Shown here: positions 1 through 44,479 of the stretch, piece after piece
Layout of the letters: every line of letters begins with the position of its first letter
How positions within the stretch are numbered: the first letter of the stretch is position 1
Virus record (IMG/VR): IMGVR_UViG_3300038829_000187
Coordinates: 1-44,479 of that record
Source: a virus
Taxonomy: Duplodnaviria > Caudoviricetes
DNA: 44,479 bases
Direction: 5' to 3' (one strand)
Made by a program: the position numbers and the translations under genes
The notes under the pieces: model-generated
The model's database searches: none
Told to the model about the DNA's origin: nothing
Seen by the model: only the letters and a program-made list of their open reading frames with translations

Positions 1-127
1 GTTGAATGACCCTGCCTGACACGAACGACGGTACGCGGGTGCCTTCCGGCATGGCGATGTCGATGCCTCGATGCTGGCCCTTCCAGGCTTTGACGACGGA
101 GGCCGGATAGATGGATGTGTCGATGGC
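1..127. repeat. Terminal direct repeat, copy 1 (circular overlap)
   Basis: Bases 1-127 are identical to 44353-44479, and one ORF reads in frame across the join. Confidence 0.97.
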
Positions 128-2371
128 GGTGTCGAACCCTTGGGTCAGGCGCCCGAAGGACAGAAGGTCGTGACCGATGGAATCAGCGTCCCCTCCGCCT
201 CCGGGTGTTGCAGGGCCGGTGGGGAAAAGACCGGGCAGGGCCATTCCTTCTAAGCCCGAACGCTGATTCGAGGTCATGGATTCGGGGAGGCCGAAAAAGC
301 TGGGAGAAAGGTGGTAGGACGGATTCGTAATCGTGCTGTTGTGATACTCCATTTGCGACATGAATTTCTGAGAGCTTTCGTTGTAGTGCCTTTGGTAGGA
401 CGTGAAGAGGCTGTCCCCGATCTGCTTGAGAGCTTCGCGTTCGTCTTCCGTCCATGCCAAGCCTCCGGAGAGCACACGGGCGAGTTTTCCTTGGATCTTG
501 CTCGCGAGTGGCACGTTGGCGGCGATGTCGGTGTACTCACCGGGCATGACGACGGAGTTTGGTTCAATGAGTTTCTCGTAGGCTTTGGCCATCGCACGAT
601 CGCGGAAGGGATTGCCTTTGTCGGCGAAGGCGGTGGTGAGCGTGTCGTGGACAGTGCGGGCCTGAAGGAAGAGCTTGATTGCGTCGTCTTGATCGATCAA
701 CTTGGTAATTGCTTCGACCTTCTTGTTGGAAAGATCTCGTTCCTTGGTGTCCGCTCGATCGAGGGCGGTATCGGCCTTCTCCGCAAGACGGATGGTGAAT
801 TCTTCCCGCCGAAGTTGCACGTCCTCATTGTGCTGGCGGATTTGCTCCTGCCACTTGTCCTCCTGGGCATTGAATGTTCGCTCATCGCTCGCGATGTCCC
901 GCATTTCCTTCACACCGTCCATAAAGCCCTTGCTGGTGTCGCCTCTAATCTTGCTGACGTTCGTGACGAGGGCTTCGTTGGCCTTCTGCACCCTCTCATC
1001 CCTCTTGTCTGTGATGTCGATGCCCTTCAGAGCAAGCGTATTCATCTCCTGCTTCCAGGTCTTTAGCTTGCTTGCCATGCCGCTGGCGTAGTCTTCCTGG
1101 ATCTTGTTCCACATTCCGGTGAATTTCGCGGCGAGTTCGGTTCGTTGGACACCTGCCTCCATCTGAAGGTCAGTGATGGCTTGCTCCCATTGAACCTCGG
1201 CGTCGCGGATGTCCTGAATGCCTTTGCCAGAGCCGAATCCACCCTTGAAACCGAGTTCGGTGATTTTGCCTTCGATGTCCTTTTGCTGCTTCGAGCGAAG
1301 TTCGCGTTCCCGCTTCTGCACGTCCCATGTGTTGCGGTCTTCGACGGCTTTCTTCTCAGCGAGAAGAGCTTGCTCCTGGGAAGCTTTGACGGTGTCCAGG
1401 ACGGCCTTCATGTCGTTCTTCGTGCCTGTGATCTGCGTTGCGAGTTTATTGAGAATTCCCGCTGAACTGGCGTAGGAGGCGTTCGCTGCATTGACGGATT
1501 GCCCGGCAAGCCCGACTTGCTCTGCGATTCCTTGGTTTCCTTGGGCAAGGAGGCTCTTGAGGGCTGGGCCTAAGCTTTGATACTGCTGCGGGAGGCCCGC
1601 CATGATCGCGTCGAGAGCTGCGTCCATGACGGTCGGCTGTGGAGCGGCTGGTGTAGTCATGGTGCCTGGCTGGCCCCTGGGAGTTCCGGAAGGAGTGGTC
1701 GGCGTTGTGGCGGGCAGCGTGGAAGCTGTGGGGATAGCTCCGGGCTGCATCTTCTGGATGTCGAGCAGGGACTTGAGTTCGGCCGCGGCAGCGGCCCGTT
1801 GCTGACTCTCTGAGGAGTTGCGTTGGTACGTCTTCGACACGTCGTCCTCGCTCGTTAACTGGCCCGTGTTCTGCGGGGAGGCAAGGTACTTCTGAAGTTG
1901 CTTGATCCGATCATCCATGGAGCTGTCGCTGACGCCGGTTGTGTTATTGAAGGTGAGGTCATCGCTCGTGAAACCGAGTTTGGAAAGATATGCGGTCGTT
2001 TCGGGAGAGACCGATCCATTCTCCATGTACTCCTGCTTCGCTTTGTCGAAGACCTGGTCGGGGGAGGAGTATGGGCTTCCTGTGAGGGCGGTCGGGGCCA
2101 TGAAGCCCGTCGATTGTGTGGGCGTACTGGCCTCTTGGTGCTCGGCCATTTGGCGTTGATCTGCAACTTGAGCAACGGGAGTGGCGATGCCGCGAGTGTA
2201 GGTTTCCGCCTTGCCCGTCTGTGGATTGATTGCCGAGTAGGTTTCGGTGCCTTGCTGCACCCTTCTTTGAGGCGAGGAGAGAACCGTCCCGGAGAGACCA
2301 GCTTTCTCCCTCTGCCTTTGCAGGTCGTCGATTTGCAGGTGGATGAGCCGGTGTTCGCGGAAGAGAGACAT
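1..2371 (-). CDS. Internal virion/ejection protein, N-terminal part (about 867 aa in total, continues across the origin to 44120)
   Basis: Missing from the ORF track. The ATG at 2371 overlaps the upstream TAA and reads MSLFREHRLIHLQ..., then P/T/Q/A-rich and coiled-coil segments. It is in frame with 44120..44404 via the terminal repeat. Long + strand shadow ORFs lie in the same register. Confidence 0.85.
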   Translation of the reverse strand, partial: MSLFREHRLIHLQIDDLQRQREKAGLSGTVLSSPQRRVQQGTETYSAINPQTGKAETYTRGIATPVAQVADQRQMAEHQEASTPTQSTGFMAPTALTGSPYSSPDQVFDKAKQEYMENGSVSPETTAYLSKLGFTSDDLTFNNTTGVSDSSMDDRIKQLQKYLASPQNTGQLTSEDDVSKTYQRNSSESQQRAAAAAELKSLLDIQKMQPGAIPTASTLPATTPTTPSGTPRGQPGTMTTPAAPQPTVMDAALDAIMAGLPQQYQSLGPALKSLLAQGNQGIAEQVGLAGQSVNAANASYASSAGILNKLATQITGTKNDMKAVLDTVKASQEQALLAEKKAVEDRNTWDVQKRERELRSKQQKDIEGKITELGFKGGFGSGKGIQDIRDAEVQWEQAITDLQMEAGVQRTELAAKFTGMWNKIQEDYASGMASKLKTWKQEMNTLALKGIDITDKRDERVQKANEALVTNVSKIRGDTSKGFMDGVKEMRDIASDERTFNAQEDKWQEQIRQHNEDVQLRREEFTIRLAEKADTALDRADTKERDLSNKKVEAITKLIDQDDAIKLFLQARTVHDTLTTAFADKGNPFRDRAMAKAYEKLIEPNSVVMPGEYTDIAANVPLASKIQGKLARVLSGGLAWTEDEREALKQIGDSLFTSYQRHYNESSQKFMSQMEYHNSTITNPSYHLSPSFFGLPESMTSNQRSGLEGMALPGLFPTGPATPGGGGDADSIGHDLLSFGRLTQGFDTAIDTSIYPASVVKAWKGQHRGIDIAMPEGTRVPSFVSGRVIQ

Positions 2372-3825
2372 TAGTAGGTGCGTCTAATCAGGATTGGAAC
2401 GAAGGTATTCTCCTGGGCGGAGTTCCCTGCGTCGCTTTGGGTGAATTTCACTGACCACTGAAGCCGGAGGTTGTTCGTGAAGTTGATGCCGGTCGTCTGT
2501 TGGTTTGCAGCCGTAAATGTTCCATTTCTACTGTAAAGGCCGTTCACGCTTATGCCTCCGCTGCTGTCTGCATCCCGTATGGTAATCATGAAATCGTAGG
2601 TCGATGTTCCTGTTAGAGAAACATCATTCGATCCCCAAATGAGCGTTCCTCCAAGGTAGAGCGCACCACTTCCAACTCCTGCGGCCGCATTTTGAGTGAT
2701 CTGCCCAACAAGATGGATTACATCCCCATTTGCGAGCGTACTTCCAGAAAGCATCGTTCCACTTCCAATGTTGATGCGGGTGATATTGCTTGCCCCGAAT
2801 GTTCCGCCCGCCGCAATCCTCGTGTCTCGAAGAACGCCGGAATCTTGGTCGGTTCCCGATCCCCAAACGGTTCCATTTGATCTGAGCACCTTTCCATTCG
2901 CACCTGGGTAGATGGGCTTCAGTGCTCCGGTGCCGGATGCAAAGAGGAGTGCTCCGGAAGCGATTCCCCGCAGTCCTCCGGTGCCAGTTCCGCCGAGCGT
3001 TGTGGAAATGACGCCGTTGTGATTGAGTTGGGGGATGCGGCCCTTAGAAACCGTCCCTGAGCCGTTCTTTACGACCCATCGTGTGCCAATCGTGTTTTGA
3101 GCCCCTGTTGCTCCTGTGCCCGTGGCGTTCTGTAAGTGATCGAGGGTCGTCATCTGCACCTTTCCGGACACTGCGTCAGTAGCATTCGAGATGCTCGTGG
3201 TGCCGAGATTCAGCCATGCTCCTCCGATGCGCCCCTGGAACGCTCCCGTGCCACTGTGGTAGATGATCTGGCCGTCTTGCGGGCTGGGAATCTGCTGATC
3301 GCGGGTGGCATTCGTCAGAAAGAATGGCGTTCGAAAGGTTCCGCTGCCAGAGAAGACAATCGAACCGGAGTTCGTGAAGATGTTCCCTCGATCCTTCTTG
3401 GCGGCGAGGTTGAGAGTCCGCATGTCGATTGCGTAGGTGACGGCTGCTCCTGGGGTGAAGATTTGGCCGTTCCCGCACCCGATGTAGCTGAGATTGTTTG
3501 GGCAAAGGTCTCGAATGACCGTCCCGCCGAGCGTTACAACTTTGCTGGAATCGACGGTGGCACTGCTGAAGTAGATGTGTTCACTCCGCGTTCCCTGCTC
3601 AAGCAAAAGCACTCCGCCTGTCCCTGCGGGCCATGTGAAGTTGACTCCGTTTCGTTTCGGTGGGTTGAGCTTGATACCTGTCGTCTGCGTCGTGTTGATC
3701 CGAACCTTGAGGCGAGTCGGCGGGATGTTCCATGTCTCGTAGGACGTGGCTGCATGGGCTCGGGTGCCAATCATCATGGCAAGGAGCAAGATGAGCAGAA
3801 GGCCGAGGCGGTACAGGCGATTCAT
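2371..3825 (-). CDS. Tail fibre/spike-like protein with predicted signal peptide
   Basis: G/S/T-rich, with GGTG, NATDAVSGKVQ and GKVLRSNGT tail-fibre-like motifs. Lies after the nozzle gene. N-terminus MNRLYRLGLLLILLLAMMIGTRAHA follows a C-rich leader. Confidence 0.65.
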   Translation of the reverse strand: MNRLYRLGLLLILLLAMMIGTRAHAATSYETWNIPPTRLKVRINTTQTTGIKLNPPKRNGVNFTWPAGTGGVLLLEQGTRSEHIYFSSATVDSSKVVTLGGTVIRDLCPNNLSYIGCGNGQIFTPGAAVTYAIDMRTLNLAAKKDRGNIFTNSGSIVFSGSGTFRTPFFLTNATRDQQIPSPQDGQIIYHSGTGAFQGRIGGAWLNLGTTSISNATDAVSGKVQMTTLDHLQNATGTGATGAQNTIGTRWVVKNGSGTVSKGRIPQLNHNGVISTTLGGTGTGGLRGIASGALLFASGTGALKPIYPGANGKVLRSNGTVWGSGTDQDSGVLRDTRIAAGGTFGASNITRINIGSGTMLSGSTLANGDVIHLVGQITQNAAAGVGSGALYLGGTLIWGSNDVSLTGTSTYDFMITIRDADSSGGISVNGLYSRNGTFTAANQQTTGINFTNNLRLQWSVKFTQSDAGNSAQENTFVPILIRRTY

Positions 3826-3847
3826 AGAGGGGTTGGGAATGGGAGAA

Positions 3848-5593
3848 CTATACATGGGTCAAAGGAACTTTAGAACGCGGGGTGACTCCGAAGGCGAAGC
3901 CATCGACTTGAACGAAGTCGCCGCCGTCTTCACTGCCGCCAGAACATTTGAGTTGAATGTCCTGGCCGTGGGAGAAGGCTCCGATGGGGAACTGGAATTC
4001 CTGGGCATCGAGTGAGGCCCCATAGGAAAGTCCTGCTGTTCCAACACCTGCGTACCCGACGGGACGGGATTCGGACGCGGTTTTCATGTAGGCATCAGTC
4101 AATTCCTTGCTGTACTTCTCTTCGCCATTGATGAAGATTGTGAACGTCTTCTTCGATCCTTCGGTCATGCGGCCGTGGGCGTAGAGGTAGCGGAAGGCAC
4201 TGCGGGTGAATTCACCACCGAATCGGCCCGTCTTCCATTCGCCATCGACGGGAACGGTGTCATCGAAGCGTCCGACCTCATCGAGGTAGATTTTCTGGCC
4301 GTCGCTGCTGTAGCCGTAGCTATTACCGTTCAAAGCAGCCATGAAGTCAAAGTCCTTGTTCGTGTCGGGCGGATAGTAGATGCCAAGCTGTGCGTCGTAC
4401 ACGAGGATCTCGCGGACGCCGTCCACGGTGACGCCGACCTTCAAGAGTTGATCTTCTGGATTGTAGAACGTCCATCGCTTGGCCAGAGCCGTAGTATCCT
4501 TGTCGATCGTGCGAAGGTAGGAACGGACGCGGCGGTCGAACTGGGCATCGAGCGAGAGCTTCTGTCCGTTGTTCTCGGTGATGACTGTAATCGGGAGCAG
4601 TCGTCCCCCGGTCGTAAGGAAAGCCGCAACCCCCTCCATGTCGCACACGCACCAAGGATTGGAGATGCCGTAATGGGACGCAAATGGGAGTGGAGGACGG
4701 GCACCCGAGCTGACGCCTGTCCGGGACACTGCCCAAATGCCGTCCTCCTTGAAGAGATAGAAGTAGTCGTTGGTCGGGAGCATGCCGGTGATGCTCGATC
4801 CGCGTCCGACAAGCTCGTTATTGGTCGCAACGGAGAAATCGTAGTAGCGTTCGGGGTTCGCTGCCGTCGCTGTGCGGGAGTATTCCCACGCGCGGGGGGC
4901 TCCGGAGTACCCACCGATATTGAGGCTCGCATACCATTCGGCGATGACCGTGGGAGCGGTGACGTAGGTCGGAGTAAGTGTTGTGGCGTAGGTGACAACT
5001 TCATCGGCAACGTGGTCGTCGGTGATGCCCGTGCATCCGGTGAGCGTTGTGGCCGTCTTGCCTGTCCAGGAAAATGTGTCGTTGCCGATTCTTCCAGAGG
5101 CGGCTGCGGGGAAGCGGCTCGTGTGGCCGGCCTTGAGGGTGACGGTGCCTCCTCCGGAAGATACGGCAGCATTGAGTTCCCCCACGACGATCCTGCCCAT
5201 CACGTCCTGGCCATTTCCATAGAAGATGTCCATTTCCACTTCGCAGAAGAACACATTGTATCCGGTCGCCAAATTGACGCCCGTGTCAATGACCGTGTCA
5301 TCGACGGGATTGGCAAAGAGAAGATTGACATTCGTATCATCGTCCCCCGCAATCCAAAGCCGTTTGAGATACTCGGCCCCGAAGAAGCCGCGGGCTGCTG
5401 TGAGGTTGTAGCTTGAAAGATCAATCTCCGTGTCCTCGTAGCCAGGTCGATCGTGGCGCCCGCCGTCCAGAGTGGAACGGATATTGTTTCCGCTAAAAAC
5501 CTCGTCTAAGCCCCGTTTCTTTTCGCCGGAGGGAATGTAGCTCCCGGCGAGGGAAAGCGTGCCTACGGGCTTTGCGTTGCTTCCAGAGGGCAT
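3848..5593 (-). CDS. Tail nozzle/tubular protein B (P22 gp10 / T7 gp12-like), 581 aa
   Basis: Beta-propeller-like sequence (YFYLFKEDGIW, HYGISNPW, ILVYD, WKTG). Start moved to the ATG at 5593, which overlaps the upstream stop. Confidence 0.75.
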   Translation of the reverse strand: MPSGSNAKPVGTLSLAGSYIPSGEKKRGLDEVFSGNNIRSTLDGGRHDRPGYEDTEIDLSSYNLTAARGFFGAEYLKRLWIAGDDDTNVNLLFANPVDDTVIDTGVNLATGYNVFFCEVEMDIFYGNGQDVMGRIVVGELNAAVSSGGGTVTLKAGHTSRFPAAASGRIGNDTFSWTGKTATTLTGCTGITDDHVADEVVTYATTLTPTYVTAPTVIAEWYASLNIGGYSGAPRAWEYSRTATAANPERYYDFSVATNNELVGRGSSITGMLPTNDYFYLFKEDGIWAVSRTGVSSGARPPLPFASHYGISNPWCVCDMEGVAAFLTTGGRLLPITVITENNGQKLSLDAQFDRRVRSYLRTIDKDTTALAKRWTFYNPEDQLLKVGVTVDGVREILVYDAQLGIYYPPDTNKDFDFMAALNGNSYGYSSDGQKIYLDEVGRFDDTVPVDGEWKTGRFGGEFTRSAFRYLYAHGRMTEGSKKTFTIFINGEEKYSKELTDAYMKTASESRPVGYAGVGTAGLSYGASLDAQEFQFPIGAFSHGQDIQLKCSGGSEDGGDFVQVDGFAFGVTPRSKVPLTHV

Positions 5594-6468
5594 TAGCTGG
5601 TGGGGGATCGGATCGGGCCGCGGACGGTGCGAATGCGGCGGTTGCTGGAATGCGTCGAGAAGTTCAGGAACGCAAGAAGGGCGTTGCGGGCGTTCTGATA
5701 GGCATCGTTCACGTCCGCCTCGGGATTCCCATTGAGACGGAAGGCACGGGCCTTCAGGGCTTCGATGTAGAAATCGTCCATGCGGTCGGGGGTCGAGAGG
5801 CTGCTGGCAATCTCCGTGAGGTCGGTCACTTTCTTCTGGTAGAGAAGTTGAGCGGTTGAGTCGCCGTGATTCTTCATGAACCACAAGAATTGATTGATGA
5901 TGGCAAACTGCCGGGCAGACGGATTGAAATCGACTTCCGTGTAATCGAGTCCTGCGACCTTGATCTTAATAACCTCGTCGAAGTTGGATGGAAGGGCGTA
6001 GAGCTTGACCGCGGCGTCTCCGCTGGCATTGCCGAGCCCTACATCTGTGAGGGTCGAGAGGGTGACGCCGCTGCGAGTCGCGAACGTGATGTAGTCCCAC
6101 GTTCCGTCGTCGTCATAGGTGACGAAGGCGCCGCTCGACGTGTCCCATCCGGTGCCTGTGGCGAGGGCGATGCTGCTTGTCTCTCCCGCAGCAAGAGCCG
6201 CGGCGAGCGAGTCGTCGTCCAGGATCGAGTATTCCTTTTCCTCCTCCAAGAAGTCCCAATGCCGCTCGGTGGGGGGGATGTAGAGGGGGCCGATGTGGAT
6301 GCCAGCGAAGGGAAGCTGAGCGACACGCCTCTGAAGGCGGTTGATACTGCGGCGAAGCGAGTCCTCCTGAAGGGCTGCAATCGACGTATCTACGTCATCG
6401 CCAATTTCTTCCAGGAGAGCGGTCTGGATGTCTTCGCCGGTGGAGTAGGAGTAGGCACGGCGGGACAC
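5593..6468 (-). CDS. Head-tail adaptor/tail tubular protein A
   Basis: Helical N-terminus (SLRRSINRLQRRV), HWDFL and YALPSNF motifs, position directly before the nozzle gene. Confidence 0.7.
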   Translation of the reverse strand: MSRRAYSYSTGEDIQTALLEEIGDDVDTSIAALQEDSLRRSINRLQRRVAQLPFAGIHIGPLYIPPTERHWDFLEEEKEYSILDDDSLAAALAAGETSSIALATGTGWDTSSGAFVTYDDDGTWDYITFATRSGVTLSTLTDVGLGNASGDAAVKLYALPSNFDEVIKIKVAGLDYTEVDFNPSARQFAIINQFLWFMKNHGDSTAQLLYQKKVTDLTEIASSLSTPDRMDDFYIEALKARAFRLNGNPEADVNDAYQNARNALLAFLNFSTHSSNRRIRTVRGPIRSPTS

Positions 6469-6469
6469 A

Positions 6470-8014
6470 TTAGCGGGCGAAAGCGGGCGGGAAGAGGAAG
6501 CTGATGATGATCTGAATCACGTCGTTGGATGCTGCGGGAAGGGTGTAGGTGACTTCAAGGGTTGGGTCGGTGCCATTCGTATCATCAGCCGAGCGAAAGC
6601 CAGCCTGGTTCGTCTGGTTGCATGCAATGGCGTCGTTTGTCTGGTCGTGCCCTTCACGCATCGCCCACTTCGTAATGCCCGTCTTGCTGATATTCGTAAG
6701 TCCCGTGGCGTTTACTGTCCAAGTCTGTGTCCCATCACTACCAAGGTTCGTGATGTCGATGTGCGTATCGGACATTTCTGTTGCTCCTGTCTGATCATAG
6801 TCGGTGGCAGCGATAGACGTGTTACTCGCTGGATTGGAATTGCCCACAAGAGAGATGTAATCGACTCCGTCATTGTCACCATTAACCCGCTGGGCCGCGA
6901 TGTTGTAGGCCGTGAAGATGGCAGAGCTTATCGTGGCAGTTGCTCCAAGGGACGACGTGTCAAAGAGAAGAAAAGCACGTCGGATATAATAGTTTGGCCC
7001 CGCGTCACACTGAGTAGCAGGGCGTAGAGTAATGGCAGAGTCCGATATGTCGGAGGTCGGAACACCGTCGGTGTCACTGTAGGCTCCAGCCCAATCAGCA
7101 AAAGCTCCTGCTGCGATGTCTGCGTCCATCGTGAGGCTCTCGGGATTGGCATCAGGACTGACGGAGAGCGTTGCGTCTGTGAAGACTGGGAACACGGCCC
7201 CCGTGAAGAAGGAGCTGGGGATGTGCTTGGTGAGGATGTAGTCGGCCCCGGCAACCTCAAGAGATGAGTCGATTGCTTGGCTCTTTTGCTCCACGGCGTT
7301 GCTGTCCCATATCTTATAGGGCTTCATGCCGATGCCTCGGCGTTCCTCGGTATTCTTCTTCTTGAAAGCAAAAGATTTGGCTTTCAGCTTTGCCTTATTC
7401 CATTTCGCCTTGTTCGGGAGAAGAATATCTGGCTCCTCGGTGAAGCGGAGAGAAAAGCGGGCGTCCACCTTGACTGGGGACGAGTTGAAGCGAACGAGTT
7501 TCTGGAGAGTTGGGGCGGCGCCCGGTCGGACGTAGTAGATCAAATCCGCATTCCACTGGGGGAAGGCATTGGCATAGAGGACGGCATTCTCGTAACCGTC
7601 TCCCATGTCGTAAGGGACGCCTAGAACCGGAGCAGCATCCAGAGAGCGAAGCCACACGCCAATAGGAGCGGCGGTGATTTCTCGCTTCGCCAGAACATCC
7701 CAGCGATTATTAGACTCGAAATAAGCGTCGCCATCGGCCAGTTGCGGGGCCTTGAAAACAAACGGTGCATCTGTGACCTCATATCCATCAAGTGTGGAGT
7801 CTACCCGTGTGTCGATCTTTCGCCAGTCCTTTTGGGCATTAAGGAAATTGACCCATTGCGTGTGGTTCTTTGTCGTAAACGAGCCATTAGAATTCTGCCG
7901 GGTCTCCGTGTTCCAGCCGTCTGGCTCAAACTGTGGCTGGACGAGCGTTTGAGCTGATGCCCCACCAACGGCGAGAACCAAGAGAAAGGCCAGTGATCGG
8001 TTGAGGAGCTTCAT
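6470..8014 (-). CDS. Signal-peptide virion/adhesin protein with C-terminal DNRLRE-like beta-sandwich domain
   Basis: Signal MKLLNRSLAFLLVLAVGGASA; RRAFLLFDTSSL...ISSA and DPTLEVTY motifs. Confidence 0.6.
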   Translation of the reverse strand: MKLLNRSLAFLLVLAVGGASAQTLVQPQFEPDGWNTETRQNSNGSFTTKNHTQWVNFLNAQKDWRKIDTRVDSTLDGYEVTDAPFVFKAPQLADGDAYFESNNRWDVLAKREITAAPIGVWLRSLDAAPVLGVPYDMGDGYENAVLYANAFPQWNADLIYYVRPGAAPTLQKLVRFNSSPVKVDARFSLRFTEEPDILLPNKAKWNKAKLKAKSFAFKKKNTEERRGIGMKPYKIWDSNAVEQKSQAIDSSLEVAGADYILTKHIPSSFFTGAVFPVFTDATLSVSPDANPESLTMDADIAAGAFADWAGAYSDTDGVPTSDISDSAITLRPATQCDAGPNYYIRRAFLLFDTSSLGATATISSAIFTAYNIAAQRVNGDNDGVDYISLVGNSNPASNTSIAATDYDQTGATEMSDTHIDITNLGSDGTQTWTVNATGLTNISKTGITKWAMREGHDQTNDAIACNQTNQAGFRSADDTNGTDPTLEVTYTLPAASNDVIQIIISFLFPPAFAR

Positions 8015-8017
8015 TCA

Positions 8018-9202
8018 TTAGGGTTTACGGAACTCTAGTTCTACGGTGGTTCCTTGGGCGGGAGTCGTATGAAGCCCGGTGATGTTAAAGAGGAGCAAGT
8101 CTCCACCTCCCACGTCTCTCGTGGCAGCGTTGATGACCCAGGGGGCGGCTGCGGTGGTCGTAGAAGCCTCGGCAGAGTCGATGGTGGGAGCAGTCGTGAA
8201 GAAGCTGCGATTGGCCTTCGCGGTATTGGTCATGTTCATTGTTTGGGTACCCGTGGTTCCTGTTTTGTTCACGTCCGCTCGGAAGTAGACCAGGTTGTAC
8301 CCTGACATATTCCGGGGGACGAGGAAGCTGACTTTGCCAACGGCGAGACCTACGGCCGTTCCTGAACCAACTGCTTGGAAGCTGACGGTTCGGGGTGAGA
8401 CCTGGTCGTACTTGACGAGCGTTCCGGAGAGTGTTGTACCTTGAATGATGTTACCAGAGGTCGTCCCTGTAAGTTTTGTAGTTACACCCGCAGGAAGCGT
8501 ATGGCCTCCGATATTTAATGTCTGGCCCGACATTGTGGTAAATCGAAGGGATGACCCAGTTAACGAAGGATTGACGCTGAATGCGGTGGAGGTGATGGTT
8601 AGCCCCTGTCCCGCGGTATAGGCTGTGCCCGCCGTCGTGTCACATGAGAACCGCTTTGCCGTTGCATCCCACAGAAGAGCACTTGTCGCTCCATCACAAT
8701 CCGAAAGACCTGCTCCGTCAAAGTCATCCCCGACATAGAGCGAAGCGCCAGAGCCGGCCCCCTCCCAAGTAAGTGCCCCTGAAGACGCCAGCGTTTGGCT
8801 CGCACGAATGATGGCACCCGACAACGTATTCTCAACTTCCAGACCCAGAGTCGAGTAGACGCCGTTGGTCACACGGATTGTGAGGGAGCCGGTCATCGTG
8901 TCGCCAGACGTGTTGACGTAACGAGCGTCCGTTCCTGCAAGAGTGAGGGTTGCCCCTGAGCTAAGGGTGACGCCTTGAGCTGTGATCGAGCCGGAGAGGT
9001 GCAGTTGGCCAGTCTCGGTGAAACAAAAGCGTTGTCCTCCACTTCCTGTTCCGCCGCAACGAATGTTTCGATTGACGGATTCTCCGGTAGGAGTTTCCTT
9101 CTTGTCGTAGGCATTGATGGACACGGCAGCGATTGTCAGAAGAATGACCGCCGCGGTGACTGCCCGCCGTAGGATGGCCGGAGGCGAAGAAACGGAACCC
9201 AT
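8018..9202 (-). CDS. Tail fibre-like protein with SG/TLSG repeats and N-terminal hydrophobic segment
   Basis: DARYVNTSGDTMTG, YTAGQGLT and many SG repeats; C-terminal PTIDSAE...GDLL domain. Confidence 0.65.
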   Translation of the reverse strand: MGSVSSPPAILRRAVTAAVILLTIAAVSINAYDKKETPTGESVNRNIRCGGTGSGGQRFCFTETGQLHLSGSITAQGVTLSSGATLTLAGTDARYVNTSGDTMTGSLTIRVTNGVYSTLGLEVENTLSGAIIRASQTLASSGALTWEGAGSGASLYVGDDFDGAGLSDCDGATSALLWDATAKRFSCDTTAGTAYTAGQGLTITSTAFSVNPSLTGSSLRFTTMSGQTLNIGGHTLPAGVTTKLTGTTSGNIIQGTTLSGTLVKYDQVSPRTVSFQAVGSGTAVGLAVGKVSFLVPRNMSGYNLVYFRADVNKTGTTGTQTMNMTNTAKANRSFFTTAPTIDSAEASTTTAAAPWVINAATRDVGGGDLLLFNITGLHTTPAQGTTVELEFRKP

Positions 9203-9204
9203 GG

Positions 9205-9507
9205 TTAATCGCGGAAGTAGATGTAGTCAATCCCGTCGCCAGCCGTGAGGATGTCGAGATAGACTTTGTTGAGATTGTTGAGCGGATAGTCGTAATGCTC
9301 GCCGTTGGCGAGGAGCTTTCCTTGGCCCGTCGATGCGTCGGCGCTGGAATCACCTATGGAGACGTTGCTGGCATTGCCTGCTTTCGCATGAATGTGGATC
9401 ATGCGGCAGGGGGTGTCCGCGGTGACAACCTGGACAGCATCCCCCACGGTTCCCGTCTTGACGCCGCTCACTGCCGTTGCGAAGGTGTGCCGAGAGTCGT
9501 GAAGCAT
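9205..9507 (-). CDS. Small beta-rich virion protein
   Basis: AKAGNASNVSIG...GKLLANGE pattern; in the structural operon with a C-rich leader. Confidence 0.6.
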   Translation of the reverse strand: MLHDSRHTFATAVSGVKTGTVGDAVQVVTADTPCRMIHIHAKAGNASNVSIGDSSADASTGQGKLLANGEHYDYPLNNLNKVYLDILTAGDGIDYIYFRD

Positions 9508-9519
9508 GGGCTAGAGGGG

Positions 9520-9921
9520 TTACTTCTTGCCCTTCTTGTCGGGCTTGGAGAGTGTGGCGTTGACAACCTCTTCTTTCACTTCCTCCTTCTTTGGGGTGGC
9601 CTCGTCTTTGCCCTTCTTGTCGGGCTTGGCGGAGCCCTGTGGCGGGAACAGGATGCCGTCATGTTCTTCCCATCCTGCGGCTCGCTTCTCTTCGTCGCGT
9701 GCTCGCTCCCACGTCGGCTCATCTTTGACGCCATTGAGAACGACGCCGAAGGAGAGGTAGTGCTTGATGAAGCTCTTGTAGCTCTCCTGAGCAGCTTCTT
9801 CAGGATTGACGGCCATGCCCGCTAGGCGAGCTTCGATGAACGCCTTGTGATGGGCGATGAAGGGCAGAAGACGCCGCTGTTCGAAGAGCCTGTCGCGATT
9901 GATGCCGAGTCCGGTTGCCAT
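9520..9921 (-). CDS. Hypothetical protein with K/E-rich tail
   Basis: Fills the operon; repeated KPDKKGK; C-rich leader. Confidence 0.6.
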   Translation of the reverse strand: MATGLGINRDRLFEQRRLLPFIAHHKAFIEARLAGMAVNPEEAAQESYKSFIKHYLSFGVVLNGVKDEPTWERARDEEKRAAGWEEHDGILFPPQGSAKPDKKGKDEATPKKEEVKEEVVNATLSKPDKKGKK

Positions 9922-9941
9922 AAAGCGAGGGGGAAAGTGGA

Positions 9942-10580
9942 TTACTTAACGTGGTACTTGAGGTATTCGAAGTGAATAGAAGCGTCTGCTGAATTGACGG
10001 GGTGGATCTTTGCCCAGACCGCTTTCACGGTTGCTCCCGGAGGGATCAGGTGAGCTCCCGTGGCAACCATCAGACCACCATTGAATGTTGCCTTGTTGTT
10101 GATGATCTGGGCGCCAGACGTTGTAAGTGGCGTATTCGTCCATCCAACGTACAGGGCATCCGCTCCGCTTTCGCTCATGACGGTGGTTCGGATGAGAGCA
10201 CAGGTCGATGAGCTGCATGTGAAGGAGCCGGCGTTGTAGCCTGGCTTCGATCCCGAATATGTGAGCTTCACGAGACGTTGGCAGAGAAGAGCGCCTGTGA
10301 ATCCCGTGCAGAATTCCTGGTTGCGGTACGTGTTGGCCAGAATGTCACCCGATCCTGATTCAACATCGCCGTCTTCCTCGAATTTGAGGGCGTCTTGGGG
10401 GAACTTCCCGTCCACAACGAGCTGGATGGCGGGGGTTGCGTTATCCGTCGTCTCAAACGCGAGGTCTCCCTGGAGGAGCTGGGAGTTGTTGGCCAGGTTG
10501 GCAACGACCATTGCGATGGTGGCCAGGGTGTTTCCCCCGAGCATCAGAGCGTTCAGCCGAGTGTAAGAAGAGCTATCCAT
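9942..10580 (-). CDS. Putative structural protein with N-terminal hydrophobic helix
   Basis: Directly after the capsid gene; LMLGGNTLATIAMVVA segment. Confidence 0.55.
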   Translation of the reverse strand: MDSSSYTRLNALMLGGNTLATIAMVVANLANNSQLLQGDLAFETTDNATPAIQLVVDGKFPQDALKFEEDGDVESGSGDILANTYRNQEFCTGFTGALLCQRLVKLTYSGSKPGYNAGSFTCSSSTCALIRTTVMSESGADALYVGWTNTPLTTSGAQIINNKATFNGGLMVATGAHLIPPGATVKAVWAKIHPVNSADASIHFEYLKYHVK

Positions 10581-10598
10581 TGGCGTGGGGGGAAGGAA

Positions 10599-11642
10599 TT
10601 ACGCGGGCTGTGTAACACCCGAGTACGCGAGGACGTAGCCCTGCCAGCGGATCGACACGAAGGCCGCGAACATATCGAACAGAATGGAGGCGAGAGCGTT
10701 GTCGTTGCTGGAAGATTGGACGCGGAGTTTCGGATCGCCGGCAATCTGCACCTGGAGGTTCTCACGGAAGGCGGAGTCGTAGAGACCGAAGCGGTAGAGG
10801 TCGGTCGTACCTGTGCGGCGGGTCTTGCCGTCGGCTCCGATGAGTCCTTTCTTGAAGACGACGAGCTTCATGTTCCAATCGTTGTTGGGGCCGAAGACGT
10901 TCACAGCGTTGTTGGAGGAGAGCGGCGTCAATTGGCTACCGAAGATCTCGCGTCCACGCTTCACCATGTACGGTTGCTGGTTGATCCACGTTTCGTTCGG
11001 ATTCCAGCTCACGGGCACGCCGTCATCATTGAGGAAGTTGGCGTCGCCATGGGCCATGATCGCCGTAATGGAGTCGGGGGAGAAGGCACACGCGGTCGTG
11101 TAGCTGTTCGACTTGTTGCCGGGCGCCGGAGTCGCGTTGACCGTGTGGGTCGTAGAAACGAACGCCACGTCGTCGGCGGTGAGCCATGGGTCTCCTACAG
11201 CAGCGGACTGGTTGCGAGGCGTGTAGGTCGTGTCCTCGGCGTCGGAGATGGCCTTGTGTGTCATTTCCAGGTCGAGGGTCATGTTGAGCATCGAGGACAT
11301 GCGGGCTGCGACGCGGGTGGCGAGCTGGAGCTTGTCGAACTTGTCCATGCGGACGGTGTAGTCGAACTTCACGCCGTACTGAATCTGATTGACGGTCATG
11401 GAGTCTCCTTCCGTGATGCCAACAATCGGGTAGCTTTCGTTCTCCCCGACACGTTCGGCGTAGGTCGGCAGAGCGTAGCTGTCGAAGGTCACGCGGTCTC
11501 CCTCTGCGGGATTCCAGGGCTTCGGAACGTAGAGGCTCCGCACCATGTCGGGCGGGTTCACCTCCAGCTCCTTGAGCATCACGATCGGCAGGTTCGTGAC
11601 GAAGTTATCAAGGCCGGATGCGGAATGGGGAACGGTGGGCAT
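10599..11642 (-). CDS. Major capsid protein (Mu gpT-like, HK97 fold)
   Basis: 347 aa; GENESYP...EG...YGVKFDYT...DK and ADDVAFVSTTH patterns; follows the scaffold and decoration genes. Confidence 0.8.
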   Translation of the reverse strand: MPTVPHSASGLDNFVTNLPIVMLKELEVNPPDMVRSLYVPKPWNPAEGDRVTFDSYALPTYAERVGENESYPIVGITEGDSMTVNQIQYGVKFDYTVRMDKFDKLQLATRVAARMSSMLNMTLDLEMTHKAISDAEDTTYTPRNQSAAVGDPWLTADDVAFVSTTHTVNATPAPGNKSNSYTTACAFSPDSITAIMAHGDANFLNDDGVPVSWNPNETWINQQPYMVKRGREIFGSQLTPLSSNNAVNVFGPNNDWNMKLVVFKKGLIGADGKTRRTGTTDLYRFGLYDSAFRENLQVQIAGDPKLRVQSSSNDNALASILFDMFAAFVSIRWQGYVLAYSGVTQPA

Positions 11643-11679
11643 ACTGGAAGGGGGGAGTCAGAAGTAGAGGGCTGGGGGT

Positions 11680-12108
11680 TCAGTAGTAGGGAGCGAGGAA
11701 GGTGACGTAGCCGATGTTGTTGGCAACGTCGGCCCCGACAAGGCCCATGTCGTTGCGAACCTCGGTGAGATTGATTCCGTCCGGGCGGCTGCCGCCATAG
11801 TCCACGTCAACAAGAGAGCCAACGTCGGTGGCAACAACGGTGCCAGCCGTGACTTCTGCCTTGTACTCGCTGCCACGCTTCACGATTTCGATGGCGATGG
11901 CATCTGTAGAGGTGTCGCTGGACGCTTTCGCCTTTTGGGCAATGCCGAACGGACGGGTGTTATCCGTCATGTCGGCAACTTTGCCGGAGGCGAGTTTCAC
12001 GATGGCTCGTGACGTGATGGCTGTAGACGCATTCGTGGCCGGGAATCGGAAGACCGATTCAGGCCCCTTGCTCAGGTGGTATGCATTGAGGAGGCGATGT
12101 TCTCGCAT
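11680..12108 (-). CDS. Capsid decoration/cement protein
   Basis: 142 aa beta-rich protein (AIVKLASG, PFGIA, TDVGSLVD) between scaffold and capsid genes. Confidence 0.6.
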   Translation of the reverse strand: MREHRLLNAYHLSKGPESVFRFPATNASTAITSRAIVKLASGKVADMTDNTRPFGIAQKAKASSDTSTDAIAIEIVKRGSEYKAEVTAGTVVATDVGSLVDVDYGGSRPDGINLTEVRNDMGLVGADVANNIGYVTFLAPYY

Positions 12109-12124
12109 GGCGGGTGGGGGAAGA

Positions 12125-12718
12125 TTAGCCCCGCACGTACGTCGTCATGTTCTTGGCTCTTTCACCATACTTCGCTCGATCTTCGGCAGTGATGCCCATC
12201 TTGGCATCCGCGGCTTTCTGGTCGGGCGTTCTCTGGTCGATTGAACCGGAACGGTCAACGGTTGAGGGGGCTGAAGAGGTCTCAGCCTGGCGTAGGTGCT
12301 CGCCGATGTTCTGGGCGGTGATGCCTTTCTTGAGGAGTGCATATTCCAGGGCGACTTCGGGCTTCATACCTTGGGTAAGGTTCTGCTTGTAGTCGTCGCC
12401 GGCAAGAATGATCTTCTTGCTGTTGTCGCGTTCCCACAATTCTTCACGGGTGACGAACTGGGGTTCGGTCTTTTTCTCCTCGGGTTTGGTCTCCTTAGGG
12501 TTCAGGCTTTCGTTGGCCTTTTCCAGGCGACCTTTCCATGTTTTGGCATCTTGTTCGGTGGCTGCGAGCTTCGTTTCCAACTCTTTGACCGTCGGGTGGG
12601 ACTTGATCAGGTCTGCGGAGATTGTGGGGATCAAATCGGCCGTGATTGCAGGGTTTGCAGGTGGGGTTGTGACCGTCTGCGTGGAAGCGTTGCCATCGGT
12701 GGCAGTGGGCTGAGACAT
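12125..12718 (-). CDS. Head scaffolding protein
   Basis: Low-complexity N-terminus, coiled coil, and a C-terminal TPDQKAADAKMGITAEDRAKY scaffold-type motif. Start set at the ATG at 12718. Confidence 0.7.
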   Translation of the reverse strand: MSQPTATDGNASTQTVTTPPANPAITADLIPTISADLIKSHPTVKELETKLAATEQDAKTWKGRLEKANESLNPKETKPEEKKTEPQFVTREELWERDNSKKIILAGDDYKQNLTQGMKPEVALEYALLKKGITAQNIGEHLRQAETSSAPSTVDRSGSIDQRTPDQKAADAKMGITAEDRAKYGERAKNMTTYVRG

Positions 12719-12745
12719 TTGAAGCGGGGGAAGAAATAGTGAACC

Positions 12746-12834
12746 TTGTGAAGGCTCGGAGCTGCGAGCCAATAGGAGGAAAGGCCCGCACCTCGCAGCC
12801 TTCACAATTTGCACGTACGCCGGAGCTGTGAAGG
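12746..12834 (-). promoter_or_regulatory. Structured leader upstream of the scaffold gene
   Basis: TTGTGAAGGCT..GCTGCGAG pairs with CTCGCAGCCTTCACAA; a second GCTGTGAAGG lies at 12825-12834. Confidence 0.45.
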
Positions 12835-12900
12835 AACTACGGGCGAATCATCCACTCACGCCGCTGGTTCGTGAACAGCTCAAACGAAATGTTCTTCGCT

Positions 12901-13071
12901 TCATGCGTTGACAACGTCGATGTTGTATTTGTGTATCACCTGCTGGATGCGACGCACCGTTCGCCCGCATTCCTTGGCTGTGGCCTTCATGCTGCCCGTT
13001 TTCTGAAGGATGAAGAGTATCCATTTCTCCGCGGGTGATGCCTGTGCTGGGATGGTGATGCTACTTGCCAC
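12901..13071 (-). CDS. Small HTH protein (56 aa)
   Basis: Hand-translated from GTG: ...ILQKTGSMKATAKECGRTVRRIQQVIHKYNI, a Fis-like HTH. Confidence 0.6.
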   Translation of the reverse strand: MASSITIPAQASPAEKWILFILQKTGSMKATAKECGRTVRRIQQVIHKYNIDVVNA

Positions 13072-13222
13072 TGAGCACTTGGTAGACGGTGGTCAGAATG
13101 GTTGCTTTCTCTTCGGCGGGTTTCGGGGGCTCGGGTTGCGGGCGAACGCCTGTGAACTTCAGGAGGTCTTGGACAAGTTCCCACTTGCCCTCACGCTTCA
13201 GGGGGTCGGTTGTGAGACGCAT
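13061..13222 (-). CDS. Small hypothetical protein (53 aa)
   Basis: ATG lies just after the portal stop; fills the gap. Confidence 0.45.
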   Translation of the reverse strand: MRLTTDPLKREGKWELVQDLLKFTGVRPQPEPPKPAEEKATILTTVYQVLSGK

Positions 13223-13229
13223 GTGAATT

Positions 13230-15452
13230 TCACAGAGGGCCTTTATTCCTGACCTGCCCAGGGGCGACAGGTTGCGGAGAGCCGACTCCTCCGCTTCCGA
13301 AGGGCGTAAATCCTTCAATGTCAGGGGTGGGGGCAAGAGACGGCTGTCCTGGCTGCCCTGGAGCCATTGAAGAAGCCATTTCCGGAGACGGGATGCCATT
13401 TTTGGGGAGGGTAAGATCTGGGCGGCTGGAAAGGAAGCTGCTGATTTGTTCCAGGATACCATCTACCTCGTCGTTCATTTCTGCAACGGGGTCAGTCTTT
13501 CGCATCACGTCGTCCTCTTTCAGGTCGAGAGCGTGCACCATTTCGAGGTCGAGTTTCTGCATGTCGAATTCGGAGGCGAGTTCCGGCATCTGCATCCCTT
13601 CCATCACGCGAACACGGGCATAGTCGGCGAGCATTTTGATCTTGGCCATCTTCACGTTCTGATTGTCGCCGAGCATGTGCTTGGCTTCTGCCCGGATTTT
13701 GGGAATGCCGCCTCGCTCTGCGTACTCAATACTTTCAACATACTTCTCGCGGGCAGGGATGCTGCCGGTCTGCTTTCCCCGGTACTTCTCTACTTCTTCC
13801 AGGCTTTCGAGGTCGTACTTCCCGTCCTTGTTGGGCTTCTCCTTGTACACGGCTCCGGGGGTGGGGATCATGAACCGGATCTTCTTACGGGGTGGCTCCT
13901 TCGTGTAATCGGTGGACAGAAGGTTCTCGTAGTCGTCCGGCGATGTTTCTCCTGCTGCGATCTTGCCCACGATCTCCTCCACGTCTTCTTCGGTCAGGTT
14001 TTCGTAGTCTTCGACGGTGAGGTCGCTCATGACGCCGCCAAGCAGGAGTTCGCCCATCTTCGTAAAGCATCCGTCCTCAAGATTGTTCAATCGGAAGACA
14101 AAGCCCTCTTCGTTTGCCTGTACCTTCTGGAAGAGTTCGTAGGCGGTCGATGATGTCTCGCCGGCGAGTTGCTTGAAGTTCGATCGGCCCAGGTACATAG
14201 CCGAGTCTTCCAGGAATTCTCTGTACCAGCTGTAATTGCTGAGGCTCACCTGGCCGAGGGGAGTTGCAAGTATCTCTCCACCGTTCTTGAAGACGTAGCC
14301 AGAGTACATTTCCTTGATGTTGATCTCTTCGTTCGTTCCGGGAACGCCGGAGAAGGACTTAAACGAGACGGGGACGGTGTTTGCAAGACGCATATTATCG
14401 ACCGTCATGTTCCCGAACGCCTGGTAGAGCACGTTCAGTGCGTCGATGAGGGCGGGATGGCCCATGCCGTAGAGAGCGTGGGTTCGGAGATTGCTGTCGT
14501 ACTGGTGCCAGTTGGCCCCGAAGCAGAGTGAGGTGCGGCCAAGGACGTTGTGGCCAGCTTTCTTCTTCTTGCGATCCTTCTTGAGTGGTTTATCAAAGAT
14601 TAAAACACCGTTGGCATAGAGGCGATACACATCCTGAATCTCATTTTGGTAGCAAACAACGATGACACCTTTGTGATCGCTCTCCCGATATTCGAGCGTA
14701 CCGTCGTTTCCGATTGCAACAATCCTGCCTGGTGAGACGAATTCGGTGTGGTTGTACTTGTACTTGCCATCGGGGAGCTTCACTCGAGCATAGTTCTGGA
14801 CGAACTGCTCCCAGCTCATTGCATCGTGGAAGAAGATCGAGGGAGCTTCTTCGGGGGTGCGGGCGAACGGATTCATTCCACATTCGTAGGGCGAGCGGTA
14901 GCGAACGCCGAGCTTGGGTCGTCGATAGTCGGGCCTCACAATCTCGTCGTATTCGGGCTCGTCGTCGTTGGGATCGGTTTTGGGGATGCGTTCGGTTCGC
15001 TGGGGCGTTTGGGAGAAGACTTCGTAGACGCCGTTGCCCATCACTTCCCAGTCGGTCAAAAAGTAATCCTGCTGATTGTCGAAATTGCTGTCGTTCATCA
15101 CGGCGTCGATGGCCGGCTTCCAGAGCATATCGACCTTGCGGTAGTCGGACGTGCTGCCAGGGCTAATGCCGAAGCCAGGGCGCCCTTTGCTCATGGCGGT
15201 GAGGCTGGCTGTGCAAATCATCCGGGCGAACGGAAAGAGCACGTTGCTCACGTTCGGGTCGTCGATCGGTTCGGCGAGGAGATTCCAACCCTTCGCCGCT
15301 TTCTCCCAGTCGGGCGTGAACTTTGAACGATAATCGACCATCTGCTGAATGTCGAATTCATCGTTCTTCTTCGCTTCTAATTGATGTGGCTTGGCTGCCC
15401 AGGTGGACTTTCCTGCTTGGCCTGGTTGGACGTGGAAGGGTAGCTGCGGCAT
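13230..15452 (-). CDS. Portal protein (P22-like)
   Basis: 740 aa; VMGNGV, SPYE, YGMG and TAYE motifs; P/Q-rich C-terminus; lies between terminase and scaffold. Confidence 0.85.
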   Translation of the reverse strand: MPQLPFHVQPGQAGKSTWAAKPHQLEAKKNDEFDIQQMVDYRSKFTPDWEKAAKGWNLLAEPIDDPNVSNVLFPFARMICTASLTAMSKGRPGFGISPGSTSDYRKVDMLWKPAIDAVMNDSNFDNQQDYFLTDWEVMGNGVYEVFSQTPQRTERIPKTDPNDDEPEYDEIVRPDYRRPKLGVRYRSPYECGMNPFARTPEEAPSIFFHDAMSWEQFVQNYARVKLPDGKYKYNHTEFVSPGRIVAIGNDGTLEYRESDHKGVIVVCYQNEIQDVYRLYANGVLIFDKPLKKDRKKKKAGHNVLGRTSLCFGANWHQYDSNLRTHALYGMGHPALIDALNVLYQAFGNMTVDNMRLANTVPVSFKSFSGVPGTNEEINIKEMYSGYVFKNGGEILATPLGQVSLSNYSWYREFLEDSAMYLGRSNFKQLAGETSSTAYELFQKVQANEEGFVFRLNNLEDGCFTKMGELLLGGVMSDLTVEDYENLTEEDVEEIVGKIAAGETSPDDYENLLSTDYTKEPPRKKIRFMIPTPGAVYKEKPNKDGKYDLESLEEVEKYRGKQTGSIPAREKYVESIEYAERGGIPKIRAEAKHMLGDNQNVKMAKIKMLADYARVRVMEGMQMPELASEFDMQKLDLEMVHALDLKEDDVMRKTDPVAEMNDEVDGILEQISSFLSSRPDLTLPKNGIPSPEMASSMAPGQPGQPSLAPTPDIEGFTPFGSGGVGSPQPVAPGQVRNKGPL

Positions 15453-15489
15453 GGAGGTACCACGATCCTCCTATCACGCCGGAGTATAC

Positions 15490-15705
15490 CTACTGTCTCT
15501 TCGCTTGCAACTCGGCCTTCGATTGAGGCTGCAACTGGATCGCTCCGTCGATGCCGGGATCGGCACGCTGCATTTGAAACGGTGACGGTGCGAGCTTCTG
15601 CATCTCCTTTCCGCAAATACAGACGATGGTTTCGCCGAACACGGCTCCTTCCATGCGGCAGTCGCGTTGCTCACCGCAGTTTCCGCAGACGAATGTGTAG
15701 ATCAT
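15490..15705 (-). CDS. FmdB-type zinc-ribbon protein
   Basis: MIYTFVCGNCG...CICGKEMQK. Confidence 0.7.
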   Translation of the reverse strand: MIYTFVCGNCGEQRDCRMEGAVFGETIVCICGKEMQKLAPSPFQMQRADPGIDGAIQLQPQSKAELQAKRQ

Positions 15706-16016
15706 TTGGCTTGGCGGGTAATGGGCTTAAAAGGATGAATACCCATGTGTTCAAGCTCCACGTCCAGGTCATCTTTGTTCTTCTCGTACTTCTCAATCTC
15801 TTTCTCCTCCATGAAGTTCCTGCCGGTTCTCGCCTCCTCCATGTAGTCGTAGCCTCCGGTGGTGAAGCCTGGGCCGCGGAACTGCACGCGGGGGTAGGCG
15901 ATCGTGTAGGTCATGGGTTTGCCACATTTGCAGCGGATGGTCTTGGGCCGGAGGCCGAAGGGGCAGGACAGCTCCTTGCTGTGCCCCAGTGGGCAGCGGA
16001 AGTTGTAGGCGGGCAT
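15702..16016 (-). CDS. FmdB-type zinc-ribbon protein
   Basis: MPAYNFRCPLGH...CKCGKPM...VQFRGPGFTTGGY. Confidence 0.8.
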   Translation of the reverse strand: MPAYNFRCPLGHSKELSCPFGLRPKTIRCKCGKPMTYTIAYPRVQFRGPGFTTGGYDYMEEARTGRNFMEEKEIEKYEKNKDDLDVELEHMGIHPFKPITRQAK

Positions 16017-16327
16017 CAGTCGGTGATGAGACCGGAGTCGGTCGAAGTGTTGGAGAGTTGGCTGAGAGCGTCTTCGATGTTCGTGCGGGCCTCGGCGGAT
16101 TGTTCGGGGGTGAGCGGGCCTACTTCGATCCGTGGGAACATGCCTTTAGGGGTGTAGTCGAGCCGCACACCTTCATGGAGTCCAAGGTCATTGAGATGCA
16201 ACATGTATTCGAGCCTCAGCTTCTTGGCCTGGGCGAGCTTTTGGTTCACTTCTCTCACTTGGCGTTCGGCAAGAATGCGGTGGGCGTTCTCATCAATCTG
16301 TCGCTGGATTTCTTCTTTGGATGGCAT
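16016..16327 (-). CDS. Hypothetical coiled-coil protein
   Basis: Stop overlaps the next start; start set at MPSKEE. Confidence 0.6.
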   Translation of the reverse strand: MPSKEEIQRQIDENAHRILAERQVREVNQKLAQAKKLRLEYMLHLNDLGLHEGVRLDYTPKGMFPRIEVGPLTPEQSAEARTNIEDALSQLSNTSTDSGLITD

Positions 16328-16343
16328 GGGCGAAAGGGTACGC

Positions 16344-16595
16344 CTAGTAGTGGTGCTTCTCAAGGTGACTCACGGTGAGGTAGTGGGATGTCCACACGAG
16401 GCCAAGAGAATGCCATTCCTCTTTGTTTTCAGCGAGGAAGCGGGCGAACATCTCGGAGAGCTTGCGGGTGATTTGCTGTTGCTTGTCGCTCGTAAGTGGT
16501 TTCTCGCCCGTGATGGTGACGTTCCAGTCCGCGACGATCTGCGGGAGGAAGACGTGGAGGTCTTCGCGTTCGATTCCGTCAGAGGTTTGTGGCAT
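16344..16595 (-). CDS. Hypothetical protein
   Basis: Operon position; start set at MPQTSD. Confidence 0.5.
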   Translation of the reverse strand: MPQTSDGIEREDLHVFLPQIVADWNVTITGEKPLTSDKQQQITRKLSEMFARFLAENKEEWHSLGLVWTSHYLTVSHLEKHHY

Positions 16596-16803
16596 AGGTC
16601 TCGGAAAGAAGACAAGCACAGTATGAGCATCGAATGCGTCGGCTCGTTTGTGTGGGGAATTCTTGTCCTACTTCAATGGGGCGATGGTAGCCGATCTCGC
16701 AACGCATGATCGTGAGAAAACGACGCCAGCCAATGCGAAGAGGGCTGTTGAATCTGAAGTTGAATCGGAATGACTGCCAGAGGGGTTGTGGAAAGTATCG
16801 CAC
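16579..16803 (-). CDS. Hypothetical Cys/His-containing protein
   Basis: Fills the gap after terL; C...GYH and CSYC motifs. Start uncertain. Confidence 0.35.
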   Translation of the reverse strand: MRYFPQPLWQSFRFNFRFNSPLRIGWRRFLTIMRCEIGYHRPIEVGQEFPTQTSRRIRCSYCACLLSETYATNL

Positions 16804-16814
16804 TGCGGGAGATT

Positions 16815-18179
16815 CTACCCCATGCCTGTTTGGGCACGCCAGCCCCCTGTGCGGCGGAGGGGCTTCGGCACTTCGACCTTTGGCCTGGGCAGTCGATCCA
16901 CGAAACCTTCGGCAAAGGTGCCGCCAGAATCTGCGGGATGCGAGGCCCAGTCGTGGTAGGGAATGTCCTTGTACGCCTGCTTAATCTCGTCCCATTCGCG
17001 GCGGTACTGCGTCCAGGCATTGATGCCGTATGCACAACGAGTCTGGTCAATCCGGTAGCGAGGGAAGAGGATTCGCATTGCTTGGATGCGTTCGGCGGGG
17101 TTGCTTCTTGGAACGATCTTGATGTTCGGCGTTTCTTCGTTGAAGGTCGATCGGTAGAACTGGATGAACGTCTCAATGCGAGTGCGGCCGTTGTGCTCTT
17201 TGACGGCGATGTCGTGCGGGAAGTAATGCGTTCCAAACTTGTACTTCTTGCTGTGCATAAGCTGGACGGCGTAGTCGAGCCCTTTGTTATCGAAAACCTC
17301 AAGATCGATCCAGCGGATCTCCATGCCGATGAGTTGGATAAACCAAATGACCATTTGATCGTTGATCCCAAGATCGAAGGTCGTGTGCGTCAAGAGATTT
17401 GGTTCGATGGGGAGAGAGCAGATTCGGCCTTCGCCTCTCGCTCGCGTCATCTCGTCGGCGTAGTACGAGCCCTTCACCTGGAACACGTCCCATGATCCCT
17501 CTCGCCACGCTTTGCGAAGGTCTTCCGGAAGGCTGTTGAGCCATGCGACGTAGGATGGGTCTTTTTCCATCAGCGTCGGGTTGTCCTCGACGAGCGCCTT
17601 AATGAAGATCCGCCACTTCTTGAGGCCGGTTGCTTCATCGACGAACGACACGGGCTTGCCTGGCTGGCCGATGTCCACGAAGCGGGATTTGACCCAGAGA
17701 TGCCCAGGGCCTCCGGGGTTCGTCGTGCAGAAGACTTGCGGCTTCAAGCCATCGACGGTGGAGCGGCAGGAGGAGATGAGTTTGAGGTAGCTTTCTTCGG
17801 ACGGGATTTGCGTGAGTTCCTCGATCAGGACACGTTGATGCTCTGCTCCCTGGTACTTCTGGTAGGCATCCTCGTCCTTCAGGTGACCGACACGGATGTG
17901 GGCGCCCGAAGGGAAAATGAATTGAGCGGGGTTCGACACGAAGCGAGCACCCAGGACGCCAAGGAGAATCTTGGCTCGGCCGATCCAGTCCACCATGTCG
18001 TCGTAGTTGCGGCGGACGGCGAGGCCGTGGTAGCGGGGTTCTTGGTAGGGCTCACCGATCCATACGATCCCTGCTTCGGTCTTGCCTGGCCCTCGGGCTC
18101 CGCCAAAAAGTACCTCGAATTCCTGCCGAGAAAGGGCTTCTGCCTGTTTGGGATGAGGCGTCCAGACGAGAGGTTCCAT
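16815..18179 (-). CDS. terL: Terminase large subunit
   Basis: PHPKQ adenine-binding motif, GGARGPGKT Walker A, IEELTQ Walker B, TTNPGG, FDLG nuclease motif, HDWASHPAD. Confidence 0.95.
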   Translation of the reverse strand: MEPLVWTPHPKQAEALSRQEFEVLFGGARGPGKTEAGIVWIGEPYQEPRYHGLAVRRNYDDMVDWIGRAKILLGVLGARFVSNPAQFIFPSGAHIRVGHLKDEDAYQKYQGAEHQRVLIEELTQIPSEESYLKLISSCRSTVDGLKPQVFCTTNPGGPGHLWVKSRFVDIGQPGKPVSFVDEATGLKKWRIFIKALVEDNPTLMEKDPSYVAWLNSLPEDLRKAWREGSWDVFQVKGSYYADEMTRARGEGRICSLPIEPNLLTHTTFDLGINDQMVIWFIQLIGMEIRWIDLEVFDNKGLDYAVQLMHSKKYKFGTHYFPHDIAVKEHNGRTRIETFIQFYRSTFNEETPNIKIVPRSNPAERIQAMRILFPRYRIDQTRCAYGINAWTQYRREWDEIKQAYKDIPYHDWASHPADSGGTFAEGFVDRLPRPKVEVPKPLRRTGGWRAQTGMG

Positions 18180-18184
18180 AGGGG

Positions 18185-18730
18185 CTACTCTACACCCTCG
18201 GCTTTCTTGGCCGGCATGTAGATGAGGTTCTGAGCGGCGGGGATTTCTTTGCCCGCGGTCGTGTGATCGATGTGTTGCGGGTTCTTCCAACCGTAGTTCG
18301 AAAGGGCGAAGATTGCTTTAGCAGGAGCCATTTCCCCATGGAGGCCGTGGATCTCCAGGTAGTTGTGGCAACGCACCTTCGCATCTTTAACCGCGTCAGA
18401 ATATTCGTCCTTCTCCTGGTAATCCATCAGTGTTTCTCGTGTCGTATGAAGGGCTAAAGCAAGCCCTGTAATCGTGTAGGGCTCCCGCACTTTCTTTTTG
18501 CCAGAGGCCACGAGACACCCACGTCTCCATCCGGGGAGTCCGCAGTTCATGCAGACCGCTTCGCCCTTCTCGTTCTGCACAATCGCTTCATGGGCAAAGC
18601 GTCTGGTGTCGTACTCTTCGTCGCATTTGTTGAAATACATGTTGATGGCCGTCTCAAGTTCCTCGACTGTTTCAAATTTGAGCGGGCGCCCTACTTTGTT
18701 CTCGCCTTTAGCCTTTTTGCTCTTCGTCAT
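18185..18730 (-). CDS. terS: Terminase small subunit (DNA-packaging gp3-like)
   Basis: GRPLKFETVEEL...YF, PYTITGLALAL..TRETLMDY and AIFALSN.GW motifs. Confidence 0.9.
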   Translation of the reverse strand: MTKSKKAKGENKVGRPLKFETVEELETAINMYFNKCDEEYDTRRFAHEAIVQNEKGEAVCMNCGLPGWRRGCLVASGKKKVREPYTITGLALALHTTRETLMDYQEKDEYSDAVKDAKVRCHNYLEIHGLHGEMAPAKAIFALSNYGWKNPQHIDHTTAGKEIPAAQNLIYMPAKKAEGVE

Positions 18731-18833
18731 GACGAGTGTGGACGGTACCGCCTCGTGGCTCCTGACGCAAGAGCCAAGCGAGGAAGCGGATAGCGATGAT
18801 CTGAAAGCGTGACATGTCCAGAGATTATCAGAC

Positions 18834-19102
18834 TTTTCCACATTTCCTATTTACTGAATATAATTCGTAAGAGTTATTACTTTAATCCGTCTTAGTAGGC
18901 TCCTTGCGGGAGGGTGAGAAACCTGCGATAACCTCACTTCCGAGTGAACACAAATAAGGAACAGGAAAGATGACACCTTTCCACATTCGTTGTACAACCT
19001 GTGGAAGACATGTGTGGAAAAGCCTGGTAACTCGCTCTGCCTGTGGAAAACTCTAGTGCGAGTTATCCACACTCCCGCTCGCTTGTCCACATTGACTCCA
19101 CA
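18834..19102. promoter_or_regulatory. DnaA-box cluster with AT-rich patch (putative replication origin)
   Basis: TTATCCACA at 19063; TTTTCCACA at 18834; CTTTCCACA at 18977; TGTGGAAGA at 19000; TGTGGAAAA at 19013 and 19042; TTGTCCACA at 19083. AT-rich at 18843-18886. Lies between divergent genes. Confidence 0.65.
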
Positions 19103-19128
19103 CTCAAGCCGCGTAGCATCCAAGGTCG

Positions 19129-19428
19129 ATGTTCTCTCTCGATCTCAGTGAGGAAGTGATCCGCTTCGCGGAGTGCAATGAGAATGACATCAAGACAGCA
19201 GTGAGGAAAGAGGTTGATGAGTATTTCAGCTGCACGGTGACAGAGAACTACAAAGCGAAGTTCTTGGCTGGGCGAGCGGAACACGGCTGCATGACGGTGT
19301 ACAAGATCCTCACGGAGAACTGGCTCAAGCATAGCTCCGCGGAGCTTCAGGATGCATTCTGGTACATGGCCCTTCGTATGTTCCGGGATGACCTCCAAGC
19401 GAATGGTGCCATCGAACAAAAGAGTTGA
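19129..19428 (+). CDS. Hypothetical protein
   Basis: ATG with a TAGCAT -10-like box upstream; overlaps the next gene. Confidence 0.55.
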   Translation: MFSLDLSEEVIRFAECNENDIKTAVRKEVDEYFSCTVTENYKAKFLAGRAEHGCMTVYKILTENWLKHSSAELQDAFWYMALRMFRDDLQANGAIEQKS

Positions 19429-20209
19429 CGGGTACCAGAAGATTCTCATTGCCAGCGACTTGCATGGCCCGTTCTTGGATCGCCGCTGCTACAAGCTATT
19501 CCTGAACGTCGTGGATGATTTCTGTCCCGATATGATCATCCTGAACGGGGATGTCGCGGACTTCTCGCAAATCAGTTCGCATGACAGGAAGATCCGGATG
19601 CGGGGGCGGGAATTTCAAGAAGAGGTAGGGCTGGACGAAGAGCTGTTTATGATCCAGACAGAGATTTTCAGGCCCCTGCGGCTCGCTGCGCCCACCTGCA
19701 AGATAATCATGCGGAAAGGAAACCACGATGTGCGGTGGGAACTGATTGCGGAGACGAACCGCGAGGCCCTGGCTCAAATGATGAAGACGATGCGGAAGAA
19801 CCGAAGCCTCTACCTGGAAGACGTGCTCGGGCTCCCGCGGTTCAAAATCGAAATGGATCACCGGCCCATCATGCGGCTCACGGAGTCTTTCACCCTCATC
19901 CATGGGGTGAAGACGAACAAGATGGTGGCGAAGGCAAACCTACTGCGGTTCGGTTCGGGAACATCAGGCCACACGCACCGCATGGGGACGTGGACGGAAA
20001 TCATGCACGGGCAACTTCAAAGCTGGAACGAGAGCGGGTGCCTACGGACGATTGACGACATTGAATACCTGCCGTTCGGGGACAAGCCGGACTGGGCGAA
20101 TGGGTTCCTCGATCTTCGGATCAATTTCTCCACCGGTAAGTTCTTCTGCACGCCGCACTTCATCATCAAGAACGAGTGCGAGTTCCACGGAAAGATCTAC
20201 CGCGTTTAG
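19403..20209 (+). CDS. Calcineurin-like metallophosphoesterase
   Basis: SDLH, NGDVAD, GNHD, IHG and GHTHR motifs. Confidence 0.9.
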   Translation: MVPSNKRVDGYQKILIASDLHGPFLDRRCYKLFLNVVDDFCPDMIILNGDVADFSQISSHDRKIRMRGREFQEEVGLDEELFMIQTEIFRPLRLAAPTCKIIMRKGNHDVRWELIAETNREALAQMMKTMRKNRSLYLEDVLGLPRFKIEMDHRPIMRLTESFTLIHGVKTNKMVAKANLLRFGSGTSGHTHRMGTWTEIMHGQLQSWNESGCLRTIDDIEYLPFGDKPDWANGFLDLRINFSTGKFFCTPHFIIKNECEFHGKIYRV

Positions 20210-20745
20210 AAGCCGTTTTCCCTGCTCCACCTGAGGAAAGCAAAGTCGTAGGGCTGTAGCTCGTAATGGCCGAGAGTGACGGCCTTCATCACACGGTCGT
20301 AGATGGCCTCGATGATCGACTTCTGCACGCGGTGGTCGTTCAGGAAAGCAAAGCCGTTGTGGTTCCTGCGGGAGATGGGGCACGCATTGAATACAGAGGC
20401 AAAGATTTTACGCTCGGCACGGGATCGATTGAATCCGTGGATGTAGCCGCGGCCAAGGGTGTGGTGGAAGTCGTTGGCATCTTCCTTGGGGCTGATAAGG
20501 CACTGCGGGTATTCCCCCCAAATGGAGGCGAGGGCTTCCTTGTCGAACGCTGCCCGGTCGCTAGAGCTTCGCTTGAGGGGTTTGGAGCGGGCTCTGAGAA
20601 GACTTTGCCTTCGTAGTGGCTTGGTTGATCGGCGAAGGGGCGTGAGGCGTTTGAGGGGCTTCTGGGAACGTCGCAACGGAGTGAGGCGTCGAAGGGGCTT
20701 TCGGACTTTCCTGCGATGTAGTCGATGAGGTTTTGGGTAGAGCAT
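20206..20745 (-). CDS. HNH-like protein with basic N-terminal repeats
   Basis: KPLRRLTPLRRS-type repeats, then C...DFHH..GRG...N..P....H (degenerate HNH). Confidence 0.55.
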   Translation of the reverse strand: MLYPKPHRLHRRKVRKPLRRLTPLRRSQKPLKRLTPLRRSTKPLRRQSLLRARSKPLKRSSSDRAAFDKEALASIWGEYPQCLISPKEDANDFHHTLGRGYIHGFNRSRAERKIFASVFNACPISRRNHNGFAFLNDHRVQKSIIEAIYDRVMKAVTLGHYELQPYDFAFLRWSRENGF

Positions 20746-20763
20746 AGACCGAGGAGGAAGTAT

Positions 20764-20952
20764 TCAGTCATCGGAAGAGGGGAGGAGCGTTTCTAGCCGC
20801 AGAATGTATTGGTGAATGATCTGTACGTCTTCTCTTTTGATAATCGCGTACTCGATACTTGACGTGCGAGAGTGCAGCATTCGGTCAATGGCACGGAGCT
20901 CTCCAAGAGTCGCATGAGGGTATTCGCCGACGTTGATGTTGAAGGAGGTCAT
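20764..20952 (-). CDS. Hypothetical protein
   Basis: Coupled by an ATGA overlap within the leftward small-gene operon. Confidence 0.5.
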   Translation of the reverse strand: MTSFNINVGEYPHATLGELRAIDRMLHSRTSSIEYAIIKREDVQIIHQYILRLETLLPSSDD

Positions 20953-21230
20953 GACTTGCAGGTGAGGGAGGAGAGAATGTGCTTTCGTCGAGCGATGCAG
21001 GACTGGCAGACCTGAAATGCGTTCTTTTCAACGAGGCATGTGTCGGTCGTTTCAAGGAACATTCGCATTTCCCGATGCTCTTTCTCAAGCTGGTGGATGT
21101 ACTCGGCTAGCACAATGTTTCGGTGGGGCTGATGGATAATGCCACCCTTACTCATTCTTTCAATGTCTCGTCGCAACTTCTCTCGCTGTCCAAGAGGCTC
21201 CTGCATGCCGGTGGGGAGGGGGTTAGTCAT
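20949..21230 (-). CDS. Hypothetical protein (CxxC)
   Basis: Overlap-coupled to its neighbours. Confidence 0.55.
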   Translation of the reverse strand: MTNPLPTGMQEPLGQREKLRRDIERMSKGGIIHQPHRNIVLAEYIHQLEKEHREMRMFLETTDTCLVEKNAFQVCQSCIARRKHILSSLTCKS

Positions 21231-21519
21231 TGGTGGAGGCGAAGCGAATCACATCCATTTGTGCTGTCTCATGCGACAGATCGGAAAACTGTTCCCTTTC
21301 AGGGTCGTACACGCAATGCAAAACACCGATGCCCTGCCTTAGAGCGAGCAACTTCTCCTCCAACTCGTTCTTGTCGATGGTGAGGTCGTGCTTGAACATG
21401 TCATTGAACATTTCAACAAGATCGACGTAGCTTCGTGCGAGGTTGTGCCGGAGGCCGTCCATTGAGATGACTACTTTCATGGTCTTGGTCTTGCCGCTAG
21501 GAGGGGTCTTGGGGGTCAT
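21223..21519 (-). CDS. Hypothetical protein
   Basis: Overlap-coupled; helical composition. Confidence 0.55.
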   Translation of the reverse strand: MTPKTPPSGKTKTMKVVISMDGLRHNLARSYVDLVEMFNDMFKHDLTIDKNELEEKLLALRQGIGVLHCVYDPEREQFSDLSHETAQMDVIRFASTND

Positions 21520-21537
21520 AACTCAGTGGAGTCGGGG

Positions 21538-21699
21538 TCAGGAAGCAGCCAGGTAGAAGACCAGGGAGCCGACAGCGAGAGCGGCTATGGCAACAACCGG
21601 ATTCCTTCTGAATGCTCGTTCATGGAGAAAGACGACAGCCCAAAATGTGAGGGACATGCCGTACATCGCAATGGCGAAGGCGAGGGCATTTTCAGGCAT
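21538..21699 (-). CDS. Small two-TM membrane protein
   Basis: Two hydrophobic segments separated by HERAFRR. Confidence 0.5.
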   Translation of the reverse strand: MPENALAFAIAMYGMSLTFWAVVFLHERAFRRNPVVAIAALAVGSLVFYLAAS

Positions 21700-21898
21700 G
21701 GTAGGTAGGGGGAAGCTCAACGGAGTCGGGGTTAGTAGGTCGAAAGAGGGCCTTCAGCAACGCCTTGAACATCCATTTCGGCATGGGCGGTCGAGTCTGC
21801 CCCCAGATCGGGACACCCTCGGCATCGACGCGGTACAGCTCGCCTTCCTGGTAGTAGTGGGTAATTCGAACGCCGTCGGATTGTGGAGAAGGGGTCAT
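21692..21898 (-). CDS. Hypothetical protein
   Basis: Operon position. Confidence 0.45.
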   Translation of the reverse strand: MTPSPQSDGVRITHYYQEGELYRVDAEGVPIWGQTRPPMPKWMFKALLKALFRPTNPDSVELPPTYHA

Positions 21899-21937
21899 TT
21901 GGCAATGCCAGCTAGCCGCCAGAATTCAGGAGTAGGA

Positions 21938-22336
21938 TTACTTGCCATAAAGTTCTTGGTGGGCAGAAATAAGAGCGGAGACGCGAGTGGGGAGGTCGGC
22001 TTCCATGTAAACGCCGATGTGGTGCGTAATGTCACCTGTTATTGCACTAAGGGCTTTTAGAAAGTCATGCCAAAGCGTTTCATCCTCCATCAGCTTCAGT
22101 TCTACTTCTCTCCAGTGGTTCCAGTCGGTGAGGGGGTTCCAGGGACGCGGCGGTAGCGTCAGGCCGAGTCCACGCCATGAAGCACAGTCGCGACAGGGCA
22201 TGCGGTACTTTCCGAGGTGCATGCCGGTGTTGTGGCACTTCATGCACCAGACGTTCTGCCACCCCATCACGTCCACCGCCAGCTTTTCGATGAGCTGGTC
22301 GTCGGTGAGTTGCCGGAGTTCGTCGAGAGTGATCAT
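21938..22336 (-). CDS. Phage ABA-sandwich domain protein with Zn-finger insert
   Basis: LAVDVMGW...WNPLTDWNHWREVELKL pattern; CMKC/CRDC insert. Confidence 0.65.
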   Translation of the reverse strand: MITLDELRQLTDDQLIEKLAVDVMGWQNVWCMKCHNTGMHLGKYRMPCRDCASWRGLGLTLPPRPWNPLTDWNHWREVELKLMEDETLWHDFLKALSAITGDITHHIGVYMEADLPTRVSALISAHQELYGK

Positions 22337-22473
22337 CGCTTCTTGGGAGGGATTCGGAGCCACAGCCGTACAAGGCCGGTAAAGCTCCGCTGTCCGTATT
22401 CCTGCTTTCGCTTGGCCGCTAGCTCGCGGTCTTCGTCGTCCATGTAGATGGTGGTGGGCTTTGCTTTGGGCAT
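22333..22473 (-). CDS. Ribbon-helix-helix regulator (46 aa)
   Basis: Hand-translated MPKAKPTTIYMDDEDRELAAKRKQEYGQRSFTGLVRLWL; TACTAT 6 nt before the ATG. Confidence 0.7.
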   Translation of the reverse strand: MPKAKPTTIYMDDEDRELAAKRKQEYGQRSFTGLVRLWLRIPPKKR

Positions 22474-22582
22474 GGCCCCATAGTAAAGGAACTATTGTTT
22501 ATTGCAATCATTCTTCCTGGACAAGACTATTGCATTATGATGTTAGTTGAGATATGCTTGTCACGTCCTTCCCCCACGTTCC
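22474..22582. promoter_or_regulatory. AT-rich divergent promoter region (possible early switch)
   Basis: AT-rich gap between divergent operons; TTGCAT...TATGCT-like boxes on the + strand and TACTAT on the - strand. Confidence 0.5.
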
Positions 22583-22930
22583 ATGTCCTCCCTCTACACT
22601 CCCATAGAAGAAAAAGCGATTGACCTCAAGATCACCTGGCTCGATGCCTGTATCTACGATGGGTTTGAAGGATCGCTGGTGGAGTTCACGCGAGCATCGA
22701 CTTCACCAACTGCGGCACCCGTGATTGATCCTCCCGTCCATGAATGGTTTAAGAACCAACGAGGAAAGCCAGGGCATTGCATTGACTGCGGAATGATGAT
22801 TCCTGCCGAGCGATTGGCCTATTGCAAGAAAAAGGGCTGGACAGCGAGGCGGTGCGAAAGCTGTAGTGCGAAGGCGGGGACAAGTGTCCGGCCCGGAGTA
22901 TGGGGTGTTGCTCCTGTACCCTCTCGCTAA
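22583..22930 (+). CDS. DksA/TraR C4-type zinc-finger protein
   Basis: GHCIDCGMMIPAERL...ARRCESC. Confidence 0.75.
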   Translation: MSSLYTPIEEKAIDLKITWLDACIYDGFEGSLVEFTRASTSPTAAPVIDPPVHEWFKNQRGKPGHCIDCGMMIPAERLAYCKKKGWTARRCESCSAKAGTSVRPGVWGVAPVPSR

Positions 22931-22932
22931 CC

Positions 22933-23265
22933 ATGGAACCACTGCACAATCGCATCCTCCGGGAGACCATGGCCTCGCTCCACAAGCTCAAGCAGGGGTA
23001 TCGCTGGTGCGGGGGCTGCGGCAAGCCGGAAGTTGCTCCGGAAGAGCAAGGCTCCCGCTGCAAGGCGTGTGAAGATGTGCTCTCGAAGTTCTGCGAGGAG
23101 TGCGGGGAGGAGCTGGAAATGAAGCGGGTGGATTTTGCTCGAAGGAAGGGCGGACAATGCCGGAGGTGCTTCTATTGCTCTAGGGGAATGACCTTGCCGC
23201 ACCCGGTGCACAAGGTGAAAGTCCCGCAAGGCTGGTATTTCCTGCCTCTCGTCGTCGATCTTTGA
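22933..23265 (+). CDS. Multi-CxxC zinc-finger protein
   Basis: CGGC, CKAC, CEEC and CRRC motifs. Confidence 0.6.
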   Translation: MEPLHNRILRETMASLHKLKQGYRWCGGCGKPEVAPEEQGSRCKACEDVLSKFCEECGEELEMKRVDFARRKGGQCRRCFYCSRGMTLPHPVHKVKVPQGWYFLPLVVDL

Positions 23266-23632
23266 CATCACCGTACACAGTTTCATGCTGTGTGTCAGAG
23301 TCTCTCGCGTGGGGGTGGTTACATCATCGCTGCTTCATACACGTTTCGGGAATTGGTCACAGAATTATTCTTAAGGGGAATAAGTTCGCCACTCCCACGC
23401 CAGGGGCTTCCATTTGGCTCCTATTGACATTACTGCCGTATTGCGCCTTGGATGGAAACGTGGTACAATGAGCATATCGCTCTTTCCACTTTACTTCCTT
23501 CCCAAAACAAACATGCGAGACTGGCAAATCCCTGTGTGGGCAATCTGGCTCGGTGCTTTTGTTCTTCCGCTCCTTGGGTGGACGGCAAAAGCCTGGGTCA
23601 AAACTCATCTATTTTAGTTCCTTCCGTTCTTC

Positions 23633-23968
23633 ATGAACGCTTTTAGCTCCTGGGCGAAAGCCCGCTTCCAAACAAACATGTTCAACAAATCAAACATCAT
23701 CGGCGGGGCCGTGCTCGGCTCCATTCTTCTTAGCCTGACTGTCTTCGTCACCTACAAGATTGCCACGTTCGATCCCCGTCCTGCCGTCGTCCAGGCTGCG
23801 GAAGTCGAATTGCAAGAACTGCTTCCTCGCTACCGGCAAGCGGAAGCGGAGTTCAATGCCCTGAAGGCCGACAAGGAAAGAACTGAAAAGACTCTGCGGG
23901 ACTGGAAATTCTCTTTCGATGAAGAGCAACTCCGGGCTGTAGAGGAAGAAGAAGGTTCTTTCAAATAG
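23633..23968 (+). CDS. Membrane-anchored coiled-coil protein (upstream partner of a probable frameshift)
   Basis: TM segment IIGGAVLGSILLSLTVFV followed by a coiled coil; ends GGT TCT TTC AAA TAG. Confidence 0.75.
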   Translation: MNAFSSWAKARFQTNMFNKSNIIGGAVLGSILLSLTVFVTYKIATFDPRPAVVQAAEVELQELLPRYRQAEAEFNALKADKERTEKTLRDWKFSFDEEQLRAVEEEEGSFK

Positions 23969-24825
23969 GGAATGGCGTCCGCCCAAAAGAGACGCCAACG
24001 AAACCGCATATCCTGGTCATTCACCACACCGACATTCCTGGGGATGCTCCGCAATCTGCTCGTGTGGAAGGGCTCCACAGAAACAAGGGGTATCACCAAA
24101 GCACGATCATCAATCCTGCGACGGGGAGTGGTTGGCACATTGCGTACCACTTCTTGATTGGCAAGGACGGTACGGTGCTTCAGGCCCGGAGCGTGAAAGA
24201 TAGATCGGGGCACACGTCCTGCGGGCTCGGCTTCACAAAGTGCGTCGGCGAGCAGAACGTGAACGACAACTCCCTTTCGATCTCTCTGGCTGGAGACTTC
24301 ACCTTGGAACAGCCGACGAAGAAACAGCTCGCCTCTCTCAAGGATCTGATTAACCGCCTGGACGCTACGTACAACTTCAAGCGGATCATCGGGCATCGGG
24401 ACGCAAGTCCCACGGCATGCCCTGGGAATAATCTCATGAACGCTCTTGAAGAAATGCACGTCCTGCGGAATCCGAAAGACATCTTTCAGGTCAGCCGCTA
24501 CTACACTCCTGTCCGTGGGCAAGAGCGGTACTACCGGGACAGTTATGAGGCAGACTTCAAGGTGAACTGCCAGGGTGATTGCCTGGCACCTGCCGACCCG
24601 AACAAGCGGTACTCCGCTGCCGATGCAAGCAAGGTTGCCGCCTGTCCTCCTCAGTATCCCTTCGGAACACGGTTCGATGTTGAGGGGATCGGTATCGTCA
24701 CTTGCCACGATCACGGTGGCGCCATCCAGGGCAACCGCCTCGACATCTGGACGGGGATCGGCATGGAAGGATTGAAGACGATCCTTACGACGAGTGGCGG
24801 GCCTCGTATGGTGAAGATTCTCTAG
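23959..24825 (+). CDS. N-acetylmuramoyl-L-alanine amidase (Amidase_2) plus 3D domain, probably reached by -1 frameshift
   Basis: ILVIHHT (upstream of the first start codon), IAYHFLI, IIGHRD and TACPG; then VAACP..PFGT, CHDHGGAIQGNRLDIW (3D). Confidence 0.85.
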   Translation, partial: FQIGNGVRPKETPTKPHILVIHHTDIPGDAPQSARVEGLHRNKGYHQSTIINPATGSGWHIAYHFLIGKDGTVLQARSVKDRSGHTSCGLGFTKCVGEQNVNDNSLSISLAGDFTLEQPTKKQLASLKDLINRLDATYNFKRIIGHRDASPTACPGNNLMNALEEMHVLRNPKDIFQVSRYYTPVRGQERYYRDSYEADFKVNCQGDCLAPADPNKRYSAADASKVAACPPQYPFGTRFDVEGIGIVTCHDHGGAIQGNRLDIWTGIGMEGLKTILTTSGGPRMVKIL

Positions 24826-24848
24826 CCTTTATCCCTTCTCCTTCCCTC

Positions 24849-25109
24849 ATGGATGTTTCGAACCTGAAAACGCCGGCAGAAAACGCACGTACCTTCCTCG
24901 AAGAGCTAAAACAGCTCAAAATCCAAACGGGGTGCTCCACGGAGGCACTAGCAACCCTCCTGCGAATGCCCCGGAGCACGATCAAAGACTGGCTCAATGG
25001 CGTGTACAAACCCTCGCACATTGGGATGCTCACAACCTACCAGAACGCCGTCGATGAATATGCGAGGCTCGCTCGCGTCGTTGCGGCTCTTGAAACCTTT
25101 ATCAACTAG
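24849..25109 (+). CDS. XRE/Cro-like HTH protein
   Basis: STEALATLLRMPRSTIKDWLNG..KP motif. Confidence 0.75.
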   Translation: MDVSNLKTPAENARTFLEELKQLKIQTGCSTEALATLLRMPRSTIKDWLNGVYKPSHIGMLTTYQNAVDEYARLARVVAALETFIN

Positions 25110-25147
25110 CTTTATCTTCTATCCATTCCTCTTTCCCTCCCTACTCT

Positions 25148-25420
25148 ATGATCCCATCTCTTTTGGCCTCAATGGCACTTCTCGGAAACGTCGTTACCTC
25201 GTCCACACTCTGCGATGGGCTCCGGCTCGATCGCACAATGTCTTATCACCAGTTCCTTCAGGAGTTCGCTTTGGATCTCAGCATTCAAGACGAGCTGAAC
25301 CGCAAGAAGGAGTTCGATCTGCTCGCACAGTACAAGTACCGGGCGTACGTGAAGCAATCGACGAACGTGAAAAAGGCTCAGGCCCATCTCTGCGGCAAGG
25401 TGTCGAGCAACTGGAACTGA
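25148..25420 (+). CDS. Small exported/hypothetical protein
   Basis: Hydrophobic N-terminus; C-rich leader; followed by a terminator. Confidence 0.55.
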   Translation: MIPSLLASMALLGNVVTSSTLCDGLRLDRTMSYHQFLQEFALDLSIQDELNRKKEFDLLAQYKYRAYVKQSTNVKKAQAHLCGKVSSNWN

Positions 25421-25431
25421 AACGATGTTTG

Positions 25432-25462
25432 AAAGCCTCCTCATTACGAGGGGGCTTTTTTT
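25432..25462 (+). terminator. Rho-independent terminator
   Basis: AAAGCCTCCTC-loop-GAGGGGGCTTTTTTT. Confidence 0.8.
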
Positions 25463-25520
25463 GTGTACGTCAAGCACGATTGGTTGCAAGAGGTACTCAT
25501 TTCAGAGTACCTTGCACTCG

Positions 25521-25685
25521 ATGACAGCTTTCCGCCTTCAAGTGACGCTGCCGGACGCTCTTCGGGCATCGTATGAGCAACACGCGAAGGCCGTGCATGG
25601 TCTCGATCTACCAAACCTCGTGAAAATGCTCCTGCACAAGGATTATTCAGCCTACACCCCGCCCCATGAAACCGAGAATCGGTAA
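25521..25685 (+). CDS. Ribbon-helix-helix protein
   Basis: FRLQVTLPDALRASYEQHAK...DLPNLVKMLL. Confidence 0.6.
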   Translation: MTAFRLQVTLPDALRASYEQHAKAVHGLDLPNLVKMLLHKDYSAYTPPHETENR

Positions 25686-25767
25686 TCTCTTCGTCGGCCC
25701 GATGATCCTCTTTGGCACGATGGCTGTCTTTTCTTTCTTCGGTCTCTAATTCTTTCCAACTTCTCGT

Positions 25768-26100
25768 ATGTGTCCTGTCGTTATCAAGTTGACTCCGTCG
25801 ATTGGGCCGCTCGGTGCTCGTGTCGTCCTTCTGCCCGTGGAAAAAGAACAGGAAACGGCGGGGGGCATCATTATTCCGGATACCGCGAAGGGGGAGAAGC
25901 CGCAGCAAGGTACGGTCGTCGCACTTGGAAAGGGCGGCATCGGGAAGGACTGCGTGAATCCCAGCGACTTCCTGGTCGTCGGTGACAAGGTGCTTTTTAG
26001 CCGCTACGCCGGCGATGACGTAAAAGTGAAGGATGGTTCCGGCAAAGATGTGACCGTGCGAATCGTCAACATGGATGTCATCCTTGGTCTTGTTAACTAA
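25768..26100 (+). CDS. groES: Co-chaperonin GroES
   Basis: PLGARVV, ETAGGIIIPDTAK.EKPQQGTVVALG, VGDKVLFSRYAG, DVILG. Confidence 0.97.
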   Translation: MCPVVIKLTPSIGPLGARVVLLPVEKEQETAGGIIIPDTAKGEKPQQGTVVALGKGGIGKDCVNPSDFLVVGDKVLFSRYAGDDVKVKDGSGKDVTVRIVNMDVILGLVN

Positions 26101-26120
26101 TCTCCTCCCCCCATACTCCC

Positions 26121-27719
26121 ATGCCCGCTCGACTCCTACTTTTCGGTTCTGAGGCTCGTGAAGCAGTTTTCAAAGGTGTGACCAAGCTCGACAAAGCTGT
26201 CGCTGCAACGCTCGGCCCGCTCGGTCGCAATGCCATTATCGCCAAACGATTCGGAGGCCCCACGGTCACGAAAGACGGCGTGACGGTCGCCAAGGAGGTG
26301 GAACTGCCGGAGCCATTCGAGAACATGGGCGCCCAGCTCGTGAAAGAAGCGGCAACGAAGACGAACGATGCCGCGGGCGATGGAACAACGACGGCAACAG
26401 TTCTCGCTCACGCCATGATGGAAGAAGGCATGAAGCACTTGGGATCGGGGAAGAATGCAATCTCGATCAAGAACGGAATCATCAAGGCTGTGGCTGCGGT
26501 GAAGGAACACCTGACGACTCAGGCGAAAGCGGTAAGCAAGAAAGAGGAGTATGCGGCGGTCGCCACAATCTCAGCTCAAGATTCTGAAATCGGGGAAATG
26601 ATTGCGGAAGTCATCGATCAGGTCGGGAAAGACGGAGTGGTGACGGTCGAAGCCGGCAATACCCTGGGCCTGGAGAAAGAGTACGTCGAAGGAATGCAAT
26701 TCGAGAGCGGGTGGCTGTCTCCGTACATGGTGACGGATGCGACGCGGATGGAAACGATCCTGGAAAATGTCCATCTGCTCATCACGGATCAAAAGATCGG
26801 ATCGCTCGATCAACTTCTCCCGCTCATGAAGTTGCTCGGAGAGAAAAACAAGCGAGAGCTTGTCATCATCGCGGACAACGTGGAAGGGCAAGCCCTGGCC
26901 CTGCTCGTAATCAACCGAGTCCAGGGGAAGTTCCAATCGGTGGCGGTGAAGGCCCCTGCTTTCGGCGAGCGAAAGAAAGAAATGCTCAAAGACATTGCTG
27001 CTCTGACGGGTGGTACCTACGTCTCCGACGAACTTGGAATGAAGCTCGAAAGCGTCACGATTGAAAACCTCGGCAAAGCCCGGAAGGTCATCGTCACGAA
27101 AGATTCAACTCTCATCGTCGGGGGAGCCGGTAAGAAGGACGATGTCGAGGCAAGGGTCAATGAAATCAAGATCCGCCTCACCCAATCGACCAATGACTTC
27201 GACAAGGAGAAGCTTCAGGAACGGCTTGCCAAGTTGTGTGGGGGCGTCGCAGTCGTGAAAGTGGGGGCGGCAACCGAAGTTGAGCAGAAGGAAAAACAGC
27301 ACCGGGTGGAAGACGCTTTGTCGGCGACACGGGCCGCGGCGGAGGAAGGGATCGTGCCTGGCGGGGGGACTGCGTACATCCGGGCCATCGTGGTTCTCGA
27401 TGAAGTGGACGCAGAGAACGACGACGAGCAAATCGGAATCGACATTGTGCGAGGGGCTCTCTCGGCGCCCGCTCGCCATATCGCTGATAACGCCGGCGTG
27501 GAAGGGAAGGTCGTGGTTGAGAAGGTGAAGGGTCTGAAGGGAACGAACGGGTACAACGCCATGACGGGAGAGTACGAAGATCTGACGAAGGCGATGGTGA
27601 TTGATCCGAAGAAGGTGGCAAGGTGTGCCCTGGAGAATGCTGCGTCGGTAGCTGCGATGTTCCTGACGCTCGAAGTAGCGATTGTGGAGATACCTGATTC
27701 CAAGGAGGGCGATGAATAG
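26121..27719 (+). CDS. groEL: Chaperonin GroEL
   Basis: TLGP.GRN, TKDGVTVAKE, AGDGTTTATVLA, VKAPAFG, VEDAL and GIVPGGG motifs; no GGM tail. Confidence 0.99.
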   Translation: MPARLLLFGSEAREAVFKGVTKLDKAVAATLGPLGRNAIIAKRFGGPTVTKDGVTVAKEVELPEPFENMGAQLVKEAATKTNDAAGDGTTTATVLAHAMMEEGMKHLGSGKNAISIKNGIIKAVAAVKEHLTTQAKAVSKKEEYAAVATISAQDSEIGEMIAEVIDQVGKDGVVTVEAGNTLGLEKEYVEGMQFESGWLSPYMVTDATRMETILENVHLLITDQKIGSLDQLLPLMKLLGEKNKRELVIIADNVEGQALALLVINRVQGKFQSVAVKAPAFGERKKEMLKDIAALTGGTYVSDELGMKLESVTIENLGKARKVIVTKDSTLIVGGAGKKDDVEARVNEIKIRLTQSTNDFDKEKLQERLAKLCGGVAVVKVGAATEVEQKEKQHRVEDALSATRAAAEEGIVPGGGTAYIRAIVVLDEVDAENDDEQIGIDIVRGALSAPARHIADNAGVEGKVVVEKVKGLKGTNGYNAMTGEYEDLTKAMVIDPKKVARCALENAASVAAMFLTLEVAIVEIPDSKEGDE

Positions 27720-27869
27720 CCCTGCTTCAGCAATGGCCCCCACGGAGCCAGAAACGGCCATCAGAATGCTGGAGGCTGTCCGCCTGGGCATTGAGGCCCT
27801 GAAGGCGATGGAGCTGCCTCCGGACGCTAGGAGAGTTGTGTAGGGGCTGGACTTCCTTGTGTCCTGACG

Positions 27870-28334
27870 ATGATTTGCGAATCATACATTGCAGGCATCC
27901 CGCTCCAAAACGGGCAACTCGCACTCTGCGACGCAGCCGATTGCCCAATCCTGTCTCAGTACACTTGGTGTCTAGGGTCTGACGGCTATGTGTCTGCCCG
28001 CATCAACGGGAAGACCGTCAGGATGCATAACCTCCTGATAGGACGAGGGATTGATCATCAAAACCGCGACAAAAGGGACAACCGCCGATGCAACCTGCGA
28101 AAGGCCAATCAGCAACAGAATGTCGCCAATGCCAGCCTAAGCCGCAGGAATAAGACTGGGTATCGAGGTGTTCATTCCACCCATCGTCCGGGAAAGCCCT
28201 ATCGTGCGAGGATCACGATATCTCGCATACAGCAGACAATTGGATACTTTGAAACCGCAGCAGAAGCCGCACTGGCCTACAACAACGCTGCAAAGGCCGC
28301 ATTCGGCGAATTCGCCTACATCAATCCCCTATGA
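27870..28334 (+). CDS. HNH-AP2 homing-type endonuclease
   Basis: RMHNLL, IDHQNRDKRDNRRCNLR, TGYRGV, IGYFETAAEAALAYN..A...FGEFA. Confidence 0.92.
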   Translation: MICESYIAGIPLQNGQLALCDAADCPILSQYTWCLGSDGYVSARINGKTVRMHNLLIGRGIDHQNRDKRDNRRCNLRKANQQQNVANASLSRRNKTGYRGVHSTHRPGKPYRARITISRIQQTIGYFETAAEAALAYNNAAKAAFGEFAYINPL

Positions 28335-29134
28335 TTGCAGAACCTTATATTGCCATCAAAGGCCCGAGAGCAGGAGAGATTGGATGGTTCGATGATTCTG
28401 ACGGATTTAATTGTAGCTCTGAAGAACCGTGGCAACCCTACGCCGACTTCGAGAGGGAAAAGTTGACAGGGCTTTGTGACAAGAACTGCGACATGATGGC
28501 AGTTGGTCTGTCCTTGCGAATGGGATACTTCCTTGGATTTGATGATGACTCGGGAATGCACGAAATCATCTCTTCGGATGAGTTGATTGATTACTGTGGA
28601 TGCAAGTATCTCAAGGACTCCGAATCCTCCCGCCTCCTCAAGCGTGCCGAGTTCTTGAAGGCTGTGTGTGAGAAGGAAAATGTTCCGTGGCTAGATTCAA
28701 TCGCATGGTGCCATTGTAAGAATCCTCGTAAAGACGGGATGCACCAGATTCAGGGGCAATGCGAGCATGAAGGATATGTCGATAGCAAGGGGTTCTGTAG
28801 AAAGTGCTGGGACGCGGGAAAGGGATGTGCGAGCTGCGATAATGAAAAGTGCCCATCGAATCGGGACTTCTGTGAATGCCCCAAGCCAGGTGAAGGCGAC
28901 TTCCGCTGCTATACCCATCCCAGGATGAAGGATGTGTACACGAAGGAGGAGGCTCTAAAAGCCTTCGCTGGCAGCGGCAAGTTCTTTGACTTCGCGGTGG
29001 GCGTGCGGACGTTTCAAGAATTGCTTCTGGACGCTCTTTCTGAGGAGGCAACGAAGCCTCGGCTCGAAGGGCAGAAGTTCAGAGCACAATGGACGGAGGA
29101 ACTCCGCAAACGCTTCCACGGAAGACACATTTAG
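28331..29134 (+). CDS. Cys-rich hypothetical protein
   Basis: ATGA overlap with the HNH gene; many CxC/CxxC motifs. Confidence 0.6.
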   Translation: MIAEPYIAIKGPRAGEIGWFDDSDGFNCSSEEPWQPYADFEREKLTGLCDKNCDMMAVGLSLRMGYFLGFDDDSGMHEIISSDELIDYCGCKYLKDSESSRLLKRAEFLKAVCEKENVPWLDSIAWCHCKNPRKDGMHQIQGQCEHEGYVDSKGFCRKCWDAGKGCASCDNEKCPSNRDFCECPKPGEGDFRCYTHPRMKDVYTKEEALKAFAGSGKFFDFAVGVRTFQELLLDALSEEATKPRLEGQKFRAQWTEELRKRFHGRHI

Positions 29135-29146
29135 TGATGCTCGTCT

Positions 29147-29410
29147 ATGACCCAGCTCCAAACAAACATCTTCGGCGGAACGGTCTTCACTGGCAAACGC
29201 ACAAACGAAGTCGAGACCCTCATTGAAAAGTACCCCCTCGCCGCAACGAACACGGGCCTGTTCTTCTTCGCAGCTCTTCGGGAGCACTGCCCGTGGGTAT
29301 CCCAGCTCCCGGAAGAACGACAGAACGAGCTTCGGGCGTATTGCCGGGGTATTGAGTCGCTTCGGCGTCGCCGGCAGGAAGGCAGGGCACATTCCCGCAA
29401 CGCACCTTGA
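29147..29410 (+). CDS. Hypothetical phage protein
   Basis: LIEKYP...IESLRRRRQ pattern; operon position. Confidence 0.55.
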   Translation: MTQLQTNIFGGTVFTGKRTNEVETLIEKYPLAATNTGLFFFAALREHCPWVSQLPEERQNELRAYCRGIESLRRRRQEGRAHSRNAP

Positions 29411-29480
29411 AAGATGTACAGGCGGCCCCGATAATGACGGCAAGTCGATTCTGGGGAGAACCTGCCGTGAAGGAGCAAAG

Positions 29481-30383
29481 GTGAAGGTTCTTGAAGATTT
29501 GCATACCAGCAAGGTGCTTGCTGGCGATTGTCTGGTCCTTTCCGAAAAGTTGCCTGACGATTCCATCGACCTAATCATCACCAGTCCGCCGTACTGGGGT
29601 CAACGCCTTTCGCAGGGCGTCGGCGTAGAGGAAGATCCGCGTCATTATGTCGATGAATTGACGAAGCGATTTCTGGCAATGAAGCGGGTCCTGAAGCCGG
29701 AAGGCCTTCTGTGGATCAACATCGGTGACTCGTACAACACACCGGTAAACTGGGGGCGGGACGACTGGCAATACAGCTCGCTTGGCCCGGATCGCAAGGG
29801 TTTCCACAAGGACAACGCCGCTTACACGAAGCCCCGTATGAAGCGTCGGCAGTTCATCGACAAAGAAGCCTCATGGCTACAGTACGGCAACCTCCTCGCG
29901 TTGCCCTATCGTCTCGTCTTGGCGTTGTGCGATGGCGGTTATCTGTTCCGGAGCGAAGTGATCTGGAAAAAGAAAAACCCCATGCCAGAGGGCAAATGCC
30001 GCCGCCCTCACCGGGGCCATGAGTCCATTTACCTTTTCGCCAAATCAGAGCGCCATGCCTTCAGCGTCAGTCCCCCCGTCAAGACCATCTGGGAGTTTGC
30101 CAACGAAGGGCTGAATGGCGTTCGTCACTATTCGAGATTTCCGACCGAGCTTCCTCGTCGGTGTATCAAAGCCTACGGCAAATGCGGTAAGGAAGTTCTC
30201 GTGCTCGACCCGTTCTCCGGTTCTGGCACGACCGGCCTTGCCTCAATTTCGCTCGGATGCACGTATCTCGGATTCGAGATTGATCCTGATCTTGTCACGG
30301 AATCCAACAAGATTCTGCGAAAAGCCACCGACAAGAAGGCAGACACCGACCTTAATTTGTTTGACGCGGCGGGGGTGGGTTAG
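29481..30383 (+). CDS. Beta-class amino (N4-C/N6-A) DNA methyltransferase
   Basis: IDLIITSPPY catalytic motif precedes VLDPFSGSGTTG (SAM binding); AAGGAG SD before the GTG at 29481. Confidence 0.93.
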   Translation: MKVLEDLHTSKVLAGDCLVLSEKLPDDSIDLIITSPPYWGQRLSQGVGVEEDPRHYVDELTKRFLAMKRVLKPEGLLWINIGDSYNTPVNWGRDDWQYSSLGPDRKGFHKDNAAYTKPRMKRRQFIDKEASWLQYGNLLALPYRLVLALCDGGYLFRSEVIWKKKNPMPEGKCRRPHRGHESIYLFAKSERHAFSVSPPVKTIWEFANEGLNGVRHYSRFPTELPRRCIKAYGKCGKEVLVLDPFSGSGTTGLASISLGCTYLGFEIDPDLVTESNKILRKATDKKADTDLNLFDAAGVG

Positions 30384-31224
30384 CGGCCTTCTTTTTCTGC
30401 CGCCACATTTGGGCGCGTGCAATGATCTCTTTTGCAAAGAGGTCCGGCTGCTGCGACAACTGTATCCGGACCACTTTCTTCCCTGATTTCGTTGTCGGAC
30501 CACTCGGCGCCGACCGGCCATTACCGCTGTATAGATTGTCGAAATCACCGTGGATCTCGACGTAGCCTCGCTTTTGGCTCGGGATTTTTGGGCTCCCAAG
30601 TTCACCACGGTTCACCAGGTCGCCGGGCGGCGGGAAGGACTTCACGTCCAGGGTCCACATTGGCGAGAAATAACCGTTCTGCATCATTGCTCGGCTACAT
30701 GGCACGTCATCAGACACGCGCTCGGCGAGACTTGCTTTCACGTGAATGCCGCCGAAAAGTTCGCCGGTATCCAGAAGATATAGCCCAACGTCCAGCTTGT
30801 CCGATCCGACGACATTTTGGATTCCCATCTCGTTTAATGCGGCAAGTTTTTTTGGCTTCCCCAGAAGCATCGTGATTTGAATGCCTTCTTTGGTGAGTAT
30901 TGGATCGTAGATCGCCTCGACGGCGATCTCCAGCGCTTCGCCCGACGCTCGTTTCCAGCTTTGCCCGGCATCTTGGTTGCGATGCTGCGGAAAGATCTCA
31001 ATGTACCGGCGCATGACGACGTGGTGCCACAAGTCACTCGCGTTTGCCGTGGGGCAAGCAGCGAGAATCGTCAAGAACGCGTCTCTGATCGCGTCGCGGT
31101 TCTTCACCGCCGTGCGTGCCAGGGCTTGATTGAAGAAATTTCCAACAGTGTCCCAATCACCCTGTGTCACTCCAGGAAGGTCGATGACAACGTTCGTTCT
31201 GTTGATCGTGGTCTGGAGCTGCAT
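30352..31224 (-). CDS. Type II restriction endonuclease, BsaWI-like
   Basis: QSWKRASGEALE, DKLDV and HVKASLAERVSDD motifs; convergent with the MTase. Confidence 0.75.
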   Translation of the reverse strand: MQLQTTINRTNVVIDLPGVTQGDWDTVGNFFNQALARTAVKNRDAIRDAFLTILAACPTANASDLWHHVVMRRYIEIFPQHRNQDAGQSWKRASGEALEIAVEAIYDPILTKEGIQITMLLGKPKKLAALNEMGIQNVVGSDKLDVGLYLLDTGELFGGIHVKASLAERVSDDVPCSRAMMQNGYFSPMWTLDVKSFPPPGDLVNRGELGSPKIPSQKRGYVEIHGDFDNLYSGNGRSAPSGPTTKSGKKVVRIQLSQQPDLFAKEIIARAQMWRQKKKAANPPPPRQTN

Positions 31225-31431
31225 TCCGCACCGTTTGTCCGGCACGGACGCAAGAGGTACGCTGTCCCCTAGCGGGATTGTGCCGGAGCCTTTGCTGGTT
31301 CCACGCTCCAACCGAGGGCCGTTCTCCCCAGATCGACCTCAGCCGGAGCAGGTACAATCCTGCTATTCTTTCGTGGACTGGCGCTTGTTTCAAGGATATA
31401 GTTTCAATTCGACGATAAATCGGGAGTTTCG

Positions 31432-31887
31432 ATGAACAAGCTAAAGGCAGCGAAAGACGACCGCGACACTCCGTCGCTCATTTTGGCCTTTACGTCCGAG
31501 TGGGAACAACCGCTAACGGACAATCGCGTTTCTGCGGTCTTTCGCAGGAAGGGTCCGGTTGATCGGGAGTTGGGCTACCTCTACGCCTACGTCGGCGCAC
31601 CGGTGTCCGCTTTGATCGGCAGGGCGAAGGTTACGGCGTACCAGCGGATGCCTGTCGAAGCGGCATTCAAGCTTGCCGACAAAGGCAAAATCAAGGCCGA
31701 TGTCCTCCGCGAATATGCTCGGGGCAAGGATGAACTCGGCGTTTTTCGACTCGGCAAGTTCGAACCTTTTTCTGCCCCGGTAAGTGCCGAGAAACTTGCC
31801 AGTGCATTCGGACTTGTTCCTCCTCAGAACTTCGTTTTTATCTCGAAGCAGGGAAAAGCTGCCCTCGATAAGCTCGCCGGTGCATGA
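31432..31887 (+). CDS. ASCH/PUA-like domain protein
   Basis: FRRKGP, YAYVGAPVSALIGRAKV and PPQNFVFI motifs. Confidence 0.7.
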   Translation: MNKLKAAKDDRDTPSLILAFTSEWEQPLTDNRVSAVFRRKGPVDRELGYLYAYVGAPVSALIGRAKVTAYQRMPVEAAFKLADKGKIKADVLREYARGKDELGVFRLGKFEPFSAPVSAEKLASAFGLVPPQNFVFISKQGKAALDKLAGA

Positions 31888-32132
31888 TGATCCTCTGCTC
31901 CTGCTGCGATGACAGACTTGACCACAGTTTCCAGCCGTGCGGCTGCGACGAAGAATATTGCACGGTCTGCGTTCGTTGCTTGCGACATTGCAGCTGCGCC
32001 GGTGGTCCGAAAGCCGACAATCCTTTCATTTGCCCACGTACCGATTTCCAGGATTCGCAAGACGGTTTGATGGACAGAAACACAGATCGGTGTAGCGTCT
32101 TGCGAGATGGGGAACCTCGAAACCTATCTTGA
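31884..32132 (+). CDS. Cys-rich small protein
   Basis: ATGA overlap; dense Cys pattern. Confidence 0.35.
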   Translation: MMILCSCCDDRLDHSFQPCGCDEEYCTVCVRCLRHCSCAGGPKADNPFICPRTDFQDSQDGLMDRNTDRCSVLRDGEPRNLS

Positions 32133-32862
32133 GGCCATCGGACAATTCGAGCTACTCACCCCGGAGCAAGAACGAAAGCTGGTCAACGAAGCCCAGGAAG
32201 GGAACATCGACTCACGAAACGCGTTGATCGAAGCGAACCTCCGCCTCGTCGTCCATATCGCAAAGCGGTTCGTCGGCTTCGGACTGGACATGGATGATCT
32301 TGTCGAGGAAGGAAACCTCGGCCTATTCCACGCCATCGACGGCTTCAAGCCTGAATTCAATACGCGCTTCACGACGTATGCGGGTCCGTGGATTCGGCAG
32401 AGCATCGGCCGGGCCTTGCATGGCGAGAGTGAGACGACCCGCAAGCCGGAATGGGTTCAAACTCTCGTTCGCAAATACAACAATGCCGTCCGCATCCTGC
32501 AAGAACCATCTTTTGACGAAGCCTGCGATTACTTGAACCTGCCGGAAAAGACACGTCGTTGCCTCAAGACGGCGCTGGAGAGGCATGTCGCCGTACAGGA
32601 AGATGCCGGGGAAGGTGACGAGAAAAGCTTCATCGAAGACCGGCACTTGTCGCCCGATGAAGAAACGGCTGCACAAGATGAGGCATCGCACTTGCATACA
32701 CAGGTTGATGCACTTCCAAGCGATGAGCGAGCGGCCATCACTTCGTACTACTTCGAAGGACATACATACGATCAGGTCGCCGAAGAATTGCACTGCTGCC
32801 GAGCGAGGGTACAGAATCTCTGCAAGAAAGCCCTGAAGTCTCTCTCCCTCCAATTGGCGTGA
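32107..32862 (+). CDS. RNA polymerase sigma-70 family factor (RpoD/RpoS-like)
   Basis: LETYL..I...LLT, ANLRLVVHIAK, DLVEEGNLGL, RFTTYA.PWIRQSI and a region 4 HTH. Confidence 0.93.
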   Translation: MGNLETYLEAIGQFELLTPEQERKLVNEAQEGNIDSRNALIEANLRLVVHIAKRFVGFGLDMDDLVEEGNLGLFHAIDGFKPEFNTRFTTYAGPWIRQSIGRALHGESETTRKPEWVQTLVRKYNNAVRILQEPSFDEACDYLNLPEKTRRCLKTALERHVAVQEDAGEGDEKSFIEDRHLSPDEETAAQDEASHLHTQVDALPSDERAAITSYYFEGHTYDQVAEELHCCRARVQNLCKKALKSLSLQLA

Positions 32863-33032
32863 CGCTCGCCGAAGACCTCGTTGCGGCGAATGAAGAGCAG
32901 CAAAAACTCTGGAAGAAGGCGGCCCTTGAAGGGAAAACATTTCAGGAAATGGAATGGGAAATCAAGGAACAAACGCGAGAGCCATTCTTGAGAATCATTG
33001 AAAAGCACAATTGGGTCGATCAGGTACAATAG
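32859..33032 (+). CDS. Small hypothetical protein (57 aa)
   Basis: Hand-translated; GTGA overlap with the sigma gene; fills the gap. Confidence 0.5.
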   Translation: MTLAEDLVAANEEQQKLWKKAALEGKTFQEMEWEIKEQTREPFLRIIEKHNWVDQVQ

Positions 33033-33036
33033 GGCA

Positions 33037-33861
33037 ATGCCCGGTCTGGAAGCCAGGAACGGACACCGGCCCAAGCTGAATGTGCTGCCCGATGGCGGTG
33101 TCGAAGTTCCCGATGGCTTCGTGCAGCTCTCCGACGATCTCCTCCGCTACAACATCAGTGGCGCCCATCGCTATCTTCATCTTCCGACCCTGACCTGGTG
33201 CAAGGGCCTCACGACGATCCTCAAGAACATGCCGATGGACGAAGGCCTGATGCGGTACGTCGCGAACCAGGGGGGGTACGACCAGTATCGGGAGAACCTC
33301 TCGAAAGCCGGCAAACGCGGGACGCGGGTCCACTTGAGCATCGGGGATCTGCTCGACGGCAAGACGATCCGGCGCCGGCAGTTCACGGACGAAGAATGGA
33401 ACCACCTCTGCACCTGGGTCCAGTTTTTCAAGGATCACCTGCTCGACACCTTCGCGATTGAACAGCCCATCGTGGACACGCGGCGCAAGGTCGCTACCTG
33501 CATCGACTGGCGGGGCGACTTCAACGGAGTCCACACGTCGGTCAACTGGAAGACCAGCTCCGCGATATACGAATCAGCTTGCGTGCAAGCCAACGAAGAA
33601 GCGTGGATCTACAACGACGCCGGCCAATTCGACGAGCTGGGGCCTGTCGAGAAATGGGCGGTGGTCCGGACCGGGACTCGCCACAAGTGCGGTTACGAAA
33701 TCGTCGCAGAGCCCTTGGATAAGGCCAAACACGAGTATTTCAATCACCTGCTCGCGATCGACGAATACCACGATCCGAACGGCATTCCGATCTTCCCGAA
33801 GGAACTCCCCGACACGCTCAAGCTCCCCGATTCCCCTCCGCTCAATGGCAAGCCCCACTGA
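33037..33861 (+). CDS. PD-(D/E)XK (RecB/Cas4-like) phage nuclease
   Basis: RGTRVH, IEQPI, CIDW and VNWKTS..IY....VQ motifs; TACAAT 6 nt before the ATG. Confidence 0.75.
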   Translation: MPGLEARNGHRPKLNVLPDGGVEVPDGFVQLSDDLLRYNISGAHRYLHLPTLTWCKGLTTILKNMPMDEGLMRYVANQGGYDQYRENLSKAGKRGTRVHLSIGDLLDGKTIRRRQFTDEEWNHLCTWVQFFKDHLLDTFAIEQPIVDTRRKVATCIDWRGDFNGVHTSVNWKTSSAIYESACVQANEEAWIYNDAGQFDELGPVEKWAVVRTGTRHKCGYEIVAEPLDKAKHEYFNHLLAIDEYHDPNGIPIFPKELPDTLKLPDSPPLNGKPH

Positions 33862-34030
33862 ACTCTTCCAAGCCACGATCCCCCAGGTCATGCGCGTCGC
33901 CTCCATGCCCGACAGCGACACGAAAACCGGCTTGATCCAAGCCTCGGAAGAAACGATCGACGAATGGTTCGCCGGCGGTGAAATCACTGCGGAGCAACGC
34001 CGGCAGCTTCTGGACTTGCTGCGGCGATAG
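33845..34030 (+). CDS. Small hypothetical protein
   Basis: Overlaps the nuclease stop; GEITAEQRRQLL motif. Confidence 0.45.
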   Translation: MASPTELFQATIPQVMRVASMPDSDTKTGLIQASEETIDEWFAGGEITAEQRRQLLDLLRR

Positions 34031-34283
34031 TGTAGCGATCGTATCGCTCCGCCAACCACCATTGCAGATTCTTGATTGCCTCGTTCAGCTTCACACACTC
34101 CTGCTCAACTCGATATTTGCATTCGGCCTGAAGGGTGAAGATCGCCTTGCGGTCCTCCGTCCTTTCCTTTCGCTTGTCGTAGTCGGCTCCGATCGCGTTC
34201 ACTCGCTCATCCGCTTTTTCGACCAGAATCCTGTAGAACTCTTCGTAGATCACTGCCGATTCAAGCTGCGGCCTGAGTCCCAT
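33984..34283 (-). CDS. Hypothetical coiled-coil protein
   Basis: Coupled to 34261..34431. Confidence 0.5.
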   Translation of the reverse strand: MGLRPQLESAVIYEEFYRILVEKADERVNAIGADYDKRKERTEDRKAIFTLQAECKYRVEQECVKLNEAIKNLQWWLAERYDRYTIAAASPEAAGVAPQ

Positions 34284-34431
34284 GGAGCAAACGCTGGTAG
34301 CGGAGCACCTCGGCATCCGAAAGGTAAAGAAGGTTTCTGCGGACAGTGTCGAGCATGATTCTTTTCACGTCAGTCGGGCATTCTTCGTGAGTCTCAAGCC
34401 AGACGATCAGGGCGTCCGTCTCCTCGATCAT
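34261..34431 (-). CDS. Small hypothetical protein
   Basis: ATG 6 nt after a minus-strand TATACT box. Confidence 0.45.
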   Translation of the reverse strand: MIEETDALIVWLETHEECPTDVKRIMLDTVRRNLLYLSDAEVLRYQRLLHGTQAAA

Positions 34432-34453
34432 GGAAGGAGTATACTCCTCGCCG

Positions 34454-35308
34454 ATGGAACGCCAGAAAGGGGCGGAAAGCAACGGCAAGGCCGACAAGGT
34501 TCCGCTCTGGCAGAAGCTTTACACGAAAGACGCGTACATGGAGTTAGCTAGGACAGTCAGCTACACCGGCATTTCCATCGAAGACATTCGCGAGAAGATC
34601 AAGCCGCTAGAGCAACGCTTCGGCAGAGAACTGATGGTGAAGGCGGCGGATGACCTGGTCCAAGTGAATGACACGTGGGTCCGCTTGAAGACCGAAGCGC
34701 GTCATCTCTGCTGGCAACTCCTTGGACCACCACCCGAGCATCCTGACTACGTGAAGAAGGAAGCGCCTGCCGAACCGCCGCCGAAACCGAACAAGAAGCC
34801 GAGAAACAAAAAGAAGGAGTTTGTTGCGCCAAACACTCCGAATGTAAACAAACAAGCGACTCCGCTGATGCAGCAATGGAAAGAAGCCAAGGAACGGCAC
34901 AAGGACATGCTTTTGCTATTCCGGGTCGGGGACTTCTACGAACTTTTTGATTCCGACGCGAGGAGCGGTGCCAGGATCTTGGGGCTCACACTCACCAGCA
35001 GGGACAAGACGATCGACATGGCGGGCTTCCCGCACCATCAGCTTGAGACCTATCTGCACAAACTCCTCAAGGAAGGCGTCCGGGTTGCGGTCTGCGATCA
35101 GGTGGATTCGGCCAATGGGAAGGCGGTCAAGCGGGAAGTGACGCGGGTGGAAACGCCAGGCTCGATGATTGAAAAAGTTGGCGACGACGCTCTTTACGCC
35201 AGGGAGTACGAACTCCGTCAGATTCTCGACCGAGACAAAACGAAGGAGCAAATGGACGAAGCCATGGCACTCAAAGCTGAGATTCGCCGGCGAGCGAAGG
35301 CTTCGTGA
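34454..35308 (+). CDS. Protein with a stand-alone MutS domain I (mismatch-binding)
   Basis: TPLMQQWKEAK, LLLFRVGDFYELF, LGLTLTSR, MAGFPHH, VAVCDQV and REVTRVETPG; no ATPase domain. Confidence 0.9.
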   Translation: MERQKGAESNGKADKVPLWQKLYTKDAYMELARTVSYTGISIEDIREKIKPLEQRFGRELMVKAADDLVQVNDTWVRLKTEARHLCWQLLGPPPEHPDYVKKEAPAEPPPKPNKKPRNKKKEFVAPNTPNVNKQATPLMQQWKEAKERHKDMLLLFRVGDFYELFDSDARSGARILGLTLTSRDKTIDMAGFPHHQLETYLHKLLKEGVRVAVCDQVDSANGKAVKREVTRVETPGSMIEKVGDDALYAREYELRQILDRDKTKEQMDEAMALKAEIRRRAKAS

Positions 35309-35318
35309 TCCAAGTCTC

Positions 35319-35486
35319 CTACCACCCGGCAAACCAGACAATCAGCCACGCCACAAGCCAGAAGGGCGCCAAAGCAAGACAAAGGACGATGATCCCCACC
35401 CCGGTTCTATGGCCGAGCTGCTGGGCGCTTCGGCTGCGTCCGACCCACCGGAAGTAGTCCCTCAGAAGTTCGCGGATGAAGCTCAT
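35319..35486 (-). CDS. Small membrane protein (55 aa)
   Basis: Hand-translated MSFIRELLRDYFRW...GIIVLCLALAPFWLVAWLIVW. Confidence 0.45.
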   Translation of the reverse strand: MSFIRELLRDYFRWVGRSRSAQQLGHRTGVGIIVLCLALAPFWLVAWLIVWFAGW

Positions 35487-35523
35487 CCGGGCATTTTATT
35501 TGCTTGCCCGGATTCCACGGCAA

Positions 35524-36714
35524 CTATCCAAAAACCCGCGTGATGGCCTCCTTCATGACTGTCGGGTACAGGTGACGGTAGCGGCGGCGTTGTTGCTCGG
35601 ACTGATGCCCGACGATTTCATCAATCACCCTCTGATCTACTCCCTCGCTTGCCAGGGCGGAGATAAACGAATGGCGTAGGACGTGGAAGCCGCGGAGGAC
35701 AGACCATTTCGAGTCGGCCACTGTTCGTCGGAAATGGTCATGGGCTTCGTCTTTGGTGACCGCGGCTGGGGTTTCCCGCTTCGTCTTGCTGCGGGAGACG
35801 TGCCCTTGGCAGAACAAGAAAGGGCTGTCTGGCCGAACAGCGAACCAAAGACGGAGGGCCTCGGCGAGTTTCGGGGTGATTGGAGCGGTGCGAGACGAGG
35901 TCTTTCCGCGAACCCTTTTCTTCTCGCGGATCGTCAGGACACCTGCTTTCAAGTCCACGTCGCCGACCAGACAGCGGAGCATTTCGCTTCGACGGGCGCC
36001 TGTATACGCGGCAAAGGCAACCATCGGGTACACCCAGGGCAGCGTTCCGTTTCCCTGAACGTAGAGCAGGAATTCTTCCATCTCGGCACGAGTCAGGTAC
36101 AGCGATTCCCAAAGCGGTTCGGGAGCGGATTCAATTTCAGCGAATGTGCGAAACGGTTCCTTTTCATCCTCCTTCGGGAAGCGAAGGCCCTTTCCCGGAA
36201 AAGTGCCCTTGAGAACGCCGGCATGCACCCCCCAGTTCCAGCAAGCCCGGATGCTCGCCATTTCTTTCTTGAGGGTCACAGCGGACACTTTCTTGCGGCG
36301 TCGGTCAACATGCTCCTGCAAGTGCAGGAGGGTGAGGGTTTGAATGCGGAATCGTTCTCCCAGGCTTTCGACGCAGTGGTTCAGGTGCGTACGGGCGGTG
36401 CCGAGGGAGCTTTCCTCGATCGTGCCATTGGCGTGGGTTTGTAAATAGTGATCCACCAGCTGCCGGGCGGTGATCGTCTCAGGCCTGGCGGAAACGACGG
36501 GGGCTTTGCCGCCACTCGCGACAAAATCCTCCAGGCTGACGCCATCGGGAACGGTCAGGCGCCCACGCTCGATCAGGGCCAGCGTTTCGTCAACTTCAGT
36601 CCCCTTCGCGAGGGCTTGGGCTTCGGTCACGTCCCCAACGGTGAAGTAGTGTCTACGTCCCTGAAAGCGGAACGTGCAGTAGAAAGCCTCGCCTTTCCTG
36701 CGAATACCGGCCAT
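35524..36714 (-). CDS. int: Tyrosine integrase
   Basis: TGARRSE (R), K, HVLRH (HxxR), VGH and Y catalytic residues; N-terminal arm-binding domain; AGGAG SD. Confidence 0.95.
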   Translation of the reverse strand: MAGIRRKGEAFYCTFRFQGRRHYFTVGDVTEAQALAKGTEVDETLALIERGRLTVPDGVSLEDFVASGGKAPVVSARPETITARQLVDHYLQTHANGTIEESSLGTARTHLNHCVESLGERFRIQTLTLLHLQEHVDRRRKKVSAVTLKKEMASIRACWNWGVHAGVLKGTFPGKGLRFPKEDEKEPFRTFAEIESAPEPLWESLYLTRAEMEEFLLYVQGNGTLPWVYPMVAFAAYTGARRSEMLRCLVGDVDLKAGVLTIREKKRVRGKTSSRTAPITPKLAEALRLWFAVRPDSPFLFCQGHVSRSKTKRETPAAVTKDEAHDHFRRTVADSKWSVLRGFHVLRHSFISALASEGVDQRVIDEIVGHQSEQQRRRYRHLYPTVMKEAITRVFG

Positions 36715-36730
36715 AGGAGTCTCCTTTCGG

Positions 36731-37042
36731 AAACGCCCTGTAGATTCCCTACTGGCGGAAGATTGGCGGAAAACCCGTCTTCCAAGAGAAAAGGGCTTAC
36801 AGCATTCTATGCCGTAAACCCTTGAAAAGAAGCGAGTGCCGGAGACAGGACTTGAACCTGCACTGTATTGCTACAACCAGGCCCTCAACCTAAAGCCTGT
36901 CCACTTCTCTTTCAGGGTATCTACAGGGATGTTTCCTACAAGTGATTGGAATGAGGGCTCTTTCCATCAAGAGCCCATTGCAATCACATTGTAGGCACAG
37001 GGAGACGAAAGGGGCAATGCTGGCGGAAATTTGGCGGAAGAA
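36731..37042. mobile_element. attP region: arm-type repeats and hairpins around a tRNA-derived core
   Basis: Paired TGGCGGAA direct repeats at 36753-36771 and 37021-37039; inverted CCCTGTAGAT/ATCTACAGGG at 36736 and 36919; hairpins at 36791-36823 and 36935-36995. Confidence 0.8.
36837..36891 (-). tRNA. 3' half of tRNA-Leu(GAG) (attP core, not a functional tRNA)
   Basis: Minus strand AGG-TT-GAG-GG-CCTGG, long variable arm, GCAGG-TTCAAGT-CCTGT T-arm, CTCCGGCA acceptor half; no D-arm or 5' half. Confidence 0.85.
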
Positions 37043-37049
37043 AGACACG

Positions 37050-37322
37050 CTAGGATGGGCCGTAACTGCGGAGCCGTTGTAGCTCCTCGTGGCTGATGAG
37101 CCACTCCCCGCCCTTCCCGCGTCCGCAAGCTTTCTTTATAGCTTTTACCCTCCCCAAGCGGCAATACTCCCGCACGGTGTACTCGGCCTTACCAATTATC
37201 TCGGCAATCTCAGCGGTACTATACATCGCCTTGACCGTCTTTTCCTGGATCAAGGTGGCGAGCATTTGCTCGATGCGGTCGAGCCGTTCAGGAAGGTCGG
37301 GCCAATCATTCTTGGGTTGCAT
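37050..37322 (-). CDS. Excisionase-like HTH protein
   Basis: YSTAEIAEIIGKAEYTVREYCRLGRV...WLISHEEL; lies on the far side of attP from the integrase. Confidence 0.85.
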   Translation of the reverse strand: MQPKNDWPDLPERLDRIEQMLATLIQEKTVKAMYSTAEIAEIIGKAEYTVREYCRLGRVKAIKKACGRGKGGEWLISHEELQRLRSYGPS

Positions 37323-37484
37323 GGGTGCTCCTAGACTCCGTTTCTGGATCGTTCTTCTGGCTCAGCAGGGCGTGGAAGTGATCGAGGCAAAGATCGCCGT
37401 TCACCACTCCGCGGACGGTGATGACTCTTTTCTTTTCGGAATTATCCCCTTTACAAACCACGGCGAGGGGGGTAGTCTCAGGGC

Positions 37485-38399
37485 ATGACTACTCCACACC
37501 TCACCGAACTCTGGGAAATGACAGAAGAGGAAGCCCGTACCTACCTTGAAAGTGTCCGGTGGCCGGACGGTGCTGTCTGCCCTCACTGTGAATCGAAGAA
37601 GGTAACGTACTTGAACGGGAAGGCCACCCGCGCCGGAGTGTACAAGTGCAAAGATTGCCGGAAGCAATTCACGGTCACGGTGAACACTATTTTCCATCGT
37701 TCCCACATTCCGCTCAAAAAGTGGGTCATTGCCTTCCACATGCTGTGCAGTTCTAAGAAAGGAATTTCCGCATTGCAGTTACAGAGGAACCTTAAACTGG
37801 AATCGTACGAGTCTGCATGGCACATGGCGCACCGTATCCGCTATGCAATGACAGAAGGCCCGATGGCAACACTTCTGAAAGGAACCGTGGAAGTGGATGA
37901 AACGTACATAGGCGGAAAGCCGAGGATAAAAGGAGTGAGCAAGAGAGGACGCGGGACAAAGAAAACTCCTGTCCTCGCTCTAGTGTCCCGTGATGGTTCT
38001 GCAAATTCTTTCCCCGTAGAACGGGTGAGCGGGAAAACATTGAAAACTGCGATCAGAGAAAACGTGGAGAGCAGTGCAAGAATCCTCACCGATGAACTAC
38101 CCTCTTACGGCGGGATCGGGAAAGAGTTTGAGGGAGGACATGAAACCGTGAACCATGGCCGCAAGGAATACGCCCGCGGGGATGTAAACACGAACTCAGT
38201 TGAATCATACTTCGCCCTATTAAAGAGGGGCGTACACGGAACGTTCCACCACATTTCTAAGCGACACTTGCCCCGCTACTGTGAAGAGTTCGCCTTCCGA
38301 TGGTCACACAGAAAAGAGAGTGACAGTGAGAGGGCGTTGGCTGCCTTACTTCAAACCAGCGGAAAGAGGCTAACCTATCGAGATATGATTGCCGGATGA
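37485..38399 (+). CDS. IS1595 (ISXO2-like) DDE transposase
   Basis: RWPDG..CPHC Zn ribbon, VEVDETYIGG, ILTDE, VNH..EY, TNSVESYF, YCEEFAFR. Confidence 0.96.
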   Translation: MTTPHLTELWEMTEEEARTYLESVRWPDGAVCPHCESKKVTYLNGKATRAGVYKCKDCRKQFTVTVNTIFHRSHIPLKKWVIAFHMLCSSKKGISALQLQRNLKLESYESAWHMAHRIRYAMTEGPMATLLKGTVEVDETYIGGKPRIKGVSKRGRGTKKTPVLALVSRDGSANSFPVERVSGKTLKTAIRENVESSARILTDELPSYGGIGKEFEGGHETVNHGRKEYARGDVNTNSVESYFALLKRGVHGTFHHISKRHLPRYCEEFAFRWSHRKESDSERALAALLQTSGKRLTYRDMIAG

Positions 38400-38523
38400 T
38401 GGAGTTTCGGAAAAACCCATCATCATAATGGGATTTTGAAAAAGTCCTTGCATAAGGAAATGGGGCGGTCTATGATCGAGTAGTCCTTGCAAGACGACTC
38501 TTTCATTCCTACCCCAAGTTTCC

Positions 38524-38904
38524 ATGACCAGCGTAAACAAACGGCTTCTACAAGTCAAGATTAAGCAGCGCGACGATGCGAAAGGAAAGTTCGATGAACT
38601 GGAAAGGGCTGTACAAGCACTAGTTATCGCTGCTGAGATCGAGGAAAGCGAAGGAATACAAGAAAACAGTCCTAAGATTTATCAACCGAAAAATAGTTGG
38701 AAGCAGATGGGAAAAGAGCGAACGAAAAAAGTAACCGAGATGCTCAGCGCTGCCGCCGGGGAACTCCATTTTAACTATCTGGCAAAACAACTCGGCCTAA
38801 AACCAATTACTATGAAAGACTGGATGCTTTCGCAGATAGAAAGGAAAAAGGATCGCTGCCCGTGGAAAGTGGGCAAGAATAAGTCGTACTACGTTCTCCG
38901 GTAG
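38524..38904 (+). CDS. IS passenger, possible winged-helix protein
   Basis: Coiled coil, then ELHFNYLAKQLGLKPITMKDWM; C-rich leader. Confidence 0.55.
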   Translation: MTSVNKRLLQVKIKQRDDAKGKFDELERAVQALVIAAEIEESEGIQENSPKIYQPKNSWKQMGKERTKKVTEMLSAAAGELHFNYLAKQLGLKPITMKDWMLSQIERKKDRCPWKVGKNKSYYVLR

Positions 38905-38931
38905 GAGAACATTTCCCGCTCTTTCAAAGGA

Positions 38932-39042
38932 CGTATTGATCCCCTCGGAGAGTTAGCAATCGGGAAAGGCCTCGCTGTTAACGAGTAACCTTTCCGCTAG
39001 CAACGATTGGACTGACGAGTCACCTCCGAGGGGATCTATGCG
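38932..39042 (+). ncRNA. Candidate structured RNA inside the IS
   Basis: Outer stem GATCCCCTCGGAG/CTCCGAGGGGATC; inner GGAAAGG/CCTTTCC and GACT/AGTC stems. Strand not established. Confidence 0.45.
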
Positions 39043-39139
39043 CCCCGATTGTAACACGCCGTATCCATAGAGTATACTGCCCTTCGATGCCTCCAGATAG
39101 TAATAATCGCCGAAAGAAAGAACTGAAGCCCATTTCCCT

Positions 39140-39436
39140 ATGGCCTCTCACTCCGAAAGATGCTCTGAGAGCGGCAATGCAGACACAGTTACCGAAACCG
39201 AAGAAGCACAAAAAGCACTGAAGATTTTTCCGAGCACCTGTGATACGATGATGTCCATGGCAGTTGCTGACAATAAGGCAATAAGTTGGGCGTTTCTCGT
39301 GGGGTTCGTTGTCTTTATAGGTACGGCTTTTTTGCCACTGTTCCCGGCAGACATGTCCTTTGGGACTTCTTTCATTATTTCGCTTGTCGCTTGTTTCGCG
39401 GTAGCCATCCCTGTTTATAACATCGCTAAAAAGTAA
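39140..39436 (+). CDS. IS passenger, two-TM membrane protein
   Basis: Two hydrophobic helices; C-rich leader. Confidence 0.55.
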   Translation: MASHSERCSESGNADTVTETEEAQKALKIFPSTCDTMMSMAVADNKAISWAFLVGFVVFIGTAFLPLFPADMSFGTSFIISLVACFAVAIPVYNIAKK

Positions 39437-39587
39437 CCTGTTCATGGTTTGTTAAGGAGACAAATCCGAACTATTTTGTTTGCGGGGTGAAAATTGATGG
39501 GGCGCTACTTCGAACCTTTCAATCGGAAAAAGGACAACAACTCCAAAAAGATTGTCAAACTTTACCGAATTCACATTCTGGGCAATG

Positions 39588-39618
39588 AAAAAAAGCCCCT
39601 CCCTTGCGAGGAGGGGCT
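39588..39618 (-). terminator. Rho-independent terminator
   Basis: Minus strand AGCCCCTCC-loop-GGAGGGGCTTTTTTT after the 39644..39973 gene. Confidence 0.8.
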
Positions 39619-39643
39619 GCCCCTTCACCGGGCATCCTGCCCG

Positions 39644-39973
39644 TTACTGCTGAGGTTCCTCGCCCCCTTGCTCCTCTGCCTGGGACGCCAACCACTGGTA
39701 CGCCTGGGCCAAACCGATGGAAGCGGCTGGCATGGCGTCCTCGGCGATGAAGTTCGTCCACTCCCGCTTGTCGCCGGACTGGAACGACTGCTGCAACGTC
39801 ACCGTGTACGTCTCGAAGTCACCGTTTTTGCCTTTGTTGACCCGTTCCCAGACCGTGACCGAGAGAGTGCCCCCTCGGACGCGGTAGTACAGGCGGTGAA
39901 CGACCTTCGACTTGTTTTCCTGCTTGGGCGGGGCTTGGGTTGCCCCATTACCGTTTCGTTGGAATCGACGCAT
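39644..39973 (-). CDS. Putative ssDNA-binding (PC4/SpoVG-like) protein
   Basis: LSVTVWE...YTVTLQQSF...W.....D......LAQAYQW pattern; acidic tail; AGGAG SD. Confidence 0.55.
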   Translation of the reverse strand: MRRFQRNGNGATQAPPKQENKSKVVHRLYYRVRGGTLSVTVWERVNKGKNGDFETYTVTLQQSFQSGDKREWTNFIAEDAMPAASIGLAQAYQWLASQAEEQGGEEPQQ

Positions 39974-40012
39974 GCGATACTCCTTGGTTGAGACTAGCGT
40001 TTCCTGCCGTGG

Positions 40013-40780
40013 CTACGTTGCCATGGCAAAGTCAGGCTCTTCTTGCGTGGCGACCTGAGAGAACAGGTCTGACAGCCTAATCGTGAGGTGGGCAAACTGT
40101 TGCGGGTTGGTCTTTTGCCGGTCGGCCAGAATTGTCGTGTGAGCATTGTAGAGGCTCCACAAGGTGCGAGGCTCGAACTCTTCGTAACTCGGTTTCTCCC
40201 ATTCCGCGATGACGCGGGGCAGTAGCTGTGTGCTGATGATTTCCTTCCGGTAGGCCCGGAGGATCAGCGACTCGGCTACCACCTGGGTGATTTCCGTGTT
40301 CTGAAGGCGTCCGATCCTCTCCCCTTCGGCCTCTTGGAATGACACGAGATTCTGGATGGCCATGGTGATGGCCTCATGAAATCGGATTTGCCCATTCCTC
40401 GTGTGCTTTCTGCGGACGTTGATCAGGTCGGCCCGAAAGGCCATGTTCGAACATACGAACACACGATGGCCGGCCACTAGCCCTAGCGGGATTGACCGAT
40501 CTTGGGCTGACCTGATTCCGACACAAAGGTTGACGCCTGTTGCCACGGACGTGGAAAGATCCAGAGTCCCAAAGAAGCGATCGTCGTGGCGGGACAGTGC
40601 AAGCTCGTACTTCTCAACGCGGAAGTTTGCTTGCTCCAGCAGAGACTTGCAATCCCGAAACACCTGGTGGTGTGGAACGGGAAAGTACGTCTCGGTGGGT
40701 GGCGGACAGGGGACAGCTTCAAGTGTCGCCAAGTCCACCTTGCGTGCGCCGTTGTAGGCGACCAAAGCGGATGTGCTCAT
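40013..40780 (-). CDS. DUF932-family protein
   Basis: PVPHHQV, RFFGTLDL, GIRSAQD, G.RVFVCSNMAF, RRKHT and RTLWSLYNAHT motifs; GAGGAGG SD. Confidence 0.85.
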   Translation of the reverse strand: MSTSALVAYNGARKVDLATLEAVPCPPPTETYFPVPHHQVFRDCKSLLEQANFRVEKYELALSRHDDRFFGTLDLSTSVATGVNLCVGIRSAQDRSIPLGLVAGHRVFVCSNMAFRADLINVRRKHTRNGQIRFHEAITMAIQNLVSFQEAEGERIGRLQNTEITQVVAESLILRAYRKEIISTQLLPRVIAEWEKPSYEEFEPRTLWSLYNAHTTILADRQKTNPQQFAHLTIRLSDLFSQVATQEEPDFAMAT

Positions 40781-40868
40781 ACTCCTCCTCGATGGTGTGA
40801 AAGGGACGATGCAGCAGCTCCTTCGCTGTTGCATGAGGAGGATAGACCTGTGATGAGCAGAGGAGCAA

Positions 40869-41189
40869 TTAGCTCTTCATGAGGCTATATGCCGCCGTAG
40901 ACTCAAAGAACACCGTGAAGGAGAGCAAAAGGGTCTGCGTGTCGAAGGTCGGCGGAATGCCAGTCTTGTACCAGACGGAGAGAAGGCTGAGTCCGACGCA
41001 GAGAAAGGCGACGAAACAGCGAATGGCCATCGTTCGGCCGGGAGCGACGGAATCGCATAACCACTGAAAGAACTTCAGCTTGCCAAGCCCTGGAATTCTT
41101 TTCGCTTGCTTCAATGCTTCGGTGATGGCAGTGATGACGGTCGCCATGGTGATGGTGTAGCCGCTGAATTCGGCAATCGACATGTCCAT
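40869..41189 (-). CDS. Holin-like membrane protein
   Basis: VITAITEALK motif and 2-3 TM segments; last gene of the lysis cassette. Confidence 0.55.
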   Translation of the reverse strand: MDMSIAEFSGYTITMATVITAITEALKQAKRIPGLGKLKFFQWLCDSVAPGRTMAIRCFVAFLCVGLSLLSVWYKTGIPPTFDTQTLLLSFTVFFESTAAYSLMKS

Positions 41190-41215
41190 ATAAGAAGGGG
41201 GGAGGGGGGGTAAAA

Positions 41216-41827
41216 CTATGAACGCAAGCGGTCTTCGAGCCGCTTGATAACGAAATTGATCAGGCCCACGGTGGCTGGGTCTGTTGTGTTTCCCAATCGC
41301 CGGTAGAGTCCGCGAAGGCGAATCTCAGGGGGGATGGGCTTGTATTGCGTCGGCTGGTCGATTGCGGGGATCTCACCTCGGATGAGTCGGGCGAGCTGGA
41401 AGAGCGGCGTATCGACCGCAACATTGAATTTTTGGAGGTCACTGACAAGTGACTTTGTGTAGTTCAGCGGGTCATTCCTGTCCTCTGCGGGGGCATAAAT
41501 GGAGATGTAGTCGAGGAACGCGAGGTCGAGATAGTCCTTGCGGTGCTTGTCCATGTATCGCTTCACTGATCCTGCTTGCCCGGTGATTTTCAGCCGAATG
41601 TCATCCATGAGTGCCCGAAGGCCGACCTCGTACGATGGGAACTTTGAAAAGCTGCCAAGGCCGGGCACAGCTCCGTAGTAGACCCTCTGGCCGACGGTGT
41701 AGCGAAGGTTGCCTGGGTTGTTGTTGAGGAAGGCAACGGTTCCATTTGGAAACTGCGGGTGTTGGCCGGGGGCGAAGAAGCCTTCATGCTTTTGGTGGGC
41801 CAGTGCTAGTTGACGGAGAAAACTCAT
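41216..41827 (-). CDS. Putative endolysin (NNPGNL lysozyme-like family)
   Basis: HEG, NNNPGNLR, FPSYEVGLRAL and YAPAED.N...Y motifs; lies between two holin-like genes. Confidence 0.7.
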   Translation of the reverse strand: MSFLRQLALAHQKHEGFFAPGQHPQFPNGTVAFLNNNPGNLRYTVGQRVYYGAVPGLGSFSKFPSYEVGLRALMDDIRLKITGQAGSVKRYMDKHRKDYLDLAFLDYISIYAPAEDRNDPLNYTKSLVSDLQKFNVAVDTPLFQLARLIRGEIPAIDQPTQYKPIPPEIRLRGLYRRLGNTTDPATVGLINFVIKRLEDRLRS

Positions 41828-42186
41828 TGATTATCGTTGTCAGAGGGAACCGGGAAGATGGAAGAGACGTGGGCGTTCGGTTCGATCTTTCGCTTGACGG
41901 CGAAGAGAACCATGTCGAGAGCTTGGGTGCCGATGTAGCCGAAGATGCCAGCGGAGATGTAGGTCCACAGTCGTTCGGTCGTGGCGGTGGCGGCGAGGAG
42001 CCCGCCCATCAGTCCACAGAAGCTCGAAATGAACGTGTTGGCTGCAAGCAGGAAGATGAAACGACGTTTGCTGACAGTCTGGCTTCCGCGAATGACGGTC
42101 GAAACGTACTTGACGGCCCCTCCGAATCCAGCGAGGAATCCCCAGGTGACAACCTTCTCGACGGTGGCGGGGTCATGGTCGATCAT
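41824..42186 (-). CDS. Holin (LydA-like)
   Basis: GFGGAVKY, FISSFCGLMGG and AGIFGYIGTQALD; three TM segments. Confidence 0.8.
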   Translation of the reverse strand: MIDHDPATVEKVVTWGFLAGFGGAVKYVSTVIRGSQTVSKRRFIFLLAANTFISSFCGLMGGLLAATATTERLWTYISAGIFGYIGTQALDMVLFAVKRKIEPNAHVSSIFPVPSDNDNQ

Positions 42187-44120
42187 TTTGGCTTGGGGGG
42201 AGTCTTCTTGAGCTTTTTGCCATATTCAATTGCCCGGTCGCCAAGTTTACTGGGGGACTGCAAGGATTTCTGAATCACCGTCCCAGCCGCGGTGCCGGCA
42301 GCCTGCCCCGCAAACCCTCCTGGTAAGCCGCCAACGACCCCACCAACCGCCGCACCAACGGTGCCTGTGATTGCAGGGAGCAAGACCGACCGCACGATGT
42401 CGCCCTGGCGCCCTGCGGTTGGGGCATCGACTTTCGAGAGGAGCTTGGCGTCCTCCAGGAAGTCCACGCTCTCGCCGAGATTCAGGCCAAGGGCTTCGTC
42501 CAGTCTCTTGATGAACGATCGACGAACGCCACGGTTGGTGTTACTAAGGGACTTAATGAACCCTTCCGCGTTGTCGCTGAAGCGGCGAAGGTCGCCTTCT
42601 CCCTGGAGGAGTTGTGTACCGTACTCGCGGAGGAGCTTCTTGGAGCTGGAGAGCTGAGCGTAGGCGTCTCGGAGTTCAAGCGGGAGTAATGGCTGCTGGC
42701 CCTTGCCGCCACGCATTACGTCGTCGAAGCCGTCTTTGAGCTTCATAACCATGGCATGAAACTCTTTGGGCTGCTTCAGTTCTGTCAGTCGGACCGAGTT
42801 GTACGCTTTGTCAAAGGTCTTTTCGAGGTCGAGAAGATCGTCGGCGGTGAAGTTCTTGGCGTTGGCGACGGTGTTCACGAGTTCTTGGATTGCGTCGGTC
42901 TCTTTGCTCGTGAATTTGTTAGCGGGGCCTGGCTTCAATTCGACCTTGAGCCCTACTTTTCCTCCGACTTCCGAAACCTTGAGGCCGACGTTGTGCTCCT
43001 TCTTGAGAATCTCGGCCATGCGTCCGACTCCTTGGGAAACATCAAAGGTGCCACCCTCGTTTGCAGCGACGAAATTTTCTTTGGCTTGCTTGAATGCGTT
43101 CCTTGCATCGTCGTCGTATTTCATCAGCTTTCCGCCCGTCTCCTGGGCGATGCTCGTGTACGGATTGTCGGCGTTCTTGCGAACGATGGTGAGGGCCTCT
43201 TCCATGCGCTCTGGATTCTGTATGGCCCTTTCAAGAACGTCGTCCGATACGTTTGCCCACCGTGCATTCATCTTCAGCAGCTTCGGCTTGAGGTCGGGAA
43301 GGGCCGCTCGAACGGCGTCGGCGGCAAGGGGGGCCTTTGTGGCGATAGCCTCAGCTGTGGCGGGGGCGGTCTTGGGTGACGTGAAGACCGCAATGTCGTT
43401 GAAGATTTCTGCGGGGTTGGTGGCCAATGTTCGGACGATGTTCTCAAAAGACCCATACTTCTTCGTGAACGTCGTGATGGCCTCGCCCAAGGCTTCCTTT
43501 TCGAGCGTGGGTTGCGGTGTTGTGATGCCTGCGGCGTCCAGGCCCATCTCGGTGGCGCCCGCTACTTTCTGTCCAACACCTTCGACGATGGATCTACCCG
43601 CGTCGGCTACGTTGCCGAGAACATCAAGCGGGCCGGTGCTCATGCCTCCAGGCTGTTGGGTGAATGGAACCTTCGCAATCCCCTTCGCTGTTTGGGCCAA
43701 GCCAAGAGCGAAGTTGTACATGCTCTTGAGAGGTCTTCCAGCGACTCCAGACGAGCGAATGTCTCCCTCGGTATATCCACCCTCTGGCGGGGCAATCTCG
43801 CTTCCTAGGTCAACTGCTGGAGGCTGGGAGGCATCCTGTGCCATGGTGGCGGTGAGGTCGTCGGTGCCTTCCTTCTCCCATGAGTTGTAGTAATAGCGGT
43901 TCAGAAGTGAGGACGGGAGTTTCTTCTTGGTGAACGAATCGAGCTGAGCACTGACGATGGGGCTGAAATAGTGATCTGCTGCACGTCGGAATCCTGGATC
44001 GAGCTGATAGGCTTTTGCGAAGGCATGTTCGTCGCCGGCCGATCTCAGGCGGTCGATGTCGGGCTTCTGGAGCGGGATGCTCTTTCCCTGTGGGGCCGAT
44101 GGATCATCGAAGATGGGCAT
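42183..44120 (-). CDS. Internal virion/DNA-ejection protein
   Basis: 645 aa, helical, with a C-terminal Gly-zipper hydrophobic segment (GAAVGGVVGGLPGGFAG); follows the M23 protein. Confidence 0.65.
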   Translation of the reverse strand: MPIFDDPSAPQGKSIPLQKPDIDRLRSAGDEHAFAKAYQLDPGFRRAADHYFSPIVSAQLDSFTKKKLPSSLLNRYYYNSWEKEGTDDLTATMAQDASQPPAVDLGSEIAPPEGGYTEGDIRSSGVAGRPLKSMYNFALGLAQTAKGIAKVPFTQQPGGMSTGPLDVLGNVADAGRSIVEGVGQKVAGATEMGLDAAGITTPQPTLEKEALGEAITTFTKKYGSFENIVRTLATNPAEIFNDIAVFTSPKTAPATAEAIATKAPLAADAVRAALPDLKPKLLKMNARWANVSDDVLERAIQNPERMEEALTIVRKNADNPYTSIAQETGGKLMKYDDDARNAFKQAKENFVAANEGGTFDVSQGVGRMAEILKKEHNVGLKVSEVGGKVGLKVELKPGPANKFTSKETDAIQELVNTVANAKNFTADDLLDLEKTFDKAYNSVRLTELKQPKEFHAMVMKLKDGFDDVMRGGKGQQPLLPLELRDAYAQLSSSKKLLREYGTQLLQGEGDLRRFSDNAEGFIKSLSNTNRGVRRSFIKRLDEALGLNLGESVDFLEDAKLLSKVDAPTAGRQGDIVRSVLLPAITGTVGAAVGGVVGGLPGGFAGQAAGTAAGTVIQKSLQSPSKLGDRAIEYGKKLKKTPPKPK

Positions 44121-44479
44121 TAGGAGTGGTAGGACATGGGATCAACGTACTCGCCGTCCACTTTGATGCGATAGTCGATGTGTGGGCCTGTGGAGTTGCC
44201 CGTGTTCCCAGAGAAACCAATGACCTGGCCCTTCTCGATCTCGGAACCAACCTCCAGGCCCTCGGCGACCTTGGAAAGATGTGAGAGGCGATGGATCGCA
44301 CCTTTTGCATCCATGATGATGAGTGTTCTCCCCCAGCCTCCGTCCCAGCCTTGTTGAATGACCCTGCCTGACACGAACGACGGTACGCGGGTGCCTTCCG
44401 GCATGGCGATGTCGATGCCTCGATGCTGGCCCTTCCAGGCTTTGACGACGGAGGCCGGATAGATGGATGTGTCGATGGC
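44120..44479 (-). CDS. C-terminal M23 (LytM) peptidase domain of the origin-spanning ejection protein
   Basis: HRGIDIAMPEGT (HxxxD), SHL and GNTGNSTGPHIDY motifs typical of Peptidase_M23. Confidence 0.9.
   Translation of the reverse strand, partial: AIDTSIYPASVVKAWKGQHRGIDIAMPEGTRVPSFVSGRVIQQGWDGGWGRTLIIMDAKGAIHRLSHLSKVAEGLEVGSEIEKGQVIGFSGNTGNSTGPHIDYRIKVDGEYVDPMSYHS
44353..44479. repeat. Terminal direct repeat, copy 2 (circular overlap)
   Basis: Identical to 1-127. A length of 127 nt matches a common assembler k-mer. Confidence 0.97.

Follow-up and report, generated by a model that had tools for sequence, protein, structure and literature searches.

Genome layout and gene content

The window (the whole stretch of DNA analyzed here, 44,479 nucleotides) was a circular tailed-phage genome of 44,352 bp with a 127-nt terminal repeat. 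As delimited by protein families and leaders, the left part of its backbone (1..29410) contained virion, packaging, and small early genes as well as groES/groEL, with pyrimidine-rich leaders free of Shine-Dalgarno (SD) sites. The backbone runs across the circle junction into its right part (40869..44479, minus strand), where holin, lysis-like, and virion genes were again preceded by pyrimidine leaders (PF16083 and PF01551). The product of 10599..11642 (minus strand) is, as judged from its structure model (pLDDT 78, pTM 0.77; best PDB match HK97 capsid, E 2.8e-10), a predicted major capsid protein of the HK97 fold, and its leader was strongly Peribacterales-like (log-odds 11.6). The large (16815..18179, minus strand) and small (18185-18730) terminase subunits were both present, with terminase matches to PHROG 979 (E 8e-37) and PHROG 606 (E 3e-24), and together with the HK97-fold capsid they place the genome in the Caudoviricetes. 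The 740-aa ORF at the usual portal position (13230-15452) had no Pfam or PHROG match. A groES-groEL pair of the Peribacterales type (25768..27719, plus strand; Pfam Cpn10 and Cpn60) carried a pyrimidine leader on both genes. Searches of viral_contigs revealed no close relatives for the capsid (also with a closer capsid alignment), the integrase, or the MutS-I protein, and distant relatives only for GroEL, DUF932, and the terminase. Relatives of the capsid from other sources were P0361 (77%), P0384, and P0365; an Rfam search of the window gave nothing credible.

Between the two backbone parts lay a foreign block of about 11.4 kb (29471..40868, borders approximate), recognized by its SD leaders and codon use. 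A direct repeat of 8 nt, with copies at 29471-29478 and 40861-40868 (probability by chance 0.15), is a candidate crossover joining block and backbone. The block began with an N6/N4 methyltransferase (29481-30383, plus strand; PF01555; AAGGAG leader) and a restriction endonuclease convergent to it (30352-31224, minus strand; PF18643). The methyltransferase is not diagnostic of a lineage because its best plasmid match was from Gordonia, an actinobacterium (63%). Further genes on the plus strand, all without SD, encoded a sigma-70 factor (32107-32862), a PD-(D/E)XK exonuclease (33037-33861), and a MutS domain I protein (34454-35308). Relatives of the sigma-70 factor were at most about 38% identical over the full length, and neither the relative search nor the Atlas gave a lineage. 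An IS1595-family element (37437..39468; transposase 37485-38399, PF12762) had terminal inverted repeats agreeing at 20/24 nt and low-GC passenger genes, two of which had backbone-like leaders. SD-led genes on the minus strand encoded a 109-aa protein without a family match (39644-39973) and a DUF932 protein (40013-40780; PF06067), whose closest plasmid relative was from Planctomyces sp. SH-PL62 (36%). A repressor was not recognized among the block genes.

Translation initiation in backbone and block

An earlier note on this DNA had claimed that C-rich leaders without SD and AGGAG leaders coexist in the genome, and all 10 leaders that it quoted were unique, letter-exact, and located immediately 5' of an in-frame start (the methyltransferase starts at GTG 29481 and the DUF932 gene at ATG 40780). 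Leader statistics were obtained from 61 genes (42 backbone and 19 block) that were placed by hand with the leaders in view; no start could be assigned to the amidase (near 24064) or to several short, doubtful ORFs, which were therefore excluded. The two styles proved to be real: an SD 4-mer, defined as GGAG, GAGG, or AGGA at -17..-5, preceded 1/42 backbone genes versus 7/19 block genes (Fisher p 7.4e-4), an SD 5-mer preceded 0/42 versus 6/19 (p 4.9e-4), and the mean C+T content of the last 15 nt of the leader was 0.70 versus 0.47 (Mann-Whitney p 4.5e-5). This contrast belongs to the starts because internal ATG codons did not show it (C+T 0.47 and 0.43, SD 4-mers 19/187 and 4/45 in backbone and block, respectively). 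When only leaders separated from an upstream gene by 10 nt or more were counted, SD was found in 1/26 backbone and 7/14 block genes. The wording of the earlier note required adjustment on both sides. The block is mixed rather than uniformly SD-led, with 12 of the 19 genes having no SD 4-mer and the leaders at 32859, 38524, 39087, and 34454 scoring backbone-like, whereas the backbone leaders are pyrimidine-rich as described but are better called G-poor and C/U-rich than a C run (CCCC in 33%).

A leader model, whose cross-validation was correct for 81/101 and 58/68 leaders, scored 38/42 backbone genes versus 6/19 block genes as Peribacterales-like. Module-specific codon use, which the same note had proposed to check, was also found: the codon profiles differed to a degree matched by 0/300 shuffles. 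Codon use of the block correlated at 0.93 with the loci of integrase relatives and at 0.85 with Peribacterales; that of the backbone correlated at 0.84 with both references and is hence uninformative.

The Peribacterales reference consisted of 20 evenly spaced chromosome stretches and replaced a groEL-centred set, in which groES/groEL were over-represented. SD occurred at 3/101 of these chromosomal starts versus 266/2013 internal ATGs (OR 0.20). The leaders were G-poor, C/U-rich, and SD-depleted, and the backbone leaders matched them (Bacteroidota leaders are A-rich). The anti-SD core varied among Peribacterales 16S tails (CCTCC in 3/33), with compensating changes in the downstream hairpin. 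SD unenriched at starts and an unconserved anti-SD core together characterize an SD-independent lineage, and Ca. Peribacter riflensis is entered as SD-scarce (7%) in the available text of PMC10783764. CUCCUU was kept in 19/33 tails and paired in silico with the cited AAGGAG-type SD leaders at about -8 kcal/mol. A "reverse SD", in which leaders pair with an AGGGAG/AGGGAA motif conserved beyond the 16S tail, gained less than 2 kcal/mol over internal ATGs, and its motif covaried with the tail as a hairpin; the idea was set aside.

The planctomycete reference comprised five plasmid stretches and 37 metagenome loci, with no chromosomes, and the taxonomy of the 37 loci was inferred from the integrase alone. 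Its starts were SD-enriched (16/34, and 24/34 for the loci with related integrases; OR 14 and 24), and about half of the genes started without SD. The earlier note had named a single host that mixes both styles as evidence against its view. The planctomycete side did not behave in this way: a leader score of at least 8 was reached by 1/68 of its leaders versus 18/42 backbone and 34/101 Peribacterales leaders.

The phage GroEL shared 63-74% identity with its 64 best-matching genome loci, of which 60 bore the name Peribacteria or Peregrinibacteria. Host-derived genes together with host-type leaders are as expected for a phage of Peribacterales, and groES/groEL and the leader style suggest that Peribacterales are the likely host of the backbone. 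Among 200 Peribacterales genomes, the capsid had no match as a single-protein query, and terminase matches in 4/200 bins were distant and mostly on SD-led contigs; most phage contigs inside Peribacterales bins had SD leaders and were unrelated. No close prophage was found in the 200 genomes with the protein queries; a DNA query covering 24.5-44.5 kb was dominated by groEL among the matches listed.

Integrase, excisionase, and attachment site

The block contained a tyrosine integrase of a tRNA-Leu family (35524..36714, minus strand), whose AAAGGAG leader was common to its relatives. Six of the 120 relatives listed carried organism names, five from Gemmataceae and one from Isosphaeraceae (62-75%). 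Its motifs, which we take to be the catalytic residues, were invariant in a 9-sequence alignment. The protein was 12 residues shorter than its relatives, and at least 5 deleted positions occurred in just 1/88 others. It had 4 changes at conserved columns, and as many were present in 33/88 others, so it is no more eroded at these columns than its relatives. The 57-nt att core (36835..36891, minus strand) corresponded to the 3' half of a tRNA-Leu(GAG) and spanned the anticodon stem through the acceptor end; the 5' half was absent there and the window held no whole tRNA. An arm-type tandem repeat flanked the core on the int side (36753..36771, minus strand), where 8 relative loci had one copy, and on the xis side (37021..37039, minus strand), where it completes attP; the repeat had 2 matches in the window versus 0 in 100 shuffles. 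The adjoining excisionase (HTH_17; 37050..37322, minus strand; AGGAG leader) was 48-73% identical to the gene next to related integrases.

Related integrases sit directly behind whole tRNA-Leu genes. The last 27 nt of the att core were identical in 10/10 tRNA-Leu-int loci and in 0/8 Peribacterales tRNA-Leu(GAG), in an alignment from which one apparently misaligned row (L092) was ignored. A conserved-motif integrase and an attP formed by a tRNA 3' half between arms, with xis, define a planctomycete-type tRNA-Leu element, and the att site is, as read from the sequence, in the complete excised (attP) layout. Within the block, a firm planctomycete assignment is confined to int, xis, and att. The family was also present in 2/200 Peribacterales bins, with the copy split or fused and, in one of them (G178), no more than a partial tRNA adjoining; these two bins were down-weighted because their islands look like fragment mosaics and may be misassembled.

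Origin and meaning of the two styles

The two styles match two cells as the earlier note had proposed, with SD-depleted starts in Peribacterales and SD-enriched starts in planctomycete DNA, and protein similarity and the att site agree. We consider it fairly probable that the leader styles are footprints of origin, left when a likely Peribacterales phage likely captured an excised planctomycete integrative element; the block is likely this element plus later additions. The element would have excised as a circle and met phage DNA in one cytoplasm, either through uptake by competent Peribacterales (the Competence family was found in 5/5 genomes tested) or through phage DNA entering a planctomycete. 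A single crossover away from attP would then have joined the circle to the phage, and each part would have retained the start signals of the cell where it likely evolved. Peribacterales ribosomes likely need no SD pairing to initiate on pyrimidine leaders that are unstructured; translation of SD-led genes would therefore be weaker in these cells, an incidental effect rather than a switch shaped by selection. The further proposal that modules are tuned to gate lytic versus lysogenic expression was not supported: block genes differ in leader style, SD is missing from about half of the planctomycete genes, the 19/33 Peribacterales tails with CUCCUU could still pair with AAGGAG, and int owes its leader simply to descent within its integrase family.

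Alternatively, a single phage could use two cells, being lytic in Peribacterales and a prophage at the tRNA-Leu(GAG) of a planctomycete (Gemmataceae) on which the Peribacterales likely live, with initiation style acting as a sensor of cell identity that biases which module each ribosome reads. The complete attP, int, and xis speak for such a phage, and an intact module with an integrase no more eroded than its relatives at conserved columns is also expected from continued use. Furthermore, the att core agrees with tRNAs of planctomycete type but not with those of Peribacterales, another sequence from the same sample shares the att-core end (loose end at 36835), and the integrase family occurs in the two Peribacterales bins. 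Phages connecting CPR and other cells have been described (PMC13578794 and PMC10746230, available text). However, no attL/attR or excision joint occurred in the contigs of 3 runs, where contigs drop rare forms, and the integrase has 12 deleted positions, which is rare in its family. The missing repressor, the 12/19 block genes without SD, and the mixed initiation signals of both reference groups also argue against it, and we regard it as unlikely.

An artefact of assembly or library construction that fused a Peribacterales phage with a planctomycete element is improbable. The bridging runs X1 and X2 came from one sample at a depth of about 5-6, X2 contigs break at 40843/40850 beside the right border, and relative searches, which gave no close relatives, found none with the same join. 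Both borders were nevertheless bridged with 0 differences (left, X2 27881-30275 and X1 29329-30498; right, X1 39781-41134), depth was similar inside and outside the block (X1 2.4-6.9, X2 4.3-6.6), and no loose end among those shown led elsewhere at either border; X2 breaks every 0.5-1.7 kb anyway, and the shared 8-mer is probably too short to mislead an assembler. It is distinctly improbable that the whole phage infects a planctomycete, having acquired groES/groEL from Peribacterales and having its SD-free leaders read SD-independently: att, int, and xis would fit and the protein tie between backbone and Peribacterales is groES/groEL only, but pyrimidine-extreme leaders were almost absent from the planctomycete side, a test weakened by its plasmid and metagenome reference. 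Adoption of the module for lysogeny in Peribacterales, at their own tRNA-Leu(GAG), is highly improbable. The 7-nt anticodon loop, where exchange would likely occur, is the same in 8/8 Peribacterales tRNA-Leu(GAG), but differences in the anticodon stem, the T arm, and the acceptor (best identity 79-82%) would likely leave a mispaired tRNA after integration, and the two integrase-bearing bins have only the split or fused copies and partial tRNA.

The proposed capture of a planctomycete element by a Peribacterales phage can be compared with known systems. According to the available text of PMC13578794, Xhp1 of Schaalia odontolytica, which shows limited infection of the epibiont TM7x, is likewise temperate and tied to a CPR cell and its host; Xhp1 is a host prophage spilling into the CPR cell, whereas here the virion genes have CPR-type leaders, only the integration module is host-type, and the case is known from sequence alone. 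For phages that both CPR and non-CPR spacers target (PMC10746230, available text), compatibility with two cells was likewise judged by translation features, there the genetic code; those phages fit both codes genome-wide, whereas in the present genome two initiation styles are divided between modules and the marker of the second host is an att site. The tRNA-Leu tyrosine-integrase elements share the integrase (62-78%), core, arm repeat, and AAGGAG leader, and have a related xis; in contrast to them, the attP form lies here inside a 44-kb phage whose remaining genes lack counterparts there. In SD-scarce bacteria, SD loss in a lineage is mirrored by its phages, as here (PMC10783764 and PMC7162821, available text). 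Among the results listed by the literature searches, no earlier description of C/U-rich, G-poor Peribacterales leaders or of such a split genome was found, nor a paper naming a Peribacterales host.

Even on a cautious reading, Peribacterales-phage DNA and a planctomycete element came together inside a single cell, a testable lead to the host of Peribacterales. A genome likely drawn from two lineages points to close contact of Peribacterales and planctomycete cells, and possibly to a virus using both. The 57-nt att core can serve as a barcode for finding the partner cell, and G-poor, C/U-rich leaders allow a homology-free assignment of phages and genes to Peribacterales. If one phage does use both cells, planctomycetes would be named as hosts of Peribacterales, and if the module is in use, it would represent a rare life cycle divided between two phyla.

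Leader styles in the backbone and the foreign block

Translation starts were set by hand for 61 genes from a codon-score listing, with the leaders visible and not blinded; the gene set excludes the amidase and a small number of doubtful short ORFs. An earlier note had proposed that C-rich leaders lacking a Shine-Dalgarno (SD) site and AGGAG leaders are divided by module, and all ten of the leaders it quoted were found as written. The division was confirmed, with an SD 4-mer at -17 to -5 in 1 of 42 backbone genes versus 7 of 19 genes of the foreign block (29411-40860; p = 7.4e-4), and SD 5-mers in 0/42 and 6/19, respectively. The C+T fraction of the final 15 nt of the leader was 0.70 in the backbone and 0.47 in the block, and start-region folding was -5.8 and -10.5 kcal/mol. 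The leader contrast was absent from internal ATGs used as a control (C+T 0.47 in the backbone, 0.43 in the block; SD 19/187 and 4/45), and it was kept when only free-standing leaders were counted (SD 1/26 versus 7/14). Block leaders are mixed, since 12 of the 19 genes lack an SD and four score backbone-like; two of these four belong to the IS1595 element, whose inverted repeats lie near 37437 and 39468.

The attP module and the origin of the block

The top relatives of the integrase share 62-78% identity with it; an organism was named for six of the 120, all of them, among the matches listed, Gemmataceae or Isosphaeraceae. A whole tRNA-Leu lies immediately before the integrase in 14 of 26 scanned relative loci; the window keeps just the 3' half of tRNA-Leu(GAG) (36835-36891), from the anticodon stem on. 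The final 27 nt of the att core are identical in 10/10 relative loci and in 0/8 Peribacterales tRNAs. A tandem arm repeat occurs on both sides of the att core (two matches in the window, none in 100 shuffles), whereas eight relative loci carry one copy, on the integrase side. Because of the 3' tRNA half and the two-sided arms, the att layout is, judged from the sequence, that of an excised circle (attP). The AAGGAG leader of the integrase gene is common to the relatives and, on that comparison, is inherited. Alignment with relatives indicated that the conserved motifs of the integrase are kept; four near-invariant columns are changed, as many as in 33 of 88 relatives, and 12 positions are deleted, which is unusual in the family. 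A loose end at 36835 in sequencing run X2 represents a second sequence in the sample, which has the att core end in common and continues like a related element. The other block genes are less telling about origin: the best plasmid matches were planctomycete for DUF932 (36%) and Gordonia for the methyltransferase (63%), and a similarity search found no close kin of the sigma factor.

The likely source of the block is an excised planctomycete element, which would have recombined with the phage away from attP; the same 8-mer at 29471 and 40861 (chance probability 15%) could be the crossover site. Competence is a possible entry route, since the Competence family is present in 5/5 Peribacterales genomes tested. 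The accessible text of PMC9040852 describes planctomycetes and CPR bacteria, including a peribacter, enriched together, with pairing not demonstrated. A two-cell cycle, in which the phage uses both a Peribacterales and a planctomycete cell, fits the intact attP and has precedents, in the accessible parts of the papers, in Xhp1 (PMC13578794) and in phages co-targeted by CPR and non-CPR spacers (PMC10746230). However, we consider it unlikely, as no joint skipping the block or showing integration occurred among the contig joints and loose ends shown, and no repressor was identified in the block.

Lysogeny in Peribacterales is also less likely than capture of an excised element: the best tRNA matches to the att core across 200 Peribacterales genomes were 79-82%. 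The integrase family occurred in 2 of 200 Peribacterales bins, on contigs carrying housekeeping genes. Both of these integrase islands look mosaic and may be misassembled. The 8.8 kb island of G178:C150 (L175:1853-10668) holds a split integrase, xis, a partial tRNA-Leu, and SD leaders; it interrupts a Peribacterales-style gene with a perfect 35-nt direct repeat on both flanks, and is either a real insertion or a misassembly. In the second bin (L169, G014:C7:28383-32438), an integrase of the same family (47%) is fused to an unrelated N-terminal part and lies between genes for RNase III/nusB and for ribosomal protein S10.

The join and the gene content

That the window is a chimera of a phage and a planctomycete element is the less likely reading. 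In contigs from two DNA runs on a single groundwater sample, possibly the window's own source and not independent support, the left border was bridged by X2 (27881-30275) and X1 (29329-30498) and the right border by X1 (39781-41134), all without differences. Depth throughout was 2.4-6.9 in X1 and 4.3-6.6 in X2. X2 contigs break at 40843/40850, near the right border, and frequently elsewhere as well. Among the loose ends shown (four more exist), that at 29578 reads as the methyltransferase of another organism.

The window is a single circular contig with 127 identical nt at both ends, and the genome is 44,352 bp. Its gene families include terminase subunits, holin, peptidase, groES/groEL, integrase, methyltransferase, sigma factor, and IS1595 transposase, together with a 347-aa protein (10599-11642) with a predicted HK97 capsid fold. 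The whole window yielded no recognisable replication initiator, helicase, primase, or polymerase; its recombination-type genes are an exonuclease and DUF932 only, both inside the block. By eye, the amidase/3D-domain frame (23633-24825) is without a good start of its own and is open back through the stop (about 23960) of the upstream membrane/coiled-coil ORF; a frameshift, natural or programmed, is possible. A palindrome at 34431-34454, with TATACT on both strands, separates two divergent starts and may act as a promoter in both directions, giving very short leaders.

Peribacterales initiation and the phage body

A wholly planctomycete phage is a less likely reading as well. The 64 best genome loci for GroEL share 63-74% identity with the phage protein, and 60 of them are named Peribacteria or Peregrinibacteria; non-CPR loci reach no more than 57%, and a second search agreed. 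In a Peribacterales reference of 400 kb from five genomes (unambiguous starts only), an SD was found at 3 of 101 starts, with C+T of 0.66 and G of 0.14, and the backbone is close (0.70 and 0.13). SD sites were rarer there than at internal ATGs (266/2013; p = 0.001), and were present at 16 of 34 planctomycete-plasmid starts and 24 of 34 starts in loci with related integrases. A two-class leader model, which classed 81/101 and 58/68 held-out leaders correctly, assigned 38 of 42 backbone genes and six of 19 block genes as Peribacterales-like. Codon use differs between the modules (chi-square 143 versus 53 ± 16; 0/300 shuffles). Some of this difference may come from the low GC of the IS and from the strong expression of virion genes, since groES/groEL score block-like when left out and the backbone shows the same correlation (0.84) with either reference.

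SD use is given as 7% in Ca. Peribacter riflensis and 48% in Planctomycetia in the accessible text of PMC10783764, and the use of leader style to mark a host has been described in outline (PMC7162821, PMC9297842, PMC13059738, in their accessible parts). Neither a phage body of CPR type joined to a planctomycete attP module nor a division of two initiation styles by module was found in the literature searched, with most subscription journals outside its coverage.

The earlier note further suggested that each module is tuned to a different cell's ribosomes, possibly gating lytic and lysogenic expression. A point against a strict gate is that 19 Peribacterales 16S tails retain in silico pairing with the quoted SD leaders, at about -8 kcal/mol. 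Among 33 tails (L121-L153), three keep CCTCC, 19 have CTCCTT with AGGGAG three bases downstream, and 13 have TTCCTT with AGGGAA. The anti-SD region and the downstream motif thus covary (C-G in 19, T-A in 13) as a short hairpin, and because they change together, the tail appears to be conserved for the hairpin and not for mRNA pairing. A similar precursor hairpin occurs in other bacteria. TANNNT at -14 to -5 directly precedes 29% of unambiguous Peribacterales starts (L180-L199, chromosome stretches) versus 0-3% in planctomycete DNA, which suggests that many Peribacterales mRNAs are leaderless or very short-leadered. Initiation in Peribacterales likely takes place on open leaders with little G, and binding of bS1 to pyrimidines may contribute; the phage body would conform to this style. 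If the hairpin persists in mature rRNA, the anti-SD would be hidden.

Follow-up and report, generated by a model that had tools for sequence, protein, structure and literature searches.

How a circular phage genome from groundwater came to carry genes resembling those of two bacterial phyla is the question raised by the window analysed here, the whole stretch of 44,479 nucleotides. A 127-nt terminal repeat (1..127, copy at 44353-44479; no strand) marks a circular assembly with a unit of 44,352 bp, and the large and small terminase subunits, both found, place the phage in the tailed phages (Caudoviricetes); CheckV puts the completeness of the record at 60%. An earlier sequence-only reading had described an 11-kb planctomycete-like integration and early module in a virion genome of CPR type. 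That reading suggested either a phage that may enter lysogeny in a planctomycete but produce its virions in, or against, the CPR episymbiont of that cell, or a CPR phage that captured the integrative element of its host's host. The comparisons below support a two-phylum make-up, as judged by gene affinities and composition, and the second option fits best, given a backbone that appears to be of Peribacteria type, a planctomycete-like block and bridged junctions at flat depth. In our estimate there is about an even chance that a Peribacteria phage recently acquired, via cell contact, the part around attP of an integrative element from a planctomycete, the block being carried as cargo.

The backbone and its host marks

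Without the block, the backbone measures 32.9 kb. Domain searches outline a virion module on the minus strand (2..18841) with TerS, TerL, portal, capsid, an SU10-type adaptor and fibre-like proteins, and portal, scaffold, capsid, adaptor and the following virion genes stand in the same order in the related viral records L040, G302 and G766. The portal (13230-15452, minus strand) is labelled from position and size, having no family match, and the capsid protein (10599-11642, minus strand) from a weak Pfam match below the cut-off; gene order keeps the positions of both in viral records. At 18821..19091 (no strand), seven 9-mers resembling what we take to be the DnaA-box motif lie together with the most AT-rich 60-mers of the genome in an oriC-like site; the largest such cluster across 100 shuffles had four members, and L040 has four such boxes upstream of its own TerS. 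The early region (22333..29410, plus strand) starts with a divergent 46-aa gene on the minus strand (22333-22473), presumably RHH-like, with divergent small genes at 22473/22547, and continues with an amidase-3D gene, an HTH gene (24702-25109), GroES, GroEL (26121-27719, plus strand), an HNH gene and, last, an 87-aa ORF (29147-29410, plus strand). The late operon ends on the minus strand (40869..44404) with an M23 domain, a 645-aa protein, a LydA-type holin, a lysozyme-like protein and a 106-aa membrane protein. The two complete relatives have 41,343 and 44,670 bp, and the longest contigs with full-size portal relatives 42.2-47.6 kb. By capsid, P0242 and P0243/L040 are relatives at 73-76%. Scans of IMG/VR with the capsid, integrase or exonuclease protein, or with a close integrase profile, returned no relatives, and a GroEL scan returned relatives at 52-54% only; the plasmid and phage collections searched gave no useful match.

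The backbone GroEL is 69-74% identical to proteins of Peribacteria/Peregrinibacteria vs 48-54% to those of planctomycetes, and among the 120 matches listed, 26 of the 30 that name an organism are Peribacteria/Peregrinibacteria (three are 'Patescibacteria group' and one Kiritimatiellales), in agreement with the earlier reading; GroEL is the single gene on which host-derived-gene evidence for Peribacteria is based. The same affinity was proposed for GroES and for the fibre proteins, and there it stands as a proposal: for the fibre, the Atlas search returned only viral look-alikes that scored under 0.9. Shine-Dalgarno (SD)-like sites are rare in the backbone and in the genes of its relatives (L040 2/16, G302 5/37, G766 2/40), and the available text of PMC10783764 gives the share of genes with an SD as 7% for Peribacter riflensis vs 48% for Planctomycetia. 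SD scarcity is common to other CPR lineages and is not specific to Peribacteria. The tetranucleotide GCGC is avoided, with an observed/expected ratio of 0.19 in the backbone and 0.07 in L040, and a crude pattern scan of the backbone found no lipobox/o-spanin candidate. Taken together, these features support a backbone of Peribacteria type, insofar as sequence marks can reveal a host.

The block and its planctomycete relatives

The block probably extends over about 29407-40868 (~11.5 kb), slightly beyond the 29481..40800 first proposed, and the difference in translation signals noted at that time was confirmed: with curated starts, SD-like sites precede seven of the 16 genes of the block and two of the 40 of the backbone (Mann-Whitney test on dG, p=8e-5); when the first ATG is taken blindly as the start, the counts are 4 of 14 and 3 of 32. 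In codon usage the two parts differ by an amount that a single one of 500 permutations of the genes matched; there is no step in GC content between them. The GCGC ratio is 0.56 in the block (29 sites in 11.4 kb) vs 0.19 in the backbone (24 in 33.0 kb; p=9e-6), and because the former lies near the 0.65-0.95 of planctomycete loci, without the avoidance seen in the backbone, the capture would be recent. The stay of the block in the phage may nevertheless not have been very short, since seven block genes have 14 GCGC sites where 31 are expected (0.45; orthologues 0.63-1.09) and, in a quick tree, the branch of the integrase has about double the median length (0.34 against 0.17). The block shows no decay: its ORFs are open, 82% of it is coding, and the 56-nt core and four arm repeats are perfect, which fits function as well as recency. 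Correlation of whole 4-mer profiles was rejected as a discriminator between donor and backbone: for the block it is 0.53 against the backbone and 0.32-0.54 against planctomycete loci.

At the left end lie an N4/N6 DNA methyltransferase (29481..30383, plus strand), full length against its closest orthologues and 53-67% identical to proteins in genomes of the family of G001, a Planctomycetia genome discussed below, and, convergent with it, a BsaWI-like Type II restriction endonuclease (30352..31224, minus strand); this Type II restriction-methylation pair occurs likewise in four genomes of that family (64-67%). The sequence WCCGGW, presumably the BsaWI site, has a ratio of 0.83 in the backbone, so that there is no avoidance and no sign of long coexistence with the enzyme. 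An operon-like run on the plus strand (31432..35308) follows, encoding a 151-aa protein that we label ASCH/EVE-like, an 82-aa protein, a sigma-70 factor (32107-32862; 33-40% in planctomycete loci), a 57-aa protein, an exonuclease (33037-33861) that was absent from the 251 genomes searched, a 61-aa protein and a MutS_I fusion (34430/34454-35308; 55-70% in planctomycete loci). Beyond the integration unit, an IS1595-family transposase (37485-38399) and two low-GC3 ORFs occupy 37485..39436 on the plus strand; terminal repeats or element ends were not found around the transposase, which has a twin with 303/304 identities on an 11,872-bp contig. The right-end segment (39594..40868, minus strand) contains an intrinsic terminator (39594-39618), a 109-aa ORF and a DUF932 gene (40013-40780, minus strand) whose leader, of planctomycete type, runs as far as 40869, where the adjoining backbone gene has its stop. 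The 109-aa ORF, which we take to be the gene once called SSB-like, has no Pfam, PHROG or NCBIfam match. The sigma, MutS_I and DUF932 genes and the integration unit are all present, and their planctomycete affinity held, with homologues in planctomycete loci. The description of the block as an early module did not: no primase or replicase, or other replication gene, was recognized in it, and the backbone carries its own divergent early operons and oriC-like site.

The tyrosine integrase (35524..36714, minus strand) falls in a Gemmataceae clade in a quick tree, at 75-78% to Gemmataceae-type sequences, and all six of its organism-named matches among the 120 listed are Gemmataceae/Isosphaeraceae. 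Its catalytic-type residues R241, H344-x-x-R347, H370 and Y379 are invariant among 11 aligned sequences, and one loop is about 10 aa shorter than in its relatives. The adjoining attP-type site (36753..37039, no strand) consists of a core (36835-36891) flanked by identical pairs of 8-nt repeats at 36753/36764 and 37021/37032, which would serve as arm sites. Letter for letter, the core equals the 3' segment of a tRNA-Leu(GAG) from Planctomycetia, and its 56 nt have a match in exactly one of 185,579 species genomes (G001); neither Rfam nor ARAGORN made a call at this partial tRNA. An excisionase-like HTH_17 protein (37050..37322, minus strand) is up to 64% identical to proteins adjoining planctomycete integrases. 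Judged by its sequence, the unit is intact-looking. Integrase with catalytic residues, excisionase and attP core with arm sites are the features of a temperate phage, and integrase and excisionase at a tRNA 3' end those of an ICE or IME; no relaxase, coupling protein or T4SS was found among the 61 ORFs scanned. Unlike phage satellites (PICI, P4, PLE), the record as a whole has its own virion genes. No donor element with the gene order of the block was found, and nine block proteins and the integrase had no other member at 90%.

Junctions and the origin of the block

All read-level evidence comes from contigs, not reads, of one sample (runs X1 and X2). In run X3, from a different sample, no contig fell on the genome, a blank that carries no weight. 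In the left junction zone (29407..29480, plus strand), the best sigma70-like promoter of the region (score 10/12) overlaps the stop codon of the 87-aa gene and is followed by the SD of the methyltransferase. The contigs of the sample are continuous across the junctions: unbranched contigs span the left one in both runs (X1 27881-30275, X2 29329-30498) and the right one in X2 (39781-41134), and depth is level across 25001-44479 (X1 4.2-6.6; X2 4.4-6.9, apart from a bin that has holes and stands at 2.6). Among possible joining sequences, a single crossover with an 11.4-kb circle through an 8-nt direct repeat (29471/40861) was rejected, as the methyltransferase promoter lies left of the repeat, the hairpin proposed as phage terminator is non-significant (z -0.8/-1.8) and, by our estimate, such a repeat would arise by chance in a few percent of cases; an 11-nt repeat (29465/40913) was rejected as well, since it lies within a backbone gene.

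These contigs also bear on the suspicion of an artefact. A chimera of assembly, library preparation or amplification could draw on the single sample, the library method not being on record, on X1, which has a 6-nt hole (40844-40849) and whose bridge over the right junction extends just 19 nt into the block, and on L039, a record of the same 44,352-nt length in another rotation, whose comparison (one mismatch over 21,041 nt) leaves out the block region. Yet L039 is a second assembly with the same circle length, no block-less or free-form joint and no loose donor flanks were seen at either junction in the X1 and X2 contigs, and two foreign joins would be required, both sparing the end genes and leaders of the donor; simple mis-assembly is unlikely, and we consider an artefact of any of these kinds very improbable.

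The capture that we favour would have started from a circle with attP, released by excision of a tRNA-Leu integrative element (a mobilizable element or a prophage) in a Gemmataceae-like planctomycete. Having reached a planctomycete-attached Peribacteria cell by conjugation, DNA uptake or injection by a host phage, the circle may have kept its attP form because that cell presumably had no matching attB. Illegitimate recombination would then have placed the DNA flanking attP, about 7 kb to one side and 4 kb to the other, between the two convergent operons of the phage. Some 11 kb was probably replaced or made up in this way, which would keep the genome within the 41-48 kb range of its relatives. 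The phage would still multiply in Peribacteria using a host-DnaA origin. Its lineage can be read as non-integrating because PF00589 was found in 0 of 4 related viral records (two of the four complete, and distant), and its integration unit may be idle or rarely used, the restriction-methylation pair being the likeliest useful cargo.

A shuttle between two hosts, with a prophage at the planctomycete tRNA-Leu(GAG) and virions made in or against an attached Peribacteria episymbiont, would explain why the unit looks complete with a perfect core, why attP has the place that it has in lambdoid phages, with the early operon on one side and the lysis genes on the other, and why both inward promoters of the block were kept right at backbone stop codons; the DnaA-box origin could perhaps serve either host, and the accessible part of PMC13578794 describes how a prophage of a host can bind the CPR episymbiont and infect it weakly. 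This headline of the earlier reading fared less well in the searches. The contigs of the two runs, which drop rare forms, contain no attL or attR of the element: the sole branch at the core in X1, a loose end at 36835 considered as attR, belongs to a 56-nt record with four mismatches, the tRNA end of another organism. With the capsid profile, 301 Planctomycetota genomes yielded a single match, weak and partial; with the portal profile, 91 yielded none; and a screen of 101 genomes for spacer-like matches was negative. Domain searches found no repressor family match among the phage ORFs, and no clear repressor or second receptor-binding set was recognized in the genome. With relatives that have no integrases, we regard the shuttle as unlikely. 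Very unlikely, in our view, is that a former Peribacteria phage now infects a planctomycete alone and gained its lysogeny module there, the backbone marks being relics. Recombination within the planctomycete would account for access to attP DNA, SD-less phage genes could be read where about half of the genes have no SD (as the available figures for Planctomycetia indicate), and two planctomycete-like viral records, G776 and G777, share the tRNA-Leu att and have an integrase at 40%; against this, the GCGC avoidance and C-rich leaders of the backbone are undiluted, the crude scan gave no spanin candidate for a diderm host, and a related prophage was absent from the planctomycete genomes searched. 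Capture without partnership, the Peribacteria host having taken up free environmental planctomycete DNA, directly or via an intermediate, before the phage recombined with it, is compatible with all compositional and homology results, and the portion of PMC12455944 at hand reports cross-phylum transfer into Patescibacteria from varied donors. Free DNA is mostly chromosomal, however, and a rare attP junction would better fit delivery of an excised element; moreover, tandem-element junctions that mimic attP (L124, L132) have differing arms, and here both sides are identical. We consider this scenario quite unlikely.

Relation to known systems

The presence, in a Peribacteria-type phage, of the attachment region that a planctomycete element has when excised is sequence-level evidence that both DNAs met in one cell. 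Peribacteria hosts are poorly known, and the one hint found is co-enrichment with Planctomycetes, by which, the authors state in the available text, symbiosis is not established (10.1101/2021.09.01.458585). Capture of the block, if via contact, would point to planctomycetes as Peribacteria hosts, the candidate partner being a Planctomycetia lineage with the exact tRNA-Leu(GAG) end (G001), and foreign attP sites in CPR phages may offer a screen for CPR hosts. If the integration unit is used, the phage life cycle would be split between a host and an episymbiont of two phyla, and if the shuttle is true, the planctomycete is possibly armed against its own epibiont. Our literature search found no report of a CPR-phage/planctomycete hybrid of this kind, no DnaA-box CPR phage and no spacer-based CPR host links.

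The block resembles planctomycete tRNA-Leu elements in its integrase clade, excisionase, tRNA-Leu core and arm repeats, which lie at -61/-50 relative to the start of the integrase, and its DUF932, sigma and restriction genes come from the same gene pool. The closest complete element, in G291, whose integrase (71%) and excisionase (61%) stand about 44 kb from each other, has genes for a TrwC relaxase and a coupling protein besides ParA, DUF932 and sigma-like ones, and G777 is a temperate-phage-like record of Planctomycetia that targets tRNA-Leu; the block, in contrast, has no relaxase, coupling protein or replication gene and lies in attP form inside a foreign phage. The backbone shares its virion gene order with the unclassified, SD-poor, podovirus-like L040, G302 and G766, and its convergent early/late layout with the two complete relatives (41-45 kb). 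Unlike the present phage, these three have no tyrosine integrase and no block genes, and G766 has a DnaD-like initiator in place of the DnaA-box cluster. Lambdoid temperate phages carry int-attP-xis between early and lysis operons, and morons with their own promoter and terminator. The present genome is similar in the position of its attP unit and in cargo with its own promoter and terminator, but its integration unit and virion genes appear to trace to different phyla, and its integration is putative. An integrated virophage of the mavirus type resides in one genome and acts against the parasite of its host; the likeness is one of idea only, the virus class being unrelated and neither an integrated copy nor a protective effect having been seen here. 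The nearest parallel in which phage DNA is common to a host and its CPR episymbiont is the prophage Xhp1 of Schaalia odontolytica XH001 and Nanosynbacter lyticus TM7x, which, in the available text of PMC13578794, gives a route for an excised host element into a CPR cell; Xhp1 is a host phage with limited CPR infection, whereas here the virion backbone appears to be of CPR type and only the integration region of host type.

Provenance and composition of backbone and block

The 127-nt terminal repeat of the window, an entire IMG/VR record, implies a 44,352-bp circle, and L039, a second viral record, has the identical unit length in a different rotation, with a single difference in 21,041 comparable bases, a part that excludes the planctomycete-like block. 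CheckV estimates the completeness of the window record at 60%, and GC content is flat at ~55–56%. The backbone (1–29410 and 40869 to the end; 32.9 kb, 92% coding) encodes terminases, a virion module, a holin and lysis genes; its two early operons are divergent and include GroES/GroEL. The block separates the rightward early operon from the leftward late operon, at their point of convergence.

The sequence-only reading described a chimera of two phyla, and this holds for GroEL, the integrase and the att core. Among the best 120 GroEL matches listed, 26 of the 30 named by organism belong to Peribacteria/Peregrinibacteria, three to 'Patescibacteria group' and one to Kiritimatiellales, at 68–74% identity; GroEL of five planctomycete genomes is 48–54% identical to that of the window. 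The best integrase matches reach 75–78% identity, all six organism-named ones among those listed being from Gemmataceae or Isosphaeraceae, and a quick tree places the protein inside these families. Across 185,579 species genomes, the 56-nt att core has a single exact match, in a Planctomycetia MAG, where it is the 3' end of tRNA-Leu(GAG); at up to three mismatches, no further genome among 201 Planctomycetia contains it. Block DNA is matched in 132 of the 151 genomes of this MAG's family (methyltransferase, restriction enzyme, sigma, MutS_I, integrase, core and DUF932), mostly at 65–78% identity and higher across the core. Relatives of DUF932 (31–52%) are present in 37 of 251 genomes of the order of G291, the planctomycete with the closest whole integrative element, and relatives of the block's exonuclease in none of these 251. 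Integrase and core excepted, the block gene searches were limited to planctomycetes and show presence there, not absence elsewhere; within that scope, the asserted likeness of sigma, MutS and DUF932 to planctomycete proteins was recovered.

The phage carries a GroES–GroEL pair (25768–27719) in a genome of 44 kb; its GroEL is of Peribacteria type and is without the GGM-rich tail that is usual for the protein. MutS domain I (34430–35308) is fused to a planctomycete N-terminal domain that is also found near DUF932 in another genome, G453; MutS_I proteins standing alone are common in viral clusters. An IS1595 transposase (37485–38399) has a twin identical at 303 of 304 positions on an 11,872-bp contig, which may represent either a further assembly or a free form.

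The block is compositionally distinct from the backbone. SD-like sites accompany 7 of 16 block genes versus 2 of 40 backbone genes with curated starts, and 4 of 14 versus 3 of 32 under a blind start rule, in agreement with the earlier claim that translation signals differ; the blind rule gives 34–43% in planctomycete-type sets and 5–14% in three backbone relatives. For Planctomycetia, a table in PMC10783764 lists SD use of 48%, against 7% for Peribacter riflensis, described there as devoid of the anti-SD core. The block is also distinct in codon usage, with 1 of 500 permutations reaching the observed value. GCGC is strongly avoided in the backbone (observed/expected 0.19) and in its closest relative, L040 (0.07), which suggests that the host lineage possesses a restriction system acting on GCGC; avoidance is much weaker in the block (0.56), and eleven planctomycete sets lie at 0.65–0.95. 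A more distant backbone relative, G302, avoids CCGG instead (0.19).

Junctions, integration unit and possible donor

The window is, with high probability, a natural recombinant. Its sequence is present in two runs (X1, X2) of one groundwater sample; a third run, from that study too, lacks it. The junction coverage check proposed earlier, carried out on contigs of this one sample, favors continuity: depth is flat over 25001–44479, unbranched contigs span the left junction in both runs, and a 1,354-nt contig spans the right one in X2; there, X1 extends only 19 nt into the block before a 6-nt gap. The contig joints listed for the two runs include none for a block-less phage, a free block or donor flank at either junction. 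The methyltransferase at the block's left end is full length, a promoter scoring 10/12 overlaps the stop codon of the last early gene and feeds that end, and the leader of DUF932 is similar to those of its planctomycete orthologues as far as the stop codon of the last late gene. With a block that is 82% coding, we estimate the chance of both donor ends falling in non-coding DNA under random breaks at about 3 in 100.

The integrase–attP–excisionase unit recognized earlier is present, in the order excisionase, arm pair, core, arm pair, integrase. The 8-nt arm motif occurs five times in the genome, four of these within the two arm pairs, and the integrase-side pair, at about -61/-50, recurs in most close integrase relatives; the integrase family at large adjoins tRNA-Leu genes. 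Since the arms on both sides of the core are identical, this attP-type arrangement indicates the excised form. Tandem-element chromosomal junctions at two loci, L124 and L132, resemble it, but there the arms are unlike.

The closest whole element (G291:C2:171875-216223, L045–L047) has ~44 kb between a 71% identical integrase and a 61% identical excisionase; it encodes a TrwC relaxase, a coupling protein, ParA, DUF932 and defence genes, and has no match to virion families. It also holds ThiF/DUF6791/DUF6527 and AbiEi genes, and, despite the similarity of the integrase, a tRNA-Leu does not serve as its att site. In IMG/VR, nothing matches the close integrase profile; two planctomycete-like viral records have the att start in common with the window and a 40% identical integrase. 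Judged from the G291-type element and these two records, either a mobilisable element or a prophage may have served as donor.

Replication, proposed capture and possible host range

Family searches recognized no replication initiator in the backbone, and seven DnaA-box-like sites cluster upstream of TerS (18821–19091), next to the backbone's most AT-rich stretch, with a counterpart in L040 (230–309); the backbone therefore likely replicates with host DnaA, which suggests a phage clade relying on it. At the corresponding place, the distant relative G766 has a DnaD-like gene. A metallophosphoesterase gene (19352–20209, on the strand opposite to its neighbours) adjoins the oriC-like site, and L040 carries a TIR-domain gene (790–1917) between the cluster and TerS.

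Related complete records (41,343 and 44,670 bp) contain no tyrosine integrase. Of ten portal relatives looked up, four are on contigs of 42.2–47.6 kb and six on shorter fragments; the backbone by itself is a quarter short of its relatives' size, which suggests that the block took the place of, or made up, ~11 kb. As the simplest history, we infer capture of an excised element by a Peribacteria phage: the planctomycete element would have entered a Peribacteria cell, been unable to integrate there and recombined into the replicating phage, with packageable length kept. Delivery would be easiest between attached cells.

Alternatively, the phage might itself use both hosts, residing as a prophage in the planctomycete and making virions in its Peribacteria episymbiont, as had been proposed. 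An undamaged integration unit, situated at the lambdoid attP position, is compatible with this, as are the tidy junctions, a mild loss of GCGC in block genes (0.45 versus 0.63–1.09 in orthologues) and a backbone origin that need not be host-specific. However, the sole branch at the core is the tRNA end of another organism, with four mismatches, and a crude scan gave no spanin candidate. Moreover, in sampled, incomplete genomes that do not include the donor species, the capsid profile had a single weak match, of 93 residues (301 Planctomycetota genomes), the portal profile none (91 genomes) and the virion half only three chance-like matches at 84–88% (101 genomes); given this sampling, we consider a dual-host cycle unlikely rather than negligible. 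In X1, at 36835–36891, a second organism shows a tRNA-Leu end that departs from the core at four positions, with a comparable element-type flank; the same sample thus contains a related planctomycete-like cell.

Phages of mosaic make-up and the capture of mobile elements are commonplace. In the openly accessible papers surveyed, mostly as listings, no virion genome of CPR type is described that holds a complete attP unit directed at the tRNA of another phylum; the combination found here is real and unusual, and rests on a single sample. Jaffe et al. (10.1101/2021.09.01.458585) describe Planctomycetes co-enriched with CPR bacteria, including a Peribacter, a link that they call unproven, and Bouderka et al. 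describe an epibiont and its host with separate phages. For capture within a Peribacteria cell, the closest parallel is Xhp1/TM7x, in which entry of a host prophage into a CPR episymbiont has been demonstrated (PMC13578794), a route of a host element into a CPR cell akin to the delivery proposed here.
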